Shown: positions 1-64,000 of the stretch, piece after piece
Layout: each line of letters opens with the position of its first letter
How positions within the stretch are numbered: the stretch's first letter is position 1
NCBI GenBank assembly: GCA_017962005.1
Contig: JAGCWE010000131.1
Span: 10,068 to 74,067 of the forward strand
Reading direction: 5' to 3'
DNA from: Paludibacteraceae bacterium
Lineage (GTDB): Bacteria; Bacteroidota; Bacteroidia; Bacteroidales; Paludibacteraceae
DNA length: 64,000 nt
The notes under the pieces: generated by a model
Databases searched by the model: none
What the model was told of the DNA's origin: nothing
Seen by the model: the letters and a program-made list of their open reading frames with translations, nothing else
Program-made: the position numbers and the translations under genes

Positions 1-1
1 G

Positions 2-988
2 TCAATCGGTTACTCGTCCGTATATATCAACGGCGGTAAGATGACCAACCAGGGTGTTGAGTTCCAGGCTAATGTGCACGCTTTGGATATGCGTAACATC
101 AAGTTGGACATCCGTCTCAACGGCGGTCACTACCACAATAACATTGAGGAGTTGCCCAAGAGCATTGACAGCGAGACGGAGATGACCACCAACGGCGGAC
201 TCTTCGTGGGACACTCGATGCTTGACTGGAAACTGCCCACCTACGTAGGTGTGAATCCTGCCAACGGTAAAGCGATGTACGTAGGTTACTACGACAGGGA
301 CAAAGGTAGTTTCGGTGACACGAAAGAAGCCTCACAAATCACGGATGAGGATCTTGAAAAGTCCAAAACCGGCATGGTTGACAACTACATCTCCGATGTG
401 TACAAATATCGTCTCGAGCATCCGAATGCAGATATTGACACTGTTCATACGGATGATGCCCGTCTTATTGGTTCGGACTTCATCGGCAAAACGGCTGAAC
501 CCGCATTGGATGGTGGTTTCGGTATCGACTTTGAGGCATACGGCTTCACGCTGAACGTGATGTGCAGCTATCGTCTCGGCGGTTGGGGATACGACAATAC
601 GTACGCCATGTTGATGGCCAACGAGAAAGTGGGTAACTACAACTGGCACATTGACATGCGCAACGCATGGACACCCGAAAACACGGATACCGACATCCCG
701 CGTCTGAACAACGGTACGGATACCTACACCAACACCGGTTCCACGCGTTTCCTCACATCCAACTCCTACCTCAGTCTCAACAACATCCGTCTTGGTTACA
801 AGTTCCAAAAGAAACTGGTTGAGAAGATCAAACTTAGCCGTCTGGAGCTCTATCTGCAGGCTGACAACCTCGCTATCGCTTCGGCTCGTCGCGGTTACAA
901 CCCGACCTCCAGTCTTGACGGTTCATCCTCCGCTTACCGTTACACTCCTCTTTCCACCATTATCGGAGGCGTGAAGATACAATTCTAA
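2..988 (+). CDS. SusC/RagA-family TonB-dependent outer-membrane receptor, C-terminal part (5' end outside window)
   Basis: The frame is open from nt 2. The sequence is G/Y/N/D-rich beta-barrel type and ends in a terminal aromatic (...IGGVKIQF). A SusD-like lipoprotein gene follows directly, the canonical PUL pair. Confidence 0.85.
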   Translation, partial: SIGYSSVYINGGKMTNQGVEFQANVHALDMRNIKLDIRLNGGHYHNNIEELPKSIDSETEMTTNGGLFVGHSMLDWKLPTYVGVNPANGKAMYVGYYDRDKGSFGDTKEASQITDEDLEKSKTGMVDNYISDVYKYRLEHPNADIDTVHTDDARLIGSDFIGKTAEPALDGGFGIDFEAYGFTLNVMCSYRLGGWGYDNTYAMLMANEKVGNYNWHIDMRNAWTPENTDTDIPRLNNGTDTYTNTGSTRFLTSNSYLSLNNIRLGYKFQKKLVEKIKLSRLELYLQADNLAIASARRGYNPTSSLDGSSSAYRYTPLSTIIGGVKIQF

Positions 989-1026
989 CTTAAGGTATGA
1001 GATAAAGCAAACGGACTAATTCAGAT

Positions 1027-2703
1027 ATGAAAGGAAAACAAGATATGAAAAAGCACATTATTCTGACCTTGACAGCCGCAGCATTCGTACTTACCGCCTG
1101 CGAGAAGGATTTTCTGGAGCGTTATCCCGAGGGAGGCACCATCCGTCAGGACCAGTACGAGAAACTGGACAACCAGCTTGAAGGCTCGGTACGCGGTATG
1201 TACGCCCGTCTCTACACAATGGGCGGAAGCAGCCACGATGAGTTCGGCAAGCGCAGTATCGACCTCTGGACCGACATACTCGCATCCGATATAGCCCTCA
1301 CCGGCAAGACATACGGATGGCTCTATACCGACGAGCAGATGCTCACCACCAACCGTACGGGTACCATCTGGGGCTTCTATTTCAGCCAGATTCACAATAT
1401 CAACGCCACCATCAAGGCGTTCAAGAACGGCAACACGTTCCTCAGTACCCTCGAGGAGAACGGCTGGCCTTCCGAACTGGCGGCATCCGGAATGAAAAAG
1501 GCGCAGATGGACAGCATCTACAACAAGACCGCATACACCAACGCGCTGTACTATGCGCAGGTTCTCGGTCTGCGCGGATACATGTACTCCCAACTCGCCA
1601 AGTTCTACACACCCGTGCAGGAGAGCGACAAGTTCCTCGCCGACTCCATCGGCAATTTTGACTGCGTACCTCTCTATAATGAGGACAATATGGACGCTTT
1701 CCAGCCGCTTTCCACCAGTGCCGCTGTGTATAATCAGGCTTTCTCCGACCTTGAGATGTCCATCAAGCTGTTTGAGGAGTTCGGCGCCAACTACGTCCGT
1801 GACAGCAAGCTCGAGCTTGACCGTGAGGTTGTTTGCGGTATTCTCGCTATGGCGTACCTCAACGAGTGCGTCTATCGGGCCGGCACACCGCTTTATACCG
1901 TCCACGTGCAGAAAGCGCTGGACAACGCCGAGAAGGTGATTAACAGCAACAAGTACCAGACCCTCAAGGAGAGCGAGTTGCTCACCACCGGTTTCAACAG
2001 CGTGACCGACCCCGGATGGATTTGGGCGCAGGAAGTGACTGTAGAGACCAGCGGCGGACTCAAGAGCTGGTTCGGACAGGTGGATATCCACTCCTACAGT
2101 TATGCATGGGCAGGCGACACGAAGGTCATTGACGCCACGCTGCGTGACATGATTCCCGCTTGGGACAAGCGCCGCCTCTGGTTCAACGACGGCAAGGCCA
2201 ACAGCATCTACAAGGATTGCCCCGACGGCAAGTTCTTCTCCGCGATGAACCCTTATTCCACCGATGCCGATGACATTGACCGTGACTGGCTCAGCGACAA
2301 CGTCTTTATGCGTATCGAGTCGATGTACCTCATCGCCGCCGAGGCCAACTGGCGACTGGGCGATTTCACGCAAGCCGCTTCCTACCTGACCACCATCACC
2401 GACCAGCGTGTTGACACGACCGCTTTCCTGTGGGAGGACGAGTATAATAGTTTCAAGACGGGTTTGTCGGCCAGCAACTCGCTCAAGGATGCCATCATCT
2501 ACAACTGGCGCATTGAGATGTGGGGTGAGGGCTACGGTCTGGACACGTTCCGCCGCTTCGGAGAGCAGCGCAAGCGCGGTGGCAACCACGATTACGCCAA
2601 GGGTGTGGCCATCATTCCCTCTGACTCGAAATTTAATTTCAGCATTCCCTCGTCGGAGAATACCTATAATCCTTATCTGAGAGATAAGACTACCCAAAAT
2701 TAA
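1027..2703 (+). CDS. SusD/RagB-family nutrient-binding outer-membrane lipoprotein
   Basis: Lipoprotein signal (MKKHIILTLTAAAFVLTAC; alternative ATG at 1045). It is ~550 aa and W/Y-rich like SusD proteins, and lies 39 nt downstream of the SusC-like gene. Confidence 0.88.
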   Translation: MKGKQDMKKHIILTLTAAAFVLTACEKDFLERYPEGGTIRQDQYEKLDNQLEGSVRGMYARLYTMGGSSHDEFGKRSIDLWTDILASDIALTGKTYGWLYTDEQMLTTNRTGTIWGFYFSQIHNINATIKAFKNGNTFLSTLEENGWPSELAASGMKKAQMDSIYNKTAYTNALYYAQVLGLRGYMYSQLAKFYTPVQESDKFLADSIGNFDCVPLYNEDNMDAFQPLSTSAAVYNQAFSDLEMSIKLFEEFGANYVRDSKLELDREVVCGILAMAYLNECVYRAGTPLYTVHVQKALDNAEKVINSNKYQTLKESELLTTGFNSVTDPGWIWAQEVTVETSGGLKSWFGQVDIHSYSYAWAGDTKVIDATLRDMIPAWDKRRLWFNDGKANSIYKDCPDGKFFSAMNPYSTDADDIDRDWLSDNVFMRIESMYLIAAEANWRLGDFTQAASYLTTITDQRVDTTAFLWEDEYNSFKTGLSASNSLKDAIIYNWRIEMWGEGYGLDTFRRFGEQRKRGGNHDYAKGVAIIPSDSKFNFSIPSSENTYNPYLRDKTTQN

Positions 2704-2732
2704 CCTTAACCATAACCAAAAAACTCAACACT

Positions 2733-3977
2733 ATGAAAAAGTTCCTTTTCGGAGCATTAGCGCTCCTCGTTGCGGGTTCTGTACTCACAGGCTGCAAGGA
2801 TGACCCCAACAAGGGTAAGACTAACCCTGAACAACTGACCCTGAGCAAGACAAGTGTCAGGATGGCTGTAACGGTTTATGACAGCGAACAAGGTGCGGAA
2901 GTGCCCAACACCGACCGTTTCACCATCACTCCCAAGGAAGGCACCTATGAAATCACCGCTTCGGTGGAAGGTGTCGTAACGTGGAAGATTGCGAAGAGCG
3001 TGGTAACACTCACCGCTGTAAGCACGGGTAAGACCACTCTGACCATCACCGAGAAAACGAGCAAAGCCACTGCTACCTACGAGGTGGAAATCGTGTCGCT
3101 GCTTGAGAGCCTTTCGTTCACCCAGGCGAGCGTTTCCTATTTCAACGGTGATGAATATCTTGCCACACTGGATACAGTGGACAGCGTATTCACATGGACC
3201 AACGATCAGGGTGAGAAAATTCCTCTCCGCGCATTCCTTGTAGATGTAAATGTGAATCTCTTCTCGGACGGCTTCTTCATCAGCGATGAAGGCGACTATG
3301 CCGGTTCGTCGGTAGGTTATGTCGCTTCGTTCCCCGGCAAGGCTTGGTATGCTCCCGAAGGAATGAACTCCGACCGTGGTTGGGACTATTCGGCTTCTCT
3401 CACCCCTGGTGTTTGGAGCACGCAGAGCAAGGCTAAATCCAAAGTTCTCACCGCCGGTACTGTTTCCAATGAGGAGGAGGCGTTTGAGCATGTCAAAGTC
3501 GCTATCGACAACTTCAACATGTATATCGCTTCGGATTATGAAGATGAAGCCGCTCTCGAGATTTTCCAGAACGAGATGACGATGGCTGACACGATGGCTT
3601 TCCATGGCGCACAGCTTATCCGCATGATGTACATGCCCACCTATGGTGGTTACGGCTACGACTTCATGCCCGCTGCTATTATCCCCGCAGGTGCCATGCA
3701 GCTCGCTTACAACGACAAGTCGATGTACATGTACACTGTTCCCGCAGCAGAGATGCATTTCCAGCCTCTCTATGGCGACAACGGTTGGGGTGTAAAGGTT
3801 GAGATGAACGAAATCACCAACGAGTACACGCTCATCAGCACCGGCTTCGAGTTTGGCGACATGATCAAGTACAAACACACCGCCACCGATGACGAGGAAG
3901 CTGCTCCCGCACGCAAGGCGATGCAGTTCGACCGTCACGTCCTCACCACCATGCCCAAGAACGTCATCAGACGCTAA
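2733..3977 (+). CDS. PUL-associated surface lipoprotein of unknown function
   Basis: Lipobox (LLVAGSVLTGC) followed by a beta-rich sequence. It occupies the third position of the PUL, where SusE/F-like proteins normally sit. I recognise no specific family. Confidence 0.55.
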   Translation: MKKFLFGALALLVAGSVLTGCKDDPNKGKTNPEQLTLSKTSVRMAVTVYDSEQGAEVPNTDRFTITPKEGTYEITASVEGVVTWKIAKSVVTLTAVSTGKTTLTITEKTSKATATYEVEIVSLLESLSFTQASVSYFNGDEYLATLDTVDSVFTWTNDQGEKIPLRAFLVDVNVNLFSDGFFISDEGDYAGSSVGYVASFPGKAWYAPEGMNSDRGWDYSASLTPGVWSTQSKAKSKVLTAGTVSNEEEAFEHVKVAIDNFNMYIASDYEDEAALEIFQNEMTMADTMAFHGAQLIRMMYMPTYGGYGYDFMPAAIIPAGAMQLAYNDKSMYMYTVPAAEMHFQPLYGDNGWGVKVEMNEITNEYTLISTGFEFGDMIKYKHTATDDEEAAPARKAMQFDRHVLTTMPKNVIRR

Positions 3978-4023
3978 TCGCATAAAAATACGCTGACCGG
4001 CACATCCGGTCAGCAGAAAGGAA

Positions 4024-4059
4024 ACCGGCTGCCAGACATCTGGCAGCCGGTCTCTTTTG
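4024..4059 (+). terminator. Rho-independent terminator of the PUL operon
   Basis: 13-bp perfect stem ACCGGCTGCCAGA/TCTGGCAGCCGGT followed by CTCTTTTG. A second 9-bp hairpin lies at 3992-4014. Confidence 0.65.
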
Positions 4060-4111
4060 CGCTGATTCGTCTTCTATGCCCGCGGGTATTGAAGAACTGC
4101 GTAAACTTGTA

Positions 4112-5650
4112 TTATCTCCTTGTCCTTGAGGTGTTGTCGCTTGAGGATTTGGCATCGCGTACACCGGTGTTCTCGTTCGCGCGGCTGCGCGTTGTGCTTT
4201 TCGTTGAGGTGGCTGCCGGTGTAGCTGTTGTGGTCTTGGCGGCACGGTTCGTTGTAGCCGGATTGGTTGTGCCCTGATTGGTCTCGGCACGGTTGCTTAT
4301 GGCGCTGCTGCGCTCCGAGACCTTGCTGCGCGTGGATGTCTGTCCGGTGGTACGGTTGGTTTTCGTGGTCGTGGTGACTTTGCGGGTGGATGTGGATGTC
4401 GGGTCGGTGGTTGTGGTGGTAGTCGTTATTTTCGTCTGTGTCGGCGATGCCTGGACACGTGTCTGGGTCGTTACCTGCTTGTCGCCGTCCACCATCCGTG
4501 TCGTTGAATTGGAGCGTGTTGTGTTGCCCGATTTGCGCGATGTGGTTGTTGTGGTGCTGTTAGCGGTCCGGCTCGTTGTGGTCACTTTCCCGTTTGCGGC
4601 GGCGTTTGCTTTTGTGCCCGTTGTGGTTGCGCTTGTATTCGTGCTTGTGCTCGTCCGTGTGGCGGAACGTGAGGCGGACGATGACTGGGTGCTGTTGTCT
4701 TGGGTGCTGCCGGTTGAGCTGGCTCTCGTGCCGGATGTCGAGGAGGATGTCTTTGTGCGCGTGGAGATGGTGCGGGTGGAGCTGATGTCGCGGGTGCCTG
4801 TCAGCTGGCGCGCATTGGTCGCGCGGGTGCCGTTATACGTTGTCGTCAGGCGGGAGGCAAACGACTGGTCAGGGTACTGGCGTCCGTAGTCATTCCGGTG
4901 GTAGGATTGATATACCGTGGGATAATTGTTGTAGTGATACGTCTCGGCGTAGCCGAAATCGGAGCAGTAGTAGTGGTTGGTGATGTATATGTCTATGTGC
5001 GAATAGTAGGTCTGTTGGGGTTTCGGTGCGTGGTGTTGGTGGCGGGGCGGGTAGTGGTTCCAGTGATAGGGCGATGTCCATACCTTGTAGTTCGCACCCC
5101 ATTGCGAATAGACAGCCGGACGGCTCACAAAGACAGGCTCGATGATATAGTTCGCGCCGTAGATGTACGGATTGCCGACAATCTGGGTGTAGTAACTGTT
5201 CTCAACCACGATAGTGGCGACATCCTGACAGGCGTTCAGCGCATACACGTCCTGTACGATGATCAGGTGTGTGCCGTTGTATATCTGCTCTACCACCCGC
5301 AGGTAGTCCACATATCCGTCGCGGTTCAGGTCCAGATTGCTTATCTGGCGGGTATAGTCGTTGAGGAACCATTCGAACTCTTCCAGTGTGCGTGCCTCTG
5401 CAAAGGCGATGGCTACTGCCTGCAGGTCGAGGTCGTAACTCAAGTCGGAGGTGGCATTGACATAGACGGTTTTCGCAGGTGTCGTCACTGTTTTGGTTGT
5501 AACGACCGTGGTGGCAGGCTGCTTGACAACTACAGTAGCGGGTTGTTTGACCACTACGGTGGTGGGTTGTTTGGTGACCACCGGAGTGGATACAATGCAC
5601 GATGTCAGGCCGAGCGCTGCGGCTATGACACAATAGATATTCCTTTTCAT
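4112..5650 (-). CDS. Lipoprotein with Tyr/His-rich core and ~240-aa Ser/Thr/Arg-rich low-complexity C-terminal tail
   Basis: I chose the internal start MKRNIYCVIAAALGLTSC (ATG at 5650). It has a lipobox and lies 28 nt downstream of a TAnnTTTG box. Other features are the triplicated TVVVKQPA motif, a DLNRDGYVDYL Ca-binding-like motif, and a tail dominated by T/S/R. Confidence 0.6.
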   Translation of the reverse strand: MKRNIYCVIAAALGLTSCIVSTPVVTKQPTTVVVKQPATVVVKQPATTVVTTKTVTTPAKTVYVNATSDLSYDLDLQAVAIAFAEARTLEEFEWFLNDYTRQISNLDLNRDGYVDYLRVVEQIYNGTHLIIVQDVYALNACQDVATIVVENSYYTQIVGNPYIYGANYIIEPVFVSRPAVYSQWGANYKVWTSPYHWNHYPPRHQHHAPKPQQTYYSHIDIYITNHYYCSDFGYAETYHYNNYPTVYQSYHRNDYGRQYPDQSFASRLTTTYNGTRATNARQLTGTRDISSTRTISTRTKTSSSTSGTRASSTGSTQDNSTQSSSASRSATRTSTSTNTSATTTGTKANAAANGKVTTTSRTANSTTTTTSRKSGNTTRSNSTTRMVDGDKQVTTQTRVQASPTQTKITTTTTTTDPTSTSTRKVTTTTKTNRTTGQTSTRSKVSERSSAISNRAETNQGTTNPATTNRAAKTTTATPAATSTKSTTRSRANENTGVRDAKSSSDNTSRTRR

Positions 5651-5677
5651 GTTCGGTTGGGTTTGGTTAAACAACGG

Positions 5678-5685
5678 CAAAAATA
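5678..5685 (-). promoter_or_regulatory. Bacteroides-type -7 promoter box (TATTTTTG on minus strand)
   Basis: The plus strand reads CAAAAATA, i.e. TAnnTTTG on the minus strand, 28 nt upstream of the ATG at 5650. Confidence 0.5.
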
Positions 5686-5800
5686 CAACTCCTTTTTGAT
5701 ATGCCGATACATTTGCACGCTTTTTATTTTCTCTCTGTTTTCTCAAGCCGTTTTGAAGTGAGCGGTTATTCTGATATTTTTGGCCATGCGGAATATAACC

Positions 5801-5838
5801 AATCAGAGTGAGCGGCCTGTGTGCCGCCCACTCTGATT
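5801..5838 (-). terminator. Long hairpin downstream of the 889-aa adhesin gene
   Basis: 16-bp stem AATCAGAGTGAGCGGC / GCCGCCCACTCTGATT with one mismatch. The U-tract is weak, so terminator function is uncertain. Confidence 0.4.
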
Positions 5839-5886
5839 CAGCTATTTGCTTTCGTCTCGTTCGCGTATGTGCGATGAGGTCTGTGC

Positions 5887-8556
5887 TTATTCGGCACGCT
5901 GACCCTGTGCGTCGTAGCGTACGCCGTTGCGCTCGATATAGAGGATGCCGTTCTCAATACGTTTTTCGGTAACGTCAACCACTTCGCCGTCTTCGGTCAG
6001 TTCTTTAGTAGTCTCCACGCCGTCAAGACTGATAACAACACGGCGGGGTGCGCCCAGATTAACTATGCGGTGGAAGTACGAACGGAAAGCACGGAATGTG
6101 GTACCGCCTTCAGTCTTGACATAACGCAGGTTGTTGCCTGTTGCAAGATAGAAATCGGGTTTCTGGGCATCGTTAATCAGTGTAGTCTGCCACGGCAAAC
6201 TGATAAACTGTACTTGATTGGACTCGGCAGTTACGGTCTGTTGCGCAGGTGCTTCGTCTATCGTTACATGGTCGAACTCAAGGTCGCTCAGAGTGGTCAT
6301 CGTGGGAACAATGAGGTAAGGCACGTTGGCTTTCATCTCGTAGGTGCGGCGGAAGTCAAGACTGATATATGCAGCCGTATTGGTGCCCGACATAGTTGCA
6401 TCTTGAAGTTCATACACAGCACCACGGAACGGGTGACCTGCAGGAATGTCGAAGTCGAACGGAGCGCAGAATGTCATCCAGCTGCCTTCAGTGAGCTGTC
6501 TGCCTTGCATAATAACGGTCAGCACTTCGCCGTCGTGTCCGCTATAGAGAGAGGTGTAGTAAGCCTGGTTGTGGTTGTCCTCAAGCGTGATAGTGGTATT
6601 ATTAGCGAACGTAGGAGTATAGGTCAAATCACTGCCAAGTGTACGGATATCAATAACGGCTTCTTCTTCGTTGTCTTCTACCCAACCGTTGAAGTGGTAG
6701 TAAGCGTTCGGAACAGCCTGAATGGTAACGCTCTTGCCTGCACCGAATGTAAATACTCCACCTGTGGAGCTTACTGTTTGCGTATTGCCTTGTGAGGTAA
6801 TAACAACCTGTCCGTTGGCATTGGCGGCGAAATTGCCGATGGTGATATTGTAAGTAACAGGACCAGCCTCTATAATCTGTTCGTCGAAGCTGGCAGTGAA
6901 TACCATATTGCCGCTGACGGTCATTGCATCAACTTGGGCATTCGAATAGGTGTTCCCCGTACCTTCAAGAAGCCATCCGATGAAGGAATATGTGTGTGTC
7001 TCATCACCAATGCGCTGAGGGTCAATGGCTGGGCGGTTGGTAATTAAATCGCCACTGTGATAGTCACTCTTGACAGCAGGATTCTGATCCTCCGCCGATG
7101 TGCGGAAGGTTACAGAGTAGGTAGGAATCGCGGTGTAATTGGCGGTGTAAGTCTTATCGGTAGTTACAGTGAACTCCTGTGTGGCATTTGTACTAAGAAC
7201 ACTATTGCCGTCTTTCCAGTTCGTAAATTCATAACCATTGACATCATCATCGGCAGTTATCTTAACTTTCTCACCATCATTGCAACGATAAGTATGTGTA
7301 GCAACCACACTGCTACCCACTTTGACTTGGATAGTCAGCACCTTGGCAGCAACACCAGCGCGAACAGGACGGATAGGCATACCGTGATGTGCATAGCCGT
7401 CTCCAGAATGACCTGTACCAGCAGCATCTGTAACCCTAGCTTCGTAACCATTATAACCTAAAAGATAATATGGCATTTTAGTTGCTCCTGAACCCGATTC
7501 GTAGGTAGATGACCAATAATAGCAACAACTTGAACTATTCCATTGTTCCCCACGACCTATACCACAAGCAAGTAATGTAATGGATTGTCCTGCATTGCTA
7601 ACAGTAAATTTATTTGAACTCCATACCCAAGTACAATTGTCTAATAGTTCTTGCCATTCCGCTTGAGTGGGGGTATGGTCGGAAGCATTGGTCGATGTGG
7701 CAACATCATAAGTGCTGTTACCTGTATAAGTGGCTGTTAATGCTGTCGCATCATAATTGGCGTATGTGAACTGATTGTATGAGGAGTTACTTCTTGCGGT
7801 TTTACTTCCCCAAGCATACAGATTGCCCAGAGCATATTCAGAATCAGCACCGAGATTCTTTGTGGACCATAATGTTCCGCTCGGCAGACCCAAATCAACA
7901 TATCCGTCAGGAACTACGGCTGAAGTCCAATTGGTATTGCTGTTGTTGTCCGTGGGACTTACAGTACTTGTCTTGTAAGCAGCAAATACTGCATAATAAG
8001 TAGCATCACTTGCAGAAACCGTATAAGAAGCATTGTTACTTACTATAGTATTTCCATTCTGTGTTGTACTCCAACCTTTGAAATAATAGTTAGCATTTGC
8101 AGAAGCAGTAATGGTGACACTTGTTCCAGAAGCAACTGTGGTGCCACCACTTACAGTACCCATACCGGTGCAACCATCTGCCAAAGCTACGGCAACGGTG
8201 ACATCAGAAACATCAAGTTCAAAGACTGCAGTGATAGTGGGAGCTGAATATTTTGCATACGTATCCCCCATGCTTATACTATTTCCAGAAATAGTAGGAG
8301 AAAGTGTTCCATACGTCCATTGCTTAAACTTATAACTAGAGTTTGTTATAGTATAAGATAAATTAAATGCAACATAAGTTGTGTAAGTTTTCGTAACACT
8401 GGTAGAGGTGCTTATTGAAACAGCACTTCCTTTATCAGGCGTATATGTACCTGATACCGTTGCTACGTTTTCAGGACTTACTCTCACAATAAAATTTACT
8501 GCCCACATCTGCGAGGAGATGAGAGCTACAAGAATTAAAGAAAATAGTTTTTTCAT
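5887..8556 (-). CDS. Large secreted repeat protein (left-arm adhesin); InlB-B-repeat-like 'Y-x-F-x-G-W' modules plus a FISUMP/DUF1566-like segment
   Basis: Signal peptide MKKLFSLILVALISSQMWA. Recurrent modules end in YxFxGW/NW (YYFKGW, YEFTNW, YSFIGW, YHFNGW). There is a segment VDLGLPSGTLWSTKNLGA...YAWG. It is a paralog of 11857-14382. Confidence 0.6.
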   Translation of the reverse strand: MKKLFSLILVALISSQMWAVNFIVRVSPENVATVSGTYTPDKGSAVSISTSTSVTKTYTTYVAFNLSYTITNSSYKFKQWTYGTLSPTISGNSISMGDTYAKYSAPTITAVFELDVSDVTVAVALADGCTGMGTVSGGTTVASGTSVTITASANANYYFKGWSTTQNGNTIVSNNASYTVSASDATYYAVFAAYKTSTVSPTDNNSNTNWTSAVVPDGYVDLGLPSGTLWSTKNLGADSEYALGNLYAWGSKTARSNSSYNQFTYANYDATALTATYTGNSTYDVATSTNASDHTPTQAEWQELLDNCTWVWSSNKFTVSNAGQSITLLACGIGRGEQWNSSSCCYYWSSTYESGSGATKMPYYLLGYNGYEARVTDAAGTGHSGDGYAHHGMPIRPVRAGVAAKVLTIQVKVGSSVVATHTYRCNDGEKVKITADDDVNGYEFTNWKDGNSVLSTNATQEFTVTTDKTYTANYTAIPTYSVTFRTSAEDQNPAVKSDYHSGDLITNRPAIDPQRIGDETHTYSFIGWLLEGTGNTYSNAQVDAMTVSGNMVFTASFDEQIIEAGPVTYNITIGNFAANANGQVVITSQGNTQTVSSTGGVFTFGAGKSVTIQAVPNAYYHFNGWVEDNEEEAVIDIRTLGSDLTYTPTFANNTTITLEDNHNQAYYTSLYSGHDGEVLTVIMQGRQLTEGSWMTFCAPFDFDIPAGHPFRGAVYELQDATMSGTNTAAYISLDFRRTYEMKANVPYLIVPTMTTLSDLEFDHVTIDEAPAQQTVTAESNQVQFISLPWQTTLINDAQKPDFYLATGNNLRYVKTEGGTTFRAFRSYFHRIVNLGAPRRVVISLDGVETTKELTEDGEVVDVTEKRIENGILYIERNGVRYDAQGQRAE

Positions 8557-8652
8557 AATTGTTGAGTTTTAGTTAAACAATAAGTTTATTTGGTTTGTTG
8601 TTTTGTTATTCTTTTCACACGTTTGCTGACACTTGTCTGTCAGCAACTATTG

Positions 8653-8696
8653 CACACAAAAAGCGGCAATATCGCTTCCTATTGATATTACCGCTT
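8653..8696 (-). terminator. Rho-independent terminator after the nucleotidyltransferase gene
   Basis: 13-bp stem (one mismatch) AAGCGGCAATATC/GATATTACCGCTT, followed on the minus strand by TTTTGTGTG. Confidence 0.55.
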
Positions 8697-8716
8697 TCTT
8701 CGTTATGACATTTTCT

Positions 8717-9013
8717 TTATATTGCCAATCCTGTTCGCATCACATCGTCATATAAAGGCGAATGAGAACCGGCTTCTAAAATGACAGGCTCTATCATTGA
8801 GTTGACCTGACGAGCATATTTCCATAAAGGAGGAACTACCGTGAACCAATTGCCACTGATTTTCGGTACAACAACTGCAACATCTATATCACTGTCCTTG
8901 TGAGCAGTTCCTTTGCTGTAAGAACCATACAGATACACCCTCGCATCCGTATAGTGCTGCAGGATAGCTGCCTTGTACGCCTTGACTATATCTATAACTT
9001 GCTCTTTATCCAT
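8717..9013 (-). CDS. Minimal nucleotidyltransferase (MNT-type, antitoxin-like) domain protein
   Basis: Pol-beta-fold NTase signature YLYGSYSKGTAHKDSDIDVAVVV in a 98-aa protein. Confidence 0.8.
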   Translation of the reverse strand: MDKEQVIDIVKAYKAAILQHYTDARVYLYGSYSKGTAHKDSDIDVAVVVPKISGNWFTVVPPLWKYARQVNSMIEPVILEAGSHSPLYDDVMRTGLAI

Positions 9014-9048
9014 TCTCTCATCTGAAAGAGCTTTTCGGTTTGCGTCTG

Positions 9049-9056
9049 CAAAAGTA
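9049..9056 (-). promoter_or_regulatory. -7 promoter box TACTTTTG (minus strand) for the MNT gene
   Basis: The plus strand reads CAAAAGTA, 36 nt upstream of the ATG at 9013. Confidence 0.55.
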
Positions 9057-9203
9057 CTGCCTTTTCACTAAACTGACAAATATTCAACGAAAAAACAGTA
9101 ATTTGTAGAGTATTCAATTACCCTTTGCGGTAATACCAATACGTCAAAGAGCATTTTTTGATAGCACTCGCTTGTGCTATCACGCAACATTACGCTGCGG
9201 GTC

Positions 9204-10094
9204 TTACAGCCCCTGACCGAAGAGGTTGTAACTACGCGTGCCGCGGATAATCACCACCCTGCCGCCATGCAGCACTTTGCGGGCGGATACGGAGGATGTC
9301 TGTTCATCTGATACGTGCGTCTGCTCCACGGCTGTTGGCGTCTCTGTGTCTTGTGGACCTTCAAACGAGTTGAAATAGTCGCCTATGCCGAAGCAATCGT
9401 TGTACGCCTCGTATGCACCTTCGGGGTAAGTCACTTTCACATCCGGCAACGTACATGCTTCTACATCCGTCCACGGATTGTATGCACCTATACCTTCGCG
9501 CAAAACCTCACAACGGGGAGGGGTTGTTCCCATAAAGCACAACTCCTGCAGTCGGTCAAGCACAATGGCACTCACGCAGAGAGAGTCCAGCGATGCAGGA
9601 AGAACCAGCTTGGAGATATAGTCGGCAGTTTCTTTCCCCACCACCACATAAACCGCTTCCTTCTTTATAAGTTTCAGCGATGAGGGCAGTGTAAGCGTGC
9701 CGCTGACCCAGACATCGTAGAGGGCTCTTTCTCCGAGCGTGACAATAGATGACGGCTCGGCAAAGGTGATGCTGTAAGCTGTAGCACCTTTCAGAGCATT
9801 GTCCTCCAGCTCAGTCACCGTAAAGACCATTTCGCCCTGTGATGTGCCGCCTGTCGAAATCGTTCCCTGCTCTACCGTGATGGTGGCAGGAACAACTATA
9901 TTCTCCATACGGTACTTCTTTGCGTTCTTCTCCTGCGTGGGCAAAAGCGAAGCGGTCATTGTATTAGGGTCACAGCGGAAATATAGTCCGCTTGCATCCT
10001 TTTGTACGAACGGCTGCAACTGCGGCTCGGCTTCCGTCGCTGCCGCACAGAGAAGAATCAACTGGAATAATATGACCTTTCCGAATGTTCGCAT
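9204..10094 (-). CDS. BspA-like leucine-rich-repeat surface protein (left arm)
   Basis: It has a signal peptide and LRR_5-like repeats (...LVLPASLDSL...). It is a paralog of 10816-11697 with the same C-terminal motif ARKVLHGGRVVIIRGTRSYNLFGQGL. Confidence 0.65.
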   Translation of the reverse strand: MRTFGKVILFQLILLCAAATEAEPQLQPFVQKDASGLYFRCDPNTMTASLLPTQEKNAKKYRMENIVVPATITVEQGTISTGGTSQGEMVFTVTELEDNALKGATAYSITFAEPSSIVTLGERALYDVWVSGTLTLPSSLKLIKKEAVYVVVGKETADYISKLVLPASLDSLCVSAIVLDRLQELCFMGTTPPRCEVLREGIGAYNPWTDVEACTLPDVKVTYPEGAYEAYNDCFGIGDYFNSFEGPQDTETPTAVEQTHVSDEQTSSVSARKVLHGGRVVIIRGTRSYNLFGQGL

Positions 10095-10136
10095 TGTGAT
10101 GTCGTTTCGTGTCTTCTTTGGTGCCGTCTGCTATTC

Positions 10137-10283
10137 TTATACGGGATTGTCATCATCTGGCACTGTACCGGGATCGGTAATGGAGCCGGACAAGTTGGCT
10201 GTGGAGCCATCCATCATTGCATGCAGCGCGTACATGACGATCTCTTCGCAGCAGGGAGTAGAATAAGCTTGTTTCTGTTTCAT
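10137..10283 (-). CDS. Small ORF (48 aa), first gene of left arm
   Basis: Not in the ORF track because it is under 60 aa. My hand translation is MKQKQAYSTPCCEEIVMYALHAMMDGSTANLSGSITDPGTVPDDDNPV. It is positionally equivalent and weakly similar to the 46-aa ORF at 10640-10780. Confidence 0.4.
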   Translation of the reverse strand: MKQKQAYSTPCCEEIVMYALHAMMDGSTANLSGSITDPGTVPDDDNPV

Positions 10284-10334
10284 TTGTTTGTCATTTTTAA
10301 TGTTATCAATTGGGGTTATCTGTTAACGACTTAA

Positions 10335-10353
10335 TAAACGACCGTTTTTTCGG
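10335..10353. repeat. Left inverted repeat (IR-L) of candidate invertible promoter
   Basis: TAAACGACCGTTTTTTCGG. Its reverse complement recurs at 10558-10577. Confidence 0.6.
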
Positions 10354-10541
10354 TCGTCGCAGACGGCGCCTTATTATAAACATTATGAGAGTGTTGATAC
10401 AAGCGGCATAAGCCCGTATGTCGGTGAACGGAATGTGTGAATACAGGGAGAGATTGTGTCATAAAAACAGGCAAAATGCCATAAAATCATAAAAAAGAGA
10501 AAAAAACGGTCGAATTGTTTGGCAGAATGAAAAGAGTTCTC

Positions 10542-10549
10542 TACTTTTG
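10542..10549 (+). promoter_or_regulatory. Canonical Bacteroides promoter (-33 TTTG at 10518-10521, -7 TACTTTTG) facing the right arm
   Basis: TACTTTTG with TTTG 20 nt upstream. It is the only TAnnTTTG box on either strand in the 10284-10639 divergent region. Confidence 0.6.
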
Positions 10550-10557
10550 CCACCCTC

Positions 10558-10577
10558 CCTGAAAAAAGGGTCGTTTA
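10558..10577. repeat. Right inverted repeat (IR-R) of candidate invertible promoter
   Basis: CCTGAAAAAAGGGTCGTTTA is the reverse complement of TAAACGACCCTTTTTTCAGG. It matches IR-L at 16 of 17 core positions, with one 1-nt indel. Confidence 0.6.
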
Positions 10578-10639
10578 ACGCCCTGTGGGAAGAAACTATA
10601 GAATAAACCGAATATTAACCTTATAAAACCAACAAGTGT

Positions 10640-10780
10640 ATGAAGAAAACGTATTACTTGCCTCTGACGGAGACAGTTCCGTTTGGCGCCATGGAGCGTA
10701 TTATGGATGCTACCGTTATCAGTGCTGATCCTGTCATTCAAGACGAGGATCCCAGTGATCCCAATGCCATGATATGGTAA
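10640..10780 (+). CDS. Small ORF (46 aa), first gene of right arm
   Basis: My hand translation is MKKTYYLPLTETVPFGAMERIMDATVISADPVIQDEDPSDPNAMIW. It starts ~90 nt downstream of the promoter box, and its stop overlaps the ATG at 10774 of the next ORF. Confidence 0.4.
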   Translation: MKKTYYLPLTETVPFGAMERIMDATVISADPVIQDEDPSDPNAMIW

Positions 10781-10815
10781 ACCCGTCAGCCGGAAGGATG
10801 CTTGAAACGACGGAT

Positions 10816-11697
10816 ATGAACTCGAGTCTGAATCACATAGTGCTTGCAAAGTGCCGCGCGTTGTTGCCGCTGCTTCTGCTTGCGTTTGTTCCGCGGCTTG
10901 CGGCGCAGACGTTCACCTACGATGCCGACGGGCTGTACTACAGTTGCGACCCCGGCACGAAGGAGGCGGTGCTGATTGCCTGCAGGGATGCCAATACCGG
11001 TTATGTCTATGAGCAGGCGAACGTGTTTGTCCCCGCAACCATCACGGTCAGCGGCGCGAGCATGGGAGGTGACAGCAGTTCGGAGAGCGAGAACACCTAC
11101 ACCGTGACGGAGATAGGCGAGGGTGCGCTGGAGGGTGCGTGGGCGCAGACGCTCGCGTTCGGAAAAGGCAGCCAGGTCCGCATCATCCGCCGCAGGGGAC
11201 TGTACGGATTGGGCATCAAGACGCTCGAACTGCCTGCCTCGCTGCGCGTCATCGAGGAGGAGGGATTGTATATCCGTTCGTCGCAGAAAACCCAGTCGTT
11301 CATCGCCACGCTGGTTCTGCCTGCGTCGTTGGACAGCCTCGGCCTGAGCAGCATCGTGCTTAACCGGTTGCAGAAACTCCGTTTCCTCGGAATGACGCCT
11401 CCCAAGTGCGCTGTCGCGGAGGGCGACGCCCGCAACCCGTGGACGGCGGCGGACAACGCCACGCCCGAGGACATAACGGTGGAGTACCCAGAGGGGTGCC
11501 GCGACTTATATAAGGAACGCGTGGGCATAGGCGACTATTTCACCGCCTTTGCCGAGCCGGAGACTCCCACGGGTGTCGAGGAGACGGACGCGGAAACACG
11601 GTCGTCTGCCGGAGCGGCCCGCAAGGTGATGCAGGGCGGCAGGGTGACGATTATCCGCGGCAACCGCACCTACAATCTTTTCGGACAGGGATTGTGA
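10816..11697 (+). CDS. BspA-like leucine-rich-repeat surface protein (right arm)
   Basis: I set the start at MNSSLNHIVLAKCRALLPLLLLAFVPRLAAQ (signal peptide); upstream in-frame ATGs at 10774 and 10798 are possible. It is a paralog of 9204-10094 and ends ARKVMQGGRVTIIRGNRTYNLFGQGL. Confidence 0.65.
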   Translation: MNSSLNHIVLAKCRALLPLLLLAFVPRLAAQTFTYDADGLYYSCDPGTKEAVLIACRDANTGYVYEQANVFVPATITVSGASMGGDSSSESENTYTVTEIGEGALEGAWAQTLAFGKGSQVRIIRRRGLYGLGIKTLELPASLRVIEEEGLYIRSSQKTQSFIATLVLPASLDSLGLSSIVLNRLQKLRFLGMTPPKCAVAEGDARNPWTAADNATPEDITVEYPEGCRDLYKERVGIGDYFTAFAEPETPTGVEETDAETRSSAGAARKVMQGGRVTIIRGNRTYNLFGQGL

Positions 11698-11856
11698 CAT
11701 TTTGATATCGCGGCAGGTTCGCAGACATCCGCTACCCTTGCCGAAGGGATGCCGAAGGGTTGAGCTACCCTTGCCGAATGACAAAGTGTCAGTAAATACA
11801 AGGAATAACAACCAAAACAACAAACAAAATATTGTTTAACAAAAAAACGTACAATT

Positions 11857-14382
11857 ATGAAAAAACTGTTTTCACTAATTCTTATGGCTCTCATCTCATC
11901 GCAGATGTGGGCGGCTACATTAACGTTCTCGACAAATAACGGGACAATATCAGCTACCAAAGGAACTTCTTCTGTAACAAGTGTTACATCCGGATCAAGT
12001 TTATCAACATGGTATGATTATACCATTACAGTTACCTCACCTACTTGGGATTTTGAAAAATGGACTGTGACCTATGGATCTACTTCTGCAGACGTAACAA
12101 CCTCTGCTGTCACGAATACTCTAACTTTTACCCCAAGCACAAGTGGTACAAGCAGAATCCTAAAGTTCTCAACTAAAAGTTCACCAAGTAACATTACTAT
12201 TGTTGCTCATTTCATTGACCCAAGTACTGTTCCTTCGGGTCCAGTTGCACCGACAGCTGGGGCAAAAGTGAGCTATACTGCTACTCCGGGAACAAACGCT
12301 ATGCAATTAGGTCCTAATGTGGAGATTCCTAATTTCTCCAATTCTGTAGATTTAGGTTTCGCGGTGCTTTGGGCAAAAAAGAGTGTAGGTGCTTCTTCTG
12401 TTGATAGTAGAGGAACGAGATACACGAATTCAGCAGCAAAAGCATTGTCTTCTGCTACACTTGGAGGACTTGGTTGGCGCCTCCCGGCAGCTGCTGATTT
12501 TCAATCATCAGGTGGACTTTATGATCTCAACGTAAATGCTGTTGGCAACAATGTTGTTTTAACTCACAAAACGGCTTATAATGGTGTCGAACTTATAATT
12601 GCGACGGAAGGAGCTAGCGCAATGGATTTGTGGTGCAGTTATTCATCCGGTTCATACAATTACTACGGTCGTGCAAATAGAACTAGTAAGACATGGAGTT
12701 ATCCGAATAGTTCAAATAGTTCATCGTATGAGGCTTGGGTACGTCCTGTCTTTGACCTCGCAGCCGCCGGCATCAAGAAACTCACTATTAACGTAGTGAA
12801 AGATGGTGTTACCACCACGAACAACTACTACGTGGCAAACAATCAGCAGGTTGATATTACACCTGCAACAGTTAGCGGTTACAACTCTTCATGGACCAGT
12901 GGTGTCAGCGGAACGGGTAAAAAGACGTTCACCGTTACCTCAAACACTACCGCTACGATAACCTATACAGTGGCTATTACTTACGTTACCGCTACGTTCA
13001 ACAACTATGATGGTACGCAGTTGTATCAGAACACTTCCGTTGTTTCCGGAACGACTCCGACTTACAGCGGTTCAACTCCGACCAAACCGAGCACGCAGAC
13101 TGTATCTGAGGTTACCACCTACTCCTTCACAGGATGGAGTCCCGCTCTTGGTGCTATCACGACCAACACCACCTATACGGCGCAGTTCTCTTCTTCGACC
13201 GCTCCGCGCCAGTACCTCATCCGCTTCCTGCAGGAGGACGGCGAGACCGTAATTCAAAGCAGCAACGTCAATTACGGCGGAAACCCCATTGCCCCGGCTG
13301 ACGAGGATATGACAAAGATAGATGACGAAAACTACACTTACACTTTCGCGGGATGGGATGCCAATAATGACGGTATCGTGGACGAAGTGGCGGAAGTGAC
13401 CGGCGCACAGGACTATGTGGCTGTGTTCACCGCAACGCCGATTGTGGTAGTGCCCACTTACAACATCACCGTAGGCGCATACAGCAACGGTACTGTAACG
13501 CTGACAGCAGGCGGCGACGTGCAGGTTGTTCCTGCGGAAGGCGGCGTATATAACTACCTGGAGGGAACCACCATCATCGTCAAGGCTACAGCCAATCGAG
13601 GCTTCCACTTCACGGAGTGGAGCGACCATACCACCAACGCCAGCGTGCGCGTGCGCGAGATCGATGAGAACAAGACGTTCACCCCGACCTTCGCTGCCAA
13701 CACGCCGTTCACCATGCTTGACACATGGACTGAGGCGGACTGCCTGAGCAACTACGACTTCGCCAATACGCTGACCGTTGTTCTTGACGGACGCACCTTC
13801 ACCGCTGACCAGTGGGCTACGCTGTCCGTACCGTTCACCACTACGCTTACCGCGGATGACGCCCTTTACAATATGGTTTACAGACTCAGTGTTGCCACAC
13901 TCTCTCAGGATGGCGGAAGCATGCATTTCGAGTTCGTGCGCACCAATGCCATTGAGGCGAACGAGCCTTATCTGATTGTGCCGCGCCAGGCGGTCAATGA
14001 GGTGGTGTTCTACGGAGTTAAACTTGAGACACCCGTTGAGAAACATCCCACTACGGATAACCGTGTTGAGTTCGTCAGCAGCCTGTGGAAGCGGACCATC
14101 TACGGCCGCAACGAGTTCTATGTAGGCGCGAACAGCACCCTGCGTTACGCCTCCACCACCGGTACGACCGTGAAGGGCAACCGTGCGTTCTTCCGTAAGA
14201 TTAATGACGCCGCTTCTGCTCCTCGTCGCGTTGTCATCAGCATTGACGGTGTGGAGACAACGAAGGTTCTGACCGAGGACGGCGAACTGGTTGACACCAC
14301 CACCAAGCGCATGGAGAACGGTATTCTCATCATCGAGCGCAACGGTGTCCGTATGGATGCACTGGGCAACCGTATCGACTAA
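11857..14382 (+). CDS. Large secreted repeat protein (right-arm adhesin), paralog of 5887-8556
   Basis: The signal peptide MKKLFSLILMALISSQMWA matches the left copy at 18 of 19 residues. It has YxFxGW-type modules (YSFTGW, YTFAGW, FHFTEW). The C-terminal ~55 aa are conserved with the left copy. Confidence 0.6.
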   Translation: MKKLFSLILMALISSQMWAATLTFSTNNGTISATKGTSSVTSVTSGSSLSTWYDYTITVTSPTWDFEKWTVTYGSTSADVTTSAVTNTLTFTPSTSGTSRILKFSTKSSPSNITIVAHFIDPSTVPSGPVAPTAGAKVSYTATPGTNAMQLGPNVEIPNFSNSVDLGFAVLWAKKSVGASSVDSRGTRYTNSAAKALSSATLGGLGWRLPAAADFQSSGGLYDLNVNAVGNNVVLTHKTAYNGVELIIATEGASAMDLWCSYSSGSYNYYGRANRTSKTWSYPNSSNSSSYEAWVRPVFDLAAAGIKKLTINVVKDGVTTTNNYYVANNQQVDITPATVSGYNSSWTSGVSGTGKKTFTVTSNTTATITYTVAITYVTATFNNYDGTQLYQNTSVVSGTTPTYSGSTPTKPSTQTVSEVTTYSFTGWSPALGAITTNTTYTAQFSSSTAPRQYLIRFLQEDGETVIQSSNVNYGGNPIAPADEDMTKIDDENYTYTFAGWDANNDGIVDEVAEVTGAQDYVAVFTATPIVVVPTYNITVGAYSNGTVTLTAGGDVQVVPAEGGVYNYLEGTTIIVKATANRGFHFTEWSDHTTNASVRVREIDENKTFTPTFAANTPFTMLDTWTEADCLSNYDFANTLTVVLDGRTFTADQWATLSVPFTTTLTADDALYNMVYRLSVATLSQDGGSMHFEFVRTNAIEANEPYLIVPRQAVNEVVFYGVKLETPVEKHPTTDNRVEFVSSLWKRTIYGRNEFYVGANSTLRYASTTGTTVKGNRAFFRKINDAASAPRRVVISIDGVETTKVLTEDGELVDTTTKRMENGILIIERNGVRMDALGNRID

Positions 14383-14422
14383 AGGCTTCCCTGTTCCGCA
14401 TAGGAACATAGATGCATGACAA

Positions 14423-14467
14423 GTGCCGGAAATGTGTACGTTTACACATTTTCGGCACTTCTTTTTG
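14423..14467 (+). terminator. Rho-independent terminator of the right-arm operon
   Basis: 16-bp stem GTGCCGGAAATGTGTA / TACACATTTTCGGCAC (one mismatch) followed by TTCTTTTTGTG. Confidence 0.7.
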
Positions 14468-14541
14468 TGTGTTTTTACACATTTTCGGCACTTCTTTTTG
14501 TGTGTTTTTACACATTTTCGGCACTTGTCCGTGTGTGCTTG
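14443..14541. repeat. Three tandem copies of a 33-nt unit (TACACATTTTCGGCACTTCTTTTTGTGTGTTTT)
   Basis: Units start at 14443, 14476 and 14509. The unit is the 3' arm plus T-tract of the preceding terminator. Confidence 0.85.
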
Positions 14542-14672
14542 AGCCTTCCCGGCACGTTGCTTTCGTGCTTTCGCGGATATGTTCAGTGGTAGATACGGGT
14601 CAAAACAACGACAGGAAACGGATATCCGTTACCTGTCCTCTATTGTCCGTGATATATGCCTCTCTTGTCCGA

Positions 14673-14906
14673 GATATATGCAGGATTTCTTCGTAATCCT
14701 TCACCCTTCGGTGTGAAGTCTTACAAATCAAAACGAAAAAACCTCACTTGAAAGTGAACTTTCAGATGAGGTTTTCTGTTTCGGTTAGTGATATATGCAG
14801 GATTTCTTCGTAATCCTTCACCCTTCGGTGTGAAGTCTTACAAGCCATAAAAACAAACAAGCGCTTGAAAGTAAACTTTCAGACGCTTGTTCATTTTCAT
14901 GTCTCG
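14673..14906. repeat. Two tandem 117-nt units, each an identical 54-nt structured module plus a hairpin with compensatory stem changes
   Basis: The 54-nt module GATATATGCAGGATTTCTTCGTAATCCTTCACCCTTCGGTGTGAAGTCTTACAA occurs at 14673-14726 and 14790-14843 (54/54 identical). The following hairpins share the core CTTGAAAGTnAACTTTCAGA, but their outer stems differ with pairing preserved (AACCTCA..TGAGGTT vs ACAAGCG..CGCTTGT). Confidence 0.8.
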
Positions 14907-14980
14907 TGATCCATGCAGGATTCAAACCTGCAACCCCCACATCCGTAGTGTGGTACTCTATTCAGTTGAGCTAATGGACC
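14907..14980 (-). tRNA. tRNA-Arg (anticodon ACG)
   Basis: I folded the cloverleaf by hand. Acceptor GGTCCAT/ATGGATC (one G-U pair), D stem GCTC/GAGT, anticodon stem CCACA/TGTGG with loop CTACGGA, T arm GCAGG-TTTGAAT-CCTGC, discriminator A. CCA is not encoded. Confidence 0.9.
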
Positions 14981-15195
14981 GTTTCGCTTTTGCTTGCAAA
15001 CCAAACTATAAATACCATGAAACAACACGGTTTGCCCTCAAAAGCGGGCGCAAAAATAGTGTCTTTTTGCGGACTGACAAAATATTTTTGCGATAATTTT
15101 GTCAGAAAGTATATAACCTGTTATAAATGAGGATGCGGAGCAACGGAGTCTGGTCTTCCGTTGTTCCGCAATCCTTATTGTTCCGCCGTGTCTGT

Positions 15196-16686
15196 TCAGT
15201 ATGCGATGGCGAAGACCACGCGGCGGGGCGACGGCTTGCCTGTTACCATGCACTTGCCTGTCTCTTCCTTGAATCCGGGCAGCGGGTCAAGCGGGATGCA
15301 GCGGATGGTGGCTTTGGTTTCCTCCTTGATGCGCTCTTCCGTTTCGGGCGTGCCGTCCCAGTGGCACAGCAGGAATCCGCCTTTCTGTATCTCCGTCTTG
15401 AATTCCTCATACGAATCGCACGTGCGTATATGCGCTGTACGGAAGTCAAGCGCTTTCTTGTAGCAGTTATACTGTATGTCTGCCAAAAGTCGCTCTACGT
15501 GCCCGCAAATGCCTTCTACGGGCATTGTCTCTTTGGTGAGTGTGTCACGCCTTGCCACCTCGATGGTGTTGTTCTCAAGGTCGCGTGCGCCCATAGCCAG
15601 GCGGACAGGCACGCCCTTGAGTTCGTAGTTGGCGAACTTGAAGCCGGGTGACGACTGGTCGGAGGTGTCCACTTTGACGCGGATGTTGCGGCGGCGCAGT
15701 TCGTCTGCAAGCGGGTTGAGTTTCTCCATCAGTGCCGCAAGGTCCTCCTGCTTCTTGAAGATGGGAACGATGACCACTTGTGTGGGAGCGAGGGCGGGCG
15801 GCAGTACAAGTCCGTTGTCGTCGGAGTGGGTCATGATGAGCGCGCCCATCAGACGGGTGCTGACGCCCCACGAGGTAGCCCATACGTATTCGTACTTGTT
15901 CTCTTTGGATAGGAACTGCACGTCGAAGGACTTGGCGAAGTTCTGTCCGAGGAAGTGGGACGTTCCCGCCTGCAGGGCCTTGCCGTCCTGCATCATCGCC
16001 TCGATGCAGTAGGTGTTGAGCGCGCCCGCGAAGCGTTCGTTGGCGGACTTGACACCTTTGATGACGGGTATCGCCATTATCTTTTCCGCGAAGTCCGCAT
16101 AGACGTCGAGCATGCGGCGGGCGTAGTCCTCCGCCTCCTCACGGGTGGCGTGGGCTGTGTGTCCCTCCTGCCAGAGGAACTCGGCGGTACGCAGGAAGAG
16201 GCGCGTGCGCATCTCCCAGCGCATGACGTTGCACCACTGGTTGCAGAGGATGGGCAGGTCACGATATGAGGATATCCAGTTCTTGTAGGTGGACCAGATG
16301 ATGGTTTCCGACGTGGGACGGACGATAAGCTCCTCTTCAAGGCGTGCGTTCGGGTCCACCACCACGCCCTTGCCGTTCGGGTCGTTCATCAGGCGGTGGT
16401 GTGTCACTACGGCACATTCCTTGGCGAAGCCTTCCACATGCTCCGCTTCGCGGCTGAGGAACGATTTGGGGATAAGCAGGGGGAAATAGGCGTTCTGTAC
16501 GCCCTGCTGCTTGAAGCGGCTGTCCAGCTCGCGCTGGATGGTCTCCCAGATGGCGTATCCGTACGGCTTGATGACCATGCAGCCGCGCACTGCGGACTGC
16601 TCGGCAAGGTCGGCTTTTACCACCAGTTCGTTATACCATTTGCTGTAGTCTTCCTGTCGGGAAGTGAGTTTCTGAAAGTTTGCCAT
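15196..16686 (-). CDS. proS: Proline--tRNA ligase (archaeal/eukaryote-like class IIa type common in Bacteroidota)
   Basis: 496 aa with N-terminus [48 protein letters not shown]. Class II motifs and a C-terminal Zn-binding-type domain are typical of this ProRS subtype. Confidence 0.9.
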
Positions 16687-16696
16687 TGTGCAAAAT

Positions 16697-16717
16697 GAAG
16701 CGGCTTTCCGCCGCTTC
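16697..16717 (-). terminator. Hairpin terminator between OM-protein gene and proS
   Basis: 8-bp stem GAAGCGGC/GCCGCTTC, followed on the minus strand by ATTTTGCAC. Confidence 0.45.
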
Positions 16718-16738
16718 GTATTTTATAGGTTTATACGT

Positions 16739-17692
16739 TTAATAAATCATTACACGGCTTCCGCGCCGGCGGTCGCGGCGTGTCGGGAATCCCGACTGGC
16801 ACATTACGCAGCCGTACTTGACACCCGATGAGAGTACAAAGGTGAGTTTGATACCGGCAAAGAGGTTGCGCACGGGCGATGTGGCGGCGCTTGAGCTCAG
16901 GTAATCGACCATCTTCAGTCCTGCGGTCATGTCCGCGTTGGCGGCATACTGCTGGGGGTATGAGAGCATCGGCTGGCTGGACTTGATGCGGTCGTCGAGG
17001 ATGTTCATGTCGGCGAACAGGGCAATGCGGAAGTAGTTCTCCGCATCCGAGCGTCCCGAACCGGACAGAGTCATCTCACCGCCTATTTCCACGGAGCCTG
17101 CCACGTTCACCTTCATGGTCGTCTTGTCTTCGGTTTTCAGGGCGTAGTCCGTGAAGAACCCGTGGTTGGGCATGTTGGCGAGCGGGTCAATGAACTCCTT
17201 GTAGATACCTACAGCCGAGTAGGTCGCTTCCGCCTTGAAGTTGTTGATGACGTTCAGATTGACTTTGGCACCGGCAAGGAAATAGAAATGGTTGATGTGC
17301 GCACCGACCAGCAAAGGGATTTGCGCCGTGATGGTGGTATAACTGTCCTTGCGGTTCTTCTGAATGTATTGGTAGTCGAACAGTCCGTCCACAGCCTGCG
17401 GGTCAAGTTGGTTGGGCAGCAGGTACGTGGCATCGTCGATGCGGAGTCCTGAGTATGCGTACTTGCCTGCCAGACCGGTCTGCAGCAGGAATGCCGAGCC
17501 TCGCCATTCGTATCCCAAACCTAACGCTCCACCGCCTCCGATACCCATTTTGGCACCGGGGGTGGACCCTATATAGTTGGAGATACCACCATTAGCCCAT
17601 ATAACAAATCCGTGGGCTCCGAGGTTGTCGTTTGCCTTCACAGTCAGTGGCAGCAGCGCGAGCAACGCGATGATAAGGTGTTGGTGTTTCAT
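16739..17692 (-). CDS. Outer-membrane beta-barrel (porin-like) protein
   Basis: I set the start at MKHQHLIIALLALLPLTVKA (signal peptide). The alternating G/Y/A-rich amphipathic strands are typical of small OM barrels. It lies directly downstream of an OmpA-family gene. Confidence 0.5.
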   Translation of the reverse strand: MKHQHLIIALLALLPLTVKANDNLGAHGFVIWANGGISNYIGSTPGAKMGIGGGGALGLGYEWRGSAFLLQTGLAGKYAYSGLRIDDATYLLPNQLDPQAVDGLFDYQYIQKNRKDSYTTITAQIPLLVGAHINHFYFLAGAKVNLNVINNFKAEATYSAVGIYKEFIDPLANMPNHGFFTDYALKTEDKTTMKVNVAGSVEIGGEMTLSGSGRSDAENYFRIALFADMNILDDRIKSSQPMLSYPQQYAANADMTAGLKMVDYLSSSAATSPVRNLFAGIKLTFVLSSGVKYGCVMCQSGFPTRRDRRRGSRVMIY

Positions 17693-17742
17693 ATTCGTTT
17701 TTGTGAAATTAGTCAATCTGTTACGGGCTTCAGTTCTTTTGT

Positions 17743-19302
17743 TTACTGTTGCTCAGTAGCGGGTGCGTCACCCTCCGTGTCCGGAGAGTCAGCCTCTTGT
17801 GGCTGCTCTCCGGCGGGAGTATGCTCGATAATCTGCGTCTGGATGTTCTCAACGATAATCTCGTCGAAGACCACTTCAACGCGGCGGTTCTCCGCACGTC
17901 CTTCGGGCGTTGAGTTGTCGGCGATGGGTTCCGATTCACCCTTGCCGATGGTGTTGATGCGGTTGGCATCAATGCCGCGTTTGACGAGTTCCGCCTTGAC
18001 GGAGTTGACACGTCCTTCGGACAGGCGCTGGTTGTATTCCTCTGTGCCGACATTGTCGGTGTGTCCGATGAGGGTGATGTGAGCGGACGGATGACGCTGC
18101 AGCAGGTCAGCCAGTTCGTCCAGGGTGTTGTCGCTGATATGGCGGATGTTGGTGCGGTCGTTGTCGAAGAAGAGGTTCTCCATCACGATGGTGTCACCAG
18201 CCTGGATGGTGTCGCCGTTGTAAACGATAGTATCCTGCGGTATGATTTCAGGCTCAACCACAACAGTATCCACCACCTCGGGTTTGGGCTGCACTTTCTT
18301 CTTTTTCTTCGCTTTCTTTACGGGCGGCTGCTCGTAGAACTCGTAATAGACATTGAAGCGCACACCGGCGTTCCACGGCAGCATCTTGCCCGAGGCCAGT
18401 TCGCTGTCCTTTGTTACCGAATAAATGTTGGCAATCTTGCCTTGCGAGTCAGGATGCGTATAGAAAGTGGCTCCGGTTGCGGGCGTCTGGTGATAGTCCA
18501 TCACGCCGATGTTGGCATAGAGCGCCACCTCATAGTGCAGCAACTGCGCAAAGGGGAGTTTCTGTTTCACTTCGTTCTTGCCGTTGCTCTTTGGCGGAGC
18601 GGGAATGGCCGCTTTGGAAGCCATATAGGGGTCGAGGTTGTAGCCTATCTCCAGCGCAATCTGCGGGTTGAACTTCTTGAGGTTCATCTTGCCCTTGTCG
18701 TCTTTTGAATCAGAGAAGAGCTGGTGGTTACCCAAATCCGTGTACGGGTCAATGCCTTTGCCGTCCTTAATCCAGCGTGTGAAATCGGTATTGACGGAAT
18801 AGGATGACATCAAGGGCAGCCCTACGCGGACACCTGCCATGGCATACAGTCCCTTGTAGATGTCGGCACCGAACAAAATGGGCACCCCCACCTCAAATGT
18901 GGACTGGCTCTCCTTGATGGAAGAGAAGTCAAAGTTGTAGGTGCTCAAATCGGGATAAACCAGTTCATATTCCTTCTGTATAGTACCTTTCGCGCTGTTA
19001 CCCGCATACGTACCGTCGATACCGACAGTCATGCGGAAGAGGTTGTACTCCATCTTGTAGCGGAACTCCAGTCCGGCGTTCAGCCCGCCCGGAAAAGAGA
19101 GGTCGGACCCGGTGATCGGGAACTGGCTGTAACCTATCTTCGGACTCAGTCCGATGTAGTGAACGGGTTTGGTGTAGGTCTTCTTGGCCTGCGTCCATGC
19201 GCGGTCGGTGACCGATGTCTTCTTCTCCGCAAAGAGCATCAGCGGCATTGCTGCCAGAAGAATCAAAGCGATGTATTTGTTCATTGTCTTGGTGTTTGTC
19301 AT
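17743..19302 (-). CDS. OmpA-family outer-membrane protein (N-terminal barrel plus C-terminal OmpA/peptidoglycan-binding domain)
   Basis: The C-terminal domain reads NLFFDNDRTNIRH...LIGHTDNVGTEEYNQRLSEGRVNSVKAELVKRGI...GKGESEPIADNSTPEGRAENRRVEVV. The signal peptide follows MTNTKTMNKYIALILLAAMPLMLFA (an ATG at 19284 is also possible). Confidence 0.85.
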   Translation of the reverse strand: MTNTKTMNKYIALILLAAMPLMLFAEKKTSVTDRAWTQAKKTYTKPVHYIGLSPKIGYSQFPITGSDLSFPGGLNAGLEFRYKMEYNLFRMTVGIDGTYAGNSAKGTIQKEYELVYPDLSTYNFDFSSIKESQSTFEVGVPILFGADIYKGLYAMAGVRVGLPLMSSYSVNTDFTRWIKDGKGIDPYTDLGNHQLFSDSKDDKGKMNLKKFNPQIALEIGYNLDPYMASKAAIPAPPKSNGKNEVKQKLPFAQLLHYEVALYANIGVMDYHQTPATGATFYTHPDSQGKIANIYSVTKDSELASGKMLPWNAGVRFNVYYEFYEQPPVKKAKKKKKVQPKPEVVDTVVVEPEIIPQDTIVYNGDTIQAGDTIVMENLFFDNDRTNIRHISDNTLDELADLLQRHPSAHITLIGHTDNVGTEEYNQRLSEGRVNSVKAELVKRGIDANRINTIGKGESEPIADNSTPEGRAENRRVEVVFDEIIVENIQTQIIEHTPAGEQPQEADSPDTEGDAPATEQQ

Positions 19303-19322
19303 AGTTTTTTCCTCCCGCTTGT

Positions 19323-21527
19323 TTATTCCACAATCCATTTTTTCGTTGTCTGCATTCCGTCGTCGGAGCGGAAGAAGATCACATACGTTCCTCTTGTCAC
19401 AGACGGGTTGATGGTGATGTCGGGCGAACCGTAGGCTTCACCGTAGTTGCCCTGTTGCACGGCACGGCCTGTCATGTCGTAGATGGTGTATGCACCGGAA
19501 GTGACGGTAAGCACCTGCAACTGTCTGTTGTCTCCTCTGCGCGGGGCCAGGTCAATGCCTTCTCCTTTGAATACGGGTTTGTCGTCCGCGCTGTTGTATT
19601 GCGGCGTGAAACGGCAGGTGCAGAACGTCTTGCGGTCGTCCGAGCGTGTCAGTTCCGCATAGTAGGAATCGATGTTCGTTACAAGATCGGGAACGTGGAT
19701 GTAGGAATGGTGCTCTCCGCGTCCTACCACTTCCTGTTTGTTGCGGAACCAGCGGACAGTGGCAACAGGGTTGCCTCCGTTGAACTGTTCGTTCTTGATA
19801 GAGAGAATGTCGTTCCAGCGCTGGTAGATGACCCAAGCGGGATAGAGTACGGTGAATCCGATCTGGTGTTTCTCCTCCTGTCCGCAACTGTTCTGGACGG
19901 TGAGGGTCATTGTGTAGTCGTCCGGCCGCGGGTAAGCGTAGATGTATTCGCCTGTCTTGTCGTAATAAACGGAGTCATAGGGCATCGGAATGGTGATGAT
20001 GCTGTCCATTGACGTGCCGTTCACGGTGACAGCCGTAGTGATATCCTCGTATCCTGTTCTGACGATTGAGGTGTTGTCGTCGATTTTCACTGTCGTGCCT
20101 TCCTGGTTGTTCCAGTTGTCCGAGAAGTCCACTTTGAAAGTCTGCACAGAGGGGTGGATAACGACGGGCGGGTCTTTGGTGTCGTCTCTCTTCTCCTCAT
20201 AATGGAAAGCCACCTTGAATCCTTTTGCGTCGCCGCAGATGCTGTCCTTGACCGTGAACGTGCCCGGGCAGTCCAGCGAAGCCGCCTCCACGTGGATGCG
20301 GTAAATCTTCTTGGCGCAGGACTTGCTGTAATGATTCAGGTCGCTGCCTGTATAGGGCTCAATGTACTCATAGTCGCCCGTATAGGATATTGTCTCGCCC
20401 GAACGCGGCCATGTGAACGTCTTGCCGAAGTCCACTTCCACAGGGTCGTCCGTAATGACTTCAGCGGCATCCACAAACTGCTCCAGTTCGAAGGTGCCGA
20501 CGTGGTTGGTGAGTTCGCACACATAGGTGGCATCCACATCCGCCGCAGGCATGCGGAGCGTGCGTTCAGTGGACAATTCTTTTCCCTTGTCGCTCTTCTC
20601 ATACCAGCGGTAGGAGAAGCCCTCGGGAGCGGTAATGGAGATGCTGTCCTCCTTTCCTTCGCAGTCCTTGCTGAAGACAAGTTCCTTCGCGGCGCAGGTG
20701 ACGTGCGCGTACATGTGCGCTTCATGGCGTTCCGTGCATATCTGCACTTCCTTGCTTCCGACAGCGCTGATGGCGCAGTCGTAATTCGCCAAGACTATAC
20801 CTACGGTGCTTCCCGCCCAATTGGAAAGGTCAATACCCACTTTCGACCAGTCTTTCCAGTAGGTCAGCACATCCTTCCGTTCGCTGTTGTTGAAAGACTC
20901 CCATCCCTTGATGCTCGCCTTGTCGGTCGTATAATGGTACAATTCTCCATAGAGTTGTCCGTAATCCTTGTGCTTGTCGTCAAGGTTCTGCGCATAGAAG
21001 CCGCAATATGGCTGATACCAGCCGGGGATGTTATAGTGGTTCGGCGCTTCCAGTACGGCGGCGTAATTGATAAGGATAATGGGATGGGCGGCATCCACTG
21101 TCAGACGGAATACAACCCATTCGCCTTTTGCAGAGTCGCTTTCCGCATAGCCGTCGTTCATCAGCCGGACGCTGGTCGTCAGTTCAGGCGGCAACACAGA
21201 CAACTCCTTGCACAGGTTGTCCGTTCCCTCCGCCGTCATCAGCGTCTGACGGGGATGCGATGTCGGGGAAAGATAGGGGGCTTTCCACCCAATAGAGTCC
21301 ATTGTCCCCAACTCACTCTCCGCATGGTACGTAATACCTGCCTCGATGTTGATGAAACGTTTGGTACCGTCATCCAAATTGGACATGTCAATGCACTGTG
21401 CCCACGCAGTGCCGGCCGCCAACGCCATCAGCCCCACGGCGACCCAAGTCTTCAGATTACAAGAGTGTTTCACGATATTGTGTTTTATTAGTTCCTTCTT
21501 CCCAACAGTCATTATCTGGCGAGCCAT
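19323..21527 (-). CDS. Secreted protein of unknown function with T9SS type-A C-terminal sorting domain
   Basis: The C-terminus GAYTIYDMTGRAVQQGNYG...TRGTYVIFFRSDDGMQTTKKWIVE fits the Por-secretion-tail pattern. It is a paralog of the upstream gene. An alternative ATG at 21512 would give a TAATG overlap with the upstream stop. Confidence 0.65.
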   Translation of the reverse strand: MARQIMTVGKKELIKHNIVKHSCNLKTWVAVGLMALAAGTAWAQCIDMSNLDDGTKRFINIEAGITYHAESELGTMDSIGWKAPYLSPTSHPRQTLMTAEGTDNLCKELSVLPPELTTSVRLMNDGYAESDSAKGEWVVFRLTVDAAHPIILINYAAVLEAPNHYNIPGWYQPYCGFYAQNLDDKHKDYGQLYGELYHYTTDKASIKGWESFNNSERKDVLTYWKDWSKVGIDLSNWAGSTVGIVLANYDCAISAVGSKEVQICTERHEAHMYAHVTCAAKELVFSKDCEGKEDSISITAPEGFSYRWYEKSDKGKELSTERTLRMPAADVDATYVCELTNHVGTFELEQFVDAAEVITDDPVEVDFGKTFTWPRSGETISYTGDYEYIEPYTGSDLNHYSKSCAKKIYRIHVEAASLDCPGTFTVKDSICGDAKGFKVAFHYEEKRDDTKDPPVVIHPSVQTFKVDFSDNWNNQEGTTVKIDDNTSIVRTGYEDITTAVTVNGTSMDSIITIPMPYDSVYYDKTGEYIYAYPRPDDYTMTLTVQNSCGQEEKHQIGFTVLYPAWVIYQRWNDILSIKNEQFNGGNPVATVRWFRNKQEVVGRGEHHSYIHVPDLVTNIDSYYAELTRSDDRKTFCTCRFTPQYNSADDKPVFKGEGIDLAPRRGDNRQLQVLTVTSGAYTIYDMTGRAVQQGNYGEAYGSPDITINPSVTRGTYVIFFRSDDGMQTTKKWIVE

Positions 21528-23467
21528 TTCTTGGTTTCCTCGTTCTGCTCGCTGTCACGGAAGCGTATGACATAGACACCCGCTGCGGGCAACTGGATGA
21601 CGGGCGAGCCGTAATCGGCACCAAACACGCCCTGTCCGAGGGTCTTTCCGTCTATGTTGTACAAAGTATATGTTCCTGATAGGTCTGTATTCACGCGGAC
21701 GATGCGGTCGTTGTTGTTGTCCGCCGTGAGCTGTATGCGCTCGTCAGTCCGCTCGGGTGCATACTGCCGTGCGGCAGGGCTGACGGGACAAGTGCAGAAG
21801 GACAGTCCGTCCAGCGTGCGTGTGAGCACAGCCCAGTAATCACTTTCGGGGTTCAGACCGCCGGGCTGGTAGAGGTAACTCTGATAGGGAGCCATCGTCC
21901 ATGCGGGCGCGCCGTCCTGATACCATTCGACCTTGGAGAACACATATCCGCCGTTGTAGTTCTGGTTGAGGAGAGCAAGCACATCATCCCAGCGCTGGCT
22001 GATAAGCCATGACGGATAGCGCACTTCCAGTATCTGCGTATAGACGGCGTCTGTGCCGTTCGACTGGTGAACACGGAGGGTATAGGAGTAGAAATTCGGC
22101 CGTGCGTACTGTGCGGCACTTGACGGCGGCATCGGAACAGAAATCTTGTTCGAGCCTTGCAGGATGGCCTGGTCGGTCCTGTTGACAAAGCCGTTTGCCA
22201 CAGCGTTGTCATCAAAGACGATGTCATAGCTCTTTGGATAGCCCGATGTGTAGTTGAATGCTATATCGAGAGTGGCCGCATCCGCACATACATACTGCGG
22301 GAACTCATACGAACATTCGACAACGCACTTGTCGGTTATGTCCACGCTGAGTGTGGTAGGACTCATAAAGGACGGGGACTGCATCTCGCAATAGAGAGTG
22401 GTCGTTTCGCCCGTATATGCGAACTGGTAGGTGCAAACCCTGTCGGTGGAGATAACCACCCCGGGATTGGCGGCGGTGTACCAGCGGTACGAGAAGCCTT
22501 CGGGTGCGGAGTAGGTGACCGCCGATGCAGGTTCGCAGGTCTCCGATTCCTTCTGGAGGACGGCTTGCGTGCAGACCAAGGAGGAATACAGGCGTGCCAT
22601 GTGGTGATCCCAGCATATCTCCGGGTCCTCATAGTCCCCCGCCTTGTAACTGATGGCGCAGTCGTAGTACTCGCACCAGATGCAAACCTTCTGGCCTATC
22701 GCGGCGCGGAGGTCAAAGCCCGCAGACGACCAGTCCTTTTTCAGCAGCACCATATAACGTTTCAAGTCTCCCGTAGTGACGTCATGAAGCGGGATATTGT
22801 TCAGTTGCTCCCATCCGTCCGCCGTGGCAGGCTGTTTCCAACCGGACAACCCGTTGGGAGCGGCATAGGCGTGTATCATACGGGTGGGTTCCTGCGGGTA
22901 CTCGTTGCCTCCGTCGTCCACCACGGAGATGAAAATCTGCACCCACGGCTGGTAGTACTTCCATCCGTTTCCGTCCACCACGATATTGTGGGTCTGGGGA
23001 TATTCCAGCATAGCCGCATAGTCCAATACGGCGATGGCGTTCTGCTCGGTGACGGTGAAGACATATCCGATACGTCCACCCTTTGCGGACTCATCCCAGC
23101 AGTCGTATTCGTCACATCCTGTCAGATAGCGCTGGGTAGCCAAGCGCACCGACGAGGAATGATTGTCGGGAATGCCTTTGATGCCGATATGCGGGTCAGT
23201 GTTGGAGCGGTCCGTGATGCGTTTGATACGTATGTCAGGATTAGACGGGTCGGGACCATCATAGACGCCGTACGGAACCCAGCCCCAGATGTTGGCTTCG
23301 CTGGTTTGTTCAACGACATCGAAATCGTAGTATCCTTGTACGATGCTGCCCTGCTGCATCATATCTATCGTCGTACGTGTTCCCTCTTGAGCAATGACAG
23401 TGCCTGAAAAGAGCATTGCAAACAGACTTGTCGCCAGTAGTTTGGAAAATAGCCTTGTTCTATTCAT
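21512..23467 (-). CDS. Secreted protein of unknown function with T9SS type-A C-terminal sorting domain (paralog)
   Basis: It has a signal peptide (LFAMLFSGTVIAQ). It shares the motifs APEGFSYRWY and YDCAIS with 19323-21527. The C-terminus is GTYTLYNIDGKTLGQGVFG...AGVYVIRFRDSEQNEETKKWLAR. Confidence 0.65.
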   Translation of the reverse strand: MNRTRLFSKLLATSLFAMLFSGTVIAQEGTRTTIDMMQQGSIVQGYYDFDVVEQTSEANIWGWVPYGVYDGPDPSNPDIRIKRITDRSNTDPHIGIKGIPDNHSSSVRLATQRYLTGCDEYDCWDESAKGGRIGYVFTVTEQNAIAVLDYAAMLEYPQTHNIVVDGNGWKYYQPWVQIFISVVDDGGNEYPQEPTRMIHAYAAPNGLSGWKQPATADGWEQLNNIPLHDVTTGDLKRYMVLLKKDWSSAGFDLRAAIGQKVCIWCEYYDCAISYKAGDYEDPEICWDHHMARLYSSLVCTQAVLQKESETCEPASAVTYSAPEGFSYRWYTAANPGVVISTDRVCTYQFAYTGETTTLYCEMQSPSFMSPTTLSVDITDKCVVECSYEFPQYVCADAATLDIAFNYTSGYPKSYDIVFDDNAVANGFVNRTDQAILQGSNKISVPMPPSSAAQYARPNFYSYTLRVHQSNGTDAVYTQILEVRYPSWLISQRWDDVLALLNQNYNGGYVFSKVEWYQDGAPAWTMAPYQSYLYQPGGLNPESDYWAVLTRTLDGLSFCTCPVSPAARQYAPERTDERIQLTADNNNDRIVRVNTDLSGTYTLYNIDGKTLGQGVFGADYGSPVIQLPAAGVYVIRFRDSEQNEETKKWLAR

Positions 23468-23494
23468 CGTAAAAAGAAATTACCGATTTGCGGG

Positions 23495-23502
23495 CAAAAG
23501 TA
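23495..23502 (-). promoter_or_regulatory. -7 promoter box TACTTTTG (minus strand) for the T9SS-cargo operon
   Basis: The plus strand reads CAAAAGTA, 28 nt upstream of the ATG at 23467. Confidence 0.55.
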
Positions 23503-23725
23503 TTTCAAAATTCGGAAATGTGCAACAAAGGCTGTATTTTTTTTGACTTTTGAATAGCGCAGGCGTTTTTTTGGCAATAATCATGCTCCTGTTCAATACG
23601 GGTGAGCACAAGTAATTATGTCCCTGCGCTCGCAGGTTTGAGACGGTGTTTTATGACCCTATTCTGAGTTATGAGTTCCTGTTCAGGCTGTACGCTATTC
23701 CGCAAATATTCAGCTTTGCAATCCT

Positions 23726-23782
23726 AACTTGCCGAACGAAACTGTCCCAACTTGCCGAATGAAATAGTCTCAACTTGCCGAA
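23726..23782. repeat. Three AACTTGCCGAA boxes phased at 23 nt, upstream of a promoter
   Basis: Boxes lie at 23726, 23749 and 23772. The -7 box of the downstream ATPase gene is at 23821. Confidence 0.75.
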
Positions 23783-23820
23783 TTTGACAAAAAATATTTG
23801 TACGATTAAAAGATAGTCAG

Positions 23821-23828
23821 TACTTTTG
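23821..23828 (+). promoter_or_regulatory. -7 promoter box TACTTTTG
   Basis: It lies 26 nt upstream of the ATG at 23854. Confidence 0.6.
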
Positions 23829-23853
23829 CGGCATCATACAAATATATGGAACC

Positions 23854-25128
23854 ATGAAGGAATACAAACACCGTATCGCAGACTTGCTGCTACGTCGCAA
23901 ATTGGAGGGAAAAGGAGCCGTGCTGATTGTAGGTCCCAAATGGTGCGGAAAGACAACCACAGCCAAGCGGCAGTCGCGCAGTTTGCTGGATTTGAGCAAG
24001 AAACTTATTCTTGAACAAAGCCGACAGATGATGGAAATCAATCCGGAAAGTCTGTTGGCAGGTGATACCCCGCGCATCATTGACGAGTGGCAGCAGATAC
24101 CCGCGTTATGGGATGTGGTACGGACGGAAGTGGATGAGAGGAACGAATTCGGGCAGTTCATATTGACAGGTAGCGCCGTTCTTCCGGAAGCGGAAGAGAC
24201 ACTGCACAGCGGTACCGGCAGAATCGGGCGTGTCAAGATGCGTCCGATGAGTTTGTTTGAATCAGGCGAAAGCAAAGGAGAAGTGTCTTTGGAGGATTTG
24301 TTCAACAATGCGGATATCCCTGTCATTACCAATGATATGACCATTGACCAGATGGCATTTCTCGTATGTCGCGGTGGATGGCCCCAATCCACTTTCCTGC
24401 AAGGGGATACCGCGCTTGACCAGGCAGATGACTACTTGGAGTCACTACTCACTACGGACATGCACCGTGTGGGAAAAGTACAGCGTTCATCGGATAGGAT
24501 GCGATATATAATGCGCTCGTACGCGCGCCATCAAGGGGCGCAATGCCCTGTGAGTATGATACGGGCGGATGTGTCGGCGAGCGACAATCAGTCGGTTTCT
24601 GACGATACGATTGCTTCCTATCTGGACGTGTTGAACCGTTTGTTTGTCATAGAGGATATGCCGGCATGGAATCCCAATCTGCGGTCCAAGGCTGCCATCA
24701 GGACTTCTCCCACCCGATACTACATTGACCCGTCTATTGCCACAGCGGCATTGGGCATTTCTCCCCAAGACCTCATAAACGACCTGAATACATTCGGTTT
24801 TATGTTTGAGACAATGGCAGTTCGTGACATTCGCACCTATTCCGACGTACTGAAAGCCAATGTGTTTCATTTCCGTGACAGTAACGGTTTGGAGTGCGAT
24901 ATGGTTATTCACCGCCGCGACGGTTCATACGGGCTATGCGAGGTCAAGTTAGGCGGTCCGCATAATATTGAGACGGCGGCGGGTAGTCTGAAAGCGGTTG
25001 CCGCCAATATTGACACAAGCAAGATGAAAGAGCCGACATTCCTGATGGTGCTTACCGCTGTCGGTCCATACGCATATCGGCGCAAAGACGGCGTGTACGT
25101 TGTCCCTATCGGCTGTCTGAAGCCGTAA
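23854..25128 (+). CDS. AAA-family ATP-binding protein (AAA_14/DUF4143-type)
   Basis: It has Walker A (VGPKWCGKTT). The length and C-terminal region are typical of the widespread Bacteroides 'ATP-binding protein' family carrying DUF4143. Confidence 0.7.
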   Translation: MKEYKHRIADLLLRRKLEGKGAVLIVGPKWCGKTTTAKRQSRSLLDLSKKLILEQSRQMMEINPESLLAGDTPRIIDEWQQIPALWDVVRTEVDERNEFGQFILTGSAVLPEAEETLHSGTGRIGRVKMRPMSLFESGESKGEVSLEDLFNNADIPVITNDMTIDQMAFLVCRGGWPQSTFLQGDTALDQADDYLESLLTTDMHRVGKVQRSSDRMRYIMRSYARHQGAQCPVSMIRADVSASDNQSVSDDTIASYLDVLNRLFVIEDMPAWNPNLRSKAAIRTSPTRYYIDPSIATAALGISPQDLINDLNTFGFMFETMAVRDIRTYSDVLKANVFHFRDSNGLECDMVIHRRDGSYGLCEVKLGGPHNIETAAGSLKAVAANIDTSKMKEPTFLMVLTAVGPYAYRRKDGVYVVPIGCLKP

Positions 25129-25394
25129 AAGGAACCGACAACGAAGAATGTTCAATATGCCAATGAAAGCTTTGTCTGACCGGAATCTAAAAGATTCTGA
25201 AAATTACGGAAGTATATTCTTTTCAGACACATCTCTATGTGCGCGAATATCTTTTTGTAGGCAGGACAAAGGATAGTTCAATCGTTCAAAAATCCGCCAA
25301 ATTCACGCCTTTTACAGAAAAACCTATTGCAACGTATCCATTGACAGGCTTTCTGACTATGTGCGTCCCTCGGTGAAATCCGCTTAATCTATCA

Positions 25395-25493
25395 TTTATC
25401 TATCGTGTATCTAACGTATATCTATCGTATATCTAACGTATATCTATCGTATATCTAACGTATATCTATCGTGTATCTAACGTAAATAATACG
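25395..25493. repeat. Array of alternating 11-mers TATATCTATCG / TATATCTAACG (22-nt period)
   Basis: Eight to nine consecutive 11-mers, preceded by the leader CGCTTAATCTATCA (25381). An inverted copy of the array lies at 44852-44941. Confidence 0.9.
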
Positions 25494-25518
25494 TACCGCC
25501 TCCGAAACGGAAGCGGTA

Positions 25519-25628
25519 CGGTCAGAATACGGAAACAGCGCGGTCAGAATACGGAAGCGGTACGGTCAGGGTACGGAAACGGTACGGTCAGAACACGGAT
25601 ACAGCGCGGTCAGAACTCTTTCGGCTTG
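25519..25628. repeat. Five tandem 22-nt units (CGGTCAGAATACGGAAnnnGCG family)
   Basis: CGGTCAG recurs at 25519, 25541, 25563, 25585 and 25607, exactly 22 nt apart. The last unit contains the stop codon (25610-25612) of the AddB-like gene. Confidence 0.85.
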
Positions 25629-28267
25629 CCCAATCCGCAGAGAGAACGGAAGTCGCAGTAGTGGCAGCGGGTGGTGTCGGACTTGTCATAGAAGGAGGCA
25701 TCCCTTCCCCTGCTTGTGTCCCACGGCGACTCGAAGGGACGGTCGGGATTGAACATCTCGTCTCTGAGGAATGCCTCGAACCGCGCCTCGAAGGTTTCGC
25801 ACACATCGTTGTAAGACAGGATGGTGTCCAGTGCGCCATCGGCGTTGACGTAGCGCACGCGGGGCTGATAGTCCGGTTCCCTGCCGCTGAGCGGGAAGCA
25901 GAGGGCGGGCAGAATGGTCCTGCCCGGGTATTTCCGCTGCAGGACATAGGCATAGAGAAGGAGCTGCACCTGATAGTGCGCGGCCGGCTTGTAGCAGTCG
26001 ATGCTGCATAGTTCGTCGAGCGAGGCATAGGCGGTTTTCCCGGTTTTCTCCTTGCTGCCAGTCTTGTAGTCCATAATGCGCAGGGTGCCGGAGTCAAGCA
26101 GATGGTCGATACGGTCGATGTATCCCCCGATGCTTAGCGGCTGTCCGTTGACGGAGAGGGTGGTGTAGCAGCGCTCTTCGAGGGCGAAAACCGTGAAGGG
26201 CGTGACCGCCTTGTCCAGTTCGATGAGGCGTGCCATCATCTCGCCGAGGACGCTCCGTATGACCAGCAGGAAGCCCGGGTCGGACTTCAACTGCGGGTTC
26301 TTGCTGTAGATGACCTCCTCAAACGCCTTGTCCATCGCGCGCTCCGCTTCGCCGGACGCCTTGGCTTGGTCGAGGACCTGCGCGGTGACTGGCGTCTGTT
26401 TCTCCATATAGGGGCGGTAGAAACATTCCGCCGCCTTGTGGAAGAGCGTGCCAATCTGGTCCGACTGCAGGTCCGCGGTGAGCGTCTCTTCCTTCCGCAG
26501 TTCCCTGACGTGTGAATACCAGTAAGAGCGCGGGCAGTTGATATAGGTGTTGAGCGCGGACGGGGACAAGGGTCGCGCCATCATGGCCCGGACGGTCTCC
26601 TCCGTCTTGGGAACGGCTGTCCGCACCTTGCCCTCCGTCGGGGCGGCGGGTGATGTCAGCCGGTGGAAGGTGACGGGCCAGTCGGTTTCCGCGAGCAGCT
26701 GGCGGATGAACCGCGACTCCTCGGCTTCGCCGGAGGCGTTGTAAAGCGAATACACGATGTCTATATGTCGCGCGCGGCGGAATAGGCGGAAGAAATTGTT
26801 GGCATAGATGGCGACCTGCTTCTCCTCATCGGCAAGGTGGAAATGCTTGCGTATGATGTAGGGAATCATTGATTTGGCGCGCTCGTTCTTCGGCAGTACG
26901 CCTTCGTTGGCGGAGAGGATGAGCAGGTTGTCAAAGTCGAGCGAGCGCGTCTCCAGCACGCCCATCACCTGCAGTCCCTTTGCCGGTTCGCCGTGGAAGG
27001 CGATGGAGTGCGCCGCCAGCATACGTATGAGGATGCGCTGGACGAGCGGCAGGGACAGCCCCGTGATGCTGCCGAGCAGCCCGGTGCGGATGTTCTGCAG
27101 TAGTTTGTCGGTCTCGAAGAGCGCCTGCGCGAGCGCTTCGTCCATCAGATGGAAGAACCAAGGGGCGTTCCTGTCCGCCGGTCCCTCCTGCATCCGCTGG
27201 CGGACGGCCTGGATGACGTACTGCAGGTAGTCCTCCGCCGTGCCGTCGGGCGAGGTCCGGTTGAATTCCTCCCGCAAGGTGTTGATGAAGGGCAGCAGAG
27301 GCGTCTGCGCCAGCGGGTAGCCCATCGTGATGTTGGTTTCGACAGGCGGCAGGGACGAGATGACGGGCAGGAGCAGTCCCTCGTCCGCCAGCACTACGGC
27401 CGTGTGGGTGAGGCGGTCGGACGTGATGCGTCCGTTGCGCATGTTCGTGTCAATCCATGTGTGGACGTACTCCGCCTGCTGTATGTCGGTGGACGCCTGG
27501 ATGACGCTTATCTCGGGACGGTTGTCACCCTCCTCCTCATCATCGCTGATGAACAGGGACACATCGCGCAGCGCGTCCATCAGGGCTTTCTCGGTCTCGG
27601 TCAGCACCTTGAAGCCGACGAACACGTACGTGTATCCCTCTTTCGGCCGTACTTTCCCGCTTTCGATTACTTCCCGCTGCAACGCACCCTTGTATGCCAG
27701 CGGAAAGTCCTTCGCTGCGGCAAGCAGTTCGTTGAGGCGGTGGTAGACGGAAGGCATCTTGGTCCACAGGTCCATCCACCGGCGGAGCTGGTTCTTGGCG
27801 TGAGGCGTGCCCCCGAAGCGGTCCAGCACGGCTTCCGTCTTCGCATCTAACGTTTCGGGTAATAAACGGAAGTCGATTTCCTCAAGGTCCTTGGCGTTCT
27901 GGAACAGCCGGTCGGCATCGACCAGTTGCTGGTCAATCTCGTTGAAGTCGCGCACAAGAATCTCCCCCCATCCGTAGAAGTCGTCAAGGGGCATGGTAAA
28001 TGACAGGCGGGCATCGCAATACGCCTGATACGCCATGCAGACAGTCGTCACAGGGTCGGCAAGGCGTTTGTCGCTGTACGACTCGAAGAGTTCGTCGATG
28101 GTGGTGTACTGCGGCGCGAGGACAGGCCGGCCGCCGTGCGCCTTCGCGATGGCCCTGTTGAGGAAGAGTCCGATGCGTTTGTTGGGGAAAACAACAATGA
28201 CCCGGCGCATATCGTTGCCGAAAGCGTCCTTCAGGCGGTTGGCAACACGTGTGAGGAATGTCTGCAT
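25610..28267 (-). CDS. AddB-like PD-(D/E)XK nuclease subunit of a helicase-nuclease complex
   Basis: 885 aa. The C-terminal nuclease domain has an AddB-style Cys cluster (CPRSYWY ... RCHYCDFRSLCG). It lies 2 nt downstream of a UvrD/AddA-like helicase gene. Confidence 0.7.
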   Translation of the reverse strand: MQTFLTRVANRLKDAFGNDMRRVIVVFPNKRIGLFLNRAIAKAHGGRPVLAPQYTTIDELFESYSDKRLADPVTTVCMAYQAYCDARLSFTMPLDDFYGWGEILVRDFNEIDQQLVDADRLFQNAKDLEEIDFRLLPETLDAKTEAVLDRFGGTPHAKNQLRRWMDLWTKMPSVYHRLNELLAAAKDFPLAYKGALQREVIESGKVRPKEGYTYVFVGFKVLTETEKALMDALRDVSLFISDDEEEGDNRPEISVIQASTDIQQAEYVHTWIDTNMRNGRITSDRLTHTAVVLADEGLLLPVISSLPPVETNITMGYPLAQTPLLPFINTLREEFNRTSPDGTAEDYLQYVIQAVRQRMQEGPADRNAPWFFHLMDEALAQALFETDKLLQNIRTGLLGSITGLSLPLVQRILIRMLAAHSIAFHGEPAKGLQVMGVLETRSLDFDNLLILSANEGVLPKNERAKSMIPYIIRKHFHLADEEKQVAIYANNFFRLFRRARHIDIVYSLYNASGEAEESRFIRQLLAETDWPVTFHRLTSPAAPTEGKVRTAVPKTEETVRAMMARPLSPSALNTYINCPRSYWYSHVRELRKEETLTADLQSDQIGTLFHKAAECFYRPYMEKQTPVTAQVLDQAKASGEAERAMDKAFEEVIYSKNPQLKSDPGFLLVIRSVLGEMMARLIELDKAVTPFTVFALEERCYTTLSVNGQPLSIGGYIDRIDHLLDSGTLRIMDYKTGSKEKTGKTAYASLDELCSIDCYKPAAHYQVQLLLYAYVLQRKYPGRTILPALCFPLSGREPDYQPRVRYVNADGALDTILSYNDVCETFEARFEAFLRDEMFNPDRPFESPWDTSRGRDASFYDKSDTTRCHYCDFRSLCGLGKPKEF

Positions 28268-28269
28268 AT

Positions 28270-31200
28270 CTAATTGAGGCTTTTGACGTTAATGACTCGG
28301 TTGTCGCGCAGGAACCACAACCATCCTTCCGCGGGAACCTGGTAGAAACGCTGTATCATGCCGATATAGCCGGTGAGCTGGTCGAAGTACTGCCGGCGCT
28401 GGAGGGCGTGCCGTTCGTCGTCGAGCATAAGATGCCGGTAGAAAGAGAACTTGTAATCAATGACTAAGGCACGGTCACCGAAGAACGCCACGCGGTCGGG
28501 GCGGACGGTCTCCACGCCGTCGGGAGTGGTGACGATGAAGGTGGCTTCGGCAAGAATGCGGGCTGCAGGCGAGAAGGCTTCGCGGAGGATGTCGCTGGTC
28601 TGTGCCTCCTGTACGAACTGCCGGAACGCCTGTTCGTGCCGCTCGTCCAGTTCATGAGTCAGCCGGTACAGGTCAACGGATTGCCGCACGTGCTCAGGGG
28701 ACAGCGTGGCGAGGTTCTCGAACAGGGCGTGATAGATGAGTCCGTCGTCAATGAACGACTTCTGCTCCTGTATGTCGGCCGTGTCCGCCTGAATGTCACG
28801 GAAGAGCCGCAAGGCACGGTTGCTGTTGACGATTTCGACGGGAAGGGTCCGCGTGTCAGGGAACATCGGCGTTATGATCGGATTCTGTCCGGCGTTCTTC
28901 GTGATGTCCAGCCGACTGACGGCCGTTTCTTTTTCCGCTTTGGCTGCTGTCTGTTCCGGCTGCGCACATTCACCGGTGAAAACGATGACGTCCTCCGTCA
29001 GCTCCTCCCTTCCGAGTCCGCTGATGCTGCCAAGGGCCTTCAGGAGAGGTGTCCCGATAGAGTCCGTGTCGGTTGTCTTGGGACTCATCGAGTAGGCGCA
29101 CCAGCAGCAGTAGGCCTGCTTGGCTCTTGTGAAAGCGACATAGACGGTGTTGATGGCATCCATGAAACGCAGTCGGACCTCTTCGCTGTAGGGCGCTGAC
29201 CAAAGGGACTGGGACGTGCGGCTCTTGAGCGAGGTGACCGACAGGACGGACACGGACTGCAGGTCCTGGCAGATGCCGTAGCCGCCCGTGTCCTGCGCCA
29301 CCGTCCGCGTGTCCCAAAGCAGCGTTGTCTTGTACTCCTTGTTCATCGTGCTGTTGAACAGCGGCACAAAGACATAATCGAACGCCAAACCCTTCGACTT
29401 GTGGATGGTCATCAAGGTGACGGAGTCCTTTTCGGGCGTCTTGTTCACCTTCACCTTGCTCATTGTCTCATCCCAGAAGGCGAGAAGGGCGGTCAGGCCG
29501 GACGTGGTGCTGGTGTTTGCCGTCAGCCATGCCTTGAGGCAGGAGAGGTACTTCTCTATGAACTCGTCCTCGTGCATGCGAGTCAGGCCGAAATGCCGAA
29601 TCAGCCGGTCGCTCATCTCGTACAGCGGATGACTGAGCCAATGTGTGCGGCTGTTTTCCAGTTCGTCCAACGCCTCCTGACCCAGCCGGTCCTCGATATA
29701 CTGTCTTTCGACGCTGTGCTGACGCGTGTCCATGTCCTCCGCGGCGATGTACTTGAGCATGGCCACCAACAGCTGCAGGGTAGGCGAGGACGCCAGTTGG
29801 TAAGAATCCTCCGTCTCGACGGACAGGTTCTTCAGGTCTTCGTCCTGCTGCATCCATTCCAACACCCGGTCGCCATCGTCCCTGGTGCGTACCAGTATGG
29901 CGATGGATGCGGACTCATTGTTTGCCGCCAGCCCTTGGCGGACGGCCTTGAACTGCCCGCAGAAGTCCTGTCTGAGGCGTTCCTCTTCCGCCTCTTTGGC
30001 CTCGCCTGTCTTTCTGGGATAGAGGTAGAACCGCACGTTGCCGCCCTCCTTCTTCACGTTCTGGCGCACTTCCTCTTTATCGTATACGGGCGACAGGTAG
30101 TCCGTTCCGTAGCCGTTGGCATCCAGTATGCGGTCCATCTCCTGTGCCAGCAGGGGAAAGAGCTCGTTGTTGGTCTGTACAACGGCACGTGTGCTGCGGA
30201 AATTGTCGCCGAGGGATACGGAACCGCAGTTGCCGGCGATGTCCGCAAGCAGTTTCCACTTGCCGTTGCGGAAGCGGTAGATGCTCTGCTTGATGTCGCC
30301 CACGATGACGCAGTGTTTGCCGTTGCTGTTCAACTCCTCCACCAGCGGCTGGAGGTTGTCCCACTGCATCTGCGAGGTGTCCTGGAACTCGTCGATGAGC
30401 AGGTGGTTGAGCTTGGGGCCGGTCTTGCTATAGACGAAGCCGCGCGCATCGCCTGCCAGCAGGTCGCGCAGGAAAAGGTTGGCATTGGAAAGGAGCATCT
30501 GCATGTTCTCCCTCTGGATGTCCTTCATATTGCTTTCGATGTTTGCCAACAGGGTGATAGTGTAGAGATTAGGAAGGACAATAGTAAGCGTGTTGAGCAG
30601 CGGGAGGCACTGCATATATGTGTTGTACAGGGCCGTGAAGTCATCGTAGACGGAATCGCCGCTGAGTTCCCCGTTGAGCACTTTCTGCACAGTCTGGTTG
30701 GGGCCGTCCCATTTCAGGCCGCGCATGTTGACTGCGGCGGTTACCAGCACAGAGACGGGTTTCTTTCCGCTGAGAGGGTATGCGGATGCTTTCTGAAGGA
30801 AGCCGTCGCAAGCCTCCTCAATGTGTCTGGCTATCTGTGCCTTCTTGGCATAGAGTGTCTTGCGCAGCGTGTCATAGCGGCCTCCACGGCTCTCTTCCTC
30901 AATGGCTTCGGCTTGGAACTTATACACCTCCTGTCCGAGTTTCTCCGCCTCGCTCTTCAGCTCCTTGCGTATGTCCCATACGCTCTTGTTGTCGTTGAGA
31001 CTGTCTTTGGCGAAATCCAAAATGGGATTCAGCACCGCCATGCTTTTCTGGTCATCGTGCAGGCTGTCAATCATCCGGTCCACACTCTGGTTGTGAATGT
31101 CCGTCTCATCGAGTAGGAGCTGCTGCTCGGCGGGCAGACCGAGTTCGTACAACACGCCCTGCAGGACGGACTGGAAGAACGAGTCGATGGTGGTGACGTT

Positions 31201-31590
31201 AAAGCGCGCGTAGTTCCTCAATATGGCGCTGAGTATCTCCCGCGCACATGTTTGCAGTTTGTTCTGTGCGCCCGGCGCCATAATGTCAATCGAGTCGTCC
31301 TTGAGACGTAGCAGCTCGCCCAGTTTGGTCTTAAAACCGATGAACGATTGGTCCTGCCTGCCCTGACCGAGATCGTACAGGTAGGACAGTATGCGGTCTT
31401 TCATCTCCTTAGTCGCCTTGACAGTGAAGGTCATGGCGACAATATTCTCAAAGGACCTGTAATTGTTGTATTTCCAAGCATCATAAAGTACGATGCTGAT
31501 GTATTGCGCGGCGAGGGTGAATGTTTTGCCGCTTCCGGCGGATGCCTTGTAAACGGTCATCGGCAGGAGTTCGCTGGCGGTTGTTTTCAT
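28270..31590 (-). CDS. AddA/RecB-like UvrD-family helicase with C-terminal PD-(D/E)XK nuclease domain
   Basis: Walker A reads ASAGSGKTFTL and helicase motifs include LIDEFQDTS. The C-terminal nuclease motif is ...VIDYKFS. Total length is 1106 aa. Confidence 0.75.
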   Translation of the reverse strand: MKTTASELLPMTVYKASAGSGKTFTLAAQYISIVLYDAWKYNNYRSFENIVAMTFTVKATKEMKDRILSYLYDLGQGRQDQSFIGFKTKLGELLRLKDDSIDIMAPGAQNKLQTCAREILSAILRNYARFNVTTIDSFFQSVLQGVLYELGLPAEQQLLLDETDIHNQSVDRMIDSLHDDQKSMAVLNPILDFAKDSLNDNKSVWDIRKELKSEAEKLGQEVYKFQAEAIEEESRGGRYDTLRKTLYAKKAQIARHIEEACDGFLQKASAYPLSGKKPVSVLVTAAVNMRGLKWDGPNQTVQKVLNGELSGDSVYDDFTALYNTYMQCLPLLNTLTIVLPNLYTITLLANIESNMKDIQRENMQMLLSNANLFLRDLLAGDARGFVYSKTGPKLNHLLIDEFQDTSQMQWDNLQPLVEELNSNGKHCVIVGDIKQSIYRFRNGKWKLLADIAGNCGSVSLGDNFRSTRAVVQTNNELFPLLAQEMDRILDANGYGTDYLSPVYDKEEVRQNVKKEGGNVRFYLYPRKTGEAKEAEEERLRQDFCGQFKAVRQGLAANNESASIAILVRTRDDGDRVLEWMQQDEDLKNLSVETEDSYQLASSPTLQLLVAMLKYIAAEDMDTRQHSVERQYIEDRLGQEALDELENSRTHWLSHPLYEMSDRLIRHFGLTRMHEDEFIEKYLSCLKAWLTANTSTTSGLTALLAFWDETMSKVKVNKTPEKDSVTLMTIHKSKGLAFDYVFVPLFNSTMNKEYKTTLLWDTRTVAQDTGGYGICQDLQSVSVLSVTSLKSRTSQSLWSAPYSEEVRLRFMDAINTVYVAFTRAKQAYCCWCAYSMSPKTTDTDSIGTPLLKALGSISGLGREELTEDVIVFTGECAQPEQTAAKAEKETAVSRLDITKNAGQNPIITPMFPDTRTLPVEIVNSNRALRLFRDIQADTADIQEQKSFIDDGLIYHALFENLATLSPEHVRQSVDLYRLTHELDERHEQAFRQFVQEAQTSDILREAFSPAARILAEATFIVTTPDGVETVRPDRVAFFGDRALVIDYKFSFYRHLMLDDERHALQRRQYFDQLTGYIGMIQRFYQVPAEGWLWFLRDNRVINVKSLN

Positions 31591-31602
31591 GGGTTGGCGT
31601 GT

Positions 31603-32415
31603 TTACAGGAGATTGGCGAGTGCGTCATAGTAACGCGGTGAGACAGGAATGGCTTTCAGGTTGGGAGTGGTCAGTTCGGCGGTGATGACTCCCTCCTTGT
31701 CCTTGCGGAGCACCTTGACGTGGACAGGGTTGATGTAGTAACTGCGCTGGCAGCGCACCAAACCGTGCTTGCGCATCAGTTCCTCCAAGGCAATCATTGA
31801 TGAACGGAGCGTGTATTCCTTCACTGTGTCGCCATCCTTGTATTTGACAATCACGTAGTTCTCTTTCGCCTCAATATACAGCACCGCAGCAGAGGCGATG
31901 ATGAGTCTGACCTGCTTCTGCTGGTCGCGGAAGCGCATCAGCGTGTCGTCTTCCACAGGCGCTTCCTCTTTCGCTGCGATGGCGTTCCATACAAGATACA
32001 GGATGGTGTAAGGATAAACCAACGTCAAGGTCAGGAAGCTCATACTGACACCCGCCAGTCCATAGTATGTGTACTGCCCCTTGTACATCAACGTCAGATA
32101 AAGCGATACAAAAAGGCTCATACCGACCAGTTCCGCCACATGCCACAGCCGCCAGCTCATACGTGACAGTGCGGAGTGACGACCGGTGACAGCCATCAGC
32201 ACACGCGACAGGGTCATCACACCCAGCAGGATGCAACTGATAATGGTCACATTGAACGAGAAGAGACCCTGCGGTGCCATATCAAGTAATTGCACGACCC
32301 GAAACGGACGGTATAAGGTGGTGAAAATGAGGAAAAACACCGGGATGCCCAAGATGTAATACAGCAGGCATCTGATACTGGTGAAGACAGCGGAAATGCG
32401 AGGTGATTCGGTCAT
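31603..32415 (-). CDS. Membrane-anchored LytTR-family DNA-binding protein
   Basis: About 4 predicted TM helices lie in the N-terminal 150 aa. The C-terminal LytTR-like domain reads LYIEAKENYVIVKYKDG...LRSSMIALEELM...VRCQRSYYINPVHV. Confidence 0.7.
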   Translation of the reverse strand: MTESPRISAVFTSIRCLLYYILGIPVFFLIFTTLYRPFRVVQLLDMAPQGLFSFNVTIISCILLGVMTLSRVLMAVTGRHSALSRMSWRLWHVAELVGMSLFVSLYLTLMYKGQYTYYGLAGVSMSFLTLTLVYPYTILYLVWNAIAAKEEAPVEDDTLMRFRDQQKQVRLIIASAAVLYIEAKENYVIVKYKDGDTVKEYTLRSSMIALEELMRKHGLVRCQRSYYINPVHVKVLRKDKEGVITAELTTPNLKAIPVSPRYYDALANLL

Positions 32416-32559
32416 ATTTTAGTCCCTGATTTTGATGTGACGAAATTCGCTATGTCCGTTTTTTCGTCACGATATTCTTATTTTTATCACTATATTTGCG
32501 ATTACAACAAAAACCGTGCCACTTAATCACGAACTTTTTTTGATACGTATTGACAGGTG

Positions 32560-32567
32560 TACTTTTG
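32560..32567 (+). promoter_or_regulatory. -7 promoter box TACTTTTG
   Basis: It lies 39 nt upstream of the ATG at 32606. This argues against the GTG start at 32516 given in the ORF track. Confidence 0.55.
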
Positions 32568-32605
32568 CGCCGCAAATCATAAACGAAACAAAAATTTTCA
32601 TTGTT

Positions 32606-33307
32606 ATGTTGGCAGGATTTGGAGATTCAATTATGAAAGGGGTGATGCTTCGCAGTGCCATTAAGGAGGGACATCCCGAGTATGAACTGAGCAAGCGGTC
32701 CATCATTGACCGGTGTGGCGAACTGTTGGGTGAGTCCGTGTCCAATTTTGCGCGGTTCGGTTGTACAGCTCCGATGGGAGAGAGACTGGTGGAACGTTAT
32801 GAATCGCGTCTTAGTGAAGGCGAGACGGTACTCATCGGATACGGAGGCAACGACAGCGATTATGACTGGGAGGCGATTGCAGACCACCCCGGGGATACTC
32901 ATCTTCCGCGCACGCGGATGGAGGATTTTGTGGCCGCCTATCACCGTATCATCAACCGCATACGCAACGCGGGTGCAATACCCGTCATGCTGTCTATGCC
33001 TCCTATGGATGCTGACCGCTATTTCCGTTTCTTCACCCGCAATATGAGCGACTGGCACAAGAAGAACATACTCACTTGGTTGGGTGGCAATACCGCTCTC
33101 ATTGTTTCCGGACACAAACAATACGACATGGCACTCTACAATATTGCGCAGGAGGAGCAGGTCCGCATTCTGGATATAAAGTCCGGTTTCCTTTCGGAGT
33201 GCGCGTATGATTCGTATCTTTGTGACGATGGCATTCATCCGAATGAGGCGGGACAGGCGCGTATGTCCTCGTTTATAGTCAGCCAGTTGCGTCCTGTTGC
33301 GGCGTAA
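32606..33307 (+). CDS. SGNH/GDSL-family hydrolase
   Basis: It has an N-terminal GDS block (MLAGFGDSIMKG) and a C-terminal DGIHPN block. Confidence 0.75.
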   Translation: MLAGFGDSIMKGVMLRSAIKEGHPEYELSKRSIIDRCGELLGESVSNFARFGCTAPMGERLVERYESRLSEGETVLIGYGGNDSDYDWEAIADHPGDTHLPRTRMEDFVAAYHRIINRIRNAGAIPVMLSMPPMDADRYFRFFTRNMSDWHKKNILTWLGGNTALIVSGHKQYDMALYNIAQEEQVRILDIKSGFLSECAYDSYLCDDGIHPNEAGQARMSSFIVSQLRPVAA

Positions 33308-33330
33308 TCTGTTTATACTGTTCCGTTTTT

Positions 33331-34419
33331 TCAGCTCTGTCGGATGGCATCGAAAGTGCCGTCCGACAAGTGTGTTTGAAAGACCTTTCCGGCAGGCACT
33401 TCGCTTACGGACCGGAGAGGATGATCGTTGTAAGTGGCTAATGAGTAACCCATACTGTAGATGCGCTCCGGGGAACATGCTGTGAGACGTTGTCGGAGCA
33501 TCTCAATGCGGTGACGGCGGACGAGAATCTGTATCTCCGCTGTTTTCTGCAGGCGGAGACGGAGTCGTTGCAGCCTTTCGGCTTGCTGCTGAAGCCGTTC
33601 TACGAGGAAACCAGCCACTGCGGTAGGCGTCTTCAGAGGCATGAACACCACTTGGTCGACAACACTCACATCGCGTGTGTGACCGATGCCGGACAGGATA
33701 GGCAGCCGGCATCGCGCGCATGCTGCCGCCAGTGGATAAGAGTCGAAACAGCCGAGGTCGGTGGTCGCTCCACCGCCGCGTATGAGAATGACGGCATCGA
33801 ACTGTTCCTTGTATGAACCAATGGTTTGCAGCGCGTCAATAATGGATGCTTCAGCCCGCTCGCCTTGCATTATCGCAGGGAACAATTGCACGCGGAAGGC
33901 AAAGCCCGCTTGGTTGAGTTCGTCCGTGAAGTCGCCATAACCGGCAGCCTGTTCCGAGGATATGACAGCTAACCGAAGGGGTAGTGTGGGTAGTGCGAGC
34001 TCCTTCTGCAGTTCCATCAATCCTTCCTGTTGCAGCCGTCGGAGTGTCTCTTGCTTTTGGCGTGCCAAGTCGCCCACTGTGAACGTAGGGTCGATATTGA
34101 GTATGTTTAGACTGAGCGAATAGACGGGGTGAAAACTGACTTCCGCCTCCACGAGCACCTGCATTCCCGCCTGCAGATTCTGACCGGTCTCCTTCTCGAA
34201 GAACGCGGCGAGTATCGGGAAGAGGTTGCTCCAGCAGATGGCGCGCATCTTGGCGGCAAGTTGCCCGTTGGGGGCTTTCTCCACCAGTTCCATATAGCCG
34301 TGACCGTTCTTGCGGGTCAGGGAGGCAATCTCCGCGCGCACCCAGAACGTCTGCGAGGATAGGATGGCGAGCGACTGGTCGATACATGCGGTCAGTTGAG
34401 TGAGAGTGTAGGGTGTCAT
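33331..34419 (-). CDS. xseA: Exodeoxyribonuclease VII large subunit
   Basis: The N-terminal OB-fold region (FWVRAEIASLTRKNGHGYMELVE) and the catalytic region (ILIRGGGATTDL) fit XseA. I set the start at MTPYTLTQL (ATG at 34419), which overlaps the comEC stop as ATGA. Confidence 0.85.
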   Translation of the reverse strand: MTPYTLTQLTACIDQSLAILSSQTFWVRAEIASLTRKNGHGYMELVEKAPNGQLAAKMRAICWSNLFPILAAFFEKETGQNLQAGMQVLVEAEVSFHPVYSLSLNILNIDPTFTVGDLARQKQETLRRLQQEGLMELQKELALPTLPLRLAVISSEQAAGYGDFTDELNQAGFAFRVQLFPAIMQGERAEASIIDALQTIGSYKEQFDAVILIRGGGATTDLGCFDSYPLAAACARCRLPILSGIGHTRDVSVVDQVVFMPLKTPTAVAGFLVERLQQQAERLQRLRLRLQKTAEIQILVRRHRIEMLRQRLTACSPERIYSMGYSLATYNDHPLRSVSEVPAGKVFQTHLSDGTFDAIRQS

Positions 34420-35786
34420 TGGACTATGCGGTTTAGAAGTATGACAAAAAGAAATATGATCAGATACATACCTGCCATTGCAGGAAGTGAAAGTTCTGCA
34501 TATGTGACGGCGTGGGGGAGGCTTTCCACCCACCCGGCTGAGCGGTTCATCGCGTCCGCAATCCAGCTAGTAAAGGTTGCTAGGACTTTGTCAATCAGTG
34601 GCAACCATCCGAGCGTTAGCAGCAGCAACGCGCTGACCATCAACAGAAACGCCAACGGAACAACCATCAGATTGGTGACGAAGAAGAGGTTGCTTGTCTG
34701 TGAAAAATAGTGGAGCGTAAGGGGTAGAGTGAAAATCTGTGCCGCTATGGAAACGGTCAGCAGTCCGAGTATGTAACGGATAATATAGTGAAAGATGCTA
34801 TGTGGCGGGGCGGGAATAGGAAACAGGGCGCGTAACGTCGGATTAATCAGCAGGATGCTTGCCACAGCGGCGAAACTGAGTTGGAAACTAACGGAAAATA
34901 GGTCGCTGGGACGGAAGAAAAGAATGAGGAATGCGGTGACGAAAAGGGCGTTGAGGGTGAAGGGCTGCCGGTGCCAAATCTTGGCTATTTCGAGGAGGGC
35001 GACAAAAAGGACACTTCGCACCACGGACGGACTGCCGCCTGTTAGCATAGCGTAAGCGATAAGCAAGGCTACGATTAGTCCGCTTACGATGCGCTGATGC
35101 CAACGCGCCTCGTACAAAGGCGGGTACAATCCGAAGCAGGTGAAGAGAAAGAACAGCACGCAGTACAGAATACCCGTATGCAATCCGCTGACGGCCAGAA
35201 TGTGTGCCGCACCCGCTTTCTGAAAACTGCTTTTCAGTTGCGGGTCGAGGTCATCCTTATAGCCCAGCGTAAGTGCCGCCGTGGTGGCAAGCGCGTCGCC
35301 GGACAGACCGAGTTCCTTATATCTTTCGTATGCAGCGTATTGCCACATCAACGGGCGCAAACGGAGTGGGATGGAAACAGCCGTTCCTACTATCTGCCAG
35401 TCGCGGCTGCGGACAAAAGCCGTTCCGGCGATGCCGTTGAGACGTAAGTAGCGGCCGTAATCGAAGTTGCCCAACAGCCCTCCCTGCTTGAAATGCGCTC
35501 GGACAAGAAGCGTATCGCCCAAGTCGGGCAATGAGCGTGTGGAGTCCCTTTGCAGATAAAGGTACGCGTGACGGCGGTCTGGCACTAGTTCAACCTCCAC
35601 GCGCCATGAGCGGGGACAAGGTTTTGCATAGTCCTGCACAACAGCTCGATATACGTAGGGAATACTATCAAGCGGAGCGGGTGTGCCTAAAAAAACATTC
35701 CAATTTTGGCGGTCGGCACACAAGACAAGCACCACCAACGGCACTAACAGGAACAAGACAGGGAATTTGCGCAGCATTTCCGGCAT
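34416..35786 (-). CDS. comEC: ComEC/Rec2-family membrane protein (no metallo-beta-lactamase domain)
   Basis: It is polytopic with a competence-domain-like core (AGAAHILAVSGLHTGIL). I set the start at MPEMLRKFPVLFLLVPL (ATG at 35786) because the longer ORF-track version overlaps the SIMPL gene on the other strand. Confidence 0.7.
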   Translation of the reverse strand: MPEMLRKFPVLFLLVPLVVLVLCADRQNWNVFLGTPAPLDSIPYVYRAVVQDYAKPCPRSWRVEVELVPDRRHAYLYLQRDSTRSLPDLGDTLLVRAHFKQGGLLGNFDYGRYLRLNGIAGTAFVRSRDWQIVGTAVSIPLRLRPLMWQYAAYERYKELGLSGDALATTAALTLGYKDDLDPQLKSSFQKAGAAHILAVSGLHTGILYCVLFFLFTCFGLYPPLYEARWHQRIVSGLIVALLIAYAMLTGGSPSVVRSVLFVALLEIAKIWHRQPFTLNALFVTAFLILFFRPSDLFSVSFQLSFAAVASILLINPTLRALFPIPAPPHSIFHYIIRYILGLLTVSIAAQIFTLPLTLHYFSQTSNLFFVTNLMVVPLAFLLMVSALLLLTLGWLPLIDKVLATFTSWIADAMNRSAGWVESLPHAVTYAELSLPAMAGMYLIIFLFVILLNRIVQ

Positions 35787-35889
35787 AGATTCACCGACAA
35801 AAGTACGGCAATGCACCCGATTGCGCAAGCATACACCGTATCGCAGGAATAAATTTTGCGTACCATACGTTGTTTTCTGTATTTTATAG

Positions 35890-35897
35890 TACCTTTG
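35890..35897 (+). promoter_or_regulatory. -7 promoter box TACCTTTG
   Basis: It lies 37 nt upstream of the ATG at 35934. Confidence 0.55.
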
Positions 35898-35933
35898 CCC
35901 GCGATGTGTAACTTTAAACAAAATTACGTGAAT

Positions 35934-36617
35934 ATGAAAAAGGAAATCATTGTGGCGCTCATCGTGGCTATCGGGCTGGTGGGTGCGGGCTGTCTGGTGC
36001 AGCTCGGACTGAAACGAATTGCAGACAAGGATCGTTTTGTGACTGTCAAAGGTCTGTCGGAAAGGGAGGTGAAAGCCGACCATGTGACATGGCCGATGCA
36101 CTTTTCCGTATCGGGCAACGACCTCCGGCAACTGACTGCCGATTGTGCTGCATATACGGAAAGAGTCAAGGAATTTATGCAGAGCAAAGGTTTTAAGGCG
36201 GAGGATATGCAGGCGGGTTCCGTGTCGTTCAACAACAACTGGAGCCAGTATTACAGCACCCAACGCCCTGAGTACCATTACACTCTTTCGTCATCTCTGG
36301 TGCTCACGACCACCGATGTGGACAAGGTTGTGGCCAATCAGAACTGCCTTAACGAACTGTTAGAAAAGGGTATGGTTGTCGAGTCGGGCTGGATCAACTA
36401 TCAGTACAAGGCGTTCACCGACCTCAAACCGGAGATGATAGCTGAGGCGACGAAGAACGCGCGCGCGGTGGCACAGAAATTCGCGGACGATGCAGCATGC
36501 CGTTTGGGCAGTATCCGTCAGGCCAATCAGGGGCAGTTCTCTATGGACAACGACTCTGACCAGCCGTGGATAATCAAAGTGCGGGTCGTTTCCACGTTCC
36601 AATATTATCTCAAATAA
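35934..36617 (+). CDS. SIMPL-domain (DUF541) periplasmic/membrane-anchored protein
   Basis: It has an N-terminal TM anchor (MKKEIIVALIVAIGLVGAGCLV). The length (~227 aa) and the VTVKGLSEREVKAD start are typical of SIMPL-family proteins. Confidence 0.55.
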   Translation: MKKEIIVALIVAIGLVGAGCLVQLGLKRIADKDRFVTVKGLSEREVKADHVTWPMHFSVSGNDLRQLTADCAAYTERVKEFMQSKGFKAEDMQAGSVSFNNNWSQYYSTQRPEYHYTLSSSLVLTTTDVDKVVANQNCLNELLEKGMVVESGWINYQYKAFTDLKPEMIAEATKNARAVAQKFADDAACRLGSIRQANQGQFSMDNDSDQPWIIKVRVVSTFQYYLK

Positions 36618-36629
36618 CGTTCAATTGAT

Positions 36630-37607
36630 ATGGCGTTCTTCTCTTTTTTCAAGCGCTCCAAGGAAGAGGAGCAGAAGACACTTGACCAAGGACTTGACAA
36701 GAGCAAGCAGTCCCTGTTGTCGCGGATAGGACACGCTATCGCCGGCAAAACGACCATCGATGACGAGGTACTTGACAACCTGGAGGAGGCTCTTATCGCA
36801 TCCGATGTTGGCGTAGAAACCACTTTGCAAATCATTGAACGTCTGCAGGAACGTGTCAAACGCGACAAGTACGTGAACACGGACGAACTCAATCATATTA
36901 TGGTCGACGAGATATGCCAGATGCTTGAGGAAAACGCGCCCAACGCGGCATTACAACCGGAAGGCGGCGAGGTCTCATCTGCAGCACAGAAGCCCTATGT
37001 GGTGATGGTGGTCGGCGTGAACGGTGTGGGCAAAACCACGACGATAGGCAAGCTGGCATGGCGGTACAAGCAGGCGGGCAGGAGCGTTTATCTGGGTGCT
37101 GCCGACACGTTCCGTGCCGCCGCCGTGGAGCAGCTCTGCATTTGGGGTGAACGCGTGGGAGTGCCTGTCATCAAACAGCAGCAGGGGTCCGACCCCGCGT
37201 CCGTGGCATACGACACTCTTCAGTCTGCCAAAGCCAACAACGCCGATGTCGTGCTCATTGACACCGCGGGCAGACTGCACAACAAGGTGAATCTGATGAA
37301 CGAACTGACCAAAATCAAGCAGGTGATGAAGAAGGTCGTGCCCGATGCACCGCATGAGGTGCTGCTCGTTCTGGACGGCTCCACCGGGCAGAACGCGTTC
37401 GAGCAGGCACGGCAGTTTGCAGCCGCCACACAGATTACCTCGCTTGCTGTCACCAAACTGGACGGCACAGCAAAGGGTGGCGTGGTCATCGGTATCAGCA
37501 ACGAGATGCGAATCCCCGTCCGTTACATAGGACTCGGCGAAAAAATGGAAGACCTCCAGACTTTCAACCGCGAGGCGTTCGTCAGGGGTATATTAGGAAT
37601 CGAATAA
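36630..37607 (+). CDS. ftsY: Signal-recognition-particle receptor FtsY
   Basis: SRP GTPase motifs are present: GVNGVGKTTTIGKLA, DTAGRL, TKLDGTAKGG. Confidence 0.92.
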   Translation: MAFFSFFKRSKEEEQKTLDQGLDKSKQSLLSRIGHAIAGKTTIDDEVLDNLEEALIASDVGVETTLQIIERLQERVKRDKYVNTDELNHIMVDEICQMLEENAPNAALQPEGGEVSSAAQKPYVVMVVGVNGVGKTTTIGKLAWRYKQAGRSVYLGAADTFRAAAVEQLCIWGERVGVPVIKQQQGSDPASVAYDTLQSAKANNADVVLIDTAGRLHNKVNLMNELTKIKQVMKKVVPDAPHEVLLVLDGSTGQNAFEQARQFAAATQITSLAVTKLDGTAKGGVVIGISNEMRIPVRYIGLGEKMEDLQTFNREAFVRGILGIE

Positions 37608-37620
37608 TCAATCTACCTGT

Positions 37621-39966
37621 ATGAAAAAGTCTTTGTTTTCTCTTTTTGCCCTTTTGTTGGCGCTTGTCGGCTGTGTGAGGCAAAAAAACGTCGCGCCCTT
37701 CGCAGACGCTTGCTGGATAGGCAAACCAATCGCCGACTCGGCTTTCTACGATGCCGATGGTCATTCGCAGGTGCCTGCGCTCTGTCTGCAGCGCGAGTTC
37801 CTCTTGGAGAAGCCTGTGACGGATGCGCAGCTCTATATCAGTTCGATGGGATGGAACGAAGTGTATATCAACGGTGAGCGCGTGGGTGACAACGTGTTTG
37901 GCAACCTGCCCACCGAGTACGACCATACCATTTATTACCTCACGTACAATGTCGCACCGCTGCTGCAGGAAGGGGATAACATCATCAGCATCTCGCTTGC
38001 TCCAGGCTATTCCGTCGGTATGCAGAAAGGCATGGCTCTGTTCGGTGCGCCGCGCGTTATAGCCGACTTGCGGATGTACAGCCGCTGGAACGGGCAGCGC
38101 TTTGTAACCGATTCCACGTGGATAATGACCGACAAAGGACCAATCACCCGCAGCGACCTCTACGATGGTGAGACCTATGATGCGCGCCTCGAATATACGC
38201 CCGATTGGGAGCAGGCGCAGGTGCTGCCCGCCCCCGAAGGCAGACTCTTGCCTCAGCCGTCGCCCTCAATGGCGGTGATGGACACCATTGTCCCGCTGTC
38301 CGTGCAACCCGTTGTCCGCACTGAAAAGAAAAAGCAGATTGAAACGGGACATTTTCTGGTGGATATGGGGCAGAATATGGTCGGTTGGTTCAGCCTCAAA
38401 GCCAAAGGAAAAACCGGACAGCCCGTCGTGATGCGCTTTGCGGAAACATTGCAGGCGGACGGCATGACCATCTATACGGACAACCTGCGTGACGCCCGTT
38501 GCACCAACACCTATATCCCTGCCGAAGATGGCGAGTTCACCTATTGCCCTTCAACGGTCTATCAGGGCTTCCGCTATGTGGATATAGAGGGGCTGGAAGA
38601 GATGCCTGCATTGGGCGATATGGCAGGTCTGGTTATTTACGACCGTATGGCATCCACCTCATCGTTCGAGTGTTCCGACTCGCTGCTCAACCGTCTGCAC
38701 GAGGCGGCGTACAACGGCATTCGGGGCAACTACCATGGTATGCCCACCGACTGCCCGCAGCGTGATGAGCGTCTTGGTTGGCTCGGCGACCGCTTCACCG
38801 GAGCCTACGGCGAGAGTTACCTCTTTGACAACCGCGACCTCTACCTTAAGTGGTTGCAGGACATTGAGGACACGCAGGATTCCACCGGACAGGTGGCGCA
38901 CATCGCTCCCCAGTACTGGCTGCGCCTTCGTTCAGCCAACGTCACGTGGTGCGGCACTTATATCAGCATTGCCTATATGCTCCTCCAGCGCTACGGTGAC
39001 GAGCAGGGCTTCCGCCTCCACTATGACTCGATGCGCCGATGGGTGCAGTTCATCGTCAATAACGCGATGGAGGACAATATCGTTGTCAAGGACACCTACG
39101 GCGACTGGTGCATGCCCCCTGAGAGTCAGGAACTCATCCATAGCAAAGACCCGTCACGCATTACGGAGAAAGCGGTTCTCTCCACTACCGTCTTCTACCA
39201 GCTGTTAGGCTACATGCAGGAATTTGCCCGCCGTATGGGCAAGACCGCTGACGAGAAGGAGTACGCAACGCTTGCCGAAACGATGAAGCAGGCGTATAAT
39301 GAACGCTTCTTCAATCCCGTAACGGCACAGTACAGTAACAACACCGTCACCGCCAATATTCTCTCCCTTGCGCTCGGATTGGTGCCCGAAGGACAGGAGC
39401 AGCGCGTGATGGAGAACATTGTCAATGTGACCGTCAACCGCTTTGACAGCCACGTCAGCGTAGGCGTGCTGGGCATTCAGCACCTGATGCGCACGTTGAC
39501 CCGTATGGGGCATCCCGAACTGGCGTACAGGATTGCCACCAACACGTCCTATCCCTCGTGGGGCTATATGCTGGAGCACGGTGCCACCACCATCTGGGAA
39601 CTCTGGAACGGCGACACAGCCAATCCCGCGATGAACTCCGGCAACCACGTCATGCTCCTCGGCGATGTGCTGCTCTGGATGTACGAGGATTTGGCGGGTA
39701 TCCGTCCCGCGTGCGATGTCCTGCCCGATGCCCCGGATGCATACGCGCAACTCTATATGCGGCCGTATTTCGCCCCGGAACTCAGTTTCGTAAAGGCCTC
39801 TTATTACTCGGTGAACGGACTCATCTGCAGCGAATGGCAACGTCAGGATGACGGCACGATCCGTTGGAATGTAACACTGCCGAAAGGTGTTTCCGCCCTT
39901 GTGCAGTTGTCTGGACAACCGCAGCAAACCTTCAAAGAATCATTCGTCTGTACGGTCAATCCGTAA
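37621..39966 (+). CDS. GH78-family alpha-L-rhamnosidase-like lipoprotein
   Basis: It has a lipobox (LLLALVGC). The 781-aa length and the central (alpha/alpha)6-type region (YHGMPTDCPQRDERLGWLGD) are characteristic of bacterial rhamnosidases. Confidence 0.75.
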   Translation: MKKSLFSLFALLLALVGCVRQKNVAPFADACWIGKPIADSAFYDADGHSQVPALCLQREFLLEKPVTDAQLYISSMGWNEVYINGERVGDNVFGNLPTEYDHTIYYLTYNVAPLLQEGDNIISISLAPGYSVGMQKGMALFGAPRVIADLRMYSRWNGQRFVTDSTWIMTDKGPITRSDLYDGETYDARLEYTPDWEQAQVLPAPEGRLLPQPSPSMAVMDTIVPLSVQPVVRTEKKKQIETGHFLVDMGQNMVGWFSLKAKGKTGQPVVMRFAETLQADGMTIYTDNLRDARCTNTYIPAEDGEFTYCPSTVYQGFRYVDIEGLEEMPALGDMAGLVIYDRMASTSSFECSDSLLNRLHEAAYNGIRGNYHGMPTDCPQRDERLGWLGDRFTGAYGESYLFDNRDLYLKWLQDIEDTQDSTGQVAHIAPQYWLRLRSANVTWCGTYISIAYMLLQRYGDEQGFRLHYDSMRRWVQFIVNNAMEDNIVVKDTYGDWCMPPESQELIHSKDPSRITEKAVLSTTVFYQLLGYMQEFARRMGKTADEKEYATLAETMKQAYNERFFNPVTAQYSNNTVTANILSLALGLVPEGQEQRVMENIVNVTVNRFDSHVSVGVLGIQHLMRTLTRMGHPELAYRIATNTSYPSWGYMLEHGATTIWELWNGDTANPAMNSGNHVMLLGDVLLWMYEDLAGIRPACDVLPDAPDAYAQLYMRPYFAPELSFVKASYYSVNGLICSEWQRQDDGTIRWNVTLPKGVSALVQLSGQPQQTFKESFVCTVNP

Positions 39967-39974
39967 TCACAAAG

Positions 39975-40008
39975 CAATCCCAGGCAGCTGCTTGGGATTG
40001 TTATTTTA
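39975..40008 (+). terminator. Rho-independent terminator after the rhamnosidase gene
   Basis: Stem CAATCCCAGG/CTTGGGATTG (one G-T pair) followed by TTATTTTA. Confidence 0.55.
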
Positions 40009-40038
40009 TCGAGACTGTGCAGGCGGACTGCACGCTGT

Positions 40039-41271
40039 TCAATGGAAGAACAGGTAGCCGAGCAGGATGGCTGCAAGAATGCCGAAGAAATCGGCTATCA
40101 GTCCGCAGAGAACGGCATAGCGGGTGTCCTTGATGCGGACGCTGCCGAAATAGACGGCTATGATGTAGAACGTGGTGTCCGTGCTGCCTTGCACGATGCT
40201 CACCAGTCTGCCTACAAACGAATCAGCACCGTACTGCACCATCGCGTCCACCATCAGTCCGCGTGCGCCGCTGCCGCTCAATGGGCGCATCAGAGCTGTC
40301 GGAAGGGCGGGCACCCAGTCCGCATTCAGCCCCAATAAAGTGACGAACCACGTCACTCCGTCCACCACATAGCCCATTGCGCCGCTTGCACGGAAGATGC
40401 CGATGGCGACAAGGATGGCGATGAGGTAGGGGATGATGCCGACTGCCGTCTGGAAGCCGTCTTTAGCCCCGTCGATGAATGCGTCATAGACGTTCACGCG
40501 CTTCACCATTCCTGCTATGATGAACCACACAATCACGCCCAGAAGAATGGCGGCGGCCAGCACGCCCGACCACTTCGCCACTGTTTCCTGGGGCAGACGC
40601 ATAGCTCCCCAGATGACAAGTGCGACAAAGAGTGTCAGACCGCCCAGTGTGCCCATCACAACGCGGTTGAAAAGATTGATTCGCTGTGCTACGGCAACAC
40701 TGATGATTCCTGCCATGGCGGCGAAGTACGTGGCGAGCAGGATGGGCAGGAACACGTCTGCCGGATTGGCGGCACCGAGTTGCGCCCTGTAGGTCATTAT
40801 GCTCACCGGAACCAGTGTCAAACCGCTGGTTACCAGTACGAGGAACATTATCATTGAGTCCGAGGCGCGTTCCTTGTCCGTGTTGGTCTCCTGCATCTCG
40901 CGCATCGCCTGCAGTCCCAGGGGGGTGGCGGCGTTGTCGATGCCCAGCATCGTGGCGCTCAGGTTCATCAGCATGCTGCCGAAAGCGGGATGACCTTTTG
41001 GCAGACTGGGGAACATACGGGTGAAGAACGGGCTGACAAGGCGTGACATCCGGTTCACCACTCCGCCGCGCTCTCCGATTTTCATTATGCCCATCCACAG
41101 CGACAGCACACCCGTCAGGCCGATGGATATCTCAAAACCCGTCTTCGCGCTTGCGAAGGTCGAGTTGAGCATTTCCGAGAACACGTCCGCCTGACCGGTC
41201 AGTGCCCAATGGATGAAGCCCACCAGCACGCCGATGAGTATCAGCCCTATCCAAATGTAGTTGAGAGCCAT
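40039..41271 (-). CDS. Nucleoside-recognition-domain membrane protein (fused SpmA/SpmB-like)
   Basis: 410 aa and polytopic. The N-terminus MALNYIWIGLILIGVLVGF and the overall pattern match the SpmA/SpmB-type family. Confidence 0.65.
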   Translation of the reverse strand: MALNYIWIGLILIGVLVGFIHWALTGQADVFSEMLNSTFASAKTGFEISIGLTGVLSLWMGIMKIGERGGVVNRMSRLVSPFFTRMFPSLPKGHPAFGSMLMNLSATMLGIDNAATPLGLQAMREMQETNTDKERASDSMIMFLVLVTSGLTLVPVSIMTYRAQLGAANPADVFLPILLATYFAAMAGIISVAVAQRINLFNRVVMGTLGGLTLFVALVIWGAMRLPQETVAKWSGVLAAAILLGVIVWFIIAGMVKRVNVYDAFIDGAKDGFQTAVGIIPYLIAILVAIGIFRASGAMGYVVDGVTWFVTLLGLNADWVPALPTALMRPLSGSGARGLMVDAMVQYGADSFVGRLVSIVQGSTDTTFYIIAVYFGSVRIKDTRYAVLCGLIADFFGILAAILLGYLFFH

Positions 41272-43041
41272 TTATCTGCAGTTTTTAAAAGCGTTCTTGC
41301 CCACTTTGATGCCGCTCAGGTCGGGTGTCTGCAGTTTGATGCAGTCGCGGAAGGCCTCTTTGCCCACTTCTTCAAGGCTGTCGGGCCACTCCACTTTCTG
41401 CAGGTTCTTGCAGTCCGCAAATGCGCTCTCGCCTATCACCAGAAGACTCTTTGAGAACTTCACCTCCTGCAGGCTGCGGCACGTGGCGAAGGCGCGGGCG
41501 CCCACTTTCTCAAGCGTGGCGTTCATATATACCCTGCGCAGGTTGATGCACTGCTCGAATGCCCGTTCGCCCAGTGTCTCCAGTTCCTTGGGTAAGCTGA
41601 TTTCTGTCAGTTTGATGCAGTGGAGGAATGCCTCTTGCTCGATGACGTGTACGTGTTCGTTCATCGTTATGCGCTCCAGGGTCTGGCAGTTGGTGAACGC
41701 GTTCTTGCCGATGCGGAACAAATCCTTCGGGATGTTGATTTTCTCCAGCATCATGCAGCCCATGAAGGCCTCGTCGTCTATTGAGTACAGGCCTTCCGGC
41801 AGACGCACCCCGTACAGGCGTGTGCAGTCTTTGAAGCAGCCTTTGCCCACTTGTGTGACTGCATAGGGCACCTCCACCTTGAACAGGGTCTGGCAGCCCG
41901 CAAACGCCATCTCGCCGAGGTATTCCACTGTTGTGGGGAATACTATCTCTTCCAGTTGTGAGCAGCCGTAGAACGCGCCGTCATCAATCCGTTCGGTCTC
42001 CTTCGGCAGTTGGATGTGTTTGAACTTCCGGCACGCGTAGAAACATGCCATCGGGATGCCTTTCAGTTTGTCCGAGAGTGTCTGATTCTCAAGGTTCAGG
42101 CAGCCGTAGAACGCCCCTGCGCCCAGCGATTCAAGCGTTGCGGGCAGCGTGGCTGAGGTCAGGCGTTCGCAGCCGTAGAAGGCGTACATGCCCACTTTCG
42201 TCACCATGGAGGGTATTACCGCCTCGCGCAGTTCCGTGCAGCCCATGAACGCCCCGGCGGGTATCTCCCACAGGCTGTCAGGCAGCACAATGGAGGTTAG
42301 GACTTTGTTGTCCTTGAACGCGCCGCTTGCTATCAGACGGACGGGTTTCTTGCTTGAAAAGGTGTATTTCGCTTTGATGCCCGCATTGGTATGGATTAGG
42401 CAGCCGTCCACGACGAGCGAACCTTTCTTCCAGTGGTTCTCGTCAAGGTACAGGGCTGTTCCGGCGAGGATGTCTTCGCCGATGTGCCGTACCGAGGCAG
42501 GGATGTTTATCTTGGTCAGGTTCTTGCAGCCCTTGAATGTGTCGTGGTCTATCTCGCGCAGTCCGTCCGGCAGGATGACGCGTGTCACGGTCTTGTTGTT
42601 CTCAAAGGCGCCGGCGGCTATCAGGCGCACGCCTTCCGGCACTTCGTACTTGGGGGCTATGTCCTTGCTTGTGGCTATCAGGCAGCTGTCAATAATCAGC
42701 GCGCCGTCCTCCCAGAATGTCTTGTTCTTCATCAGTCCCGTGCCGTCAAACGCGCTGCGGTAGATGTGCTCGATGCTCGATGGGATGACGATGGCTTCGA
42801 GGTGCTTGTTGCCTTTGAACGCCTTCTCGCCGATTTCGGTCACGCGGTATGTGCGGTTGCCCACGCGTATCTCCGACGGGATGACGAGGTCGCCGTACGC
42901 TTTCGGGGTTTCTGTCACCTGCGCCGTACATTCTATCGGGTCAAGCAGGTAGTAAATCTCGTTGTAGAGAGTCTTTTCTTGTGCGTTGCCGTTCCATAAT
43001 GCCCCGAACACTGCGAGGACTGACCATACGAATCTCTTCAT
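41272..43041 (-). CDS. BspA-like leucine-rich-repeat (LRR_5) surface protein
   Basis: It has a signal peptide followed by ~20 repeats of the pattern I(P/G)xxAFxxCxxLxxIxIPxSV. It lacks the C-terminal motif seen in the small LRR proteins at 9.2-11.7 kb. Confidence 0.8.
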   Translation of the reverse strand: MKRFVWSVLAVFGALWNGNAQEKTLYNEIYYLLDPIECTAQVTETPKAYGDLVIPSEIRVGNRTYRVTEIGEKAFKGNKHLEAIVIPSSIEHIYRSAFDGTGLMKNKTFWEDGALIIDSCLIATSKDIAPKYEVPEGVRLIAAGAFENNKTVTRVILPDGLREIDHDTFKGCKNLTKINIPASVRHIGEDILAGTALYLDENHWKKGSLVVDGCLIHTNAGIKAKYTFSSKKPVRLIASGAFKDNKVLTSIVLPDSLWEIPAGAFMGCTELREAVIPSMVTKVGMYAFYGCERLTSATLPATLESLGAGAFYGCLNLENQTLSDKLKGIPMACFYACRKFKHIQLPKETERIDDGAFYGCSQLEEIVFPTTVEYLGEMAFAGCQTLFKVEVPYAVTQVGKGCFKDCTRLYGVRLPEGLYSIDDEAFMGCMMLEKINIPKDLFRIGKNAFTNCQTLERITMNEHVHVIEQEAFLHCIKLTEISLPKELETLGERAFEQCINLRRVYMNATLEKVGARAFATCRSLQEVKFSKSLLVIGESAFADCKNLQKVEWPDSLEEVGKEAFRDCIKLQTPDLSGIKVGKNAFKNCR

Positions 43042-43077
43042 ATTGCTGTTTTATGTTTAGTCACATTCTTTTGCGCC

Positions 43078-43085
43078 GCAAAGAT
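43078..43085 (-). promoter_or_regulatory. -7 promoter box TATCTTTG (minus strand)
   Basis: The plus strand reads CAAAGATA, 37 nt upstream of the ATG at 43041. Confidence 0.5.
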
Positions 43086-43116
43086 ACGGCGTTTTTCGCA
43101 ACTGTGCGATAGATTG

Positions 43117-43158
43117 CGAAAAAAAACTGTCCGGCAGCCTTACGGGGCGTCGGACAGT
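43117..43158 (-). terminator. Rho-independent terminator of gdhA
   Basis: Hairpin AACTGTCCG...CGGACAGTT, followed on the minus strand by a run of 8 T. Confidence 0.7.
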
Positions 43159-43181
43159 TCGTTCTGTGTGTCTCTTGCGGA

Positions 43182-44525
43182 TTAGATGATGCCCTGCTCG
43201 AGCATGGCGGTGGCGACTTTCATGAAGCCGGCGATGTTGGCGCCCTTCACGTAGTCCACATGGCCGTCGGCTTGTGTGCCGAACTTCACGCACTGCTCGT
43301 GGATCGACTCCATGATGTGGTGCAGACGCTCGTCAACTTCTTCGCCTTTCCAGCTCAGGTGCTCGGCGTTCTGTGTCATCTCCAGACCGGAGGTGGCTAC
43401 GCCGCCTGCGTTCACGGCTTTGCCCGGAGCGAACAGGAAGCCCTGTTTCTGCATGTAGTGGATGGCGTCTGCCTGGCAGCCCATGTTCGAGATCTCGGCG
43501 CAAATCTTGCAGCCGTTCTTCTCCAGTTCCTTCGCGTCTTCCAGACTCAGCTCGTTCTGGAATGCCGACGGCATGGCGATGTCGCAGGGTACGGACCATG
43601 ATTTCTTGCCCGCTGTGAATTTTGCCTGTGCGGGGAACTTCTGAGCCATCTCTTCCACTTTGTTGTGGTTAGAGGCGCGCATGACGAGCATGTAGTCAAT
43701 CATTTCGTTCGTGATACCGTCCTTGATTTCGCATACGCCGTCAGGACCGGAGATGGCAACCACTTTAGCACCCAGTTGCACGGCCTTGATGGCTGCGCCC
43801 CATGCTACGTTGCCGAAGCCCGACAAGGCTACGCGCATGCCTTTGATGTCCTTGCCCGCTTTGTGGAGCATGTGCTGGGTGAAGTACAGCGCACCGAAAC
43901 CGGTAGCCTCGGGACGGAGTACAGAACCGCCGAATGTCATGCCCTTGCCGGTCAGAACGCCGGTATGGTACTGGCGGGCGAGTTTCTGGTACATGCCGTT
44001 CAGGAAGCCGATCTCGCGGCCGCCTACGCCTACGTCACCCGCGGGAACGTCCTGGTCGGGACCGATGCAGCGCCACAACTCCAGCATGAACGCTTGGCAG
44101 AAACGCATGATTTCAGCGTCTGACTTGCCTACGGGGTCGAAGTCCGAACCGCCTTTGCCGCCGCCCATAGGAAGGGTCGTCAGGGCGTTCTTGAACGTCT
44201 GCTCGAAGCCGAGGAACTTCAGCATGCTCGGGGTCACCGCCTTATGGAAACGCAAACCGCCTTTGTACGGGCCTATCGCGCTGTTGAACTGAACACGGTA
44301 GCCGAGGTTGGTCTGTACATTGCCTTTGTCATCCACCCAAGTAACGCGGAACGTAAAGATACGGTCCGGCTCCACCATGCGCTCCACGATTTGAGCCTTC
44401 TCAAATTCAGGATGCTGGTTGTACACTTCCTCGATTGACTCGAGAACTTCCTGAACGGCCTGCAGATACTCTGCCTCGCCCGGATGCTTTGCAGCCAAAC
44501 GCTGCATGATTTCAGCTGTTTTCAT
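43182..44525 (-). CDS. gdhA: NAD(P)-specific glutamate dehydrogenase
   Basis: 447 aa carrying the GDH signature LPMGGGKGGSDFDP and the dinucleotide fold GFGNVAWGAA. Confidence 0.93.
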   Translation of the reverse strand: MKTAEIMQRLAAKHPGEAEYLQAVQEVLESIEEVYNQHPEFEKAQIVERMVEPDRIFTFRVTWVDDKGNVQTNLGYRVQFNSAIGPYKGGLRFHKAVTPSMLKFLGFEQTFKNALTTLPMGGGKGGSDFDPVGKSDAEIMRFCQAFMLELWRCIGPDQDVPAGDVGVGGREIGFLNGMYQKLARQYHTGVLTGKGMTFGGSVLRPEATGFGALYFTQHMLHKAGKDIKGMRVALSGFGNVAWGAAIKAVQLGAKVVAISGPDGVCEIKDGITNEMIDYMLVMRASNHNKVEEMAQKFPAQAKFTAGKKSWSVPCDIAMPSAFQNELSLEDAKELEKNGCKICAEISNMGCQADAIHYMQKQGFLFAPGKAVNAGGVATSGLEMTQNAEHLSWKGEEVDERLHHIMESIHEQCVKFGTQADGHVDYVKGANIAGFMKVATAMLEQGII

Positions 44526-44578
44526 GCTAAAAAGCTAAAAATAAGTTAATAATGTTGGTTGTTTGGGGTAAAACACCG

Positions 44579-44586
44579 CAAAAGTA
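44579..44586 (-). promoter_or_regulatory. -7 promoter box TACTTTTG (minus strand) for gdhA
   Basis: The plus strand reads CAAAAGTA, 54 nt upstream of the ATG at 44525. Confidence 0.55.
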
Positions 44587-44639
44587 CGGCGACTTTTTTG
44601 TATAAAAAAATAAAAATGCAATTTTCACTTTGCAAACCG

Positions 44640-44850
44640 CCTCTTACCCTTCTCCTTCTCTCGTCTTTCCTTTCTCGGCATGTCTTCGGTTTCTTGTCTT
44701 TTTTCGCCTTATTCTTATCTTCATCTCGTCCTTCTTTTCCCGTTATCTCGTCCCTCTTTTCCTGTTATCTTGTCCTTCTTTTTTTCTTTCTCTTGCCATT
44801 CTTTTTTCCTCCTCTTCTCGCTCTTTTCAGCATCTTCTTGCGTAACATAC
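44640..44850. repeat. Polypyrimidine (plus-strand T/C) tract with 22-nt periodicity
   Basis: TCG(T/C)CC-type unit starts recur at 44704, 44726, 44748 and 44770, with degenerate copies either side. There is almost no purine, so all three plus frames stay open. Confidence 0.75.
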
Positions 44851-44851
44851 A

Positions 44852-44941
44852 CGATAGATATACGTTAGATACACGTTAGATATACGATAGATATACGTTA
44901 GATACACGATAGATATACGTTAGATAAACGATGGATTAAGC
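44852..44941. repeat. Array of 11-mers CGATAGATATA / CGTTAGATA(T/C)A, inverted copy of the 25395-25493 array
   Basis: The reverse complement reads CGCTTAATCCATCG-TTTATCTAACG-TATATCTATCG-TGTATCTAACG... This is the same leader and the same 11-mer family as at 25381. Confidence 0.9.
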
Positions 44942-45027
44942 GCCTCTCATCGGACTTTTACAGTGGTCTGACAGAAGTTTTGCAATATTTTTTACGGGTT
45001 AAAATTGTATATGGCATTTATTTCTTG

Positions 45028-45035
45028 TACTTTTG
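45028..45035 (+). promoter_or_regulatory. -7 promoter box TACTTTTG
   Basis: It lies 28 nt upstream of the ATG at 45063. Confidence 0.6.
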
Positions 45036-45062
45036 CGCGTTTGATTGATTGTGTTCTGTAAG

Positions 45063-46256
45063 ATGCGTAAAAAATATCTTTTCTTCTTGTTGTGTCTGAC
45101 CCTGTCTGTGTCTGTCTTCGGGCAGGGTGATGAGTTGTCTGTCGCCGAGCGCAATGCGCGGCAGGGTTTCAACGACACTATCGACCGCCTCGCTCCTGAT
45201 TTCGTGTTGGTCAGCCTCTGCATCGCCGACCCGACGGATTGGCGCGAAGATGCGTTAGGTGCATCAGGACATGCGTTCCTGCGTCTCAGGTGCCCGGTTT
45301 TTGGTCTCGATTATTGTTTCAGTTATGAAGGGGAGAATGTGAATGATAATCTGTTTCGCTATTTGAGCGGCAAGACAAAGATGGGAATGTTTGCCGTGCA
45401 TACGGACGAGTATTTGGAGGACTATAGGAAGTGGAACCGTTCGGTGCATGAGTACGCCTTGGCCTTGCCTCCGGAGGTCGAGCAGCGCTTGTGGGAGATA
45501 ATGGACAATCATCTGACGAAAGGTCTGGTTCTCCGCCATGATTTGAACAAGTATGGCTGTGCCATTACTGTGGTTCGTTACATTAAGAAAGCCCTTGGTG
45601 ATGTGCCGGTTGTCTATGCTGCGGACTCTGATTTGGAGGGCATGACGCGTCGTGAGATTGGGTATCGTTCGTTGGCTTCTCATCCTTGGTTGCGTTTGAC
45701 ATCCATGATTTTTACCGACAACCGTGCGGACAGTGAATTGCCGATAGACGAGAAGTTGATTATACCTGCCGATTTGGCACAGGTCTGGCAGCTGGCCACG
45801 GTGCAGAATCAGTCTTTTGCAACCTATGTGGGCGATGTCGTGGAAGGTGCTCCGTTGGACAGTTCGGAACCTTGGTTTACGCCGATGTTGGTGGCTGTTT
45901 TGATTCTGCTTCTGACCATAGGTTTTGCGTTTACCGGATATCCGTATTGGGATTGGTTGTTATTGGGCGTACAGGCTCTTTTCGGCATAGCGTTGGTTGT
46001 GCTGTGGATTGTTATGAAAGAGTTCGGAAGCGCGGCTTGTTTGCTGATGGTGTTGTTCAATCCCTTGCCTCTTGTCTGCTGGCGTTGGCATCGTTATTGG
46101 GCATTGGCGTATGCTCTGTTGCTCGCGGTAGGCATTGTCGTTCTTGCCTGCTGGCCGCACATGTTGGTTGATCCGGCATTCTTGGTGCTCGCTGTGTCTT
46201 ACGTGGTGTTATTGGGTAAGGAGGGCATCAAGTCCCGTCTGAGTGTTCGCCGGTGA
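45063..46256 (+). CDS. DUF4105/Lnb-like membrane protein (periplasmic N-domain plus C-terminal TM bundle)
   Basis: It has a signal peptide (MRKKYLFFLLCLTLSVSVFGQ) and a GHAFLRL motif typical of the DUF4105 (Lnb N-terminal) domain. There are 4-5 C-terminal TM helices. Confidence 0.5.
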   Translation: MRKKYLFFLLCLTLSVSVFGQGDELSVAERNARQGFNDTIDRLAPDFVLVSLCIADPTDWREDALGASGHAFLRLRCPVFGLDYCFSYEGENVNDNLFRYLSGKTKMGMFAVHTDEYLEDYRKWNRSVHEYALALPPEVEQRLWEIMDNHLTKGLVLRHDLNKYGCAITVVRYIKKALGDVPVVYAADSDLEGMTRREIGYRSLASHPWLRLTSMIFTDNRADSELPIDEKLIIPADLAQVWQLATVQNQSFATYVGDVVEGAPLDSSEPWFTPMLVAVLILLLTIGFAFTGYPYWDWLLLGVQALFGIALVVLWIVMKEFGSAACLLMVLFNPLPLVCWRWHRYWALAYALLLAVGIVVLACWPHMLVDPAFLVLAVSYVVLLGKEGIKSRLSVRR

Positions 46257-47419
46257 GTTATCCGCTTCTTCCATATTCGCAGTTGGTGTTCGATTTGCTC
46301 AGGACCAATCCGGACGTGTACTGGACTTGTTTCTGTATGCGGCTGGATAAGAAGAAGGTGGATGTCGGGCGCTTGAAGCGGGCGATGGAACAGGCCATTC
46401 GGAATCATCCTGTTTTCTTTATGCGTGTGGACGGGAGCGGACAGCAGCGGTATGAACCCCGGCCCGATATGCTGCATGGTCAGTATTATTCGGTGGATTT
46501 TGTGGAAGACGGGCAGTTCGTGGATGTGCGTGTGAGAAAGAACCGCATATTGGGCGACGGGCGGAGCGATCGTCTTATTATGGAGGATGTGATGCGAGCG
46601 TATTGCAATTTGCCGCTGGAGCACGATGATTATCTGGATTATTTGCAGCGTGTTGAGCAGGAGAGGCAGTCTCCGCGTTATCAGCGGAACCGGCAATGGC
46701 TGGAATCGGAATATGGGCAGCTGTCTTGTCCTGTTCATCCGGTGACGGACGTACCGGTTGACATGGCGGATATGGAGGAAGAGGGCATGCTGACGGAAGA
46801 TTATAGCCCGATGCGGTCAGACTTGAACCGCTTGGGCGAAGAGCGGCTTGTTACATTGACGGCATTCTTCTCGCTTGCGTCCGCGTTGGCAATGATGGAG
46901 TATAACGACTGCAACGAAGCGGCATTGACGTGGGCGTATGAAGGTCGTGAGCGTCCCGAAGAGCAGCGCATCTTTGGAAGTCTGCACCGCGATATTCCCT
47001 TCCAAATCAAAAATTTGAAATCAGAAAAAATCGTACCCTTTAAGGGTAAAGAAATCAGAAATCAGAAATCGGATTTGATCCGACAGGCTCGTAATCAAAT
47101 CCGCTCCGGCATTGCGCATAGTGGTTATCCGTTTACGCTTGTTTGTCCGCATACGGATATTTGGAACTATGCGTTGAATGTGTTGGAGCAGTCTTCAATG
47201 CAGGCGAAGATGGCGGATGTGCCGTTCCCGTTCGAAGTGTATGAGCTGGAAGATGCGCCGCATGTGGCGTATTCGTTGATGGATGTGGAGATTTATAATG
47301 AAGAGCGGTTGCTGGTCATGTATCGCTATTCCGCTACGCATTACAAGGAATCGTCTGTCCGCCGCTTTGCGGCATTGGTGAGAAAATATGCCGGATGGCT
47401 ATTGGAAGATGAAGGATAA
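46253..47419 (+). CDS. Condensation-domain-fold protein with degenerate catalytic motif
   Basis: The GTG start overlaps the upstream stop (GTGA). The N-terminal half resembles an NRPS C-domain or PapA-type acyltransferase, but the HHxxxDG position reads NRILGDG. It contains a low-complexity insert, FQIKNLKSEKIVPFKGKEIRNQKSD. Confidence 0.4.
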   Translation: MSYPLLPYSQLVFDLLRTNPDVYWTCFCMRLDKKKVDVGRLKRAMEQAIRNHPVFFMRVDGSGQQRYEPRPDMLHGQYYSVDFVEDGQFVDVRVRKNRILGDGRSDRLIMEDVMRAYCNLPLEHDDYLDYLQRVEQERQSPRYQRNRQWLESEYGQLSCPVHPVTDVPVDMADMEEEGMLTEDYSPMRSDLNRLGEERLVTLTAFFSLASALAMMEYNDCNEAALTWAYEGRERPEEQRIFGSLHRDIPFQIKNLKSEKIVPFKGKEIRNQKSDLIRQARNQIRSGIAHSGYPFTLVCPHTDIWNYALNVLEQSSMQAKMADVPFPFEVYELEDAPHVAYSLMDVEIYNEERLLVMYRYSATHYKESSVRRFAALVRKYAGWLLEDEG

Positions 47420-48542
47420 AAGGGATATGGTGGAAATCTTGCGGCAGTTGCTGGCAGCCGATTCAGCCTTGCTGCAGCTTGCTGGGCAGTCGCTGGCGCA
47501 GGCGGCGCGGGCGAATCCGCACCTGCGCACCAATCCCGTGCGCTCGTTGGATGACTGGTTCGCTTATCTGGAGCGTTTCCTGCATCGGATGCCTTGGCAG
47601 ACGATGGATATAGGTGAAGACGCCTCCTTCTTCCGCCGCATAGACCAGAATATAGGCTATTTCTATTTCCTCATCGACCAGCCCCTCGATGCCCTCAGGA
47701 ACTGCGGTTATATCTGGCCTTCGTTGCAATACGAACCGCGCATTGCGGCATGGCTTGTGGACTACAACAAGGCTTGGGGCGAATGGCTGGGTGGTGCGGA
47801 TAGTTGGAATGATGAATATTACCGGTTGGCGCGTACGGACAGCCGCTTTGAATTGGATACCGACCGCTATGAGTCACCCGATAACTGGCACTCATGGAAT
47901 GATTTCTTTGCCCGCAGACTGCGCCTTCCCCCTTTCAATTTTCCACTTTCCACTTTCCACTTTCCGCTTTCCACTTTCCACTTGACCGCTCCTTGCGACG
48001 GTGTACTGATGAACTATCCTGTGAAGACAATGAGTACGGATCATCTGCAGGACTTGTTGGGCGGCAGCCCCTGTGCGGAGAGGTTTGAAGGAGGAGAGGC
48101 GGTGCATATAGTGCTTGATGTCTTCGACTATCATCGTTTCCATGCGCCGTGTGCGGGCAGGGTGGTGGAGCGGAAGATTATACCTGGTATCCATGCCGGC
48201 GGCGGAGTCATTATCTGGGATGAGGCGGAAGGACGCTACCGCTATGAGCAGTGTGGTGCCACGGACTTCCAATCGCTTGAGACCCGCGGAGTGCTGGTGT
48301 TGGATACACCCGGCTTCGGTCACATTGCGCTTGTCGCCGTAGGTGTCCAGCAGGTCAGTTCGGTTGTCTGGTCCTCCAATCTTCAATCTTCAATCATAAA
48401 TCATAAATCCCCAATCCGTCTCTCGCAGGGAGACGAGTTGGGGTCCTTCCTCTTCGGTGGCAGCGATATCGTTCTTCTCTTCGAACCGGGTAAGGCCCCG
48501 CGTATTACCGAGAAATCGGTTAAAGTAGGGGATATCTTATAA
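47409..48542 (+). CDS. Phosphatidylserine-decarboxylase-family (pyruvoyl-dependent) decarboxylase with long N-terminal extension
   Basis: PSD-family blocks are WNDFFARRL ... APCDG ... HRFHAP ... GDELGSFLFGGSDIVLLFE, with GGS at the self-cleavage position. The start is uncertain (47388, 47409 or 47427). Two heptamer tracts lie inside the gene. Confidence 0.7.
   Translation: MKDKRDMVEILRQLLAADSALLQLAGQSLAQAARANPHLRTNPVRSLDDWFAYLERFLHRMPWQTMDIGEDASFFRRIDQNIGYFYFLIDQPLDALRNCGYIWPSLQYEPRIAAWLVDYNKAWGEWLGGADSWNDEYYRLARTDSRFELDTDRYESPDNWHSWNDFFARRLRLPPFNFPLSTFHFPLSTFHLTAPCDGVLMNYPVKTMSTDHLQDLLGGSPCAERFEGGEAVHIVLDVFDYHRFHAPCAGRVVERKIIPGIHAGGGVIIWDEAEGRYRYEQCGATDFQSLETRGVLVLDTPGFGHIALVAVGVQQVSSVVWSSNLQSSIINHKSPIRLSQGDELGSFLFGGSDIVLLFEPGKAPRITEKSVKVGDIL
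47941..47982. repeat. Heptanucleotide tract (TTCCACT)x6, one variant unit, in frame within the decarboxylase gene
   Basis: TTCCACT x3, TTCCGCT, TTCCACT x2 make 42 nt and encode FPLSTFHFPLSTFH. Confidence 0.9.
48375..48416. repeat. Heptanucleotide-period tract (nnCAATC / nnAAATC x6) in frame within the decarboxylase gene
   Basis: TCCAATC TTCAATC TTCAATC ATAAATC ATAAATC CCCAATC, encoding SNLQSSIINHKSPI. Confidence 0.85.
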
Positions 48543-48592
48543 AAAATCGGATAAGTCCGCGATTTTTCTTGCATATATCATATTATTTGTAG

Positions 48593-48600
48593 TACTTTTG
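48593..48600 (+). promoter_or_regulatory. -7 promoter box TACTTTTG
   Basis: It lies 64 nt upstream of the ATG at 48664. Confidence 0.55.
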
Positions 48601-48663
48601 CAGCGAATTTTACGTAACGAACTTTTCGACACGACAAAAGTGTTACTGTAATTGGGTATTATT

Positions 48664-49800
48664 ATGACTATTAAAAACACCATTACAAACCCTTTCTCCA
48701 TATTGTCTTATTTAGGACCTGAATATTTTTGCGACCGTCAAAAGGAAACGCAAGATTTGAGAAATGCGTTGTATAATGGACGGAATGTGACTCTCTCTAG
48801 TCCGCGTAGAATGGGTAAAACTGGGTTGATACAACATCTCTTTCAGCAAATTCCGGCGAAAGAGGCCCACTGCTTTTATGTGGATCTCTATCATACCAAA
48901 AACATGTCAGACTTCACTAAAGCTTTTGCGGAGGCCGTTCTTTCACAGCGTATGACGCCGTTCATAGAGCGTGTCGGTAAAGAGATTATGCAATTCTTTG
49001 GATCTGTACGTCCTGTGTTTACACCTGATCCTATTACCGGTTCGATGCAATGTACGGTGGATATTCAACCGCGGAATGAAGAAATGACATTGCAACAAAT
49101 ATTCGCCTATCTGGAACAATCTAAACAGCGTTGTTATGTGGCTTTTGACGAGTTCCAGGAGATAGCAGATTACTCGGATGGAAAAGCTGAAGCCATATTA
49201 CGTACGTATATTCAACAGCTGAAAAATGTGCAGTTCATTTTTGCCGGAAGCAAAAGGCATATTATGACGCAGATGTTCTTGTCTCCCAAACGTCCATTTT
49301 TTCAAAGCACTCAATTAATGAGCATTGGTGCTATTGATGAAAAGCTTTATTATACCTTTGCTTCCAAACATTTTGAATTACATAATCAGCATATGGATGA
49401 GACAACTTTTCATGAATTATACTCCTTAGTTAACGGACATACATGGTATATGCAGGCGTTGCTGAATAAAATATATCAGAATGGCTCTATGGAAATCTCA
49501 AATGATGATATGCTTCTGGCGCTAAATCAGTGGATCGAGGAAAATACACCTGCATATCATACTTATTGCCGCTTAATCACTGATCGCCAATTTGATGTAA
49601 TGCGCGCGGTGGCAAAAGAAGGAGTTGTAACTGAACCCGGAAGCAGTGCATTCTTGCAGAAATATCACTTGGGTGCATACAGCACGGTGCGAAGCGCTAT
49701 CTTGGCACTTGATGAAAAAGAATTGCTCTATTGCGATACAGATGGTAACTATAGCGTCTATGATCGCTTTTTCGGTTTATGGCTACAGAGACAATACTGA
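48664..49800 (+). CDS. AAA ATPase (archaeal-ATPase / DUF234-type 'ATP-binding protein')
   Basis: Walker A reads SPRRMGKTGL and Walker B is VAFDEFQE. The C-terminal DUF234-like region contains YSVYDRFF. Confidence 0.65.
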   Translation: MTIKNTITNPFSILSYLGPEYFCDRQKETQDLRNALYNGRNVTLSSPRRMGKTGLIQHLFQQIPAKEAHCFYVDLYHTKNMSDFTKAFAEAVLSQRMTPFIERVGKEIMQFFGSVRPVFTPDPITGSMQCTVDIQPRNEEMTLQQIFAYLEQSKQRCYVAFDEFQEIADYSDGKAEAILRTYIQQLKNVQFIFAGSKRHIMTQMFLSPKRPFFQSTQLMSIGAIDEKLYYTFASKHFELHNQHMDETTFHELYSLVNGHTWYMQALLNKIYQNGSMEISNDDMLLALNQWIEENTPAYHTYCRLITDRQFDVMRAVAKEGVVTEPGSSAFLQKYHLGAYSTVRSAILALDEKELLYCDTDGNYSVYDRFFGLWLQRQY

Positions 49801-49820
49801 CCACTGATAACTGACCACTT

Positions 49821-50564
49821 ATGAAACGATATGCATTAGTGACTGGCGCAAGCCGGGGAATAGGAAGAGCCATTGCCGTTGAGTTGGCAAAGGACGGCTG
49901 TTCTATTCTGTTGAATTATAAATCCAATCACGCTGCGGCGGAAGAAACTCTGCGTCTCATTGAAGCAACTGGCGGCGAAGCGGAACTGATGCCCTTTGAT
50001 GTCAGTCAGCCTGATGCCGTCAATGCTGCCTTGGACAAATGGTTTTCAGCCCATCCGGATGAGTATATTGACGTGCTGGTGAACAACGCCGGTATCGTGG
50101 ATGACGAGATTATGCTCCTGATGGAGCCGGAGCAGTGGCATCGTGTCATTGATGTCAACCTCAACGGCTTCTTCTATTGCACCCGCCGCGTGATAGAGGG
50201 CATGGTGGAGAACCATCACGGACGTATCGTCAATATATCTTCTATAGCAGGACAAAAAGGTCATCCGGGGCAAGTAAATTATGCAGCAGCAAAGGCTTCT
50301 CTTATTGGCGCGACAAAAGCATTGGCAACGGAATTGGCGACTAAACAGGTGACAGTCAATGCTGTGTCACCGGGCTTGGTGGAAACGGATATGGCAGAAA
50401 AAGTTGCAGAATATTTACCGGAGCGTATGCGTGATATCAATAGCATCCCCATGCGCCGCCTCGGTAAACCGGAAGAAGTTGCATATCTTGTATCTTTCCT
50501 CTGTAGTAATCGCGCCGACTATATCTCCGGACAAGTAATCGGCATCAATGGTGCCGCATTATAA
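49821..50564 (+). CDS. fabG: 3-oxoacyl-ACP reductase (SDR family)
   Basis: Diagnostic motifs are TGASRGIGRAIA, NNAG, and the S...YAAAK catalytic triad. Confidence 0.85.
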   Translation: MKRYALVTGASRGIGRAIAVELAKDGCSILLNYKSNHAAAEETLRLIEATGGEAELMPFDVSQPDAVNAALDKWFSAHPDEYIDVLVNNAGIVDDEIMLLMEPEQWHRVIDVNLNGFFYCTRRVIEGMVENHHGRIVNISSIAGQKGHPGQVNYAAAKASLIGATKALATELATKQVTVNAVSPGLVETDMAEKVAEYLPERMRDINSIPMRRLGKPEEVAYLVSFLCSNRADYISGQVIGINGAAL

Positions 50565-50566
50565 AA

Positions 50567-50613
50567 GCTGAAAACTGACCACTGGCAACTGAATACTGAA
50601 AACTGACCACTTC
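50567..50613. repeat. Heptanucleotide-period intergenic spacer (ACTGAnn x7)
   Basis: GCTGAAA ACTGACC ACTGGCA ACTGAAT ACTGAAA ACTGACC ACTTCCA, immediately before the KS1 ATG. The related spacer ACTGACCACTGATAACTGACCACTT precedes fabG (49796-49820). Confidence 0.8.
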
Positions 50614-50615
50614 CA

Positions 50616-51836
50616 ATGAAACGCGTAGTAATAACAGGCATGGGCATCTGGTCTTGCATAGGGCAGGATCTGCAGACCGTCACTGAGAGCCTTCGGATGG
50701 GACGCTCAGGAATCGGCGTGCGCCCGGAACGCAGGGCATTGGGCTATCACTCCTTGTTGACGGGCATTGTGCCACGCCCGGATTTGAAACCTTTGTTGAA
50801 TCGTCGTCTGCGCAATACGCTCTCTGAAGAGGCGGAGTACGCATGTATGGCTGTGCGTGAAGCGCTGATGAATGCCTATTTGGATGAAGACTATCGTATG
50901 CAAAATGAGATAGGTGTCGTGTTTGGTAATGACACCTCCAATCAGTCTGTAGTGGATTCGTATGTGACCGCGAAAGAGGCAGGTGATACCTTTATTTTGG
51001 GCTCCGGTATGGCGTTTCAGGCACTCACCGGCAATGTGGCGATGAATATGGCGAATATCTTCCATCTGCGCGGAGCAAATTTTACGACGGCATCTGCATG
51101 CGCTTCCGGCGCACAGGCAATCGCTTTGGCGGCGATGCTCATCCAAACAGGGCAACAAGACATCGTGGTGGCTGGAGGTGCGCAGGAGACCAACGACAAG
51201 TCCATGATTGCTTTTGATGGAGTCAACACCTTGTCCAAGCGCAACGATGACCCGCAGCATGCCTCGCGTCCGTTCTGTAAACAGCGGGACGGACTGGTGC
51301 CGGGCGGAGGCGCGGCCGCGCTTGTCTTGGAGGAATATGAACACGCCGTTGCCCGTGGAGCGCATATCGTGGCGGAGATTGCGGGATATGGATTCTCGCA
51401 GAACCTGACTCCGCTTGGCCAGCCCTCTGCAGAAGGCGAATATGAAGCGATGGTACGCGCCTTGCGGAATGCTGGTCTGAATCCGCAAGATATAGATTAT
51501 GTCAATGCCCATGCCACTTCCACGATGGCAGGAGATATGGCGGAGGCCGAAGCCTTGACACGATTGTTTGGCAGGAAACCGTTTGTGTCCTCCACGAAGT
51601 CGATGACCGGACATGAATGTTGGATGGCGGGGGCGAGCGAGACGGTATACAGTGTTCTTATGATGCAGCATGACTTTATAGCCCTGAATATCAATATCGC
51701 CGAGTTGGACGATGCTGCCAAAGACCTCAGTATCGTTCGTGAGCCTTTGGAGGCAAAGATAAATATCGCTCTCTCCAATTCCTTTGGTTTCGGCGGTACG
51801 AATTTCACTTTGGTTTTTAAAAAGCCCAACGTCTGA
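50616..51836 (+). CDS. Beta-ketoacyl-ACP synthase (KS1), catalytic Cys-His-His intact
   Basis: Active-site Cys in TASACASGAQAI, first His in NAHATST, Lys in SSTKS, second His in TGHECWMAGA. The terminal block is FGFGGTN. Confidence 0.85.
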   Translation: MKRVVITGMGIWSCIGQDLQTVTESLRMGRSGIGVRPERRALGYHSLLTGIVPRPDLKPLLNRRLRNTLSEEAEYACMAVREALMNAYLDEDYRMQNEIGVVFGNDTSNQSVVDSYVTAKEAGDTFILGSGMAFQALTGNVAMNMANIFHLRGANFTTASACASGAQAIALAAMLIQTGQQDIVVAGGAQETNDKSMIAFDGVNTLSKRNDDPQHASRPFCKQRDGLVPGGGAAALVLEEYEHAVARGAHIVAEIAGYGFSQNLTPLGQPSAEGEYEAMVRALRNAGLNPQDIDYVNAHATSTMAGDMAEAEALTRLFGRKPFVSSTKSMTGHECWMAGASETVYSVLMMQHDFIALNINIAELDDAAKDLSIVREPLEAKINIALSNSFGFGGTNFTLVFKKPNV

Positions 51837-51868
51837 CAAAATAGTGGTCAAACCTCTAATATCTATAT

Positions 51869-52132
51869 ATGACAAAGCAAGAGATTATTGAAAAGACGAA
51901 TGCCTTTCTTGTTGAAGAATACGAGAAAGATCCGGCGTTGCTTGCACCAGAAGCGCGTTTCCGCGAAGATTTAGACTTGAACAGTCTGGACTACATGGAT
52001 TTGATGGTCACTGTCAAACGGGTCTTTGGGGTTATGCCTGCTCCGGCAGAGATGAACCTCGTGGTGACATTAGGTGATTTCTACAATTTCATCGAGCGCA
52101 AACTGTCTGAACTGCCCCCATCCAATGAGTGA
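51869..52132 (+). CDS. Acyl carrier protein (ACP1)
   Basis: 87 aa with the phosphopantetheine-site motif DLDLNSLDYMDL. Confidence 0.8.
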   Translation: MTKQEIIEKTNAFLVEEYEKDPALLAPEARFREDLDLNSLDYMDLMVTVKRVFGVMPAPAEMNLVVTLGDFYNFIERKLSELPPSNE

Positions 52133-53579
52133 CAATAACCGACATACAGCCTGTATCATTGGCGGCGGCATGAGTGGTTTGTTTACCGGTGCACTGCTTG
52201 CCAGGAACGGTTATAAAGTGACCGTTCTGGAGAAAAACCACATCATCGGCGGAGGACTGCAATCCTTCCGCCGTGGTGATGCGGTGTTCAATACCGGTAT
52301 GCAATCTTTTGCCGGATATATGCCCAATATGATTAGCCTTCAATTTTGCAAATATTGTAGGGTGGATGATTTACTTGATGTTATGCCGACAGACGAGAAC
52401 CAACAGGAAATAGTATGGGTGGATAATCAGACAAATTATCGTCTTCCCAAAGGACGAGAGGCATACCAATCTTATCTAATCAAAATGTTTCCGCAAGAGG
52501 AAAAGGGAATTGGAGATTTAATGGATGCCGTATTCTACATAGGTCATACGTATGATTACCTGTTTCTTAACCCAATTCGGCGTCATGAGGAAAACATCCC
52601 GTATGCCTATATGAATGCATATGATTTTATTCTGCAATATGTCCATAATGAGCAATTAATCTCTGTTTTTGAATATGTATCTTGGACTACGGGACCCAGT
52701 TTGAAAGCCATGCCTGCGTTAGAGTTCTGTATGATGCTTACATTGTATATAATTGGTTCTCATCGCTTTGTGGGGGGTACAAAACAAATGGTGGATGCAT
52801 TTTGTCATGTGATTGAAAAAACGGGAGGAAAGGTGTATAATGAAACGGAAGTTTGTAAAATAAATGTTGAGAATGGCCGTGTTGTAGAGCTTATTGATAC
52901 AAATGGTAAAAAATGGGGGAGTGATGTTTATGTTTGGGCTTGTACGCCTAAAATTTTATTAGATGCCTGCAATGCGCCTGTATTCAGACTTGCTATGACT
53001 CAAAGAGTCAGAGAGTTTGTCAATCCCTTTACAATGTATATTGTATTTTGTAAACTAAAGCCAAAAAGATTCCCTTTTATCAATAGTGCAGTTTATATGC
53101 CTCGTCCATCGGATAAATCATACCTTCCGCAATCAATAGTCCTTGTGACTTCCCCGCACAGAAATCAAAACCAATGGGCACAGACAGCAGAAATATATAT
53201 ACCGGCTTGTTATGAGGAGTTGGGCAAGTGGGAGAATACAAAAGTACAGGATCGCGGTAGATTCTATGAGGAACATAAGAATCAAGTTGCTCGGAAAGCT
53301 TTGGATATGGTCTCTAATTTCTATCCGGATATAACAGATGCCGTTATGGATATAAACGTAGCGTCAGCTTTAACTATACGGGATTATTATGGTAATCCTC
53401 ATGGCGCTACGTACGGACAGCAGGGATTGTACCTGCCAATAAAAACCAAGGTGGCAAACTTATTCATGACAGGTCAAGCAGTGCAAAATCAAGGAATAGC
53501 TGGTATCGCAACTGCTGCAACACTTACAGCGGAAACTATACTTGGGAAAAGTATAATAGATGAAATAGCAAAAGCATAA
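52125..53579 (+). CDS. FAD-dependent oxidoreductase of the phytoene-desaturase (CrtI-like) family
   Basis: I set the start at MSDNNRH (an 8-nt overlap with ACP1). The dinucleotide fold reads CIIGGGMSGLFTGALLARNGYKVTVLEKN. The TAATG stop/start overlaps KS2. Confidence 0.75.
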   Translation: MSDNNRHTACIIGGGMSGLFTGALLARNGYKVTVLEKNHIIGGGLQSFRRGDAVFNTGMQSFAGYMPNMISLQFCKYCRVDDLLDVMPTDENQQEIVWVDNQTNYRLPKGREAYQSYLIKMFPQEEKGIGDLMDAVFYIGHTYDYLFLNPIRRHEENIPYAYMNAYDFILQYVHNEQLISVFEYVSWTTGPSLKAMPALEFCMMLTLYIIGSHRFVGGTKQMVDAFCHVIEKTGGKVYNETEVCKINVENGRVVELIDTNGKKWGSDVYVWACTPKILLDACNAPVFRLAMTQRVREFVNPFTMYIVFCKLKPKRFPFINSAVYMPRPSDKSYLPQSIVLVTSPHRNQNQWAQTAEIYIPACYEELGKWENTKVQDRGRFYEEHKNQVARKALDMVSNFYPDITDAVMDINVASALTIRDYYGNPHGATYGQQGLYLPIKTKVANLFMTGQAVQNQGIAGIATAATLTAETILGKSIIDEIAKA

Positions 53580-54838
53580 TGAAACGCGTTGTCGTAACAG
53601 GAATGGGAATATGGTCATGTATTGGACAAGACCTGCAAACAGTAACTGAAAGCCTTCAACAAGGGGGGTCGGGAATTGTTTTCGACCCTAAACGTATTGA
53701 ATACGGTCTCCAATCCGGTTTGGTAGGCAATGTGCCTCATCCGGATTTGAAACCTTTGTTGCCCCGTAAATTTCGTGCTACGATGTCTGAAGATGCCGAA
53801 TATGCCTATATGGCTGCCTGTCAGGCATTCGGGCATGCGCATATTCAGAAAGATTATCTGTTGCACAATGATGTGGGTGTTCTATGGGGAAATGACAGCG
53901 GAACTTCCACTGTGGTTGCAGCGATGAATGCCATGAACCAACACCATGATTCGTTTATGATAGGACCTTCTTGCCTGTTCCAAGGTGGAGCGTCAAGTGT
54001 TGTGATGAATCTGAGTACCATTTTCCATTTGCGCGGATGTGGAATAACGACAGCCGCCGGGTGTGCCAGTTCTTCCCATGCAATAGGAATGGCTTTTGTT
54101 TTAATTCAGACCGGTAAGCAAGATGTGATATTGGTAGGTGGCTCCTCAGAACTTCATCCTCTAATGACGGCAACATTCGATGCAACCAATATATTGTCTC
54201 TCCGCAATGAAGAACCGACTCATGCTATGCGCCCGTATGATGCGGAGCGAGACGGTACGGTTTTCAGCGGAGGAGCTGCGGCTTTGGTGCTCGAAGAATA
54301 CGAACATGCCGTAGCACGCGGAGCAACCATACTCGCCGAAGTATGCGGCTATGGATTTTCATCGAATGGTATCGATGAAATCTCCATGCCATCCGCAGAT
54401 GCGGAATATATCGCCATGAAGCGTGCTATCGAAGATGCTGGAATGCAGCCCTCCGATATTGATTATGTCAATGCCCATGCCACTTCCACTATTGCTGGTG
54501 ATGCCGAGGAAGCTAAAGCCCTGACACGCCTGTTTGTGGAAGAGAATCAAATCATAAATCATCAATCTGCAATCATAAATAGGAAACCCTATGTTTCCTC
54601 CACCAAGTCCATAACCGGTCATGAGAACTGGATGGCGGGTGCCAGCGAGGCGGTGTATAGCGTTCTCATGATGCAAAACGGCTTTGTCGCACCCAATATC
54701 AATCTGGGGCACAAAATTGATGAAGCGAAGGATCTCAATATCGTCACAGAAACCGTCTATACCCCCATCAACACCGTCCTGTCCAACTCCTCCGGCATGG
54801 GGGGCACGAATAGCGCGCTTGTGTTTCGAAAAATATAG
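53579..54838 (+). CDS. Beta-ketoacyl-ACP synthase (KS2), carrying a 13-aa low-complexity insert
   Basis: Diagnostic motifs are AAGCASSSHAI, NAHATST and TGHENWMAGA. The insert VEENQIINHQSAIIN lies between LTRLF and RKPYVSSTKS, relative to KS1. Confidence 0.85.
   Translation: MKRVVVTGMGIWSCIGQDLQTVTESLQQGGSGIVFDPKRIEYGLQSGLVGNVPHPDLKPLLPRKFRATMSEDAEYAYMAACQAFGHAHIQKDYLLHNDVGVLWGNDSGTSTVVAAMNAMNQHHDSFMIGPSCLFQGGASSVVMNLSTIFHLRGCGITTAAGCASSSHAIGMAFVLIQTGKQDVILVGGSSELHPLMTATFDATNILSLRNEEPTHAMRPYDAERDGTVFSGGAAALVLEEYEHAVARGATILAEVCGYGFSSNGIDEISMPSADAEYIAMKRAIEDAGMQPSDIDYVNAHATSTIAGDAEEAKALTRLFVEENQIINHQSAIINRKPYVSSTKSITGHENWMAGASEAVYSVLMMQNGFVAPNINLGHKIDEAKDLNIVTETVYTPINTVLSNSSGMGGTNSALVFRKI
54550..54584. 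repeat. Heptanucleotide-period tract (AATCnnn) inside KS2
   Basis: AATC recurs at 54550, 54557, 54564 and 54571. The tract lies in a 92-nt block (54515-54606) identical to 57105-57196 in KS4. Confidence 0.85.
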
Positions 54839-54931
54839 CCCATCTGGAATATATAGAGCATATGGAAAGCAGATTGAATCTAAAAAACAAATCCTAAAAA
54901 ACAATTGACAACGGATAACGTACAAATTTCA

Positions 54932-56161
54932 ATGAGGCGTGTCGTCGTAACAGGTATGGGTATTTGGTCTTGCATTGGGCAGGACTTGCAAACCGTGACA
55001 GAGAGTCTTAAGCAAGGTCGTTCCGGAGTCATCTTTGATCCGAAACGTGTTGAGTATGGTCTTCATTCCGGTCTTGTAGGCAATGTGCCCCGTCCGGATT
55101 TGAAGCCTTTGCTACCTCGCAAGTTCCGCGCAACGATGTCCGAAGATGCAGAATATGCTTACATGGCTGCGTGTCAAGCACTGGAAAAATCCGGTATAAC
55201 CGATGAATATTTGCGTCAAAATGAGGTGGGGCTGATATTTGGGAGTGAAGGCGCAACAGATTGCATTGTACAAGCAGCGGACATAATGGCGCAGGAGAAG
55301 GAGGTTACAGCATTACAGCCAAATATGTTGTTCCAAAGCGAAGCATCCTCTGTCTCGATGAATTTGAGTACGATTTTTCACATAAAAGGAATCAACTTGA
55401 CCATTAGTGCTGCATGTGCAAGTTCTTCGCATGCGATTGGTTTGGCGACGACGTTGATAAGAGATGGTATGCAGGATAGTATTCTTGTCGGAGGCTGTTG
55501 TATGTTGTCTGAAGTAAGCGCACCTGTTTACGATGCTATTAATGGCTTATCCAGAAGGAACGATAGTCCGCATAAGGCTTCCTGTCCTTTCGATGAGGCA
55601 CGTGATGGTATCGTCCATTCCGGAGGAGCAGCTGCTTTGATGCTTGAGGATTATGAGCATGCGATTGAGAGAGGAGCCGATATATTTGCAGAAATTGTAG
55701 GAATAGGAGTATGTAGCAATGGAGATGAAATCTCTGCCCCTACCACGATGAAAGTGGATGTGGCTATGCAGCGGGCAATAGCAGATGCCGGAATAGAGGC
55801 AGGTGATTTGGATTATATATGTCCAATGGCAGCTTCGTTAATCAATGAGGATGAGTATGAGGCGATAGCGATTGACAGACTGTTCCGGGATAAAAAGGCG
55901 TATGTCTCATCTACCGAATCTATGACCGGACATGAGAATTTCATGGCAGGTGCGTCTAAAACGGTATATACTATATTGATGATGCTGAATAATTTCATAG
56001 CGCCCAATATCAATTTGAAGACACCTTCTGAAGCGGCAAAAAATCTCCGGATCGCAAAGCAAACAATCCAAACTCCGATTCAATATGCAATGATTAATGC
56101 ATCTGGATTGGGAGGAACCAATTGCTGTATTGTAGTTAAAAATTATTCGAAAAGTAGTTGA
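54932..56161 (+). CDS. Ketosynthase-like protein (KS3) with degenerate catalytic His and Lys (CLF-like partner?)
   Basis: The Cys is retained (SAACASSSHAI). The first His block NAHATST is replaced by CPMAASL, and SSTKS by SSTES. The second His is retained (TGHENFMAGA). Confidence 0.75.
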   Translation: MRRVVVTGMGIWSCIGQDLQTVTESLKQGRSGVIFDPKRVEYGLHSGLVGNVPRPDLKPLLPRKFRATMSEDAEYAYMAACQALEKSGITDEYLRQNEVGLIFGSEGATDCIVQAADIMAQEKEVTALQPNMLFQSEASSVSMNLSTIFHIKGINLTISAACASSSHAIGLATTLIRDGMQDSILVGGCCMLSEVSAPVYDAINGLSRRNDSPHKASCPFDEARDGIVHSGGAAALMLEDYEHAIERGADIFAEIVGIGVCSNGDEISAPTTMKVDVAMQRAIADAGIEAGDLDYICPMAASLINEDEYEAIAIDRLFRDKKAYVSSTESMTGHENFMAGASKTVYTILMMLNNFIAPNINLKTPSEAAKNLRIAKQTIQTPIQYAMINASGLGGTNCCIVVKNYSKSS

Positions 56162-56165
56162 GACT

Positions 56166-57428
56166 ATGCGTAGGAGAGTTGTCGTCACAGGAATCGGGAT
56201 CTGGTCGAGTATCGGACAGAATCTTCAAACTGTCAGCGAGAGCCTTAAACAAGGGCGTTCCGGAATTGTTTTTGATTCGGAACGGATTGACTACGGCATG
56301 CGTACCGCGCTAATAGGAAATGTTCCTCTGGCTGATTTGAAACCATTATTACCGCATAGCCAAAGAGCTACCATGACTGAAGATGCGTGCTATGCGTATA
56401 TGGCCGCTCGTCAAGCATTTGAACAAGCGCGAATGGATGATGCATTTTTGCGAACAAACGAAGTGGGAGTCATCTTCGGAAATGATGGTAATTCCAGTGG
56501 TACAGAAGTGTCACCTGTTATGCGAAAGGAGAAAGACTCGGAAATGGTGGGTCCCTATTTATTATTTGCGGATCACACCTCATCACCGGTATTTCATTTA
56601 AGTTCCTTGTTTCATTTGAGAGGTGTAAGTTATAGTGTGGATGCAGCATGTTCTTCATCATCTCATGCAATAGGAATCGCCTCTGTTCTGATTCGTAACG
56701 GGATACAATCTACGATATTGGTAGGAGGCTCTATGGAGGTACATAGATTGCCTTTCTTTGCGGAGATGGATGTTGCAGATATGCTGTCTCGTCGTAATGA
56801 AGAACCGGAAAAAGCATCTCGCCCATTCGACCAAGATCGAGATGGTATGGTTCCTTCTGGTGGCGCAGCAGCTTTAGTTTTAGAAGAATACGAGCATGCC
56901 GTAGCACGCGGCGCAACTATTTTGGCGGAAGTGGCAGGCTACGGCTTCTCCTCCAACGGTATAGAAGAAATATCCATGCCTTCCGCCGATGCGGAGTTCA
57001 TCGCCATGAAACGTGCTATCGCAGATGCCGGACTGCAACCTTCTGACGTCGACTACGTCAACGCCCATGCCACTTCCACTCTCGCGGGCGACATCGAGGA
57101 AGCCAAAGCCCTGACACGCCTGTTTGTGGAAGAGAATCAAATCATAAATCATCAATCTGCAATCATAAATAGGAAACCCTATGTTTCCTCCACCAAATCC
57201 ATGACAGGCCATGAAAACTGGATGGCGGGTGCCAGCGAGGCGGTATATAGTATTCTCATGATGCAAAACAATTTTGTCGCACCCAATATTAATCTCGAAA
57301 ACGTCATCGACGAAGCCAAAGACCTCAATATCGTCCGCAAGACGGTCTATACCCCCGTCCGTACCGTTCTTTCCAACTCCTCCGGCATGGGAGGTACCAA
57401 TAGCGCGTTGGTTTTTAGAAAAATATAA
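56166..57428 (+). CDS. Beta-ketoacyl-ACP synthase (KS4), same 13-aa insert as KS2
   Basis: Diagnostic motifs are DAACSSSSHAI, NAHATST and TGHENWMAGA. The C-terminal half is highly similar to KS2, including VEENQIINHQSAIIN. Confidence 0.85.
   Translation: MRRRVVVTGIGIWSSIGQNLQTVSESLKQGRSGIVFDSERIDYGMRTALIGNVPLADLKPLLPHSQRATMTEDACYAYMAARQAFEQARMDDAFLRTNEVGVIFGNDGNSSGTEVSPVMRKEKDSEMVGPYLLFADHTSSPVFHLSSLFHLRGVSYSVDAACSSSSHAIGIASVLIRNGIQSTILVGGSMEVHRLPFFAEMDVADMLSRRNEEPEKASRPFDQDRDGMVPSGGAAALVLEEYEHAVARGATILAEVAGYGFSSNGIEEISMPSADAEFIAMKRAIADAGLQPSDVDYVNAHATSTLAGDIEEAKALTRLFVEENQIINHQSAIINRKPYVSSTKSMTGHENWMAGASEAVYSILMMQNNFVAPNINLENVIDEAKDLNIVRKTVYTPVRTVLSNSSGMGGTNSALVFRKI
57140..57174. repeat. 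Heptanucleotide-period tract inside KS4 (copy of the KS2 tract)
   Basis: It has the same sequence as 54550-54584. Confidence 0.85.
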
Positions 57429-57484
57429 CGTCTAACCTCTAACCTCTAACAACAAAGTGGTCTGACATCTAACTTCTTATTTAT

Positions 57485-57727
57485 ATGGATACGCAAGAAA
57501 TTCAATCAAAGGTAAATGCCTTTATGAACAATCGTCTGGAGTATGATGCAGAACGCCTCACTCCTGAAACAGAATTGAAACGCGACCTTGGCATGACGTC
57601 TCTCGATGCTGTGGAGACCTCTCTTTTCATTAAGCGCACCTTCGGCTTTCAGCCGGAACGTGGTGTGATGAAGACCATAGGAACGCTCCAGGATCTGTAT
57701 GATTACATCGAAGATCATCAAGGATGA
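57485..57727 (+). CDS. Acyl carrier protein (ACP2)
   Basis: 80 aa with the motif DLGMTSLDAVE. Confidence 0.8.
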   Translation: MDTQEIQSKVNAFMNNRLEYDAERLTPETELKRDLGMTSLDAVETSLFIKRTFGFQPERGVMKTIGTLQDLYDYIEDHQG

Positions 57728-57845
57728 TAGTGTATGGTGTGCATGTTTCCGAAAAATACGGAAAGATTTTTGAATTATTTCCGCGAAACAATGACAATTT
57801 TTGAAAAGTCATAGTAAAATATTTGGATATATTCCTGAAGAGTTG

Positions 57846-57853
57846 TAATTTTG
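57846..57853 (+). promoter_or_regulatory. -7 promoter box TAATTTTG for the AbiE module
   Basis: It lies 27 nt upstream of the ATG at 57880. Confidence 0.55.
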
Positions 57854-57879
57854 CAGCGTTTTTGGAATGAAACGCAGAA

Positions 57880-58500
57880 ATGACATACACACAATTCTAT
57901 AATCAATGGCACTCGTTAGGTTGTTTTTCGGTAAACCAAGTGCATGCTATCGTACCGACTTTCAATAGGTCGAACCTTCACCAATGGCAGAAAGCCGGAT
58001 ACATCGTTCCTCTTCGGAAAGGATGGTATGCATTTGCCGATTATGTGCAACAGCCGGATTATGCTCGGTATTTTGCAGGTAAGATATGCGCTCCGTCGTA
58101 CATCAGTCTGCATACTGCATTATCTTTCTATGGTATAATTCCGGAGGCTGTGGTAGAGATAACGAGCGTGACGACGCAAAAGACGTGCCGATACAAGAAC
58201 GCGTTTGGCCAGTTCAGTTATCAGACGGTTCGTCCGCGGTTATTCTGGGGCTTTGAACCTAAGACGATGCGGGATGGAAAGCAATATATGATGGCTACAC
58301 CGGAGAAGGCGATTATCGACTTGCTGTACCTCTATCCACAATATGCGACAGTAGAAGAGATGCGGGAGTTGCGGTTGGATGAGGAATGGATGCAGGAAGA
58401 GTTTGACAAAGAGCGGTTGATGAGTTATGTGGAGCGGATAGGAAGTCCGATAATAAAGAAAAAAGTGCGTTTGCTTTTAAATGCGTACGAAATTAGATAA
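57880..58500 (+). CDS. AbiEi-family type IV antitoxin / transcriptional regulator
   Basis: The N-terminal wHTH-like AbiEi_4-type region reads FSVNQVHAIVPTFNRSNLHQWQKAGYIVPLRKGWYAF. A cognate AbiEii gene follows. Confidence 0.75.
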   Translation: MTYTQFYNQWHSLGCFSVNQVHAIVPTFNRSNLHQWQKAGYIVPLRKGWYAFADYVQQPDYARYFAGKICAPSYISLHTALSFYGIIPEAVVEITSVTTQKTCRYKNAFGQFSYQTVRPRLFWGFEPKTMRDGKQYMMATPEKAIIDLLYLYPQYATVEEMRELRLDEEWMQEEFDKERLMSYVERIGSPIIKKKVRLLLNAYEIR

Positions 58501-58528
58501 ACGAATAGCTCATTGCTGAAAACAGAAC

Positions 58529-59311
58529 ATGATTGACATGGAATACATACGGGGATTTTACCCCCCGTACATTGCCCTGAATGCAAACATGCAGAAGCAT
58601 ATGCTGAAGGAGTATGTGGAGTTGTTGGCGCTGGAGTGGATAACCCGTTCTCCGTATGCGGCGAAATTGGTGTTCATCGGAGGTACGAACTTGCGGTTGA
58701 TACAGGGTATTGACCGGTTCTCAGAGGACTTGGATTTTGATTGCAAAGGGCTGAGCGAGGAAGAGTTCCGGCGGATGTCGGATGAGTTGGTGAAATACCT
58801 GCAACAGCATGGATTGAACGCAGAGTTGCGCAACAAGGAGAATACGCGGTTGATGGCATTTCGCAGCAATGTGTATTTCCCGGAACTGCTGTTTGACTTG
58901 CAACTAACCGGTCATCGGGAGGAACGTTTTCTGATGAAGATAGAGGCGCAGGATCAAAGAACGGATTATCCTCGTGAGATGGCTATTATGCAGCGGAACG
59001 GGTTCTCGTTCCCGGTGCCGGTGCCACCGTTGAGCGTACTGCTATCGATGAAACTATGTGCACTACTGGCGCGGCAGAAAGGAAGGGATTTCTATGACAC
59101 GATGTTTCTGATGCAGCGGACAGAGCCGGATTATGGCTTCTTGCTGAATCAGAAGGGGATTGCGAACAAGGAGCAATTGGATGCTGCCCTACGGGAGATG
59201 GTAAGCAAGACCGATATGAAGACCAAACAGCGCGACTTTGAGCACTTGCTGTTCGATAGCCGCAAGAGCGAGACGATACTGGAATTTATTAGACTGACCT
59301 CTGTCATATGA
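58529..59311 (+). CDS. AbiEii/AbiGii-family nucleotidyltransferase toxin
   Basis: NTase motifs are FIGGTNLRLIQGIDRFSEDLDFDC. It is 260 aa. Its stop overlaps the ACP3 start (ATGA). Confidence 0.8.
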   Translation: MIDMEYIRGFYPPYIALNANMQKHMLKEYVELLALEWITRSPYAAKLVFIGGTNLRLIQGIDRFSEDLDFDCKGLSEEEFRRMSDELVKYLQQHGLNAELRNKENTRLMAFRSNVYFPELLFDLQLTGHREERFLMKIEAQDQRTDYPREMAIMQRNGFSFPVPVPPLSVLLSMKLCALLARQKGRDFYDTMFLMQRTEPDYGFLLNQKGIANKEQLDAALREMVSKTDMKTKQRDFEHLLFDSRKSETILEFIRLTSVI

Positions 59312-59556
59312 CAAAGCAAGAAATAATACAACAGACCAACGCGTTTTTCAGCGACAGACTGGATTCTGACATGTCGCATGTCACTCCGGATACGGAACTC
59401 AAACATGATTTGGGAATCACCAGTGTCGATGCCGTAGCCATCGCCTCTTTTGCACAAAAATCTTTCGGCTGTCCCGTCATCATGTCCGAAATCAAAGCCA
59501 TCATCACAATGGATGATCTCTACAACTATATTGAGAAGAATGGTAAATTATCTTGA
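59308..59556 (+). CDS. Acyl carrier protein (ACP3)
   Basis: 82 aa with the motif DLGITSVDAVA. The 5' end (ATATGACAAAGCAAGA...) resembles that of ACP1. Confidence 0.8.
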   Translation: MTKQEIIQQTNAFFSDRLDSDMSHVTPDTELKHDLGITSVDAVAIASFAQKSFGCPVIMSEIKAIITMDDLYNYIEKNGKLS

Positions 59557-60952
59557 CATCCTTGCTGAAACTATCCGCAATAACTGGGATCAGCCTGCCC
59601 TTACGGATTTCTACCTCACCGAAGACGGTAAGGCTCAAGACACCTCACGCGGTAACCGTTACACCTACGGCGAGATGTATGCAGAGATTGTCCGCGTCGC
59701 CGATTTTCTCACACAACTTGGTTTGCAAGCCGGCGACCATATTGCTATTTGCGGCGCCAATTCTGCCCACTGGGTTATTTCCTACCTCGCCATCGCCAAG
59801 ATGCAAGATGTGTCTGTCGCCATCATGCATACCCTTCAACCGGATCAGATTGCGCAGATGATCAATTTCTCCGATGCCAAAGCGTTGTTTATAGATAAGG
59901 AATTATGGGAAGAATTAAAACAACAATCGTTGCCAAGGGTGGCGAGTGTGATTGCGTTGGAAGATTGGATTGTACTATACGGGCATCGAATAAGAATAAA
60001 TGACAATAATCAATTAACAATTAACAATGACCAATGCCAATTCATCCATGGTGAACTTGACGAATTGGCAATGCTCTGTTTCACCTCTGGTTCATCAGGA
60101 AAACCGAAAGGGGTGATGCTGTCATATAGGAATATTCATTCATCAGTACGTTGCGTTGGAGATACATATCCTGTCAATAAGAACAGAAACACTTTAGCGT
60201 TAATTTCTTTGTCACATCTTTTAGGTTTTGGTAGTACTTTGGTACAACTAACCAAGTGTTGTCATATATTTATTCTTCGGCAGTCAAATGATTTTGTCCG
60301 TTTGCCTCAAATCATATGGATAGTGCAACCTTATGTGTTATTCGGAGTTCCTCAATTATTAGCAATAGCTGCTAAAATGTGGAATCAGAAAAAAATGTTA
60401 TTTTTGGAGAGTTTTGTTGTAGGTGGTGCTGTTGTCTCTGATGTGCTGTGCCGCCAACTAAAGGAGGTGGCGTTCCCATTAGCGACAGGATATGGGGCTA
60501 CAGAATCAAGTGGAACAATCAGTCTTGCATCTGCTCTCTCTTTTCGAGAAGAGTCTTCTGGGAAAGTCGTTGAAGGTTGTAGTGTTAGCATCGCTCCTAA
60601 CGGTGAAATTCTTGTCAAAGGTGAAAATGTCATGTTGGGCTATTATAAAGATCCAGAAGCGACGGCGCAAAAGATAGACAAGGACGGTTGGCTCCATACT
60701 GGCGATAAGGGACATCTGGACGAGGATGGCTATCTCTATGTGGAAGGTCGTTTGGAGCAGGACATCATCGTTCTTCCCAACGGCGAGAACATCCGTCCGG
60801 ATGCTATTGAATCCCTCATCAATGCGCTGCCTGAGGTCTCCGACTCCATCGTCTTCGCCCGTGATGGTCACCTCATCGCAATAGTCGTACCACCAATCAC
60901 CAATCACCAATCACCAATGCGGATTTACGCCGCAGCATATTGCGTGCGATAA
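59540..60952 (+). CDS. AMP-dependent synthetase/ligase (acyl-ACP or acyl-CoA ligase-like); reading frame leaves the conserved C-terminus at a (CACCAAT)4 tract
   Basis: ANL motifs are FTSGSSGKPKGV, GYGATESSG and GWLHTGDKGHLDEDGYLYVEGR. I set the start at MVNYLDIL. After the tract the frame gives PMRIYAAAYCVR-stop, while the conserved tail lies in another frame. Confidence 0.75.
   Translation: MVNYLDILAETIRNNWDQPALTDFYLTEDGKAQDTSRGNRYTYGEMYAEIVRVADFLTQLGLQAGDHIAICGANSAHWVISYLAIAKMQDVSVAIMHTLQPDQIAQMINFSDAKALFIDKELWEELKQQSLPRVASVIALEDWIVLYGHRIRINDNNQLTINNDQCQFIHGELDELAMLCFTSGSSGKPKGVMLSYRNIHSSVRCVGDTYPVNKNRNTLALISLSHLLGFGSTLVQLTKCCHIFILRQSNDFVRLPQIIWIVQPYVLFGVPQLLAIAAKMWNQKKMLFLESFVVGGAVVSDVLCRQLKEVAFPLATGYGATESSGTISLASALSFREESSGKVVEGCSVSIAPNGEILVKGENVMLGYYKDPEATAQKIDKDGWLHTGDKGHLDEDGYLYVEGRLEQDIIVLPNGENIRPDAIESLINALPEVSDSIVFARDGHLIAIVVPPITNHQSPMRIYAAAYCVR
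59988..60044. repeat. Heptanucleotide-period tract (CAATnnn x~8) in frame inside the ligase gene
   Basis: CAAT recurs at 60004, 60011, 60018, 60025 and 60032. The tract encodes RINDNNQLTINNDQCQ. Confidence 0.8.
60891..60918. repeat. Perfect heptanucleotide repeat (CACCAAT)x4
   Basis: Four perfect units of 28 nt, which is not a multiple of 3. The tract sits exactly where the ligase frame and the conserved C-terminal frame diverge. Confidence 0.95.
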
Positions 60953-61056
60953 ATCCGCAACTCCCTCTTTTCTCCCAGCTCTATGATGTGGAAATCACGG
61001 ATATCCCGCTACAAAGAACCGAAAAACAAACCCTCAAGAGGTATCTCTATAAATAA
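60916..61056 (+). other. Out-of-frame 3' segment encoding the conserved ligase C-terminus
   Basis: The alternative frame reads NADLRRSILRAINPQLPLFSQLYDVEITDIPLQRTEKQTLKRYLYK-stop. This is the expected ANL C-terminal subdomain ending, including the conserved Lys-containing T-x-K-x-x-x-K-R block. Confidence 0.7.
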
Positions 61057-61078
61057 AAGCGCAGTAAAATGCGCTTTT
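61055..61078 (+). terminator. Rho-independent terminator of the biosynthetic operon
   Basis: Stem AAAAGCGC/GCGCTTTT with an 8-nt loop, then a T-tract. Confidence 0.65.
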
Positions 61079-61102
61079 CAGTTGCAGATCTCAAAAAAGC
61101 TG

Positions 61103-61110
61103 TACCTTTG
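61103..61110 (+). promoter_or_regulatory. -7 promoter box TACCTTTG for hipBA-1
   Basis: It lies inside direct repeat copy A, 73 nt upstream of 61183. Confidence 0.5.
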
Positions 61111-61182
61111 CGGCGATTAAGATACTATATTATCCGTTACTTGTAATAGTAAGCTGTAAGGCACATAATAATATCTCTTATA

Positions 61183-61488
61183 ATGTACTCATTCGGACAA
61201 ATATCATCGGGAGAATTGATGCAACAATTGGCAGAGCGGTTGAAAGCAAGGCGGTTGGAAAAAGGCTTGTCACGTCCGGCATTGGCGGGACTGTCCGGTG
61301 TCCCGGCTCCTACGATTGCGCGTTTTGAGCAGCGGTATGCGATATCCATGCGGCAGTATATTGACTTGGCGATGGCTTTGGGGTATGCGGACCAGTTGCA
61401 GGTGCTGATGCAAGAGCCGATATACAGAACGATGGAGGAACTTGAAACGATAAAGCAGAATCAGCATCGCAAACGCGGTCGGGGATGA
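61183..61488 (+). CDS. hipB: XRE-family HTH antitoxin (HipB-like)
   Basis: HTH segment LSRPALAGLSGVPAPTIARFEQ. It overlaps the downstream HipA-family gene by 4 nt. Confidence 0.7.
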   Translation: MYSFGQISSGELMQQLAERLKARRLEKGLSRPALAGLSGVPAPTIARFEQRYAISMRQYIDLAMALGYADQLQVLMQEPIYRTMEELETIKQNQHRKRGRG

Positions 61489-62585
61489 TGTCAAAAATCA
61501 AGAATATTGATAAGTTACGTGTCACGTACCATAGCCGATTGGTCGGTACGCTGATGATGTCACCCAATGGCGAGTCAGTGGTGTTTCAGTATGCGGAAGA
61601 ATGGTTGGGAGATGGTTTCTCAATTTCTCCGTTGGAACTGCCTTTGGAGAATAAGTTGTTTATTGCTCCGCGTACTCCGTTCTATGGCGATTTCGGTATT
61701 TTCGAGGATAGTATGCCGGACGGTTACGGACGATACTTGCTCAATCGTATCTTGCGCGAACAGGGTGTTGATGATTTCTCACTGACGCCGCTGCAGCGCT
61801 TGGCGATAGTTGGGGCTGCAGGCATGGGGGCATTGTGCTATGAGCCGGCAGTGCAGGCTGTAGCAGGAGCGGCACTGCCGGAACTGGATGAGTTGCAGCA
61901 GTTGGCGTTGGATGTGCTGTCGGAGAAGCAGACCGAAGGGGCGGATGTGCTGTATTTCAATAGCGGCAACTCCGGAGGCTGTCGCCCTAAATGCCTGTTG
62001 CGTCAGGACGGAAAGGACTGGTTGGTGAAGTTCCGGCATACATACGATCCGAAAGACATGGGCAAGCGGGAATATCGCTATATGCAGATGGCTGCGAAGT
62101 GCGGGATAGAGATTCCCGAGTGCCGGTTGATACAGGGCAGGTACTTTGCCTCCCGGCGTTTTGACCGGACGGAGGCGGGAGAGCGTATTCATGTGGCAAC
62201 GGCAGCTGCGCTGTTGACAGAGAGTGTCAATCCTCCGAAGGCGGATTATAAGACGTTGTTGAGTTTGACCGGATGGCTGACCCAGTCGCCGCAACAGGTG
62301 GAGCAGATGTTCCGCAGGATGGTGTACAACGTGCTGATAGAGAACAAGGATGACCATGCGAAGAACTTCACGTTCCTATGCCGCGACGGGAAATGGCAGC
62401 TGGCTCCGGCGTATGACTTGCTGCCGTGCATAGAGGGCTGTCACGGCCAGCATGCCACATCTGTGATGGGCAAAGGAAACCCGACGGACGAAGATCTGAT
62501 TGCGGCCGGAGAGACCATTCGTATCAATGCGCGTCGCGGCAGACTGATTATTGATGAGATGAGAAAAATAATAGCAGAATGCTGA
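61485..62585 (+). CDS. hipA: HipA-family Ser/Thr kinase toxin
   Basis: The N-terminal HipA-coupling region reads LRVTYHSRLVGTL...FQY. The kinase core has GGCRPK and the catalytic block NKDDHAKNFTF. Confidence 0.8.
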   Translation: MMSKIKNIDKLRVTYHSRLVGTLMMSPNGESVVFQYAEEWLGDGFSISPLELPLENKLFIAPRTPFYGDFGIFEDSMPDGYGRYLLNRILREQGVDDFSLTPLQRLAIVGAAGMGALCYEPAVQAVAGAALPELDELQQLALDVLSEKQTEGADVLYFNSGNSGGCRPKCLLRQDGKDWLVKFRHTYDPKDMGKREYRYMQMAAKCGIEIPECRLIQGRYFASRRFDRTEAGERIHVATAAALLTESVNPPKADYKTLLSLTGWLTQSPQQVEQMFRRMVYNVLIENKDDHAKNFTFLCRDGKWQLAPAYDLLPCIEGCHGQHATSVMGKGNPTDEDLIAAGETIRINARRGRLIIDEMRKIIAEC

Positions 62586-62627
62586 TAACTGATAATTTTT
62601 TCTCCGGCGAACGCCCTCCCCTCCCGC

Positions 62628-62725
62628 ACCGAAAAACAAACCCTCAAGAGGTATCTTTATAAATAAAAGCGCAGAAAAATGCGCTTTTCAGTTGCAGATC
62701 TCAAAAAAGCTGTACCTTTGCGGCG
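62628..62725. repeat. 98-nt direct repeat, copy B
   Basis: It duplicates the last 12 codons of the ligase tail frame, the terminator hairpin and the TACCTTTG box. Confidence 0.9.
62713..62720 (+). promoter_or_regulatory. -7 promoter box TACCTTTG for hipBA-2
   Basis: It lies inside direct repeat copy B, 51 nt upstream of 62771. Confidence 0.5.
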
Positions 62726-62770
62726 GATTTTGATTGGGGAAGCAGTCACTATCTCGCGGAATCATGTTCA

Positions 62771-63097
62771 ATGTGTGTAAAAGCAGTCATTATGATAGAC
62801 TATTTTATGACGAATGAGGCGCTGTTGCAGTACGTGGGTAAACAGATGCGGCAAATGCGAATCAACGCACGGTTAAGTCAGCAGCAATTGGCGGAACGTG
62901 CAGGTGTGTCGCGCTCTACGGTCACGCAAGTGGAGAATGGGAAAGGAATGAAATTGGAGTCAGTAGTGGCTATGCTGCGTGTGCTCAATAAACTGGAGAT
63001 TCTCAATAATTTCGAGACAAATGCCTTGGTCAGCCCGTTATTGATTGCCAAGCAGGCAGGTAAAACCCTTAAACGTATTCGTCCTCGTCATGATTAA
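62771..63097 (+). CDS. hipB: XRE-family HTH antitoxin (HipB-like), second module
   Basis: HTH segment LSQQQLAERAGVSRSTVTQVENGKG. Internal ATGs at 62792 and 62807 are alternative starts. Confidence 0.7.
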   Translation: MCVKAVIMIDYFMTNEALLQYVGKQMRQMRINARLSQQQLAERAGVSRSTVTQVENGKGMKLESVVAMLRVLNKLEILNNFETNALVSPLLIAKQAGKTLKRIRPRHD

Positions 63098-64000
63098 TTT
63101 TGCGAATGTTTATCTTTGGGATTTCCACATGGCGTCCCTCTCTGAAGACGAATCCGGACGTATCACAATGGCATACACACCCGAGTTTGTCAGCAGTGGT
63201 TACAACCCGTCTCCTCTCTTCACGACTCCGGAAAAAGATAAGATTTATGAGTTCTCCCAACTGCCGTTTAAGACATTCAAGGGGCTGCCCGGCTTTATAG
63301 CGGACTGTTTGCCGGATAAGTTCGGTACAGCTATTATCAATCATTGGCTGGAGAAATCCGGTCGTTCGAGAGATAGTTACACAACTCTCGAACGCTTGTT
63401 ATACCAGGGCTCGCGCGCGATGGGCGCTTTGCGTTTTGAACCGCAGGAACGCAAGGACTTGAATAAGCAGGTGGCGATTGACCTGGACGGCTTGATTGCG
63501 GCAACGGCTGAGGTGTTGGAAGAGCGAATGCGGATGGATACAAACCTCAAGACAGACGAAGAAGCGTTATTGACGATTCTCCGGGTGGGTACTTCTGCAG
63601 GAGGAGCCAGACCGAAAGCCGTGGTGGCATATAACCGTGAGACCGGAGACTTGCGTTCAGGACAGGTGGACGCGCCGGAAGGATACGAGCATTGGTTGTT
63701 GAAGTTGGATGGCGTGGATGAGAACAACCCCGGTTCGTATAGCGAGACAACGAACTACGGCTGTCTGGAGTACGCCTACTATAAGATGGTGCGGGATTGT
63801 GGGATTGAGATGATGGAGTCGAGGTTGTTGGAGGACGGGAATCGGCATCATTTCATGACGCGCCGTTTTGACCGCATCGGTGGTAGTCATCGCGTGCACA
63901 TGGTATCGCTCTGCGGCATGGCGCACTATGATTACAACCAACCGGATTCATGGTCTTACGAGCAGTTGTTTCGCGTCATGCGGGGGCTGCGAATGACGCA
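63090..64000 (+). CDS. hipA: HipA-family kinase toxin, second module (3' end outside window)
   Basis: Not in the ORF track because it has no stop inside the window. My hand translation from the ATG at 63090 (ATGATTAA overlap with the HTH gene) begins MINFANVYLWDFHMASLSEDESGRITMAYTPEF...LPDKFG...GTSAGGARPKAVV..., which is typical of HipA. Confidence 0.75.
   Translation, partial: MINFANVYLWDFHMASLSEDESGRITMAYTPEFVSSGYNPSPLFTTPEKDKIYEFSQLPFKTFKGLPGFIADCLPDKFGTAIINHWLEKSGRSRDSYTTLERLLYQGSRAMGALRFEPQERKDLNKQVAIDLDGLIAATAEVLEERMRMDTNLKTDEEALLTILRVGTSAGGARPKAVVAYNRETGDLRSGQVDAPEGYEHWLLKLDGVDENNPGSYSETTNYGCLEYAYYKMVRDCGIEMMESRLLEDGNRHHFMTRRFDRIGGSHRVHMVSLCGMAHYDYNQPDSWSYEQLFRVMRGLRMT

Follow-up and report, generated by a model that had tools for sequence, protein, structure and literature searches.

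Positions 10335-10577 very probably form an Mpi-type promoter inverton, that is, one of the serine-invertase kind, located between two divergent paralogous operons in the DNA of an uncultured rumen Paludibacteraceae bacterium; the window denotes the whole stretch of 64,000 nucleotides that was analysed. At the level of the family of related loci the assignment to the invertons is firmer still, and we make it with little reservation. The initial annotation, made from the sequence alone, had proposed an invertible promoter in this position, and a toggle of this kind is supported by a conserved repeat pair, by precise inversions in relatives, by a promoter that faces either one arm or the other, and by a repeat of the Mpi type. 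The likeness to the known invertons of Bacteroidales that had been pointed out at the same time was borne out by the repeat geometry, the internal promoter, the crossover-type sites and the presence of both orientations in relatives; it is less complete in the core consensus of the window, in flipping within this lineage and in the recombinase. The features of the locus are listed in Table 1.

Table 1. Features of the switch and of the two arms in the window (a dot marks features without a strand)
Feature	Position	Strand	Description
Arm A large gene	5887-8556	-	889 aa; signal peptide, InlB-type B-repeat (Flg_new_2) domains
Intrinsic terminator	8658-8699	-	separates the MNT gene from the 889-aa gene; U run behind it
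MNT-like nucleotidyltransferase gene	8717-9013	-	inserted in arm A; own canonical promoter
Arm A gene 2	9204-10094	-	296-aa secreted protein, without Pfam match
Arm A gene 1	10137-10283	-	conserved 48-aa small ORF, family MKQKQAYSTPC...
Left recombination site, arm-A side	10335-10351	.	TAAACG-AC-CGTTTTTTC; homologous sites in relatives
Invertible interior	10352-10560	.	209 bp; A-rich upstream DNA and a single promoter at the right end
Third, partial site copy	10501-10512	.	AAAAAACGGTCG; oriented like the right site
Bacteroidetes-type promoter	10518-10549	+	-33 TTTG (10518-10521), -7 TACTTTTG (10542-10549)
Right recombination site, arm-B side	10561-10577	.	GAAAAAAGG-GT-CGTTTA
Arm B gene 1	10640-10780	+	conserved 46-aa small ORF, family MKKTYYLPxTE...ERIMDAT
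Arm B gene 2	10774-11697	+	307-aa paralog of the 296-aa protein (P0015)
Arm B large gene	11857-14382	+	841 aa; Flg_new_2 protein, paralogous to the 889-aa protein

The repeat pair and the enclosed promoter

The sequences at 10335-10351 (TAAACGACCGTTTTTTC) and 10561-10577 (GAAAAAAGGGTCGTTTA) form an inverted repeat in which 16 of 17 positions are complementary (94%), and the 17-nt arms with 209 nt between them have the geometry of Mpi-type invertons (repeats of ~10-25 bp, segments of ~170-210 bp). The longer repeat described in the initial annotation, 10335-10353 against 10558-10577, is real, and the 1-nt indel reported with it is indeed needed. When the 356-bp intergenic region was shuffled, no 17-mer inverted repeat with one mismatch or fewer appeared in any of 300 shuffles. 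Across the 64-kb window, the motif with up to three mismatches allowed gave three matches where 0.11 were expected; two of the three are this pair. The repeats lie at 52 nt and 63 nt, respectively, from the two start codons. The left site is a quasi-palindrome with the half-sites AAACG and CGTTT around a presumed crossover dinucleotide AC at 10341-10342, while the right site has the complementary GT at its center (10570-10571) and one change in its inner half-site, C to G at 10569.

A third partial copy of the repeat had also been noted, and it was confirmed: all 12 of its 12 positions are complementary to 10339-10350, which belong to the inner half of the left site. The outer half of the copy, CGAAT, is degenerate. 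This copy is probably the relic of a multi-site arrangement comparable to that of the three-site relatives described below. The local hairpin that had been seen at the left repeat is present as a palindrome (ACGACCG-T6-CGGTCGT), but neither the fold of this palindrome (z -1.7) nor that of the arm-B leader (z -0.15) is significant, and a terminator or riboswitch reading of either element was therefore abandoned. With Rfam, no RNA family was detected in the intergenic region, and the whole window yielded a tRNA only.

The -7 element of the enclosed promoter, TACTTTTG, conforms to TAnnTTTG, the Bacteroidetes -7 consensus (PMC4747536). It is the sole TAnnTTTG on either strand of 10284-10639, even with one mismatch allowed, confirming that the divergent region has a single canonical promoter. 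In agreement with the earlier reading, the leftward motif CAAAnnTA is absent from 10284-10639, and the minus strand of this interval has no -7-like motif even at one mismatch. A sigma-70 promoter scan is uninformative for Bacteroidetes. The promoter (TTTG and TACTTTTG) ends 11 nt before the right site and now faces arm B, and the transcription start predicted from this placement is a few nucleotides before, or inside, the right site, near 10555-10562. Positions 10440-10722 of the window are 67% identical to the ON-oriented switch of a related locus (L016).

The two flanking operons

The repeat-bounded segment sits between two divergent gene sets, arm A on the minus strand and arm B on the plus strand. 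The 296-aa and 307-aa proteins of the two arms share 47% identity, and the large 889-aa and 841-aa proteins share 37% identity over 490 aa. Neither Pfam nor NCBIfam gave a match to a T9SS sorting domain or pointed to a function of the ~300-aa proteins or of the small ORFs, and the terms surface protein and adhesin are putative labels taken solely from the signal peptides and the InlB-type B-repeat domains. All four of the arm-A ORFs are intact despite the lack of a promoter beside the switch on the arm-A side.

The MNT-like gene inserted in arm A has its own promoter on the minus strand, with the -7 element at 9049-9056 and the -33 element at 9077-9080, and the terminator that had been annotated after this gene was found again at -24.2 kcal/mol (z -4.5). 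Because the MNT gene has its own promoter and is followed by this strong terminator, the 889-aa gene is not obviously reached from the switch. The invertible promoter toggling two arms is supported as initially annotated, but the statement that the toggle selects between two adhesin sets may overstate what switches, since the large arm-A gene lies behind both the inserted gene and the terminator.

Related loci and their architecture

All related loci recovered by genome and metagenome look-ups come from rumen or gut Paludibacteraceae/Bacteroidales MAGs. The family of the 296-aa protein is tiny (29 clusters were found), and its named members come from Paludibacteraceae MAGs. By orthology the arms split cleanly into type A, which consists of the small ORF MKQKQAYSTPC... 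and a protein of 294-300 aa, and type B, which consists of the small ORF MKKTYYLPxTE... and a protein of 282-307 aa. Two-arm loci are L010, L011, L013, L018 and L045, together with the split MAG contigs L021 and L023, and type B occurs as a single arm at L016, L022, L024, L026 and L027. In nearly all related loci, an inverted-repeat pair 170-275 bp apart encloses a TTTG/TAnnTTTG promoter that adjoins one of the repeats. Since the single-arm loci carry the pair as well, the repeat is not a mere by-product of an inverted gene duplication. The leaders outside the sites of the two-arm relatives resemble each other (GTGGATAAA). The promoter abuts arm A in four relatives (L010, L011, L013 and L018) and arm B in two (L045 and L023), as it does in the window; among the single-arm loci, the orientation is ON for L016, L024 and L027 and OFF for L022 and L026. 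A second, protein-based metagenome scan yielded 12 loci, mostly distant or partial, none of which was informative on orientation (0/12).

Inversion between relatives

Comparison of L016 with L022 showed that L016 4624-4794 corresponds to L022 3578-3408 in reverse, with 92% identity over 172 bp, while the gene-side flanks (L016 4778-4940 and L022 3643-3805) are collinear. The inner halves of the sites are swapped between the two loci and the outer halves are unmoved, and the promoter of L016 points at the operon, whereas that of L022 points away. Among the two-arm loci, L045 and L013 have collinear flanks with 98-99% identity, but the 332 bp enclosed by the outer sites are inverted in one relative to the other, at 96.7% identity; the block inverted between L045 and L018 measures 310 bp at 99.7% identity. 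L023, which is a MAG contig end, has the promoter joined to the arm-B side, inverted relative to L018. The exchange points between relatives fall within a 14-nt identical core, and the breakpoints lie within the sites of 17-25 bp, 52-79 nt upstream of the first ORFs. Both orientations are therefore present in natural DNA of sister lineages (L013 and L018 versus L045 and L023; L016 versus L022).

Contigs were also found to break at the sites. L021 begins at a site, and L048 and L049, from two runs, start exactly at the first base common to both alternative junctions, which is the outcome of a branched assembly graph when both states coexist in a sample.

A third site is present in four relatives (L013, L018, L023 and L045), in direct orientation to the arm-B site and at a distance of ~91 bp from it. 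The arrangement of L045 corresponds to an inversion between sites 1 and 3, and that of L023 to one between sites 2 and 3. The arrangement of L010 and L011 equals that of L013 minus the stretch between the two direct sites, corresponding to a deletion between sites 1 and 2.

Crossover sites and type of recombinase

Read from the outer flank to the interior, the sites are quasi-palindromes of roughly 24 bp composed of an A-tract, AAACG, two variable bases, CGTTT and a T-tract. The sites of the window are AATAAACG-AC-CGTTTTTTCGG and GTTAAACG-AC-CCTTTTTTCAG, those of L010, L013, L018 and L045 are AAAAAACG-TT-CGTTTTTTCGG and GTTTAAACG-TT-CGTTTTTTCGG, and those of L016 and L022 are ACAAACG-TC-CGTTTAT and TTAAACG-TC-CGTTTAT. 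L024 and L026 have a central TC, and imperfect half-sites occur among them; the site of L027 is AAGGG-TT-CCCTT. The central dinucleotide varies by lineage (TT, TC or AC), always agrees between partners and is never self-complementary, so that quasi-palindromic half-sites surround a matching, non-palindromic 2-bp core, as at the sites of serine invertases. A central dinucleotide that varies between lineages and is matched between partners is what the established Hin/Gin-type sites lead one to expect where a serine invertase crosses over, and from this comparison we infer that serine-recombinase chemistry would act at these sites.

The serine recombinase Mpi inverts 13 distant regions (PMC4747536), and the repeat of the Mpi-controlled promoters of B. 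fragilis is given as ARACGTTCGTN (Coyne 2003, quoted in PMC8375218). Measured against the repeat in this quoted form, the orthologous sites of L010, L013, L018 and L045 (AAACGTTCGT) match at 10 of 10 positions. The core of the window matches ARACGTTCGT, again as quoted, at 8 of 10 positions in the left site (AAACGACCGT) and at 7 of 10 in the right site (AAACGACCCT), the deviations being the central dinucleotide and one half-site base. In addition, AAACGTTCGT of the TT sites overlaps the GTTCGTTTAA repeat of B. intestinalis, which flanks the CPS promoters of 183-186 bp in that species, where transcription starts inside the proximal repeat (PMC8375218).

The absence of a recombinase gene from the window, already remarked upon in the initial annotation, was confirmed by a Pfam scan of the 37 main window ORFs, which contained no Resolvase or integrase domain. 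The gene calls for the 10 kb that adjoin the 64-kb window on the left, a stretch that was reached through look-ups with the SusD and HipA genes, likewise included no recombinase. The missing nearby recombinase fits the action of Mpi on many distant promoters, as a trans-acting master invertase.

Orientation in the lineage of the window

Exact look-ups of the two small ORFs returned nine loci from six samples, five of which span the segment. All five independent spanning assemblies are collinear with the window at 99.9-100% identity and have one orientation; no flipped copy was found for this lineage among the five, which are consensus assemblies in which a minority orientation could go unseen. 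One Logan contig, L003, covers the entire segment without a break. In JGI metagenome contigs, no match was obtained to an exact 31-mer from the interior, and hence these contigs offered no junctions to inspect. One contig, L008, ends at window position 10387; this end was considered as a sign of heterogeneity and set aside because the position is not at a site.

Discussion

In the mechanism that we propose, each quasi-palindromic site is presumably bound by a recombinase dimer, and a trans-encoded invertase would synapse the two inverted sites, cut at the central AC/GT and rotate the 209-bp interior. In the sequenced orientation, transcription would proceed rightward into arm B, covering the 46-aa ORF, the 307-aa protein and probably the 841-aa protein. 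In the flipped orientation, the same promoter would be placed ~11 nt from the left site and would read leftward into arm A, covering the 48-aa ORF and the 296-aa protein. Flipped molecules would carry the junctions CTTAATAAACGACCCTTTTTTCAGGGAGGGTGGC and GCGACGACCGAAAAAACGGTCGTTTAACGCCCTG. Because neither arm has another recognisable promoter beside the switch, the two arms should be expressed alternately, and we infer from the arrangement of motifs and genes that alternate arm expression would be the transcriptional outcome of inversion.

On activity of the inverton in the lineage of the window there is evidence on both sides, and we lean towards activity. A rather unlikely alternative is that the switch family is real but that the element is locked or strongly biased in this lineage, the locked version being a former inverton that has become a fixed arm-B promoter, with arm A silent or decaying. 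The single orientation of all five spanning assemblies and the uninterrupted course of L003 agree with a locked element, although a minority orientation is compatible with five consensus assemblies. In the right site, the substituted base of the inner half-site adjoins the central dinucleotide, and thus the crossover position, and speaks against current activity; imperfect half-sites, however, occur in the relatives L024 and L026 as well. No invertase gene was found nearby, either within the window or over the 10 kb adjoining it on the left, which also counts on the side of a locked switch. For continued function speaks the derived central AC in both sites, against TT or TC in the relatives, since a shared change is expected only if the compatibility of the sites was maintained, and so do the four arm-A ORFs, which have stayed intact though they have no promoter beside the switch.

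Inversion of the element could also turn only arm B ON and OFF, arm A being served by an unrecognised promoter or by read-through. We consider such a one-sided switch improbable. The single-arm relatives do use the element as a plain ON/OFF switch (L016 is ON, L022 and L026 are OFF), Bacteroidetes promoters can deviate from TAnnTTTG, and a terminator shields the large arm-A gene; yet the minus strand of 10284-10639 has no -7-like motif even with one mismatch, and among the assemblies of sister lineages four have the same promoter next to arm A and two have it next to arm B. An explanation that dispenses with recombination, in which the repeat is the remnant of an inverted duplication (a paralogous 5' leader) or a pair of operators for a regulator, strikes us as highly implausible. 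It would account for the similar distances of the repeats from both start codons (52 nt and 63 nt), for the like leaders outside the sites in relatives (GTGGATAAA) and for the palindromic form of each site, which operators share, but not for the repeat pair around the promoter in the single-arm loci L016, L022, L024, L026 and L027. Moreover, near-identical flanks in relatives enclose an interior that is physically inverted, partner sites co-vary in their central dinucleotide, and the sites match a known invertase repeat in the form in which it is quoted. The reading of the segment as a promoter inverton between two operons is thus retained.

The Hin, Gin, Cin and Pin invertases act on quasi-palindromic hix/gix sites of ~26 bp with A/T-rich half-sites and a 2-bp crossover that matches between partners; inverted sites give inversion, and the sequence of the central pair sets the polarity. 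These invertases are encoded in or beside the segment and need a Fis-bound enhancer. The locus described here is similar in its quasi-palindromic inverted sites with a partner-matched central 2 bp and different in that no linked recombinase was found and no enhancer is known; in the Gin, Cin and Pin systems, furthermore, the promoter is outside and coding ends are swapped, whereas here the promoter is inside. As Dworkin and Blaser are said to have described in 1996, a single sapA promoter in the sap locus of Campylobacter fetus reportedly lies on an invertible segment between opposed S-layer cassettes. The two loci share one promoter on an invertible segment with divergent paralogous surface-protein genes, putative ones in our case, on either side, so that inversion swaps the paralog expressed. 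The sap segment, in contrast, is several kb long and is inverted by RecA-dependent recombination inside long conserved stretches of 5' coding sequence, while the breakpoints found here lie in sites of 17-25 bp outside the genes.

The closest resemblance is to the Mpi invertons that control polysaccharide in B. fragilis and CPS in B. intestinalis (PVR7-12). Common to both are short inverted repeats around a promoter segment of ~170-210 bp, a promoter that abuts one repeat with the start in or beside the proximal repeat (predicted for the window), and a recombinase unlinked to its targets, none having been found near the window. The core ARACGTTCGT/GTTCGTTTAA, in its quoted form, is exact in relatives, and the window matches it outside the central two bases but for one base of the right site. 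The differences concern the host, which is an uncultured rumen Paludibacteraceae, and the cargo, which consists of uncharacterised secreted proteins and not of capsule operons. In addition, operons are located on both sides, so that each orientation is ON for one paralogous set, the central dinucleotide of the window is AC and not TT, and no UpxY/UpxZ-type regulators are present here. What is known, then, is the promoter inverton of Mpi type, and what would be new is the two-way wiring, in which one promoter is shared by divergent paralogous putative surface-protein operons. A published two-way Mpi-type toggle between divergent operons was not found in the literature searched, which is weak evidence of absence. 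For the three-site relatives (L013, L018, L023 and L045), a parallel exists in the Tsr19 (BF2766) switch of B. fragilis, whose invertible promoter IVp-I has extra repeat copies at one end and in which strains and states differ in how many repeats separate the promoter from the operon (PMC4747536). The duplicated repeats are alike in the two systems, but Tsr19 belongs to the tyrosine recombinases and is encoded next to its target, and the repeat sequence is another one.

An inversion switch is unsurprising in principle for Bacteroidales, whereas the either/or layout is unusual. Promoter invertons are a hallmark of human-gut Bacteroides, and the present case extends the Mpi type to uncultured rumen Paludibacteraceae and gives it a new cargo, namely small families of secreted proteins with B-repeat domains. 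The wiring is also less common, in that each cell would express either of the two sets instead of being ON or OFF. We give an even chance to a joint reading in which the element is a true two-way selector, the third site makes it a multi-state switch, and the central dinucleotides serve as address codes. If this joint reading is true, paralogous operons would be expressed in a mutually exclusive manner without a trans-acting cross-repressor; the third site would add the states of promoter to A, promoter to B near, promoter to B far, and an irreversible deletion of the spacer; and the matched TT, TC and AC would keep each pair self-compatible while the half-sites remained readable by one invertase. 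The comparative series, which spans single-arm ON/OFF loci, two-arm toggles, three-site versions, a deletion product and pair-wise co-varying dinucleotides, is a natural data set on the evolution of invertase sites and the origin of multi-site switches. In addition, the element accounts for the recurrent contig breaks at this locus in MAG assemblies.

Switch cassettes and arms appear to be exchanged as modules between related loci

When we compared the arm-B DNA of the window (10613-11692) with that of L022 (3696-4776; a single-arm locus in MAG Red_deer_4_mag_9), the two sequences were found to be 91.6% identical, with the similarity beginning 27 nt 5' of the small ORF. The switch upstream of arm B in L022 carries a recombination site (AAACG-NN-CGTTT) of the TC type, as judged from its central dinucleotide, that of the window is of the AC type, and arm A is absent from the L022 locus. 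This comparison suggests that switch cassettes and arms are exchanged between loci as modules.

The nearest relative of arm A was found on two contigs, L043 and L044, where the 296-aa protein is 95% identical to that of the window and the MNT insertion is shared. Unlike the window, their junctions (L043, 1-40; L044, 1-37) consist of two tandem AA-type cores, GACGAACGTTTAATCGAACGTTTTTTCGG, at which both contigs terminate. Since the junction of this closest relative is AA-type, the sequence comparison indicates that the AC-type site pair of the window is lineage-specific.

In the sister lineage there are three recombination sites, and the arrangements seen in its five switch regions (Table) fit two distinct inversions and one deletion among them, suggesting that this element behaves as a small multi-state switch.

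Conserved small ORFs and an insertion hot spot within the arms

Directly after the switch, every arm opens with a conserved ORF of 41-49 aa (the window and L010, L013, L016, L017, L018, L022 and L026). These ORFs belong either to family A (MKQKQAYSTPC...) or to family B (MKKTYYLPxTE...ERIM[DE]AT), and in neither was a protein-family match or a signal peptide found. Further along the arm, the ~300-aa gene and the large B-repeat gene are separated by a hot spot at which small accessory genes insert; in the relatives (L010, L013, L018 and L045, all two-arm loci) these are HTH_3, 184-aa protein, AAA_14/DUF4143 or ORF6N genes.

Table. Positions of small ORFs, switch regions, hot-spot intervals and a flanking ORF
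Feature	Locus	Position	Strand	Remark
Small ORF, arm A	window	10137-10283	-	family A
Small ORF, arm B	window	10640-10780	+	family B
Switch region	L013	4440-4780		
Switch region	L018	1770-2100		
Switch region	L045	2100-2430		
Switch region	L023	1-160		
Switch region	L010	4410-4640		
Hot-spot interval	window	8658-9080	-	MNT gene with own promoter and terminator
Hot-spot interval	L010	6259-6588		
Hot-spot interval	L013	5967-8510		
Hot-spot interval	L018	3396-3998		
Hot-spot intervals	L045	197-799 and 4239-5138		
544-aa ORF	window	4112-5746	-	512 aa as called in public contig; no match in Pfam and NCBIfam searches

Flanks of the switch locus and other genes of the window

Strand skew is strong in the stretch that holds the 544-aa ORF (AT skew -0.32). 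The single-arm locus L016 instead has a PEPCK gene adjoining the arm, on the arm's far side. The region that follows arm B, up to a tRNA-Arg gene (14906-14980, -), contains a perfect 33-bp tandem repeat (14441-14526, 2.6 copies) and a 117-bp repeat (14673-14883, 1.8 copies, 88%). A BspA-type leucine-rich-repeat protein (41272-43041, -; LRR_5, E 1e-135) is separate from and unrelated to the switch locus. A biosynthetic cluster (45045-60952) encodes four ketoacyl synthases, a condensation-domain protein, a phosphatidylserine decarboxylase, an amine-oxidase-type flavoprotein, an SDR and an AMP-binding enzyme; it is split by an AbiEii toxin gene (58529-59311) and followed by a HipA kinase gene (61485-62585).

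Follow-up and report, generated by a model that had tools for sequence, protein, structure and literature searches.

The locus analysed here has affinities with aryl-polyene and flexirubin-type clusters. In C. pinensis, the flx cluster shares the flxB-flxC-flxD gene order and includes a retinol-saturase-like enzyme, FlxV. Another flexirubin-type cluster (locus L089), arranged as TAL-KS-ACP-LpxL-like acyltransferase/oxidoreductase...LolA-GT-ligase-MMPL, hosts homologues of two of the proteins described below, the CrtI-type oxidoreductase (41% identity) and ketosynthase KS1 (61% identity to the KS adjoining the TAL gene).

The locus lies in a 64,000-nt stretch of DNA (the window) from a rumen Paludibacteraceae bacterium (Bacteroidales). 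According to the ORF list and Pfam/NCBIfam profile searches, the cluster genes are tightly packed and all on the forward strand, as are all features given below. The first-pass annotation described eleven genes running from a ketoreductase to an AMP-ligase; their order and content agree with ORFs and profiles, although its own list counts twelve. The overlaps it reported are present: 8 nt between ACP1 and the oxidoreductase gene, 1 nt (TAATG) between the latter and KS2, 4 nt (ATGA) between AbiEii and ACP3, and 17 nt between ACP3 and the ligase gene. Short gaps or overlaps between genes, together with a single promoter-like motif before the first of them, are signs of an operon. This motif, TACTTTTG (45028..45035), follows the Bacteroidetes-type -7 pattern TAnnTTTG 27 nt 5′ of the first gene and may act as the promoter; no other biosynthetic gene has a TAnnTTTG motif upstream, and the remaining intergenic copies precede the AAA, AbiEi, hipB and HTH cassettes.

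As first reported, genes for a dehydratase, thioesterase, ammonia-lyase, LolA or MMPL protein are absent from the window. Nor do they occur over the next 10 kb of a same-species contig (L001), where hipBA is followed by DUF3737 and a gene for a giant surface protein; the missing genes are not just outside the window, and no characterised cluster is a syntenic orthologue of the locus.

Ketoreductase, carrier proteins and flavoenzyme

The ketoreductase (49821..50564) is of the FlxB/ApeQ type, scoring 333.6 bits against the NCBIfam FlxB model (cut-off 340), with 45% identity to E. coli ApeQ versus 39% to FabG; it also passes a FabG model (283 bits, cut-off 273). The three PP-binding ACPs are closest to ApeF. 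ACP1 (ACP-a; 51869..52132) is the most conserved protein of the cluster, with 79-90% identity among relatives in which the oxidoreductases reach just 46-61%. ACP2 (ACP-b; 57485..57727) is 69-78% identical to the ACP that closes the KS-b module in relatives, while the ligase-associated ACP3 (59308..59556) shares 68% identity with the ACP upstream of the ligase in locus L095 and 47% with ACP2.

The CrtI-type FAD oxidoreductase (52125..53579; Pfam Amino_oxidase/NAD_binding_8) belongs to the same class as the retinol-saturase-like FlxV. The best fold match of its structural model (pLDDT 84) is the gamma-carotenoid desaturase 4REP (TM 0.73), amine oxidases reaching about 0.6. Its gene overlaps that of ACP-a in all relatives and accompanies the KS-a/ACP-a module rather than the decarboxylase described below. 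At least 1161 homologues are among the matches listed, and the superfamily also includes members in flexirubin-type clusters.

Do these enzymes make a pigment? The affinities of the ketoreductase, ACPs and ketosynthases with aryl-polyene and flexirubin systems, proposed in the first-pass annotation, stand; the adenylating starter enzyme of that logic is frameshifted. A stripped-down aryl-polyene/flexirubin cluster would build a conjugated polyene with its ketosynthases, ketoreductase and ACPs, housekeeping FabZ dehydrating and the CrtI-like enzyme adjusting double bonds; the genes upstream would merely anchor the pigment in the outer membrane, replacing the LolA/MMPL/acyltransferase set. The likenesses to L089 and the C. 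pinensis flx cluster are consistent with such a product, as are the ApeI- and ApeP-type dehydratases carried by sister clusters. We nevertheless consider it unlikely, given the missing ammonia-lyase, thioesterase and dehydratase and the lack of an ApeO/ApeC-type KS-CLF pair in the window (its ketosynthases are 24-28% identical to ApeO). Moreover, many members of the family have a single KS or none, which makes a long polyene impossible, and KS1 is of a subtype that occurs without dehydratase and forms a stable lineage in at least nine species-level loci.

Ketosynthases related to FabB

Three of the four ketosynthases, KS1 (KS-a; 50616..51836), KS2 (KS-b; 53579..54838) and KS4 (KS-b′; 56166..57428), retain C-H-K-H and are predicted to be active FabB-like enzymes. 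KS1 is 41% identical to FabB, 35% to ApeR and 27% to ApeO. KS2 has an 87% identical orthologue in L009, and KS4 has orthologues in L009 and L012. KS4 appears to be an old duplicate of KS2: the two proteins are 71% identical, and the 3′ 593 nt of their genes 83% identical as DNA.

The fourth, KS3 (54905..56161), was correctly called degenerate: it reads C-M-E-H at the positions of FabB C163/H298/K328/H333, lacking the catalytic His and Lys, and is probably a non-condensing partner or chain-length factor. Its orthologues are also degenerate (S-A-E-H in L009, C-G-E-H in L012, C-R-D-H in L006). The dN/dS of KS3 against L009 is 0.14, within the 0.04-0.2 obtained across all genes tested, values that are rough because dS is saturated in most comparisons. 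The lineage of degenerate KSs is old and conserved.

In the KS phylogeny all four proteins fall, as the first-pass annotation expected, outside housekeeping FabF/FabB, in a FabB-sister clade common to flexirubin-type clusters. This sister relationship could instead indicate an auxiliary fatty-acid synthase, in which FabB-type elongation supplies unsaturated or unusual fatty acids to the bulk membrane rather than to specialised metabolism. FabB is indeed the best model for all four proteins (339-362 bits), KS1 and E. coli FabB match over their full lengths (E 6e-83), and the ketoreductase passes the FabG model. These scores, however, are far under the FabB and FabF equivalog cut-offs (630 and 494 bits); no fabH, fabD, fabZ or fabA lies nearby in the window; linkage of the KS genes to the CrtI-like enzyme and the upstream trio is invariable; the clade also occurs inside flexirubin-type clusters; and close relatives differ in whether they have the cluster and in its modules. 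An auxiliary synthase is therefore, in our opinion, very unlikely.

Inserted cassettes and the frameshifted ligase

The cluster is interspersed with genes of other kinds. The AAA ATPase gene (Pfam ATPase_2 type; 48664..49800, ORF from 48652), with a promoter-like motif at 48593, is probably an inserted cassette; its homologues occupy differing junctions in relatives, for example ligase/DUF3737 in L095 (64% identity). A first hipBA cassette (61018..62725; hipB 61183-61488, hipA 61485-62585) is flanked by 98-nt direct repeats (61018-61115 and 62628-62725, 98% identical) that include the 3′ end of the ligase gene together with a terminator-like hairpin, and is about 80% identical as DNA to a cassette between KS-b and ACP-b in L007. 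A second HTH/HipA cassette (62771..64000) lies between the cluster and DUF3737, the conserved last gene just past the window end. We regard the AAA ATPase and hipBA cassettes as insertions with their own promoter-like motifs. The AbiEi (57880-58500; PADLOC 233 bits) and AbiEii (58529-59311; 318 bits) genes follow a terminator-like hairpin 3′ of ACP2 (57746-57764) and also have their own promoter-like motif (57846). This pair (78% and 83% identity) is likewise found 5′ of ACP-ligase in L095, which is another species, and AbiEi-AbiEii-ACP-ligase is a conserved block.

Heptanucleotide arrays occur at two junctions: (CTGACAA)x6.3 (50568..50611; TRF) fills that between the ketoreductase and KS1 genes, the same unit filling the ACP-ligase junction in L095, and (TAACCTC)x3.6 (57426..57450) lies at that of KS4 and ACP2. 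The latter is length-polymorphic, with exactly one extra unit in 5/5 same-species metagenome contigs. Over up to ~18 kb at 99.9% identity this is the only shared indel, the sole further one being a 1-nt deletion in ACP1 of L003.

A third array interrupts the acyl-AMP/ACP ligase gene (59540..61056; AMP-binding, 193.6 bits). The gene had been taken to run uninterrupted to 61056; its ORF in fact stops at 60952, after a frameshift at a (CACCAAT)x4 array (60891-60918) that holds three CCAATCA units where the frame requires one or four. The conserved tail, 46 C-terminal codons in the +1 frame (60919-61056), is still open and 80% identical to L006. The frameshift allele is also present in L001-L004 and NCBI MBP5477698.1 and is fixed in 6/6 contigs; it is unique among about 120 homologues, which are full length (498-538 aa) with a C-terminal domain.

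Such a lesion raises the question of whether the locus is a decaying remnant that makes no defined product in this strain. Loss of dehydratases, three kinds of inserted cassette (toxin-antitoxin and ATPase genes) and the missing His and Lys of KS3 could be read in the same way. Decay is nonetheless distinctly unlikely. All other ORFs are intact, the five same-species contigs show no disruptions across samples, and catalytic residues are retained in KS1, KS2, KS4, the decarboxylase and the Lnb-like protein. Furthermore, ligase-less and dehydratase-less architectures are common and conserved among relatives, essentially all of which carry cassette insertions; the conservation of the degenerate KS and the open ligase tail also argue against decay.

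A constant trio with variable acyl-supply modules

The first gene of the upstream trio encodes an Lnb-like membrane acyltransferase (45063..46256) with a signal peptide, a DUF4105/NlpC-P60-like domain in the periplasm and several TM segments at its C-terminus. The NlpC/P60-type acyltransferases include the DUF4105/Lnb proteins (PMC11573676, PMC12994826). With 64.5 bits against the NCBIfam Lnb model (cut-off 550) and 21.1 against Pfam 5TMH_Lnb, this protein is a paralogue, not an orthologue, of the lipoprotein N-acyltransferase Lnb. GH (His70) and Cys166 are invariant in the 13 members compared, and every relative, L094 (39% identity) among them, has this gene beside that of the C-like protein.

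The second protein (46337..47419, alternative start 46253; Pfam Condensation, 63 bits) is a free-standing NRPS condensation-fold protein. Its AlphaFold model (pLDDT 88.8; Foldseek TM 0.73-0.77 versus C, Cy and E domains) confidently predicts the full C-domain fold, in keeping with the earlier "C-fold" label; what that label missed is the replacement of the catalytic H-H by N-R, N-R-I-L-G-D-G standing where HHxxxDG is expected. The motif [NSH]RxxxD[GAS] is universal across the family (about 41 clusters at E<=1e-30 in a search of 1.84 billion representatives). Without the canonical His, the protein might serve as a scaffold and not catalyse a reaction. C-like domains are fused to PSD-like domains in five proteins (P0244, P0249, P0251, P0257, P0263), which links C-like protein and decarboxylase functionally. 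A sister branch carries A-PCP either fused to the C-like domain or after it; the Lnb-like gene (39% identity) is still 5′ of the C-like domain, and Sulfatase/PMT_2 envelope enzymes adjoin.

The third is a PsiD-like pyruvoyl-dependent decarboxylase of the PS-decarboxylase superfamily (47409..48542, alternative start 47388; Pfam PS_Dcarbxylase, 106.7 bits), whose best matches of known structure are PsiD L-tryptophan decarboxylases (E 5e-8; E. coli PSD, 7e-4). It contains a DYHRFHAP motif and keeps Gly-Ser at the FGG|S self-cleavage site, where the alignment stops; at least 968 homologues are among the matches listed.

Across about 20 related loci, this trio and DUF3737 are constant, while the acyl-supply modules differ. 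L095 and L098 have trio, ACP-ligase and DUF3737, without KS, KR or oxidoreductase; L011, L013 and L014 have trio, KR-KS-(DH)-ACP-oxidoreductase and DUF3737. KS-b-ACP-b is additionally present in L007, L016, L020 and L085, and a ligase in L006; L097 has KR-KS-ACP-ligase, the oxidoreductase being absent. The ApeI/ApeP dehydratase pair may be present or absent. With zero, one, two or three KSs in relatives, the window locus is the most expanded version in the family, and the four-KS/three-ACP set is not its hallmark, as had been thought; the four ketosynthases are an optional addition specific to the lineage. DUF3737 could be a mere syntenic neighbour.

For substrates, order of steps and cellular destination, we infer the following, with a probability of roughly 0.45 for the overall reading that trio machinery and interchangeable acyl-supply modules build an envelope-bound acylated product. 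A dedicated ACP would deliver an acyl chain to the constant machinery, whose fourth gene would be that of the DUF3737 beta-helix protein, and the chain would be joined to an amine or head group that derives from an amino acid. The soluble C-like enzyme and the decarboxylase would act one after another; a pyruvoyl decarboxylase requires a free amine, which restricts the possible step orders. The Lnb-like enzyme, its catalytic domain facing the periplasm, would then handle the product at the outer face of the inner membrane. The outcome would be an acylated amine, an aminolipid or an acylated protein bound to the envelope, most likely one of the first two.

Chains would come from (i) an ACP and AMP-ligase loading free acid, (ii) a KR, FabB-like KS, ACP and CrtI-like flavoenzyme extending and tailoring the chain, or (iii) an additional KS-ACP. 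By analogy with NodF/NodE, malonyl transfer and phosphopantetheinylation, and dehydration where the ApeI/ApeP pair is absent, may be borrowed from housekeeping fatty-acid synthesis. The window would hold (ii), a triplicated (iii) comprising KS2, degenerate KS3 and KS4, and (i), its ligase turned off through loss of one 7-nt repeat unit. Priming in this strain would then fall to acyl-ACP from primary metabolism, as in many ligase-less relatives.

Of the dedicated lipid or polyene pathway suggested at first, the discrete-gene logic remains, but the centre shifts to the trio and DUF3737. These genes, and not the KS set, are the constant part of a modular family to which the locus belongs and which occurs in Paludibacteraceae of rumen and gut and in their relatives.

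Constant and variable genes among related loci

Among some 20 loci related to the cluster, an upstream trio of genes and a DUF3737 beta-helix gene are constant, and the genes in between are variable. In the window, where the cluster lies on the + strand, the trio encodes an Lnb-like acyltransferase (45063-46256), a condensation-domain (C-like) protein without the motif histidines (46253/46337-47419) and a PS-decarboxylase-like enzyme of the pyruvoyl type (47388/47409-48542). Between the trio and DUF3737, loci L095 and L098 have an ACP and a ligase only, without ketosynthase (KS), ketoreductase (KR) or oxidoreductase; L097 has KR-KS-ACP-ligase without oxidoreductase, and a Sulfatase/Pyr4-TMTC pair upstream of its C-like gene instead of a called Lnb-like gene. 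KR-KS-ACP-oxidoreductase is the arrangement in L011 and L014, to which L013 adds ApeP/ApeI-like dehydratases and L007, L020 and L085 add a KS-b-ACP-b pair (the type of KS2, KS4 and ACP2). L016 is like L007, plus dehydratases; L006 combines dehydratases with a degenerate KS-b, an ACP and a ligase; and L009, L012 and the window have two or three KSs 3' of the oxidoreductase. The ApeI/ApeP pair is found in L006, L009, L013 and L016, and the dehydratase-less KS-a/KR subtype (KS-a being the KS1 type), which includes the window, forms a separate, stable subclade.

Judged by gene content, these data make the trio the likely functional heart of the system and the KS set a presumably optional acyl-tailoring module, because the trio and DUF3737 are constant, the KSs vary, some relatives encode fusions of the C-like protein with the decarboxylase, and a sister branch exists. 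The first-pass annotation had described an orphan four-ketosynthase cluster; its view of the locus as a variant related to flexirubin and aryl polyene (APE) clusters holds, but the four-KS set is not the defining part. What is new, in our opinion, is the conserved trio together with its modular acyl supply, rather than the number of KSs.

The C-like protein has a full C-fold (model pLDDT 88.8; TM 0.73-0.77 to C, Cy and E domains; Pfam 63.2 bits), an assignment for which a fold search was needed, as the sequence gave only a marginal NRPS match in the PDB. Its N-R-I-L-G-D-G segment aligns to H-H-I-I-S-D-G of NRPSs and departs from the HHxxxDG motif. Arg at the second position is universal in this family, whose size is modest: about 41 clusters at E<=1e-30 in a set of 1.84 billion representatives. 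Altered motifs are known elsewhere in the C superfamily: the X-domain of glycopeptide synthesis has HRxxxDD. Like such domains, the window protein retains the full C-fold with Arg in place of the second His; unlike the X-domain, the members of its family stand alone or have a decarboxylase or A-PCP as fusion partner, and there is no P450 context. In the sister branch (L093 and L094; motif HRVLGD/NRILGD), the C-like domain is fused to, or followed by, an adenylation-PCP didomain, with an Lnb-like gene (39% identity) 5' of it and adjoining Sulfatase (LtaS/EptA-like) and PMT_2 (ArnT-like) genes. These contexts suggest a wider family of Lnb-like/C-like envelope-modification systems.

The decarboxylase (Pfam 106.7 bits) retains the FGG|S self-cleavage site and a DYHRFHAP motif. 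It is closer to the PsiD tryptophan decarboxylases (E 5e-8) than to E. coli PSD (7e-4), and on the NCBIfam equivalogs for bona fide PSD it reaches 63 bits at most (cut-off 371). The L-tryptophan decarboxylase PsiD of Psilocybe is its best solved relative: both have FGG|S and YHR(F/W)HAP, both are soluble enzymes with a long N-terminal extension, and the match with the PsiD beta chain stops at the cleavage site. The similarity is weak, however; the window protein is bacterial, its counterparts are fused to the C-domain in some relatives, and tryptophan as its substrate is unsupported.

Lnb itself was reportedly identified only in 2024. Lnb/DUF4105 proteins are NlpC/P60-type acyltransferases (PMC11573676, PMC12994826), and the window protein resembles Lnb of Bacteroides (PMC11573676) in length (397 vs 398 aa), in its architecture (a DUF4105/NlpC-P60-like domain in the periplasm, then a membrane domain of several helices), and in its conserved His and Cys. 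Residues 275-388 match Pfam 5TMH_Lnb, below its cut-off. Across 13 family members the GH (His70) and Cys166 do not vary; from their positions in the model, they would correspond to Lnb His49/Cys148. Some members of the family are short, with a single TM. Unlike Lnb, the window protein scores only 64.5 bits on the Lnb NCBIfam equivalog (cut-off 550) and is always encoded beside the C-like gene; it is a paralogue.

Origin of the acyl-supply genes

KS1 (50616-51836), KS2 (53579-54838), KS3 (54905-56161) and KS4 (56166-57428) all match the FabB model best, and the alignment of KS1 to E. coli FabB spans both proteins (E 6e-83). A housekeeping FabF/FabB identity was nevertheless rejected on equivalog cut-offs, genomic context and a clade shared with flexirubin-type clusters. 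The scores reach 339-362 bits on FabB (cut-off 630) and 281-332 bits on FabF (cut-off 494), and none of fabH, fabD, fabZ and acpP occurs near the KS genes. A neighbour-joining tree that also included E. coli FabB, FabF, ApeO, ApeR and KSs from related loci places KS1-4 in one clade, sister to FabB (identity 39-42% to FabB, 32-37% to FabF, 31-35% to ApeR and 23-27% to ApeO). The same clade holds a KS found 3' of the tyrosine ammonia-lyase gene in L089, a flexirubin-type locus of Bacteroidales, with 61% identity to KS1.

At the FabB positions C163/H298/K328/H333, KS1, KS2 and KS4 have C-H-K-H and KS3 has C-M-E-H, so that its suspected degeneracy is confirmed. Degenerate orthologues of KS3 are present in L009, L012 and L006, and KS3 probably pairs with an active KS as a non-condensing subunit. 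Each of KS2, KS3 and KS4 has an orthologue in L009; therefore, the triplication is older than the split of these species. The 3' 593 nt of KS2 and KS4 are 83% identical.

The KR (49821-50564) scores 333.6 bits on the FlxB model (NCBIfam NF053542 equivalog; cut-off 340) and is 45% identical to ApeQ and 39% to FabG. ApeF is the best match of all three carrier proteins: ACP1 (51869-52132; 39%), ACP2 (57485-57727; 31%) and ACP3 (59308-59556; 29%). In the same-species metagenome contig L003, a 1-nt deletion near the ACP1 start, at the equivalent of window 51874, leaves a called gene of 45 aa; the cause is either genuine polymorphism or faulty assembly.

The CrtI-like FAD oxidoreductase (52125-53579; model pLDDT 84) has as its nearest fold the gamma-carotenoid desaturase 4REP (TM 0.73), then CrtI; amine oxidases rank lower. 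A role as amine oxidase on the product of the decarboxylase is disfavoured, since the fold points first to a carotenoid desaturase and the gene accompanies KS-a/ACP-a rather than the decarboxylase. Homologues with 41% identity are fused to a PlsC-type acyltransferase in flexirubin-type clusters.

Flexirubin clusters of Chitinophaga pinensis and Flavobacterium johnsoniae comprise flxA-flxY and darAB; that of C. pinensis includes flxA(TAL)-flxB(KR)-flxC(KS)-flxD(ACP)-flxE(LpxL-like) and the retinol-saturase-like FlxV (PMC3992019). The window has the KR-KS-ACP order of flxB-flxC-flxD and a flavoenzyme of the CrtI/retinol-saturase type (FlxV class), a likeness of gene order and description. Homologues of KS1 (61%), ACP1 (50%) and the oxidoreductase (41%) occur together in L089, which also encodes TAL, an LpxL-like acyltransferase, LolA, GT and MMPL. 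On this evidence, KR-KS1-ACP1-oxidoreductase reads best as a sub-module of flexirubin type.

Across 49821-54838 the identities form a mosaic. L009 is a close match for the oxidoreductase and KS2 (89% and 87%; dS 0.55-1.07), but the adjacent KR and KS1 share only 67% and 56% with L009 and instead 81% and 83% with L007. This pattern indicates module exchange between cluster variants and implies a putative recombination near the KS1/ACP1/oxidoreductase boundary. A dN/dS of 0.04-0.2, with dS saturated, supports constraint.

Cluster boundaries, inserted cassettes and tandem arrays

An ORF list with profile searches reproduced the gene list and order of the first-pass annotation, and the overlaps it had reported (8 nt, TAATG, ATGA and 17 nt) are all exact. 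Its statement that dehydratase, thioesterase, ammonia-lyase, LolA and MMPL genes are missing also stands: a Pfam scan of the 20 other window ORFs, which are housekeeping and surface proteins, was negative. Neither tblastn nor Pfam detected an ApeI/ApeP dehydratase pair in the window, where the gaps between genes are too small to conceal one. Nor do the absent genes lie directly beyond the window: on the same-species metagenome contig L001 (ena:ERZ27256979:k141_3366776; 114.7 kb), the ligase is followed by hipBA, another HTH/hipA pair, DUF3737 and a giant surface protein (Flg_new). Over the window and 10 kb downstream on L001, Pfam gave no matches to a thioesterase, LolA-like carrier, MMPL exporter or glycosyl-/acyl-transferases, and neither the window nor its downstream flank has the tyrosine ammonia-lyase FlxA, the DarA/DarB resorcinol genes or a LolA/exporter set. 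Among species representatives, a Paludibacteraceae MAG from red-deer rumen comes nearest; its oxidoreductase has 89% identity to that of the window.

Almost all related clusters (L006-L016, L020, L085, L090, L095, L097, L098) carry one to three same-strand insertions. AAA ATPases (ATPase_2, AAA_14-DUF4143), Bro-N, RhuM and HipBA stand at differing junctions in almost every relative; the junction between decarboxylase and KR, occupied in the window by an AAA ATPase (48652-49800, with 48664 as alternative start), holds an ATPase in most loci, of differing families. The AbiE pair of the window (AbiEi, 57880-58500; AbiEii, 58529-59311) is canonical, with adjacent genes and full-length PADLOC matches (AbiEi 233 bits, AbiEii 318 bits; Pfam AbiEii 73 bits). 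Its position is not random, because the AbiEi-AbiEii-ACP-ligase block (57880-61056) recurs in another species, in L095 at 8339-11524, with 78%, 83%, 68% and 64% identity. The AbiEii stop overlaps the ACP3 start (ATGA), and the pair may serve to stabilise the loading module, to regulate it or to drive its transcription.

The first hipBA cassette, with about 80% DNA identity to an L007 cassette at another junction, is flanked by 98-nt direct repeats (61018-61115 and 62628-62725; 98% identical). The repeat holds the last 13 codons (stop included) of an out-of-frame ligase tail and a terminator-like hairpin, and resembles a footprint left by recombination that inserted or duplicated the cassette. 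Since a sigma-70 promoter scan was uninformative (27 sites vs 31 expected), the Bacteroidetes-type -7 motif was used in its place. TAnnTTTG motifs lie 5' of the first biosynthetic gene and of the AAA, AbiEi, hipB and HTH cassettes, and before no internal biosynthetic gene of the cluster.

The AMP-ligase gene starts at 59540. Its ORF ends at 60952, and the next frame encodes a tail (ending in ITNADLRRSILRAINPQLPLFSQLYDVEITDIPLQRTEKQTLKRYLYK and a stop) to 61056 that is 80% identical to L006. The frameshift lies within a heptanucleotide array (60891-60918) of three CCAATCA units, where one or four are needed for an intact frame; in L006 and L095, the array at the homologous site is in frame. The out-of-frame allele is found in every same-species contig covering the site and in the NCBI protein MBP5477698.1 of a Paludibacteraceae MAG, which corresponds to the window ligase. 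About 120 homologues (57-67% identity) have 498-538 aa, spanning the whole reconstructed protein. An in-frame allele was absent from the 90% cluster, which has the 470-aa form only, and from a pattern scan of JGI metagenomes. Thus, the adenylating starter enzyme proposed in the first-pass annotation is present as a gene but, being frameshifted, is probably inactive in this strain. Many relatives have no ligase at all.

The cluster is rich in tandem arrays of 7-nt period: 11 of the 12 in the 64-kb window fall between 47 and 61 kb (47050, 47932, 48377, 48392, 50568, 54549, 57139, 57426, 59999/60003 and 60891; range 47050-60918). The copy number is 2.6-4.6 (about 18-32 nt) in most of them and 5.6-7.4 in three. 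Arrays occupy homologous sites in related clusters (L006, L007, L009, L013, L014, L095), namely the ligase C-terminus, a KS loop near residue 320 and gene junctions. The array at 57426-57450 differs by exactly one unit between the window and five metagenome contigs; together with the L003 ACP1 deletion, it accounts for the only indels in up to about 18 kb at 99.9% identity. The arrays may be contingency switches or junction spacers.

Repeats of other kinds are also present. An 11/22/33-nt tandem array (ATATACGTTAG...) at 44847-44936, 130 nt upstream of the first gene of the cluster, recurs reverse-complemented at 25387-25495, beside an AAA_14-DUF4143 gene (about 25.4 kb) with a match to PDC-S01, a candidate defence family (212 bits). 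At 44723-44816 there is a 22-nt array rich in pyrimidines. Two further repeats, a perfect tandem one of 33 nt x2.6 (14441-14526) and one of 117 nt x1.8 (14673-14883), are intergenic, between a surface-protein gene (11857-14382) and the prolyl-tRNA synthetase gene.

Relation to known systems and possible function

The locus is related to flexirubin and APE systems and is a member of neither. Unlike flexirubin clusters, it has no tyrosine ammonia-lyase, F390-type ligase, DarA/DarB, thioesterase, LolA, exporter, glycosyltransferase or halogenase; the Lnb-like, His-less C-domain and PsiD-like proteins stand in place of acyltransferases, and its subtype is without dehydratase. With the APE genes of E. 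coli CFT073 (apeA-apeR), it has in common a type II organisation with a discrete KR and ACPs (ACP1 39% identical to ApeF) and an adenylating enzyme, and its sister clusters have ApeI/ApeP-like hot-dog dehydratases. However, its KSs are nearer to FabB (about 40% identity) than to ApeR (31-35%) or ApeO (24-28%), there is no 240-aa ApeC-type CLF, the ligase has no detectable relation to ApeH, and thioesterase, LolA, MMPL, GT and LPLAT are lacking. Orthology to the ape genes of CFT073 was rejected, the affinity being confined to the KR and ACPs. A long aryl polyene is an unlikely product, because members of the family have one KS or none and the ammonia-lyase is absent. We agree with the first-pass annotation that the structure of the product is not predictable from the visible genes. 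The searchable literature on aryl polyenes, flexirubin in Bacteroidales, PsiD-like enzymes, DUF4105 and DUF3737 contained no description of the cluster.

Rhizobial NodF/NodE (with NodG) are a specialised ACP and KS that, together with a FabG-like KR, divert the housekeeping type II FAS to an unusual acyl chain, which the dedicated acyltransferase NodA N-links to a chito-oligosaccharide. They provide a precedent for a pathway without dehydratase, malonyl-transferase or PPTase genes of its own, the resemblance being functional only. The acceptor and transferase differ, and the Nod system has no decarboxylase, C-domain, Lnb-like or CrtI-like enzyme.

What the analysis shows directly is the gene content, synteny, fusions, folds, active-site states and the frameshift; the mechanism that follows is proposed on top of these. 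By analogy with NodF/NodE, housekeeping enzymes may provide malonyl transfer, phosphopantetheinylation and dehydration for the window pathway. An acyl chain would be held on a dedicated ACP, either loaded by the ligase or built and extended by the FabB-like KSs and the KR, and the CrtI-like enzyme would work on ACP1-bound intermediates. The C-like enzyme and the PsiD-like decarboxylase could then attach the chain to an amine or head group derived from an amino acid, and the Lnb-like enzyme could transfer or remodel the product at the periplasmic face.

We would give roughly one chance in five to the following reading as a whole. The trio and DUF3737 would constitute an undescribed, carrier-protein-dependent system of envelope acylation in Bacteroidales, in which a custom chain is made or loaded on a dedicated ACP, the Arg-type C-domain and PsiD-like enzymes couple it to an amino-acid head group, and the Lnb paralogue moves it periplasmically to lipoproteins or another surface acceptor; modules swapped between strains and toggled by the 7-nt arrays would make surface lipidation both strain-variable and phase-variable.

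The family combines a type II FAS/PKS-like chain-building module, related to flexirubin and APE pathways, with three enzyme types that are not known to have been found together with one before: a decarboxylase like PsiD, a condensation-fold protein lacking His and a paralogue of Lnb. The family is common in rumen metagenomes, with hundreds of homologues, and the comparative set (zero to three KSs, with or without dehydratase, with or without ligase) amounts to a natural experiment for module function. Bacteroidales are abundant in rumen and gut, but little is known of their envelope lipids or of how their lipoproteins are modified. Should the product prove to be a surface lipid, or an alternative form of lipoprotein acylation, the finding would bear on the shuffling of biosynthetic modules, on membrane biology and on host immune recognition of Bacteroidales lipids.

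Follow-up and report, generated by a model that had tools for sequence, protein, structure and literature searches.

What are the short tandem 7-base repeats that a gut Paludibacteraceae bacterium carries in a lipid-type biosynthetic cluster, and what keeps them there? The cluster lies in a stretch of 64 kb, analyzed here as a whole and called the window. Its 5′ part encodes, in order, an Lnb-like membrane protein, a condensation-domain protein, a PSD-like decarboxylase, an AAA ATPase (inserted), FabG, KS1, and a small ORF. Its 3′ part encodes an FAD oxidoreductase, KS2, KS3, KS4, an ACP, an AbiEi/AbiEii-like pair (inserted), and an AMP-ligase, which NCBI names "AMP-binding protein [Paludibacteraceae bacterium]." The four KS are FabB-like. 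The cluster family is found in Paludibacteraceae.

Density of period-7 arrays in the cluster

The original prediction of at least ten period-7 tracts within 15 kb describes a real accumulation: between positions 46001 and 61200, TRF returned nine merged arrays, against a mean of 0.27 and a maximum of 2 in 200 first-order Markov simulations. The TRF arrays hold 2.6–7.4 heptamer copies at ten sites (table 1), and a lag-7 scan agrees. This independent scan gave six strong runs in 46–61.5 kb and one elsewhere; when lags of 4–12 were scanned likewise, no excess comparable to that at lag 7 was found. The first 45 kb of the window are, as had been proposed, poor in such tracts. Outside the cluster, the remaining 48.8 kb contain a single array according to TRF, a weak one of 2.3 copies at position 42767, and in about 66 kb of this species' DNA (the window and contig L008) the non-cluster portion holds zero or one weak array. 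Among seven species-level loci, 42 tracts lie in 66.4 kb of cluster and six in 99.2 kb of flank, that is 0.63 versus 0.06 per kb (binomial p ~1e-11). The predicted concentration in the locus is thus confirmed relative to its flanks, and an even density over cluster and flanks, which would speak against the prediction, is not observed.

The tracts consist of head-to-tail 7-nt units in excess over the base-composition expectation, as heptanucleotide simple repeats do. They form the related family that had been anticipated, with A/C/T-rich units and an AATC core in many; they are translated in frame in the KS, PSD-like, condensation-domain, and ligase genes, and they also fill or overlap gene junctions.

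Table 1. Location and composition of the cluster, its heptanucleotide tracts, and the displaced ligase C-terminus (window coordinates)
Feature	Coordinates	Strand	Units or state	Peptide or position	Basis	TRF array
Biosynthetic cluster with tracts	45045..61059	+			Pfam matches; gene tables of same-species contigs L002, L003, L008	
Condensation-domain coding tract	47017..47074	+	degenerate AAATCAG-type units, AGAAATC x3		TRF, sequence, palindrome search	47050-47070
PSD site 1 coding tract	47925..47983	+	CTTTCCA/TTCCACT x7.4	FNFPLSTFHFPLSTFH	TRF	47932-47983
PSD site 2 coding tract	48375..48416	+	CAATCTT x2.7 + AATCATA x2.6, composite	SNLQSSIINHKSP	TRF, alignment	48377-48409 (two abutting units)
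AAA ATPase/FabG junction tract	49796..49820	+	ACTGACC ACTGATA ACTGACC ACT		sequence	under threshold
FabG/KS1 intergenic tract	50567..50613	+	CTGAAAA/CTGACCA x6.3	FabG stop to KS1 ATG (50616)	TRF, sequence	50568-50611
KS2 coding tract	54549..54584	+	AAATCAT-type, degenerate	QIINHQSAIIN	TRF	54549-54580
KS4 coding tract	57139..57174	+	paralogous copy of KS2 tract		TRF	57139-57170
KS4/ACP intergenic tract	57426..57450	+	TAACCTC/CTCTAAC x3.6	3′ of KS4 stop, 34 nt upstream of ACP ATG	TRF	57426-57450
Ligase site 1 coding tract	59999..60044	+	CAATnnn, degenerate	NDNNQLTINNDQ	TRF	59999-60036
Ligase site 2 coding tract	60891..60918	+	CACCAAT x4, perfect, 28 nt		TRF, frame arithmetic, alignment	60891-60918
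Displaced ligase C-terminus	60919..61056	+	-1 frame vs upstream ORF	45 codons, DLRRSILRAINPQLPLFSQLYDVEITDIPLQRTEKQTLKRYLYK		

Tracts within genes and at gene junctions

The coding tracts contain no stops, are G-poor, and lie either in predicted coil or at sites that are insertions with respect to solved homologs. The G content of the tracts is 0–17%, against 25% in the region, and 6% for the units pooled over eight loci; nine of the ten tracts fall within the 2.5% least-structured 40-nt RNA windows. In KS2, the tract forms a 13-residue insertion relative to Escherichia coli FabB (phmmer alignment to 1dd8), and KS1, KS3, and FabB represent the tract-free state. The length of the insertions that had been predicted in KS2 and KS4 therefore stands; their strict period does not, as these tracts are degenerate (76% matches). 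KS2 and KS4 share identical sequence flanking the tract, with 82.7% identity over the 3′ halves of the genes. Because both tracts lie in this paralogous block, they represent one event and not two. A KS gene of the related locus L006 also carries a KS2-type tract.

In the condensation-domain gene, a heptameric tract had been proposed at 47034–47070. This holds for 47050–47070, which consists of AGAAATC x3, and not for 47034–47049, which is not heptameric and holds a 15-nt palindrome (TACCCTTTAAGGGTA, 47034–47048). The palindrome is nested in the tract, downstream of degenerate units at 47017–47033. The orthologous site has period-7, AAATCnn-type units in L004, L005, L006, L135, L136, and L137. 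For the PSD-like decarboxylase, an AlphaFold model of only moderate confidence (mean pLDDT 63) places site 1 in a coil linker (residues 159–200, pLDDT <50) and predicts coil of low pLDDT at site 2, directly followed by a GDELGxFxFGGS motif. Homologs carry other heptamers at PSD site 1: AATCACC, CAATCAC (x5.1, perfect), AATTCTC (x4.6, perfect), and ATCAAAA. In one homolog (P0109, locus L135), an in-frame TAA has arisen within the PSD site 2 tract.

The intergenic units ACTGAnn and CTCTAAC contain stops in all frames, and their tracts overlap stop codons and abut start codons. The heptamers at the AAA ATPase/FabG junction are plain by eye. This tract includes the stop codon at which the AAA ATPase gene ends (TGA, 49798–49800) and one exact TAACTGA (49808–49814), and ends 1 nt ahead of the FabG ATG (49821); its 40-nt RNA window has an MFE of 0.0, and it does not differ among five same-species contigs. 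In L006, gene junctions at 7730 and 14997 also carry ACTGAnn tracts.

Orthologous clusters in other species have period-7 tracts at the corresponding sites, in many cases made of perfect copies of a different unit, and these sites are occupied in every related cluster examined (>100 protein-cluster representatives). The tracts are therefore an old, inherited feature and did not arise recently in this genome alone. Nor are they ordinary conserved linkers, the other finding that would weigh against the original prediction, since the orthologs are periodic at the nucleotide level. Copy number and unit differ among species at every site. Among strains, the KS4/ACP tract is one unit shorter in the window, and differs by one SNP, compared with seven same-species contigs of ~99.9% identity. 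Unit number thus varies, as expected of slippage, both among strains at this site and between species. No such variation was found in the coding tracts among the two to eight same-species contigs compared, and ongoing slippage in these tracts is therefore deduced only from the comparison between species.

These tracts are probably heptanucleotide simple repeats of the STRR/LSSR type, which persist by slippage at tolerant positions and constitute mutational hot spots. This slippage-prone type of simple repeat is already known; the concentration here is unusual, and the tracts are retained at corresponding sites across related species. Replication slippage, by gain or loss of 7-nt units, together with point mutation would renew each tract, and a strict period would therefore be kept at orthologous sites while the unit sequence drifts. 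Selection would act as a filter. In genes, units would survive only if stop-free in every frame, and coding tracts only in frame-keeping states and in disordered linkers or surface loops, where translation would yield heptad peptides (ITNHQSP or IINHQSA, for example). Units that have a stop in every frame would be kept only at gene junctions, with tracts that overlap the preceding stop codon and extend to the following start codon. The unstructured mRNA of the G-poor tracts may aid downstream translation initiation in these Shine-Dalgarno-poor bacteria. With a unit length not divisible by 3, any coding tract would be a frameshift hot spot, and perfect coding arrays would be harder to keep by slippage than arrays in spacers, because the frame needs three-unit or compensating changes. 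Slippage alone leaves unexplained the approximately tenfold density over the flanks and the first origin of the tracts at about ten sites.

Heptanucleotide repeats are described as the most abundant class of long SSR in many bacteria (Mrazek 2007, cited in PMC4679880). According to the summaries of Mrazek, Guo and Shah (2007) in PMC4679880 and PMC4692102, LSSRs with 7-nt units are scattered over genes and spacers and are ascribed to polymerase slippage. The tracts of the cluster similarly are head-to-tail heptamers, over-represented relative to chance, in genes and spacers. Unlike LSSRs, they show an about tenfold concentration in one operon-like cluster, are retained at orthologous sites across many species, and are mostly coding.

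Frameshift in the ligase gene

The ligase carries two tracts. In comparison with 4-coumarate-CoA ligase 3a9u, the first adds ~8 residues upstream of the P-loop, and homologs have heptad-like peptides there, for example ISNLQSPISN and IINHQSSIIN. The second is the single coding tract whose length is not a multiple of 3, as had been noted, and it causes a genuine frameshift that cuts off the conserved 45-residue C-terminus. The displaced tail is 77–93% identical to the C-termini of >100 homologs, and the frame is restored by adding one unit or removing two (five or two units in frame). The tract has probably lost one unit in this genome, truncating the enzyme. Homologs have an in-frame QITNHQSPITN at this site, and one (P0146) is devoid of any tract. 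Independently, the ligase of a second species (L136) is frameshifted in this tract by the same shortage of one unit, and its tail is intact.

Such tracts could be contingency switches, in which reversible single-unit changes toggle individual enzymes, and hence the lipid product, within populations, as in neuO of E. coli K1. This gene encodes a phase-variable O-acetyltransferase and carries a long translated 5′ heptanucleotide repeat that varies between isolates. The ligase tract resembles neuO, which PMC13001214 mentions, in being a heptanucleotide repeat in an enzyme gene, read as heptads when in frame and as a frameshift otherwise; as in contingency genes, a unit not divisible by 3 lies inside an ORF whose frame shifts with unit number. 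An OFF ligase that one added unit would correct, its well-conserved tail, a second species one unit short, and an intergenic tract differing by one unit among strains all favor this reading. Against it, the OFF ligase with four units occurs in 7 of 7 contigs from six samples, among which coexisting ON and OFF unit numbers were not found, and a search of 5.8 billion proteins returned no full-length ligase variant of the species, although looking up contigs by exact protein favors identical states. Unlike the neuO repeat, the tracts are short (3–7 units) and internal, lying mid-gene or near the 3′ end and not at the 5′ end, and no on/off polymorphism was found among the contigs compared, the coding tracts being invariant within the species. 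Of 120 representatives each, only two ligases and one PSD are disrupted at tracts. We therefore consider switching unlikely.

A maintained system specific to this cluster family would account for the tenfold concentration and for tracts that have stayed at their sites despite deep divergence. It might consist of frameshift switches on lipid pathway steps, so that populations would toggle these steps individually, or of an undescribed mechanism that seeds and renews heptamer arrays, and recruits small translated hairpin elements, at defined positions within genes. We regard such a system as improbable.

Comparison with mobile elements and known heptamer repeats

Alternatively, the tracts might be, or derive from, a mobile micro-element system that seeds heptamer arrays at new sites, on which small hairpin elements could then land. 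Such a system would resemble cyanobacterial STRRs with their nested small dispersed repeats, or the in-frame palindromic elements of Rickettsia. CAATCAC and AAATCAT units do recur at many sites and in many genes, also on unrelated contigs; the metagenome contig L120 has in-frame tracts of these same units in unrelated glycoside hydrolase genes. In relatives, a hairpin element of ~55–85 nt is embedded in CAATCACC tracts; L004 and L006 have it at PSD site 2, but L137 has it at PSD site 1. This element has compensatory changes in its stem and is translated in frame. In the window, the palindrome breaks the condensation-domain tract. However, neither a transposase nor another candidate enzyme is linked to the tracts. 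Units show no excess likeness within genomes (2.67, versus 2.65 between genomes; 1108/2000 permutations), and in viral contigs (CAATCAC)x3 was no commoner than control heptamers of the same composition (15 matches, against 1 and 39). Since the tract sites are orthologous across species, vertical inheritance is indicated and not repeated insertion; seeding by a mobile element is quite unlikely.

Slippage-prone simple repeats, the reading that we prefer, have a counterpart in heterocystous cyanobacteria, from which Mazel et al. reportedly described heptamer STRRs in 1990, with units CCCCAGT, TTGGTCA, and CAACAGT. Small dispersed repeats nested in cyanobacterial STRRs are said to have been described by Elhai et al. 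in 2008. The likeness lies in related tandem heptamers at many sites and, in the cluster relatives, in the hairpin element nested in a tract. The tracts differ from cyanobacterial STRRs by phylum and units, none of the three occurring as units here save for isolated CAATGAC units, and by a spread documented at the level of the locus. With AATC-core, ACTGAnn, TTCCACT, and CTCTAAC units and a Paludibacteraceae host, they fall outside the STRRs attributed to Mazel et al., whose paper is cited in PMC4692102. Rickettsia palindromic elements, reportedly described by Ogata et al. in 2000, are said to be dispersed elements of ~100–150 nt inserted in frame in protein genes. Here too, repetitive DNA of non-coding type is tolerated and translated in surface regions of conserved enzymes; the tracts are by contrast tandem heptamers, and the likeness concerns mainly the nested hairpin of the relatives, not the window.

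Functional RNA or DNA signals, such as sites for a translational or termination factor (S1, Csp, CsrA-like, or Rho) or for a regulator coordinating expression of the operon, with coding copies in tolerant loops, would fit the same-site conservation across a deep family, the strongly G-poor and unstructured tracts, the junction tracts abutting start codons as TAACTGA repeats do, and the locus-specific enrichment, but are very unlikely: at several sites the unit sequence is not conserved (five different units occur at PSD site 1), which disfavors a sequence-specific binder, the cluster encodes no candidate binding protein, and units with and without stops are distributed exactly as expected from simple coding constraints.

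In Beggiatoaceae, cyanobacteria, and five Bacteroidetes, one of them Paludibacter propionicigenes, TAACTGA repeats adjoin start codons, and in the five Bacteroidetes direct repeats of other heptamers are also found directly 5′ of start codons (MacGregor 2015, PMC4679880). A post-transcriptional regulator was proposed for them (PMC4679880). The view that no equivalent is known for Bacteroidales is therefore not upheld. The tracts at 49796–49820 and 50567–50613 match these repeats in position and orientation; they have nnACTGA units, with one exact TAACTGA. The junction tracts likewise have a stop in every frame, run over the preceding stop codon, and end 0–5 nt from the next ATG. Unlike TAACTGA repeats, the units vary (ACTGACC, ACTGATA, ACTGAAA), the remaining eight tracts fall into other classes of unit, and most tracts consist of stop-free units inside genes. 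Paludibacter and the organism of the window both belong to the Paludibacteraceae.

Heptamer arrays in a lipid-type gene cluster

Tandem Repeats Finder (TRF) detected arrays of period 7, hereafter tracts, in a lipid-type biosynthetic gene cluster (45045-61059, forward strand). The interval 46001-61200 contains nine merged arrays versus a simulated mean of 0.27 and maximum of 2, confirming the tract family that the original prediction placed in this locus. The remaining 48.8 kb of the window contains a single array, of 2.3 copies at 42767. According to a separate lag scan of the window, the period excess is confined to lag 7. The predicted tract at 49796-49820 is visibly periodic though under the TRF threshold. 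The stretch 47034-47049, formerly read as heptamers, is instead a 15-nt palindrome, TACCCTTTAAGGGTA (47034-47048), nested in the tract of the condensation-domain gene. This palindrome breaks up the tract, is translated and was observed in this species only. Over seven loci, the window and six related ones, the cluster has 0.63 tracts per kb and its flanks 0.06 (p about 1e-11). A further 10 kb of downstream sequence from the same species contains no period-7 tract.

Period-7 arrays found by TRF on the whole window, and other localized elements
Feature	Copies	Position	Location
AGAAATC	3	47050-47070	condensation-domain gene
CTTTCCA	7.4	47932-47983	PSD site 1
CAATCTT	2.7	48377-48395	PSD site 2
AATCATA	2.6	48392-48409	PSD site 2
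CTGACAA	6.3	50568-50611	junction upstream of KS1
AAATCAT	4.6	54549-54580	KS2
AAATCAT	4.6	57139-57170	KS4
TAACCTC	3.6	57426-57450	intergenic
AATGAAC / ACAATTA	5.6 / 3.7	59999-60036	ligase site 1
CACCAAT	4, perfect	60891-60918	ligase site 2
Hairpin element		L004:10946-11020	
Hairpin element		L006:10993-11043 (same in L007)	
Hairpin element		L137:6881-6965	
AAA ATPase gene (ATPase_2/AAA_14)		48652-49800	in or beside cluster
AbiEi/AbiEii-like pair		57880-59311	in or beside cluster
HTH plus HipA-like pair		61183-62585	in or next to cluster
ATCTATCGTAT-type array (11/22/33 nt)		25387-25616	
ATCTATCGTAT-type array (11/22/33 nt)		44723-44936	directly upstream of first cluster gene
AGTGGTCTGACA	1	44962-44973	5' of first cluster gene
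AGTGGTCTGACA	1	57456-57467	5' of ACP gene

The tracts lie in a cluster of genes that all have the same direction, encoding in order an Lnb-like membrane protein, a condensation-domain protein, a PSD-like decarboxylase (PSD), an AAA ATPase and FabG. Its remaining members are four KS genes (KS1-KS4), for which FabB is the nearest solved structure, an FAD oxidoreductase, an ACP, an AbiEi/AbiEii-like pair and an AMP-dependent ligase. PSD has a long N-terminal extension, and its deposited start lies 7 codons after the first ATG of the ORF. Window 37409-58572 is 99.9% identical to contigs from other samples, and an identical ligase is, by NCBI naming, a Paludibacteraceae MAG protein. A related cluster (L001) was found in a red-deer Paludibacteraceae MAG. 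The KS region gave no megablast match in a plasmid collection. A cyanobacterial origin of the cluster is unsupported, as its one locus in the genome collection (L001) and the three ligase homologs with a named source all belong to Paludibacteraceae.

Conserved sites and changing units

Period-7 arrays occupy orthologous positions in seven other species-level loci (L001, L004, L005, L006, L135, L136, and L137). These are the site within the condensation-domain gene, the junction of that gene with PSD, both internal sites of PSD, the KS site, and both ligase sites; ACTGAnn tracts are also present at gene junctions. The arrays are often perfect copies of different units, present in varying numbers; those of PSD site 1 are TTCCACT, AATCACC, CAATCAC, AATTCTC, and ATCAAAA. 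All 36 aligned PSD homologs (67-77% identical) display hypervariable peptides of 7-residue periodicity, such as PITNHQSPI, FNFQLSAFNF, and HSFTHSLIHSF, in three regions: at the N-terminus and at both internal positions where the window has tracts. Tract-free states also exist: KS1, KS3, and Escherichia coli FabB lack the 13-residue tract insertion, and the ligase homolog P0146 has no tract at site 2. Because of these orthologous arrays and tract-free states, the tracts are insertions relative to the wider enzyme families, as first proposed, yet ancestral within the cluster family, which that proposal had not recognized.

The predicted 13-residue insertion of KS2 and KS4 was located between ...VFGD and KSPAIS... 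of FabB. In an AlphaFold model of PSD (mean pLDDT 63), a 40-residue coil (pLDDT below 50) joins an N-terminal helical domain to a beta domain and contains site 1; site 2 is in a low-confidence coil ahead of a GGS motif. Upstream of the P-loop, ligase site 1 adds roughly 8 residues compared with 4-coumarate-CoA ligase, and site 2 comes after the AIVVP strand in the C-terminal domain. From these models and alignments, we infer that coding tracts probably occupy tolerant positions. Low-complexity peptides like ITNHQSP in Bacteroidales enzymes are translated repeats and not functional motifs. The 3' halves of KS2 and KS4 (54245-54837 and 56835-57427) are 82.7% identical, and the block around the tract is identical, a likeness that points to a duplication or to gene conversion between them. 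This identical paralogous block rules out independent insertions of the KS2 and KS4 tracts.

In relatives, a GC-rich hairpin element some 55-85 nt long, CGGAGCGTCYTCCCG...GGGARGA...TCCGCCGAGAAGGGCT, interrupts translated heptamer tracts right after CAATCACC; two species have it at PSD site 2 and a third at PSD site 1. Compensatory changes are seen in its stem, and it looks like a tiny mobile element targeting tracts. It was absent from the window.

Coding constraints, probable slippage, and gene damage

Coding-tract units contain a stop codon in no frame and, since three units make 21 nt, every frame of a coding tract yields the same cyclic heptad. Junction-tract units, ACTGAnn or CTCTAAC, carry TGA or TAA in all three frames. 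Tract 49796-49820 includes the TGA of the upstream gene and ends 1 nt before the FabG ATG, and tract 50567-50613 ends 2 nt before the KS1 ATG. This stop-overlapping, start-abutting arrangement matches, in position and orientation, that of the TAACTGA repeats that MacGregor (PMC4679880) described from Beggiatoaceae, cyanobacteria, and a set of five Bacteroidetes to which Paludibacter belongs; the units here are nnACTGA variants, with a single exact TAACTGA at 49808-49814. When 40-nt windows of the operon are ranked by RNA structure, nine of ten tracts are among the 2.5% with the least (MFE 0 to -0.2 kcal/mol). Their G content is 0-17% versus 25% for the region, and units pooled over eight loci comprise 43% A, 26% C, 25% T, and 6% G. 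These unstructured, G-poor tracts may either aid initiation or be a mere by-product of which units survive, and we consider a regulatory role possible but of low probability.

Strains that share about 99.9% identity differ in the intergenic tract 57426-57450, which in the window is one unit shorter than in seven other contigs; all other tracts are identical. The four-unit tract of the ligase puts its last 45 codons (60919-61056) in the -1 frame. More than 100 homologs have C-termini 77-93% identical to the displaced tail, versus 58-65% for the whole protein; homologs read QITNHQSPITN in frame at site 2, and one extra unit would restore the frame. As the four-unit state was found in 7/7 contigs, from six samples, and no full-length variant of this species' ligase was found in the protein database searched, this allele appears to be fixed in the nearly clonal population that was sampled. 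Phase variation through the tracts appears conceivable but improbable; should reads reveal unit-number switching, a gut commensal would possess a phase-variable lipid pathway. Rescue by programmed -1 ribosomal frameshifting was set aside, the tract having no X XXY YYZ slippery site. As a warning for annotation, the species' ligase is called as a normal 470-residue protein though it lacks the conserved C-terminus. L136 has the identical one-unit-short frameshift at ligase site 2 with another unit (ACAAATC) and an intact tail. In L135, the unit AAATCTA creates a TAA within PSD site 2, the downstream part still being in frame. Among 120 representatives of each protein, tract-linked disruptions affect two ligases and one PSD.

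Heptamers beyond the cluster and their origin

A metagenome scan for (CAATCAC)x3 retrieved at least 120 contigs, with GC contents of 20 to 71%; the cluster is in none of the matches listed. A metagenome contig, L120 (GC 50%), carries GH3, GH81, GH30, and DUF4857 genes with in-frame period-7 tracts (L120:1900-9300). Its GH3 and GH81 frames contain several CACCAAT, TACCAAT, ACAAATC, and CAATCTT tracts, of which CACCAAT and CAATCTT are shared with the window, and its GH30 and DUF4857 frames contain other units. L120 is another heptamer-rich locus, in an unrelated pathway. Heptamer tracts are not specific to the window's cluster or its family.

The simplest fit is that the tracts would be heptanucleotide simple repeats of the known STRR/LSSR kind, established early in the cluster family, maintained by slippage and filtered by coding constraints, with occasional frameshift or nonsense damage as a consequence. 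The ten-fold concentration in the cluster and the perfect arrays within genes lie outside the reach of this account. To an active seeding or mobile mechanism we also assign a low probability. CAATCAC was rejected as a specially propagated heptamer: it has 15 matches in viral contigs, where two control heptamers of identical composition have 1 and 39. Within a genome, units resemble one another no more than they do between genomes (2.67 versus 2.65; permutation 1108/2000), and homogenization between sites by ectopic conversion gave no signal.

To our knowledge, bacterial heptanucleotide repeats have scarcely been studied, and the conserved-site, in-frame, cluster-concentrated pattern has no earlier description. 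The Bacteroidales setting was partly anticipated (MacGregor 2015, PMC4679880). Such repeats are given as the commonest long simple repeats in bacteria in the account of Mrazek 2007 cited in PMC4679880. Roughly ten sites, shared by hundreds of related clusters, constitute a natural series, spanning unit turnover, tract-free states, frameshifts, an in-tract stop codon, and nested hairpin elements, which could reveal how heptamers arise, persist inside essential folds, and break genes.

Several other elements accompany the cluster. The inserted genes of the window are given in the table; in relatives, such genes form other sets at other cluster positions. The two ATCTATCGTAT-type arrays are inverted and about 19.4 kb apart, and further 22-nt repeat arrays adjoin both. 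The exact 12-mer AGTGGTCTGACA (0.22 chance matches expected with up to one mismatch) lies both times just 3' of a tandem-repeat array and may act as a promoter or an operator. Finally, about 37 nt between KS1 and a small ORF (51840-51870) are absent from one same-species contig (L002:14426-14431), the deletion being flanked by short TGACAA direct repeats.
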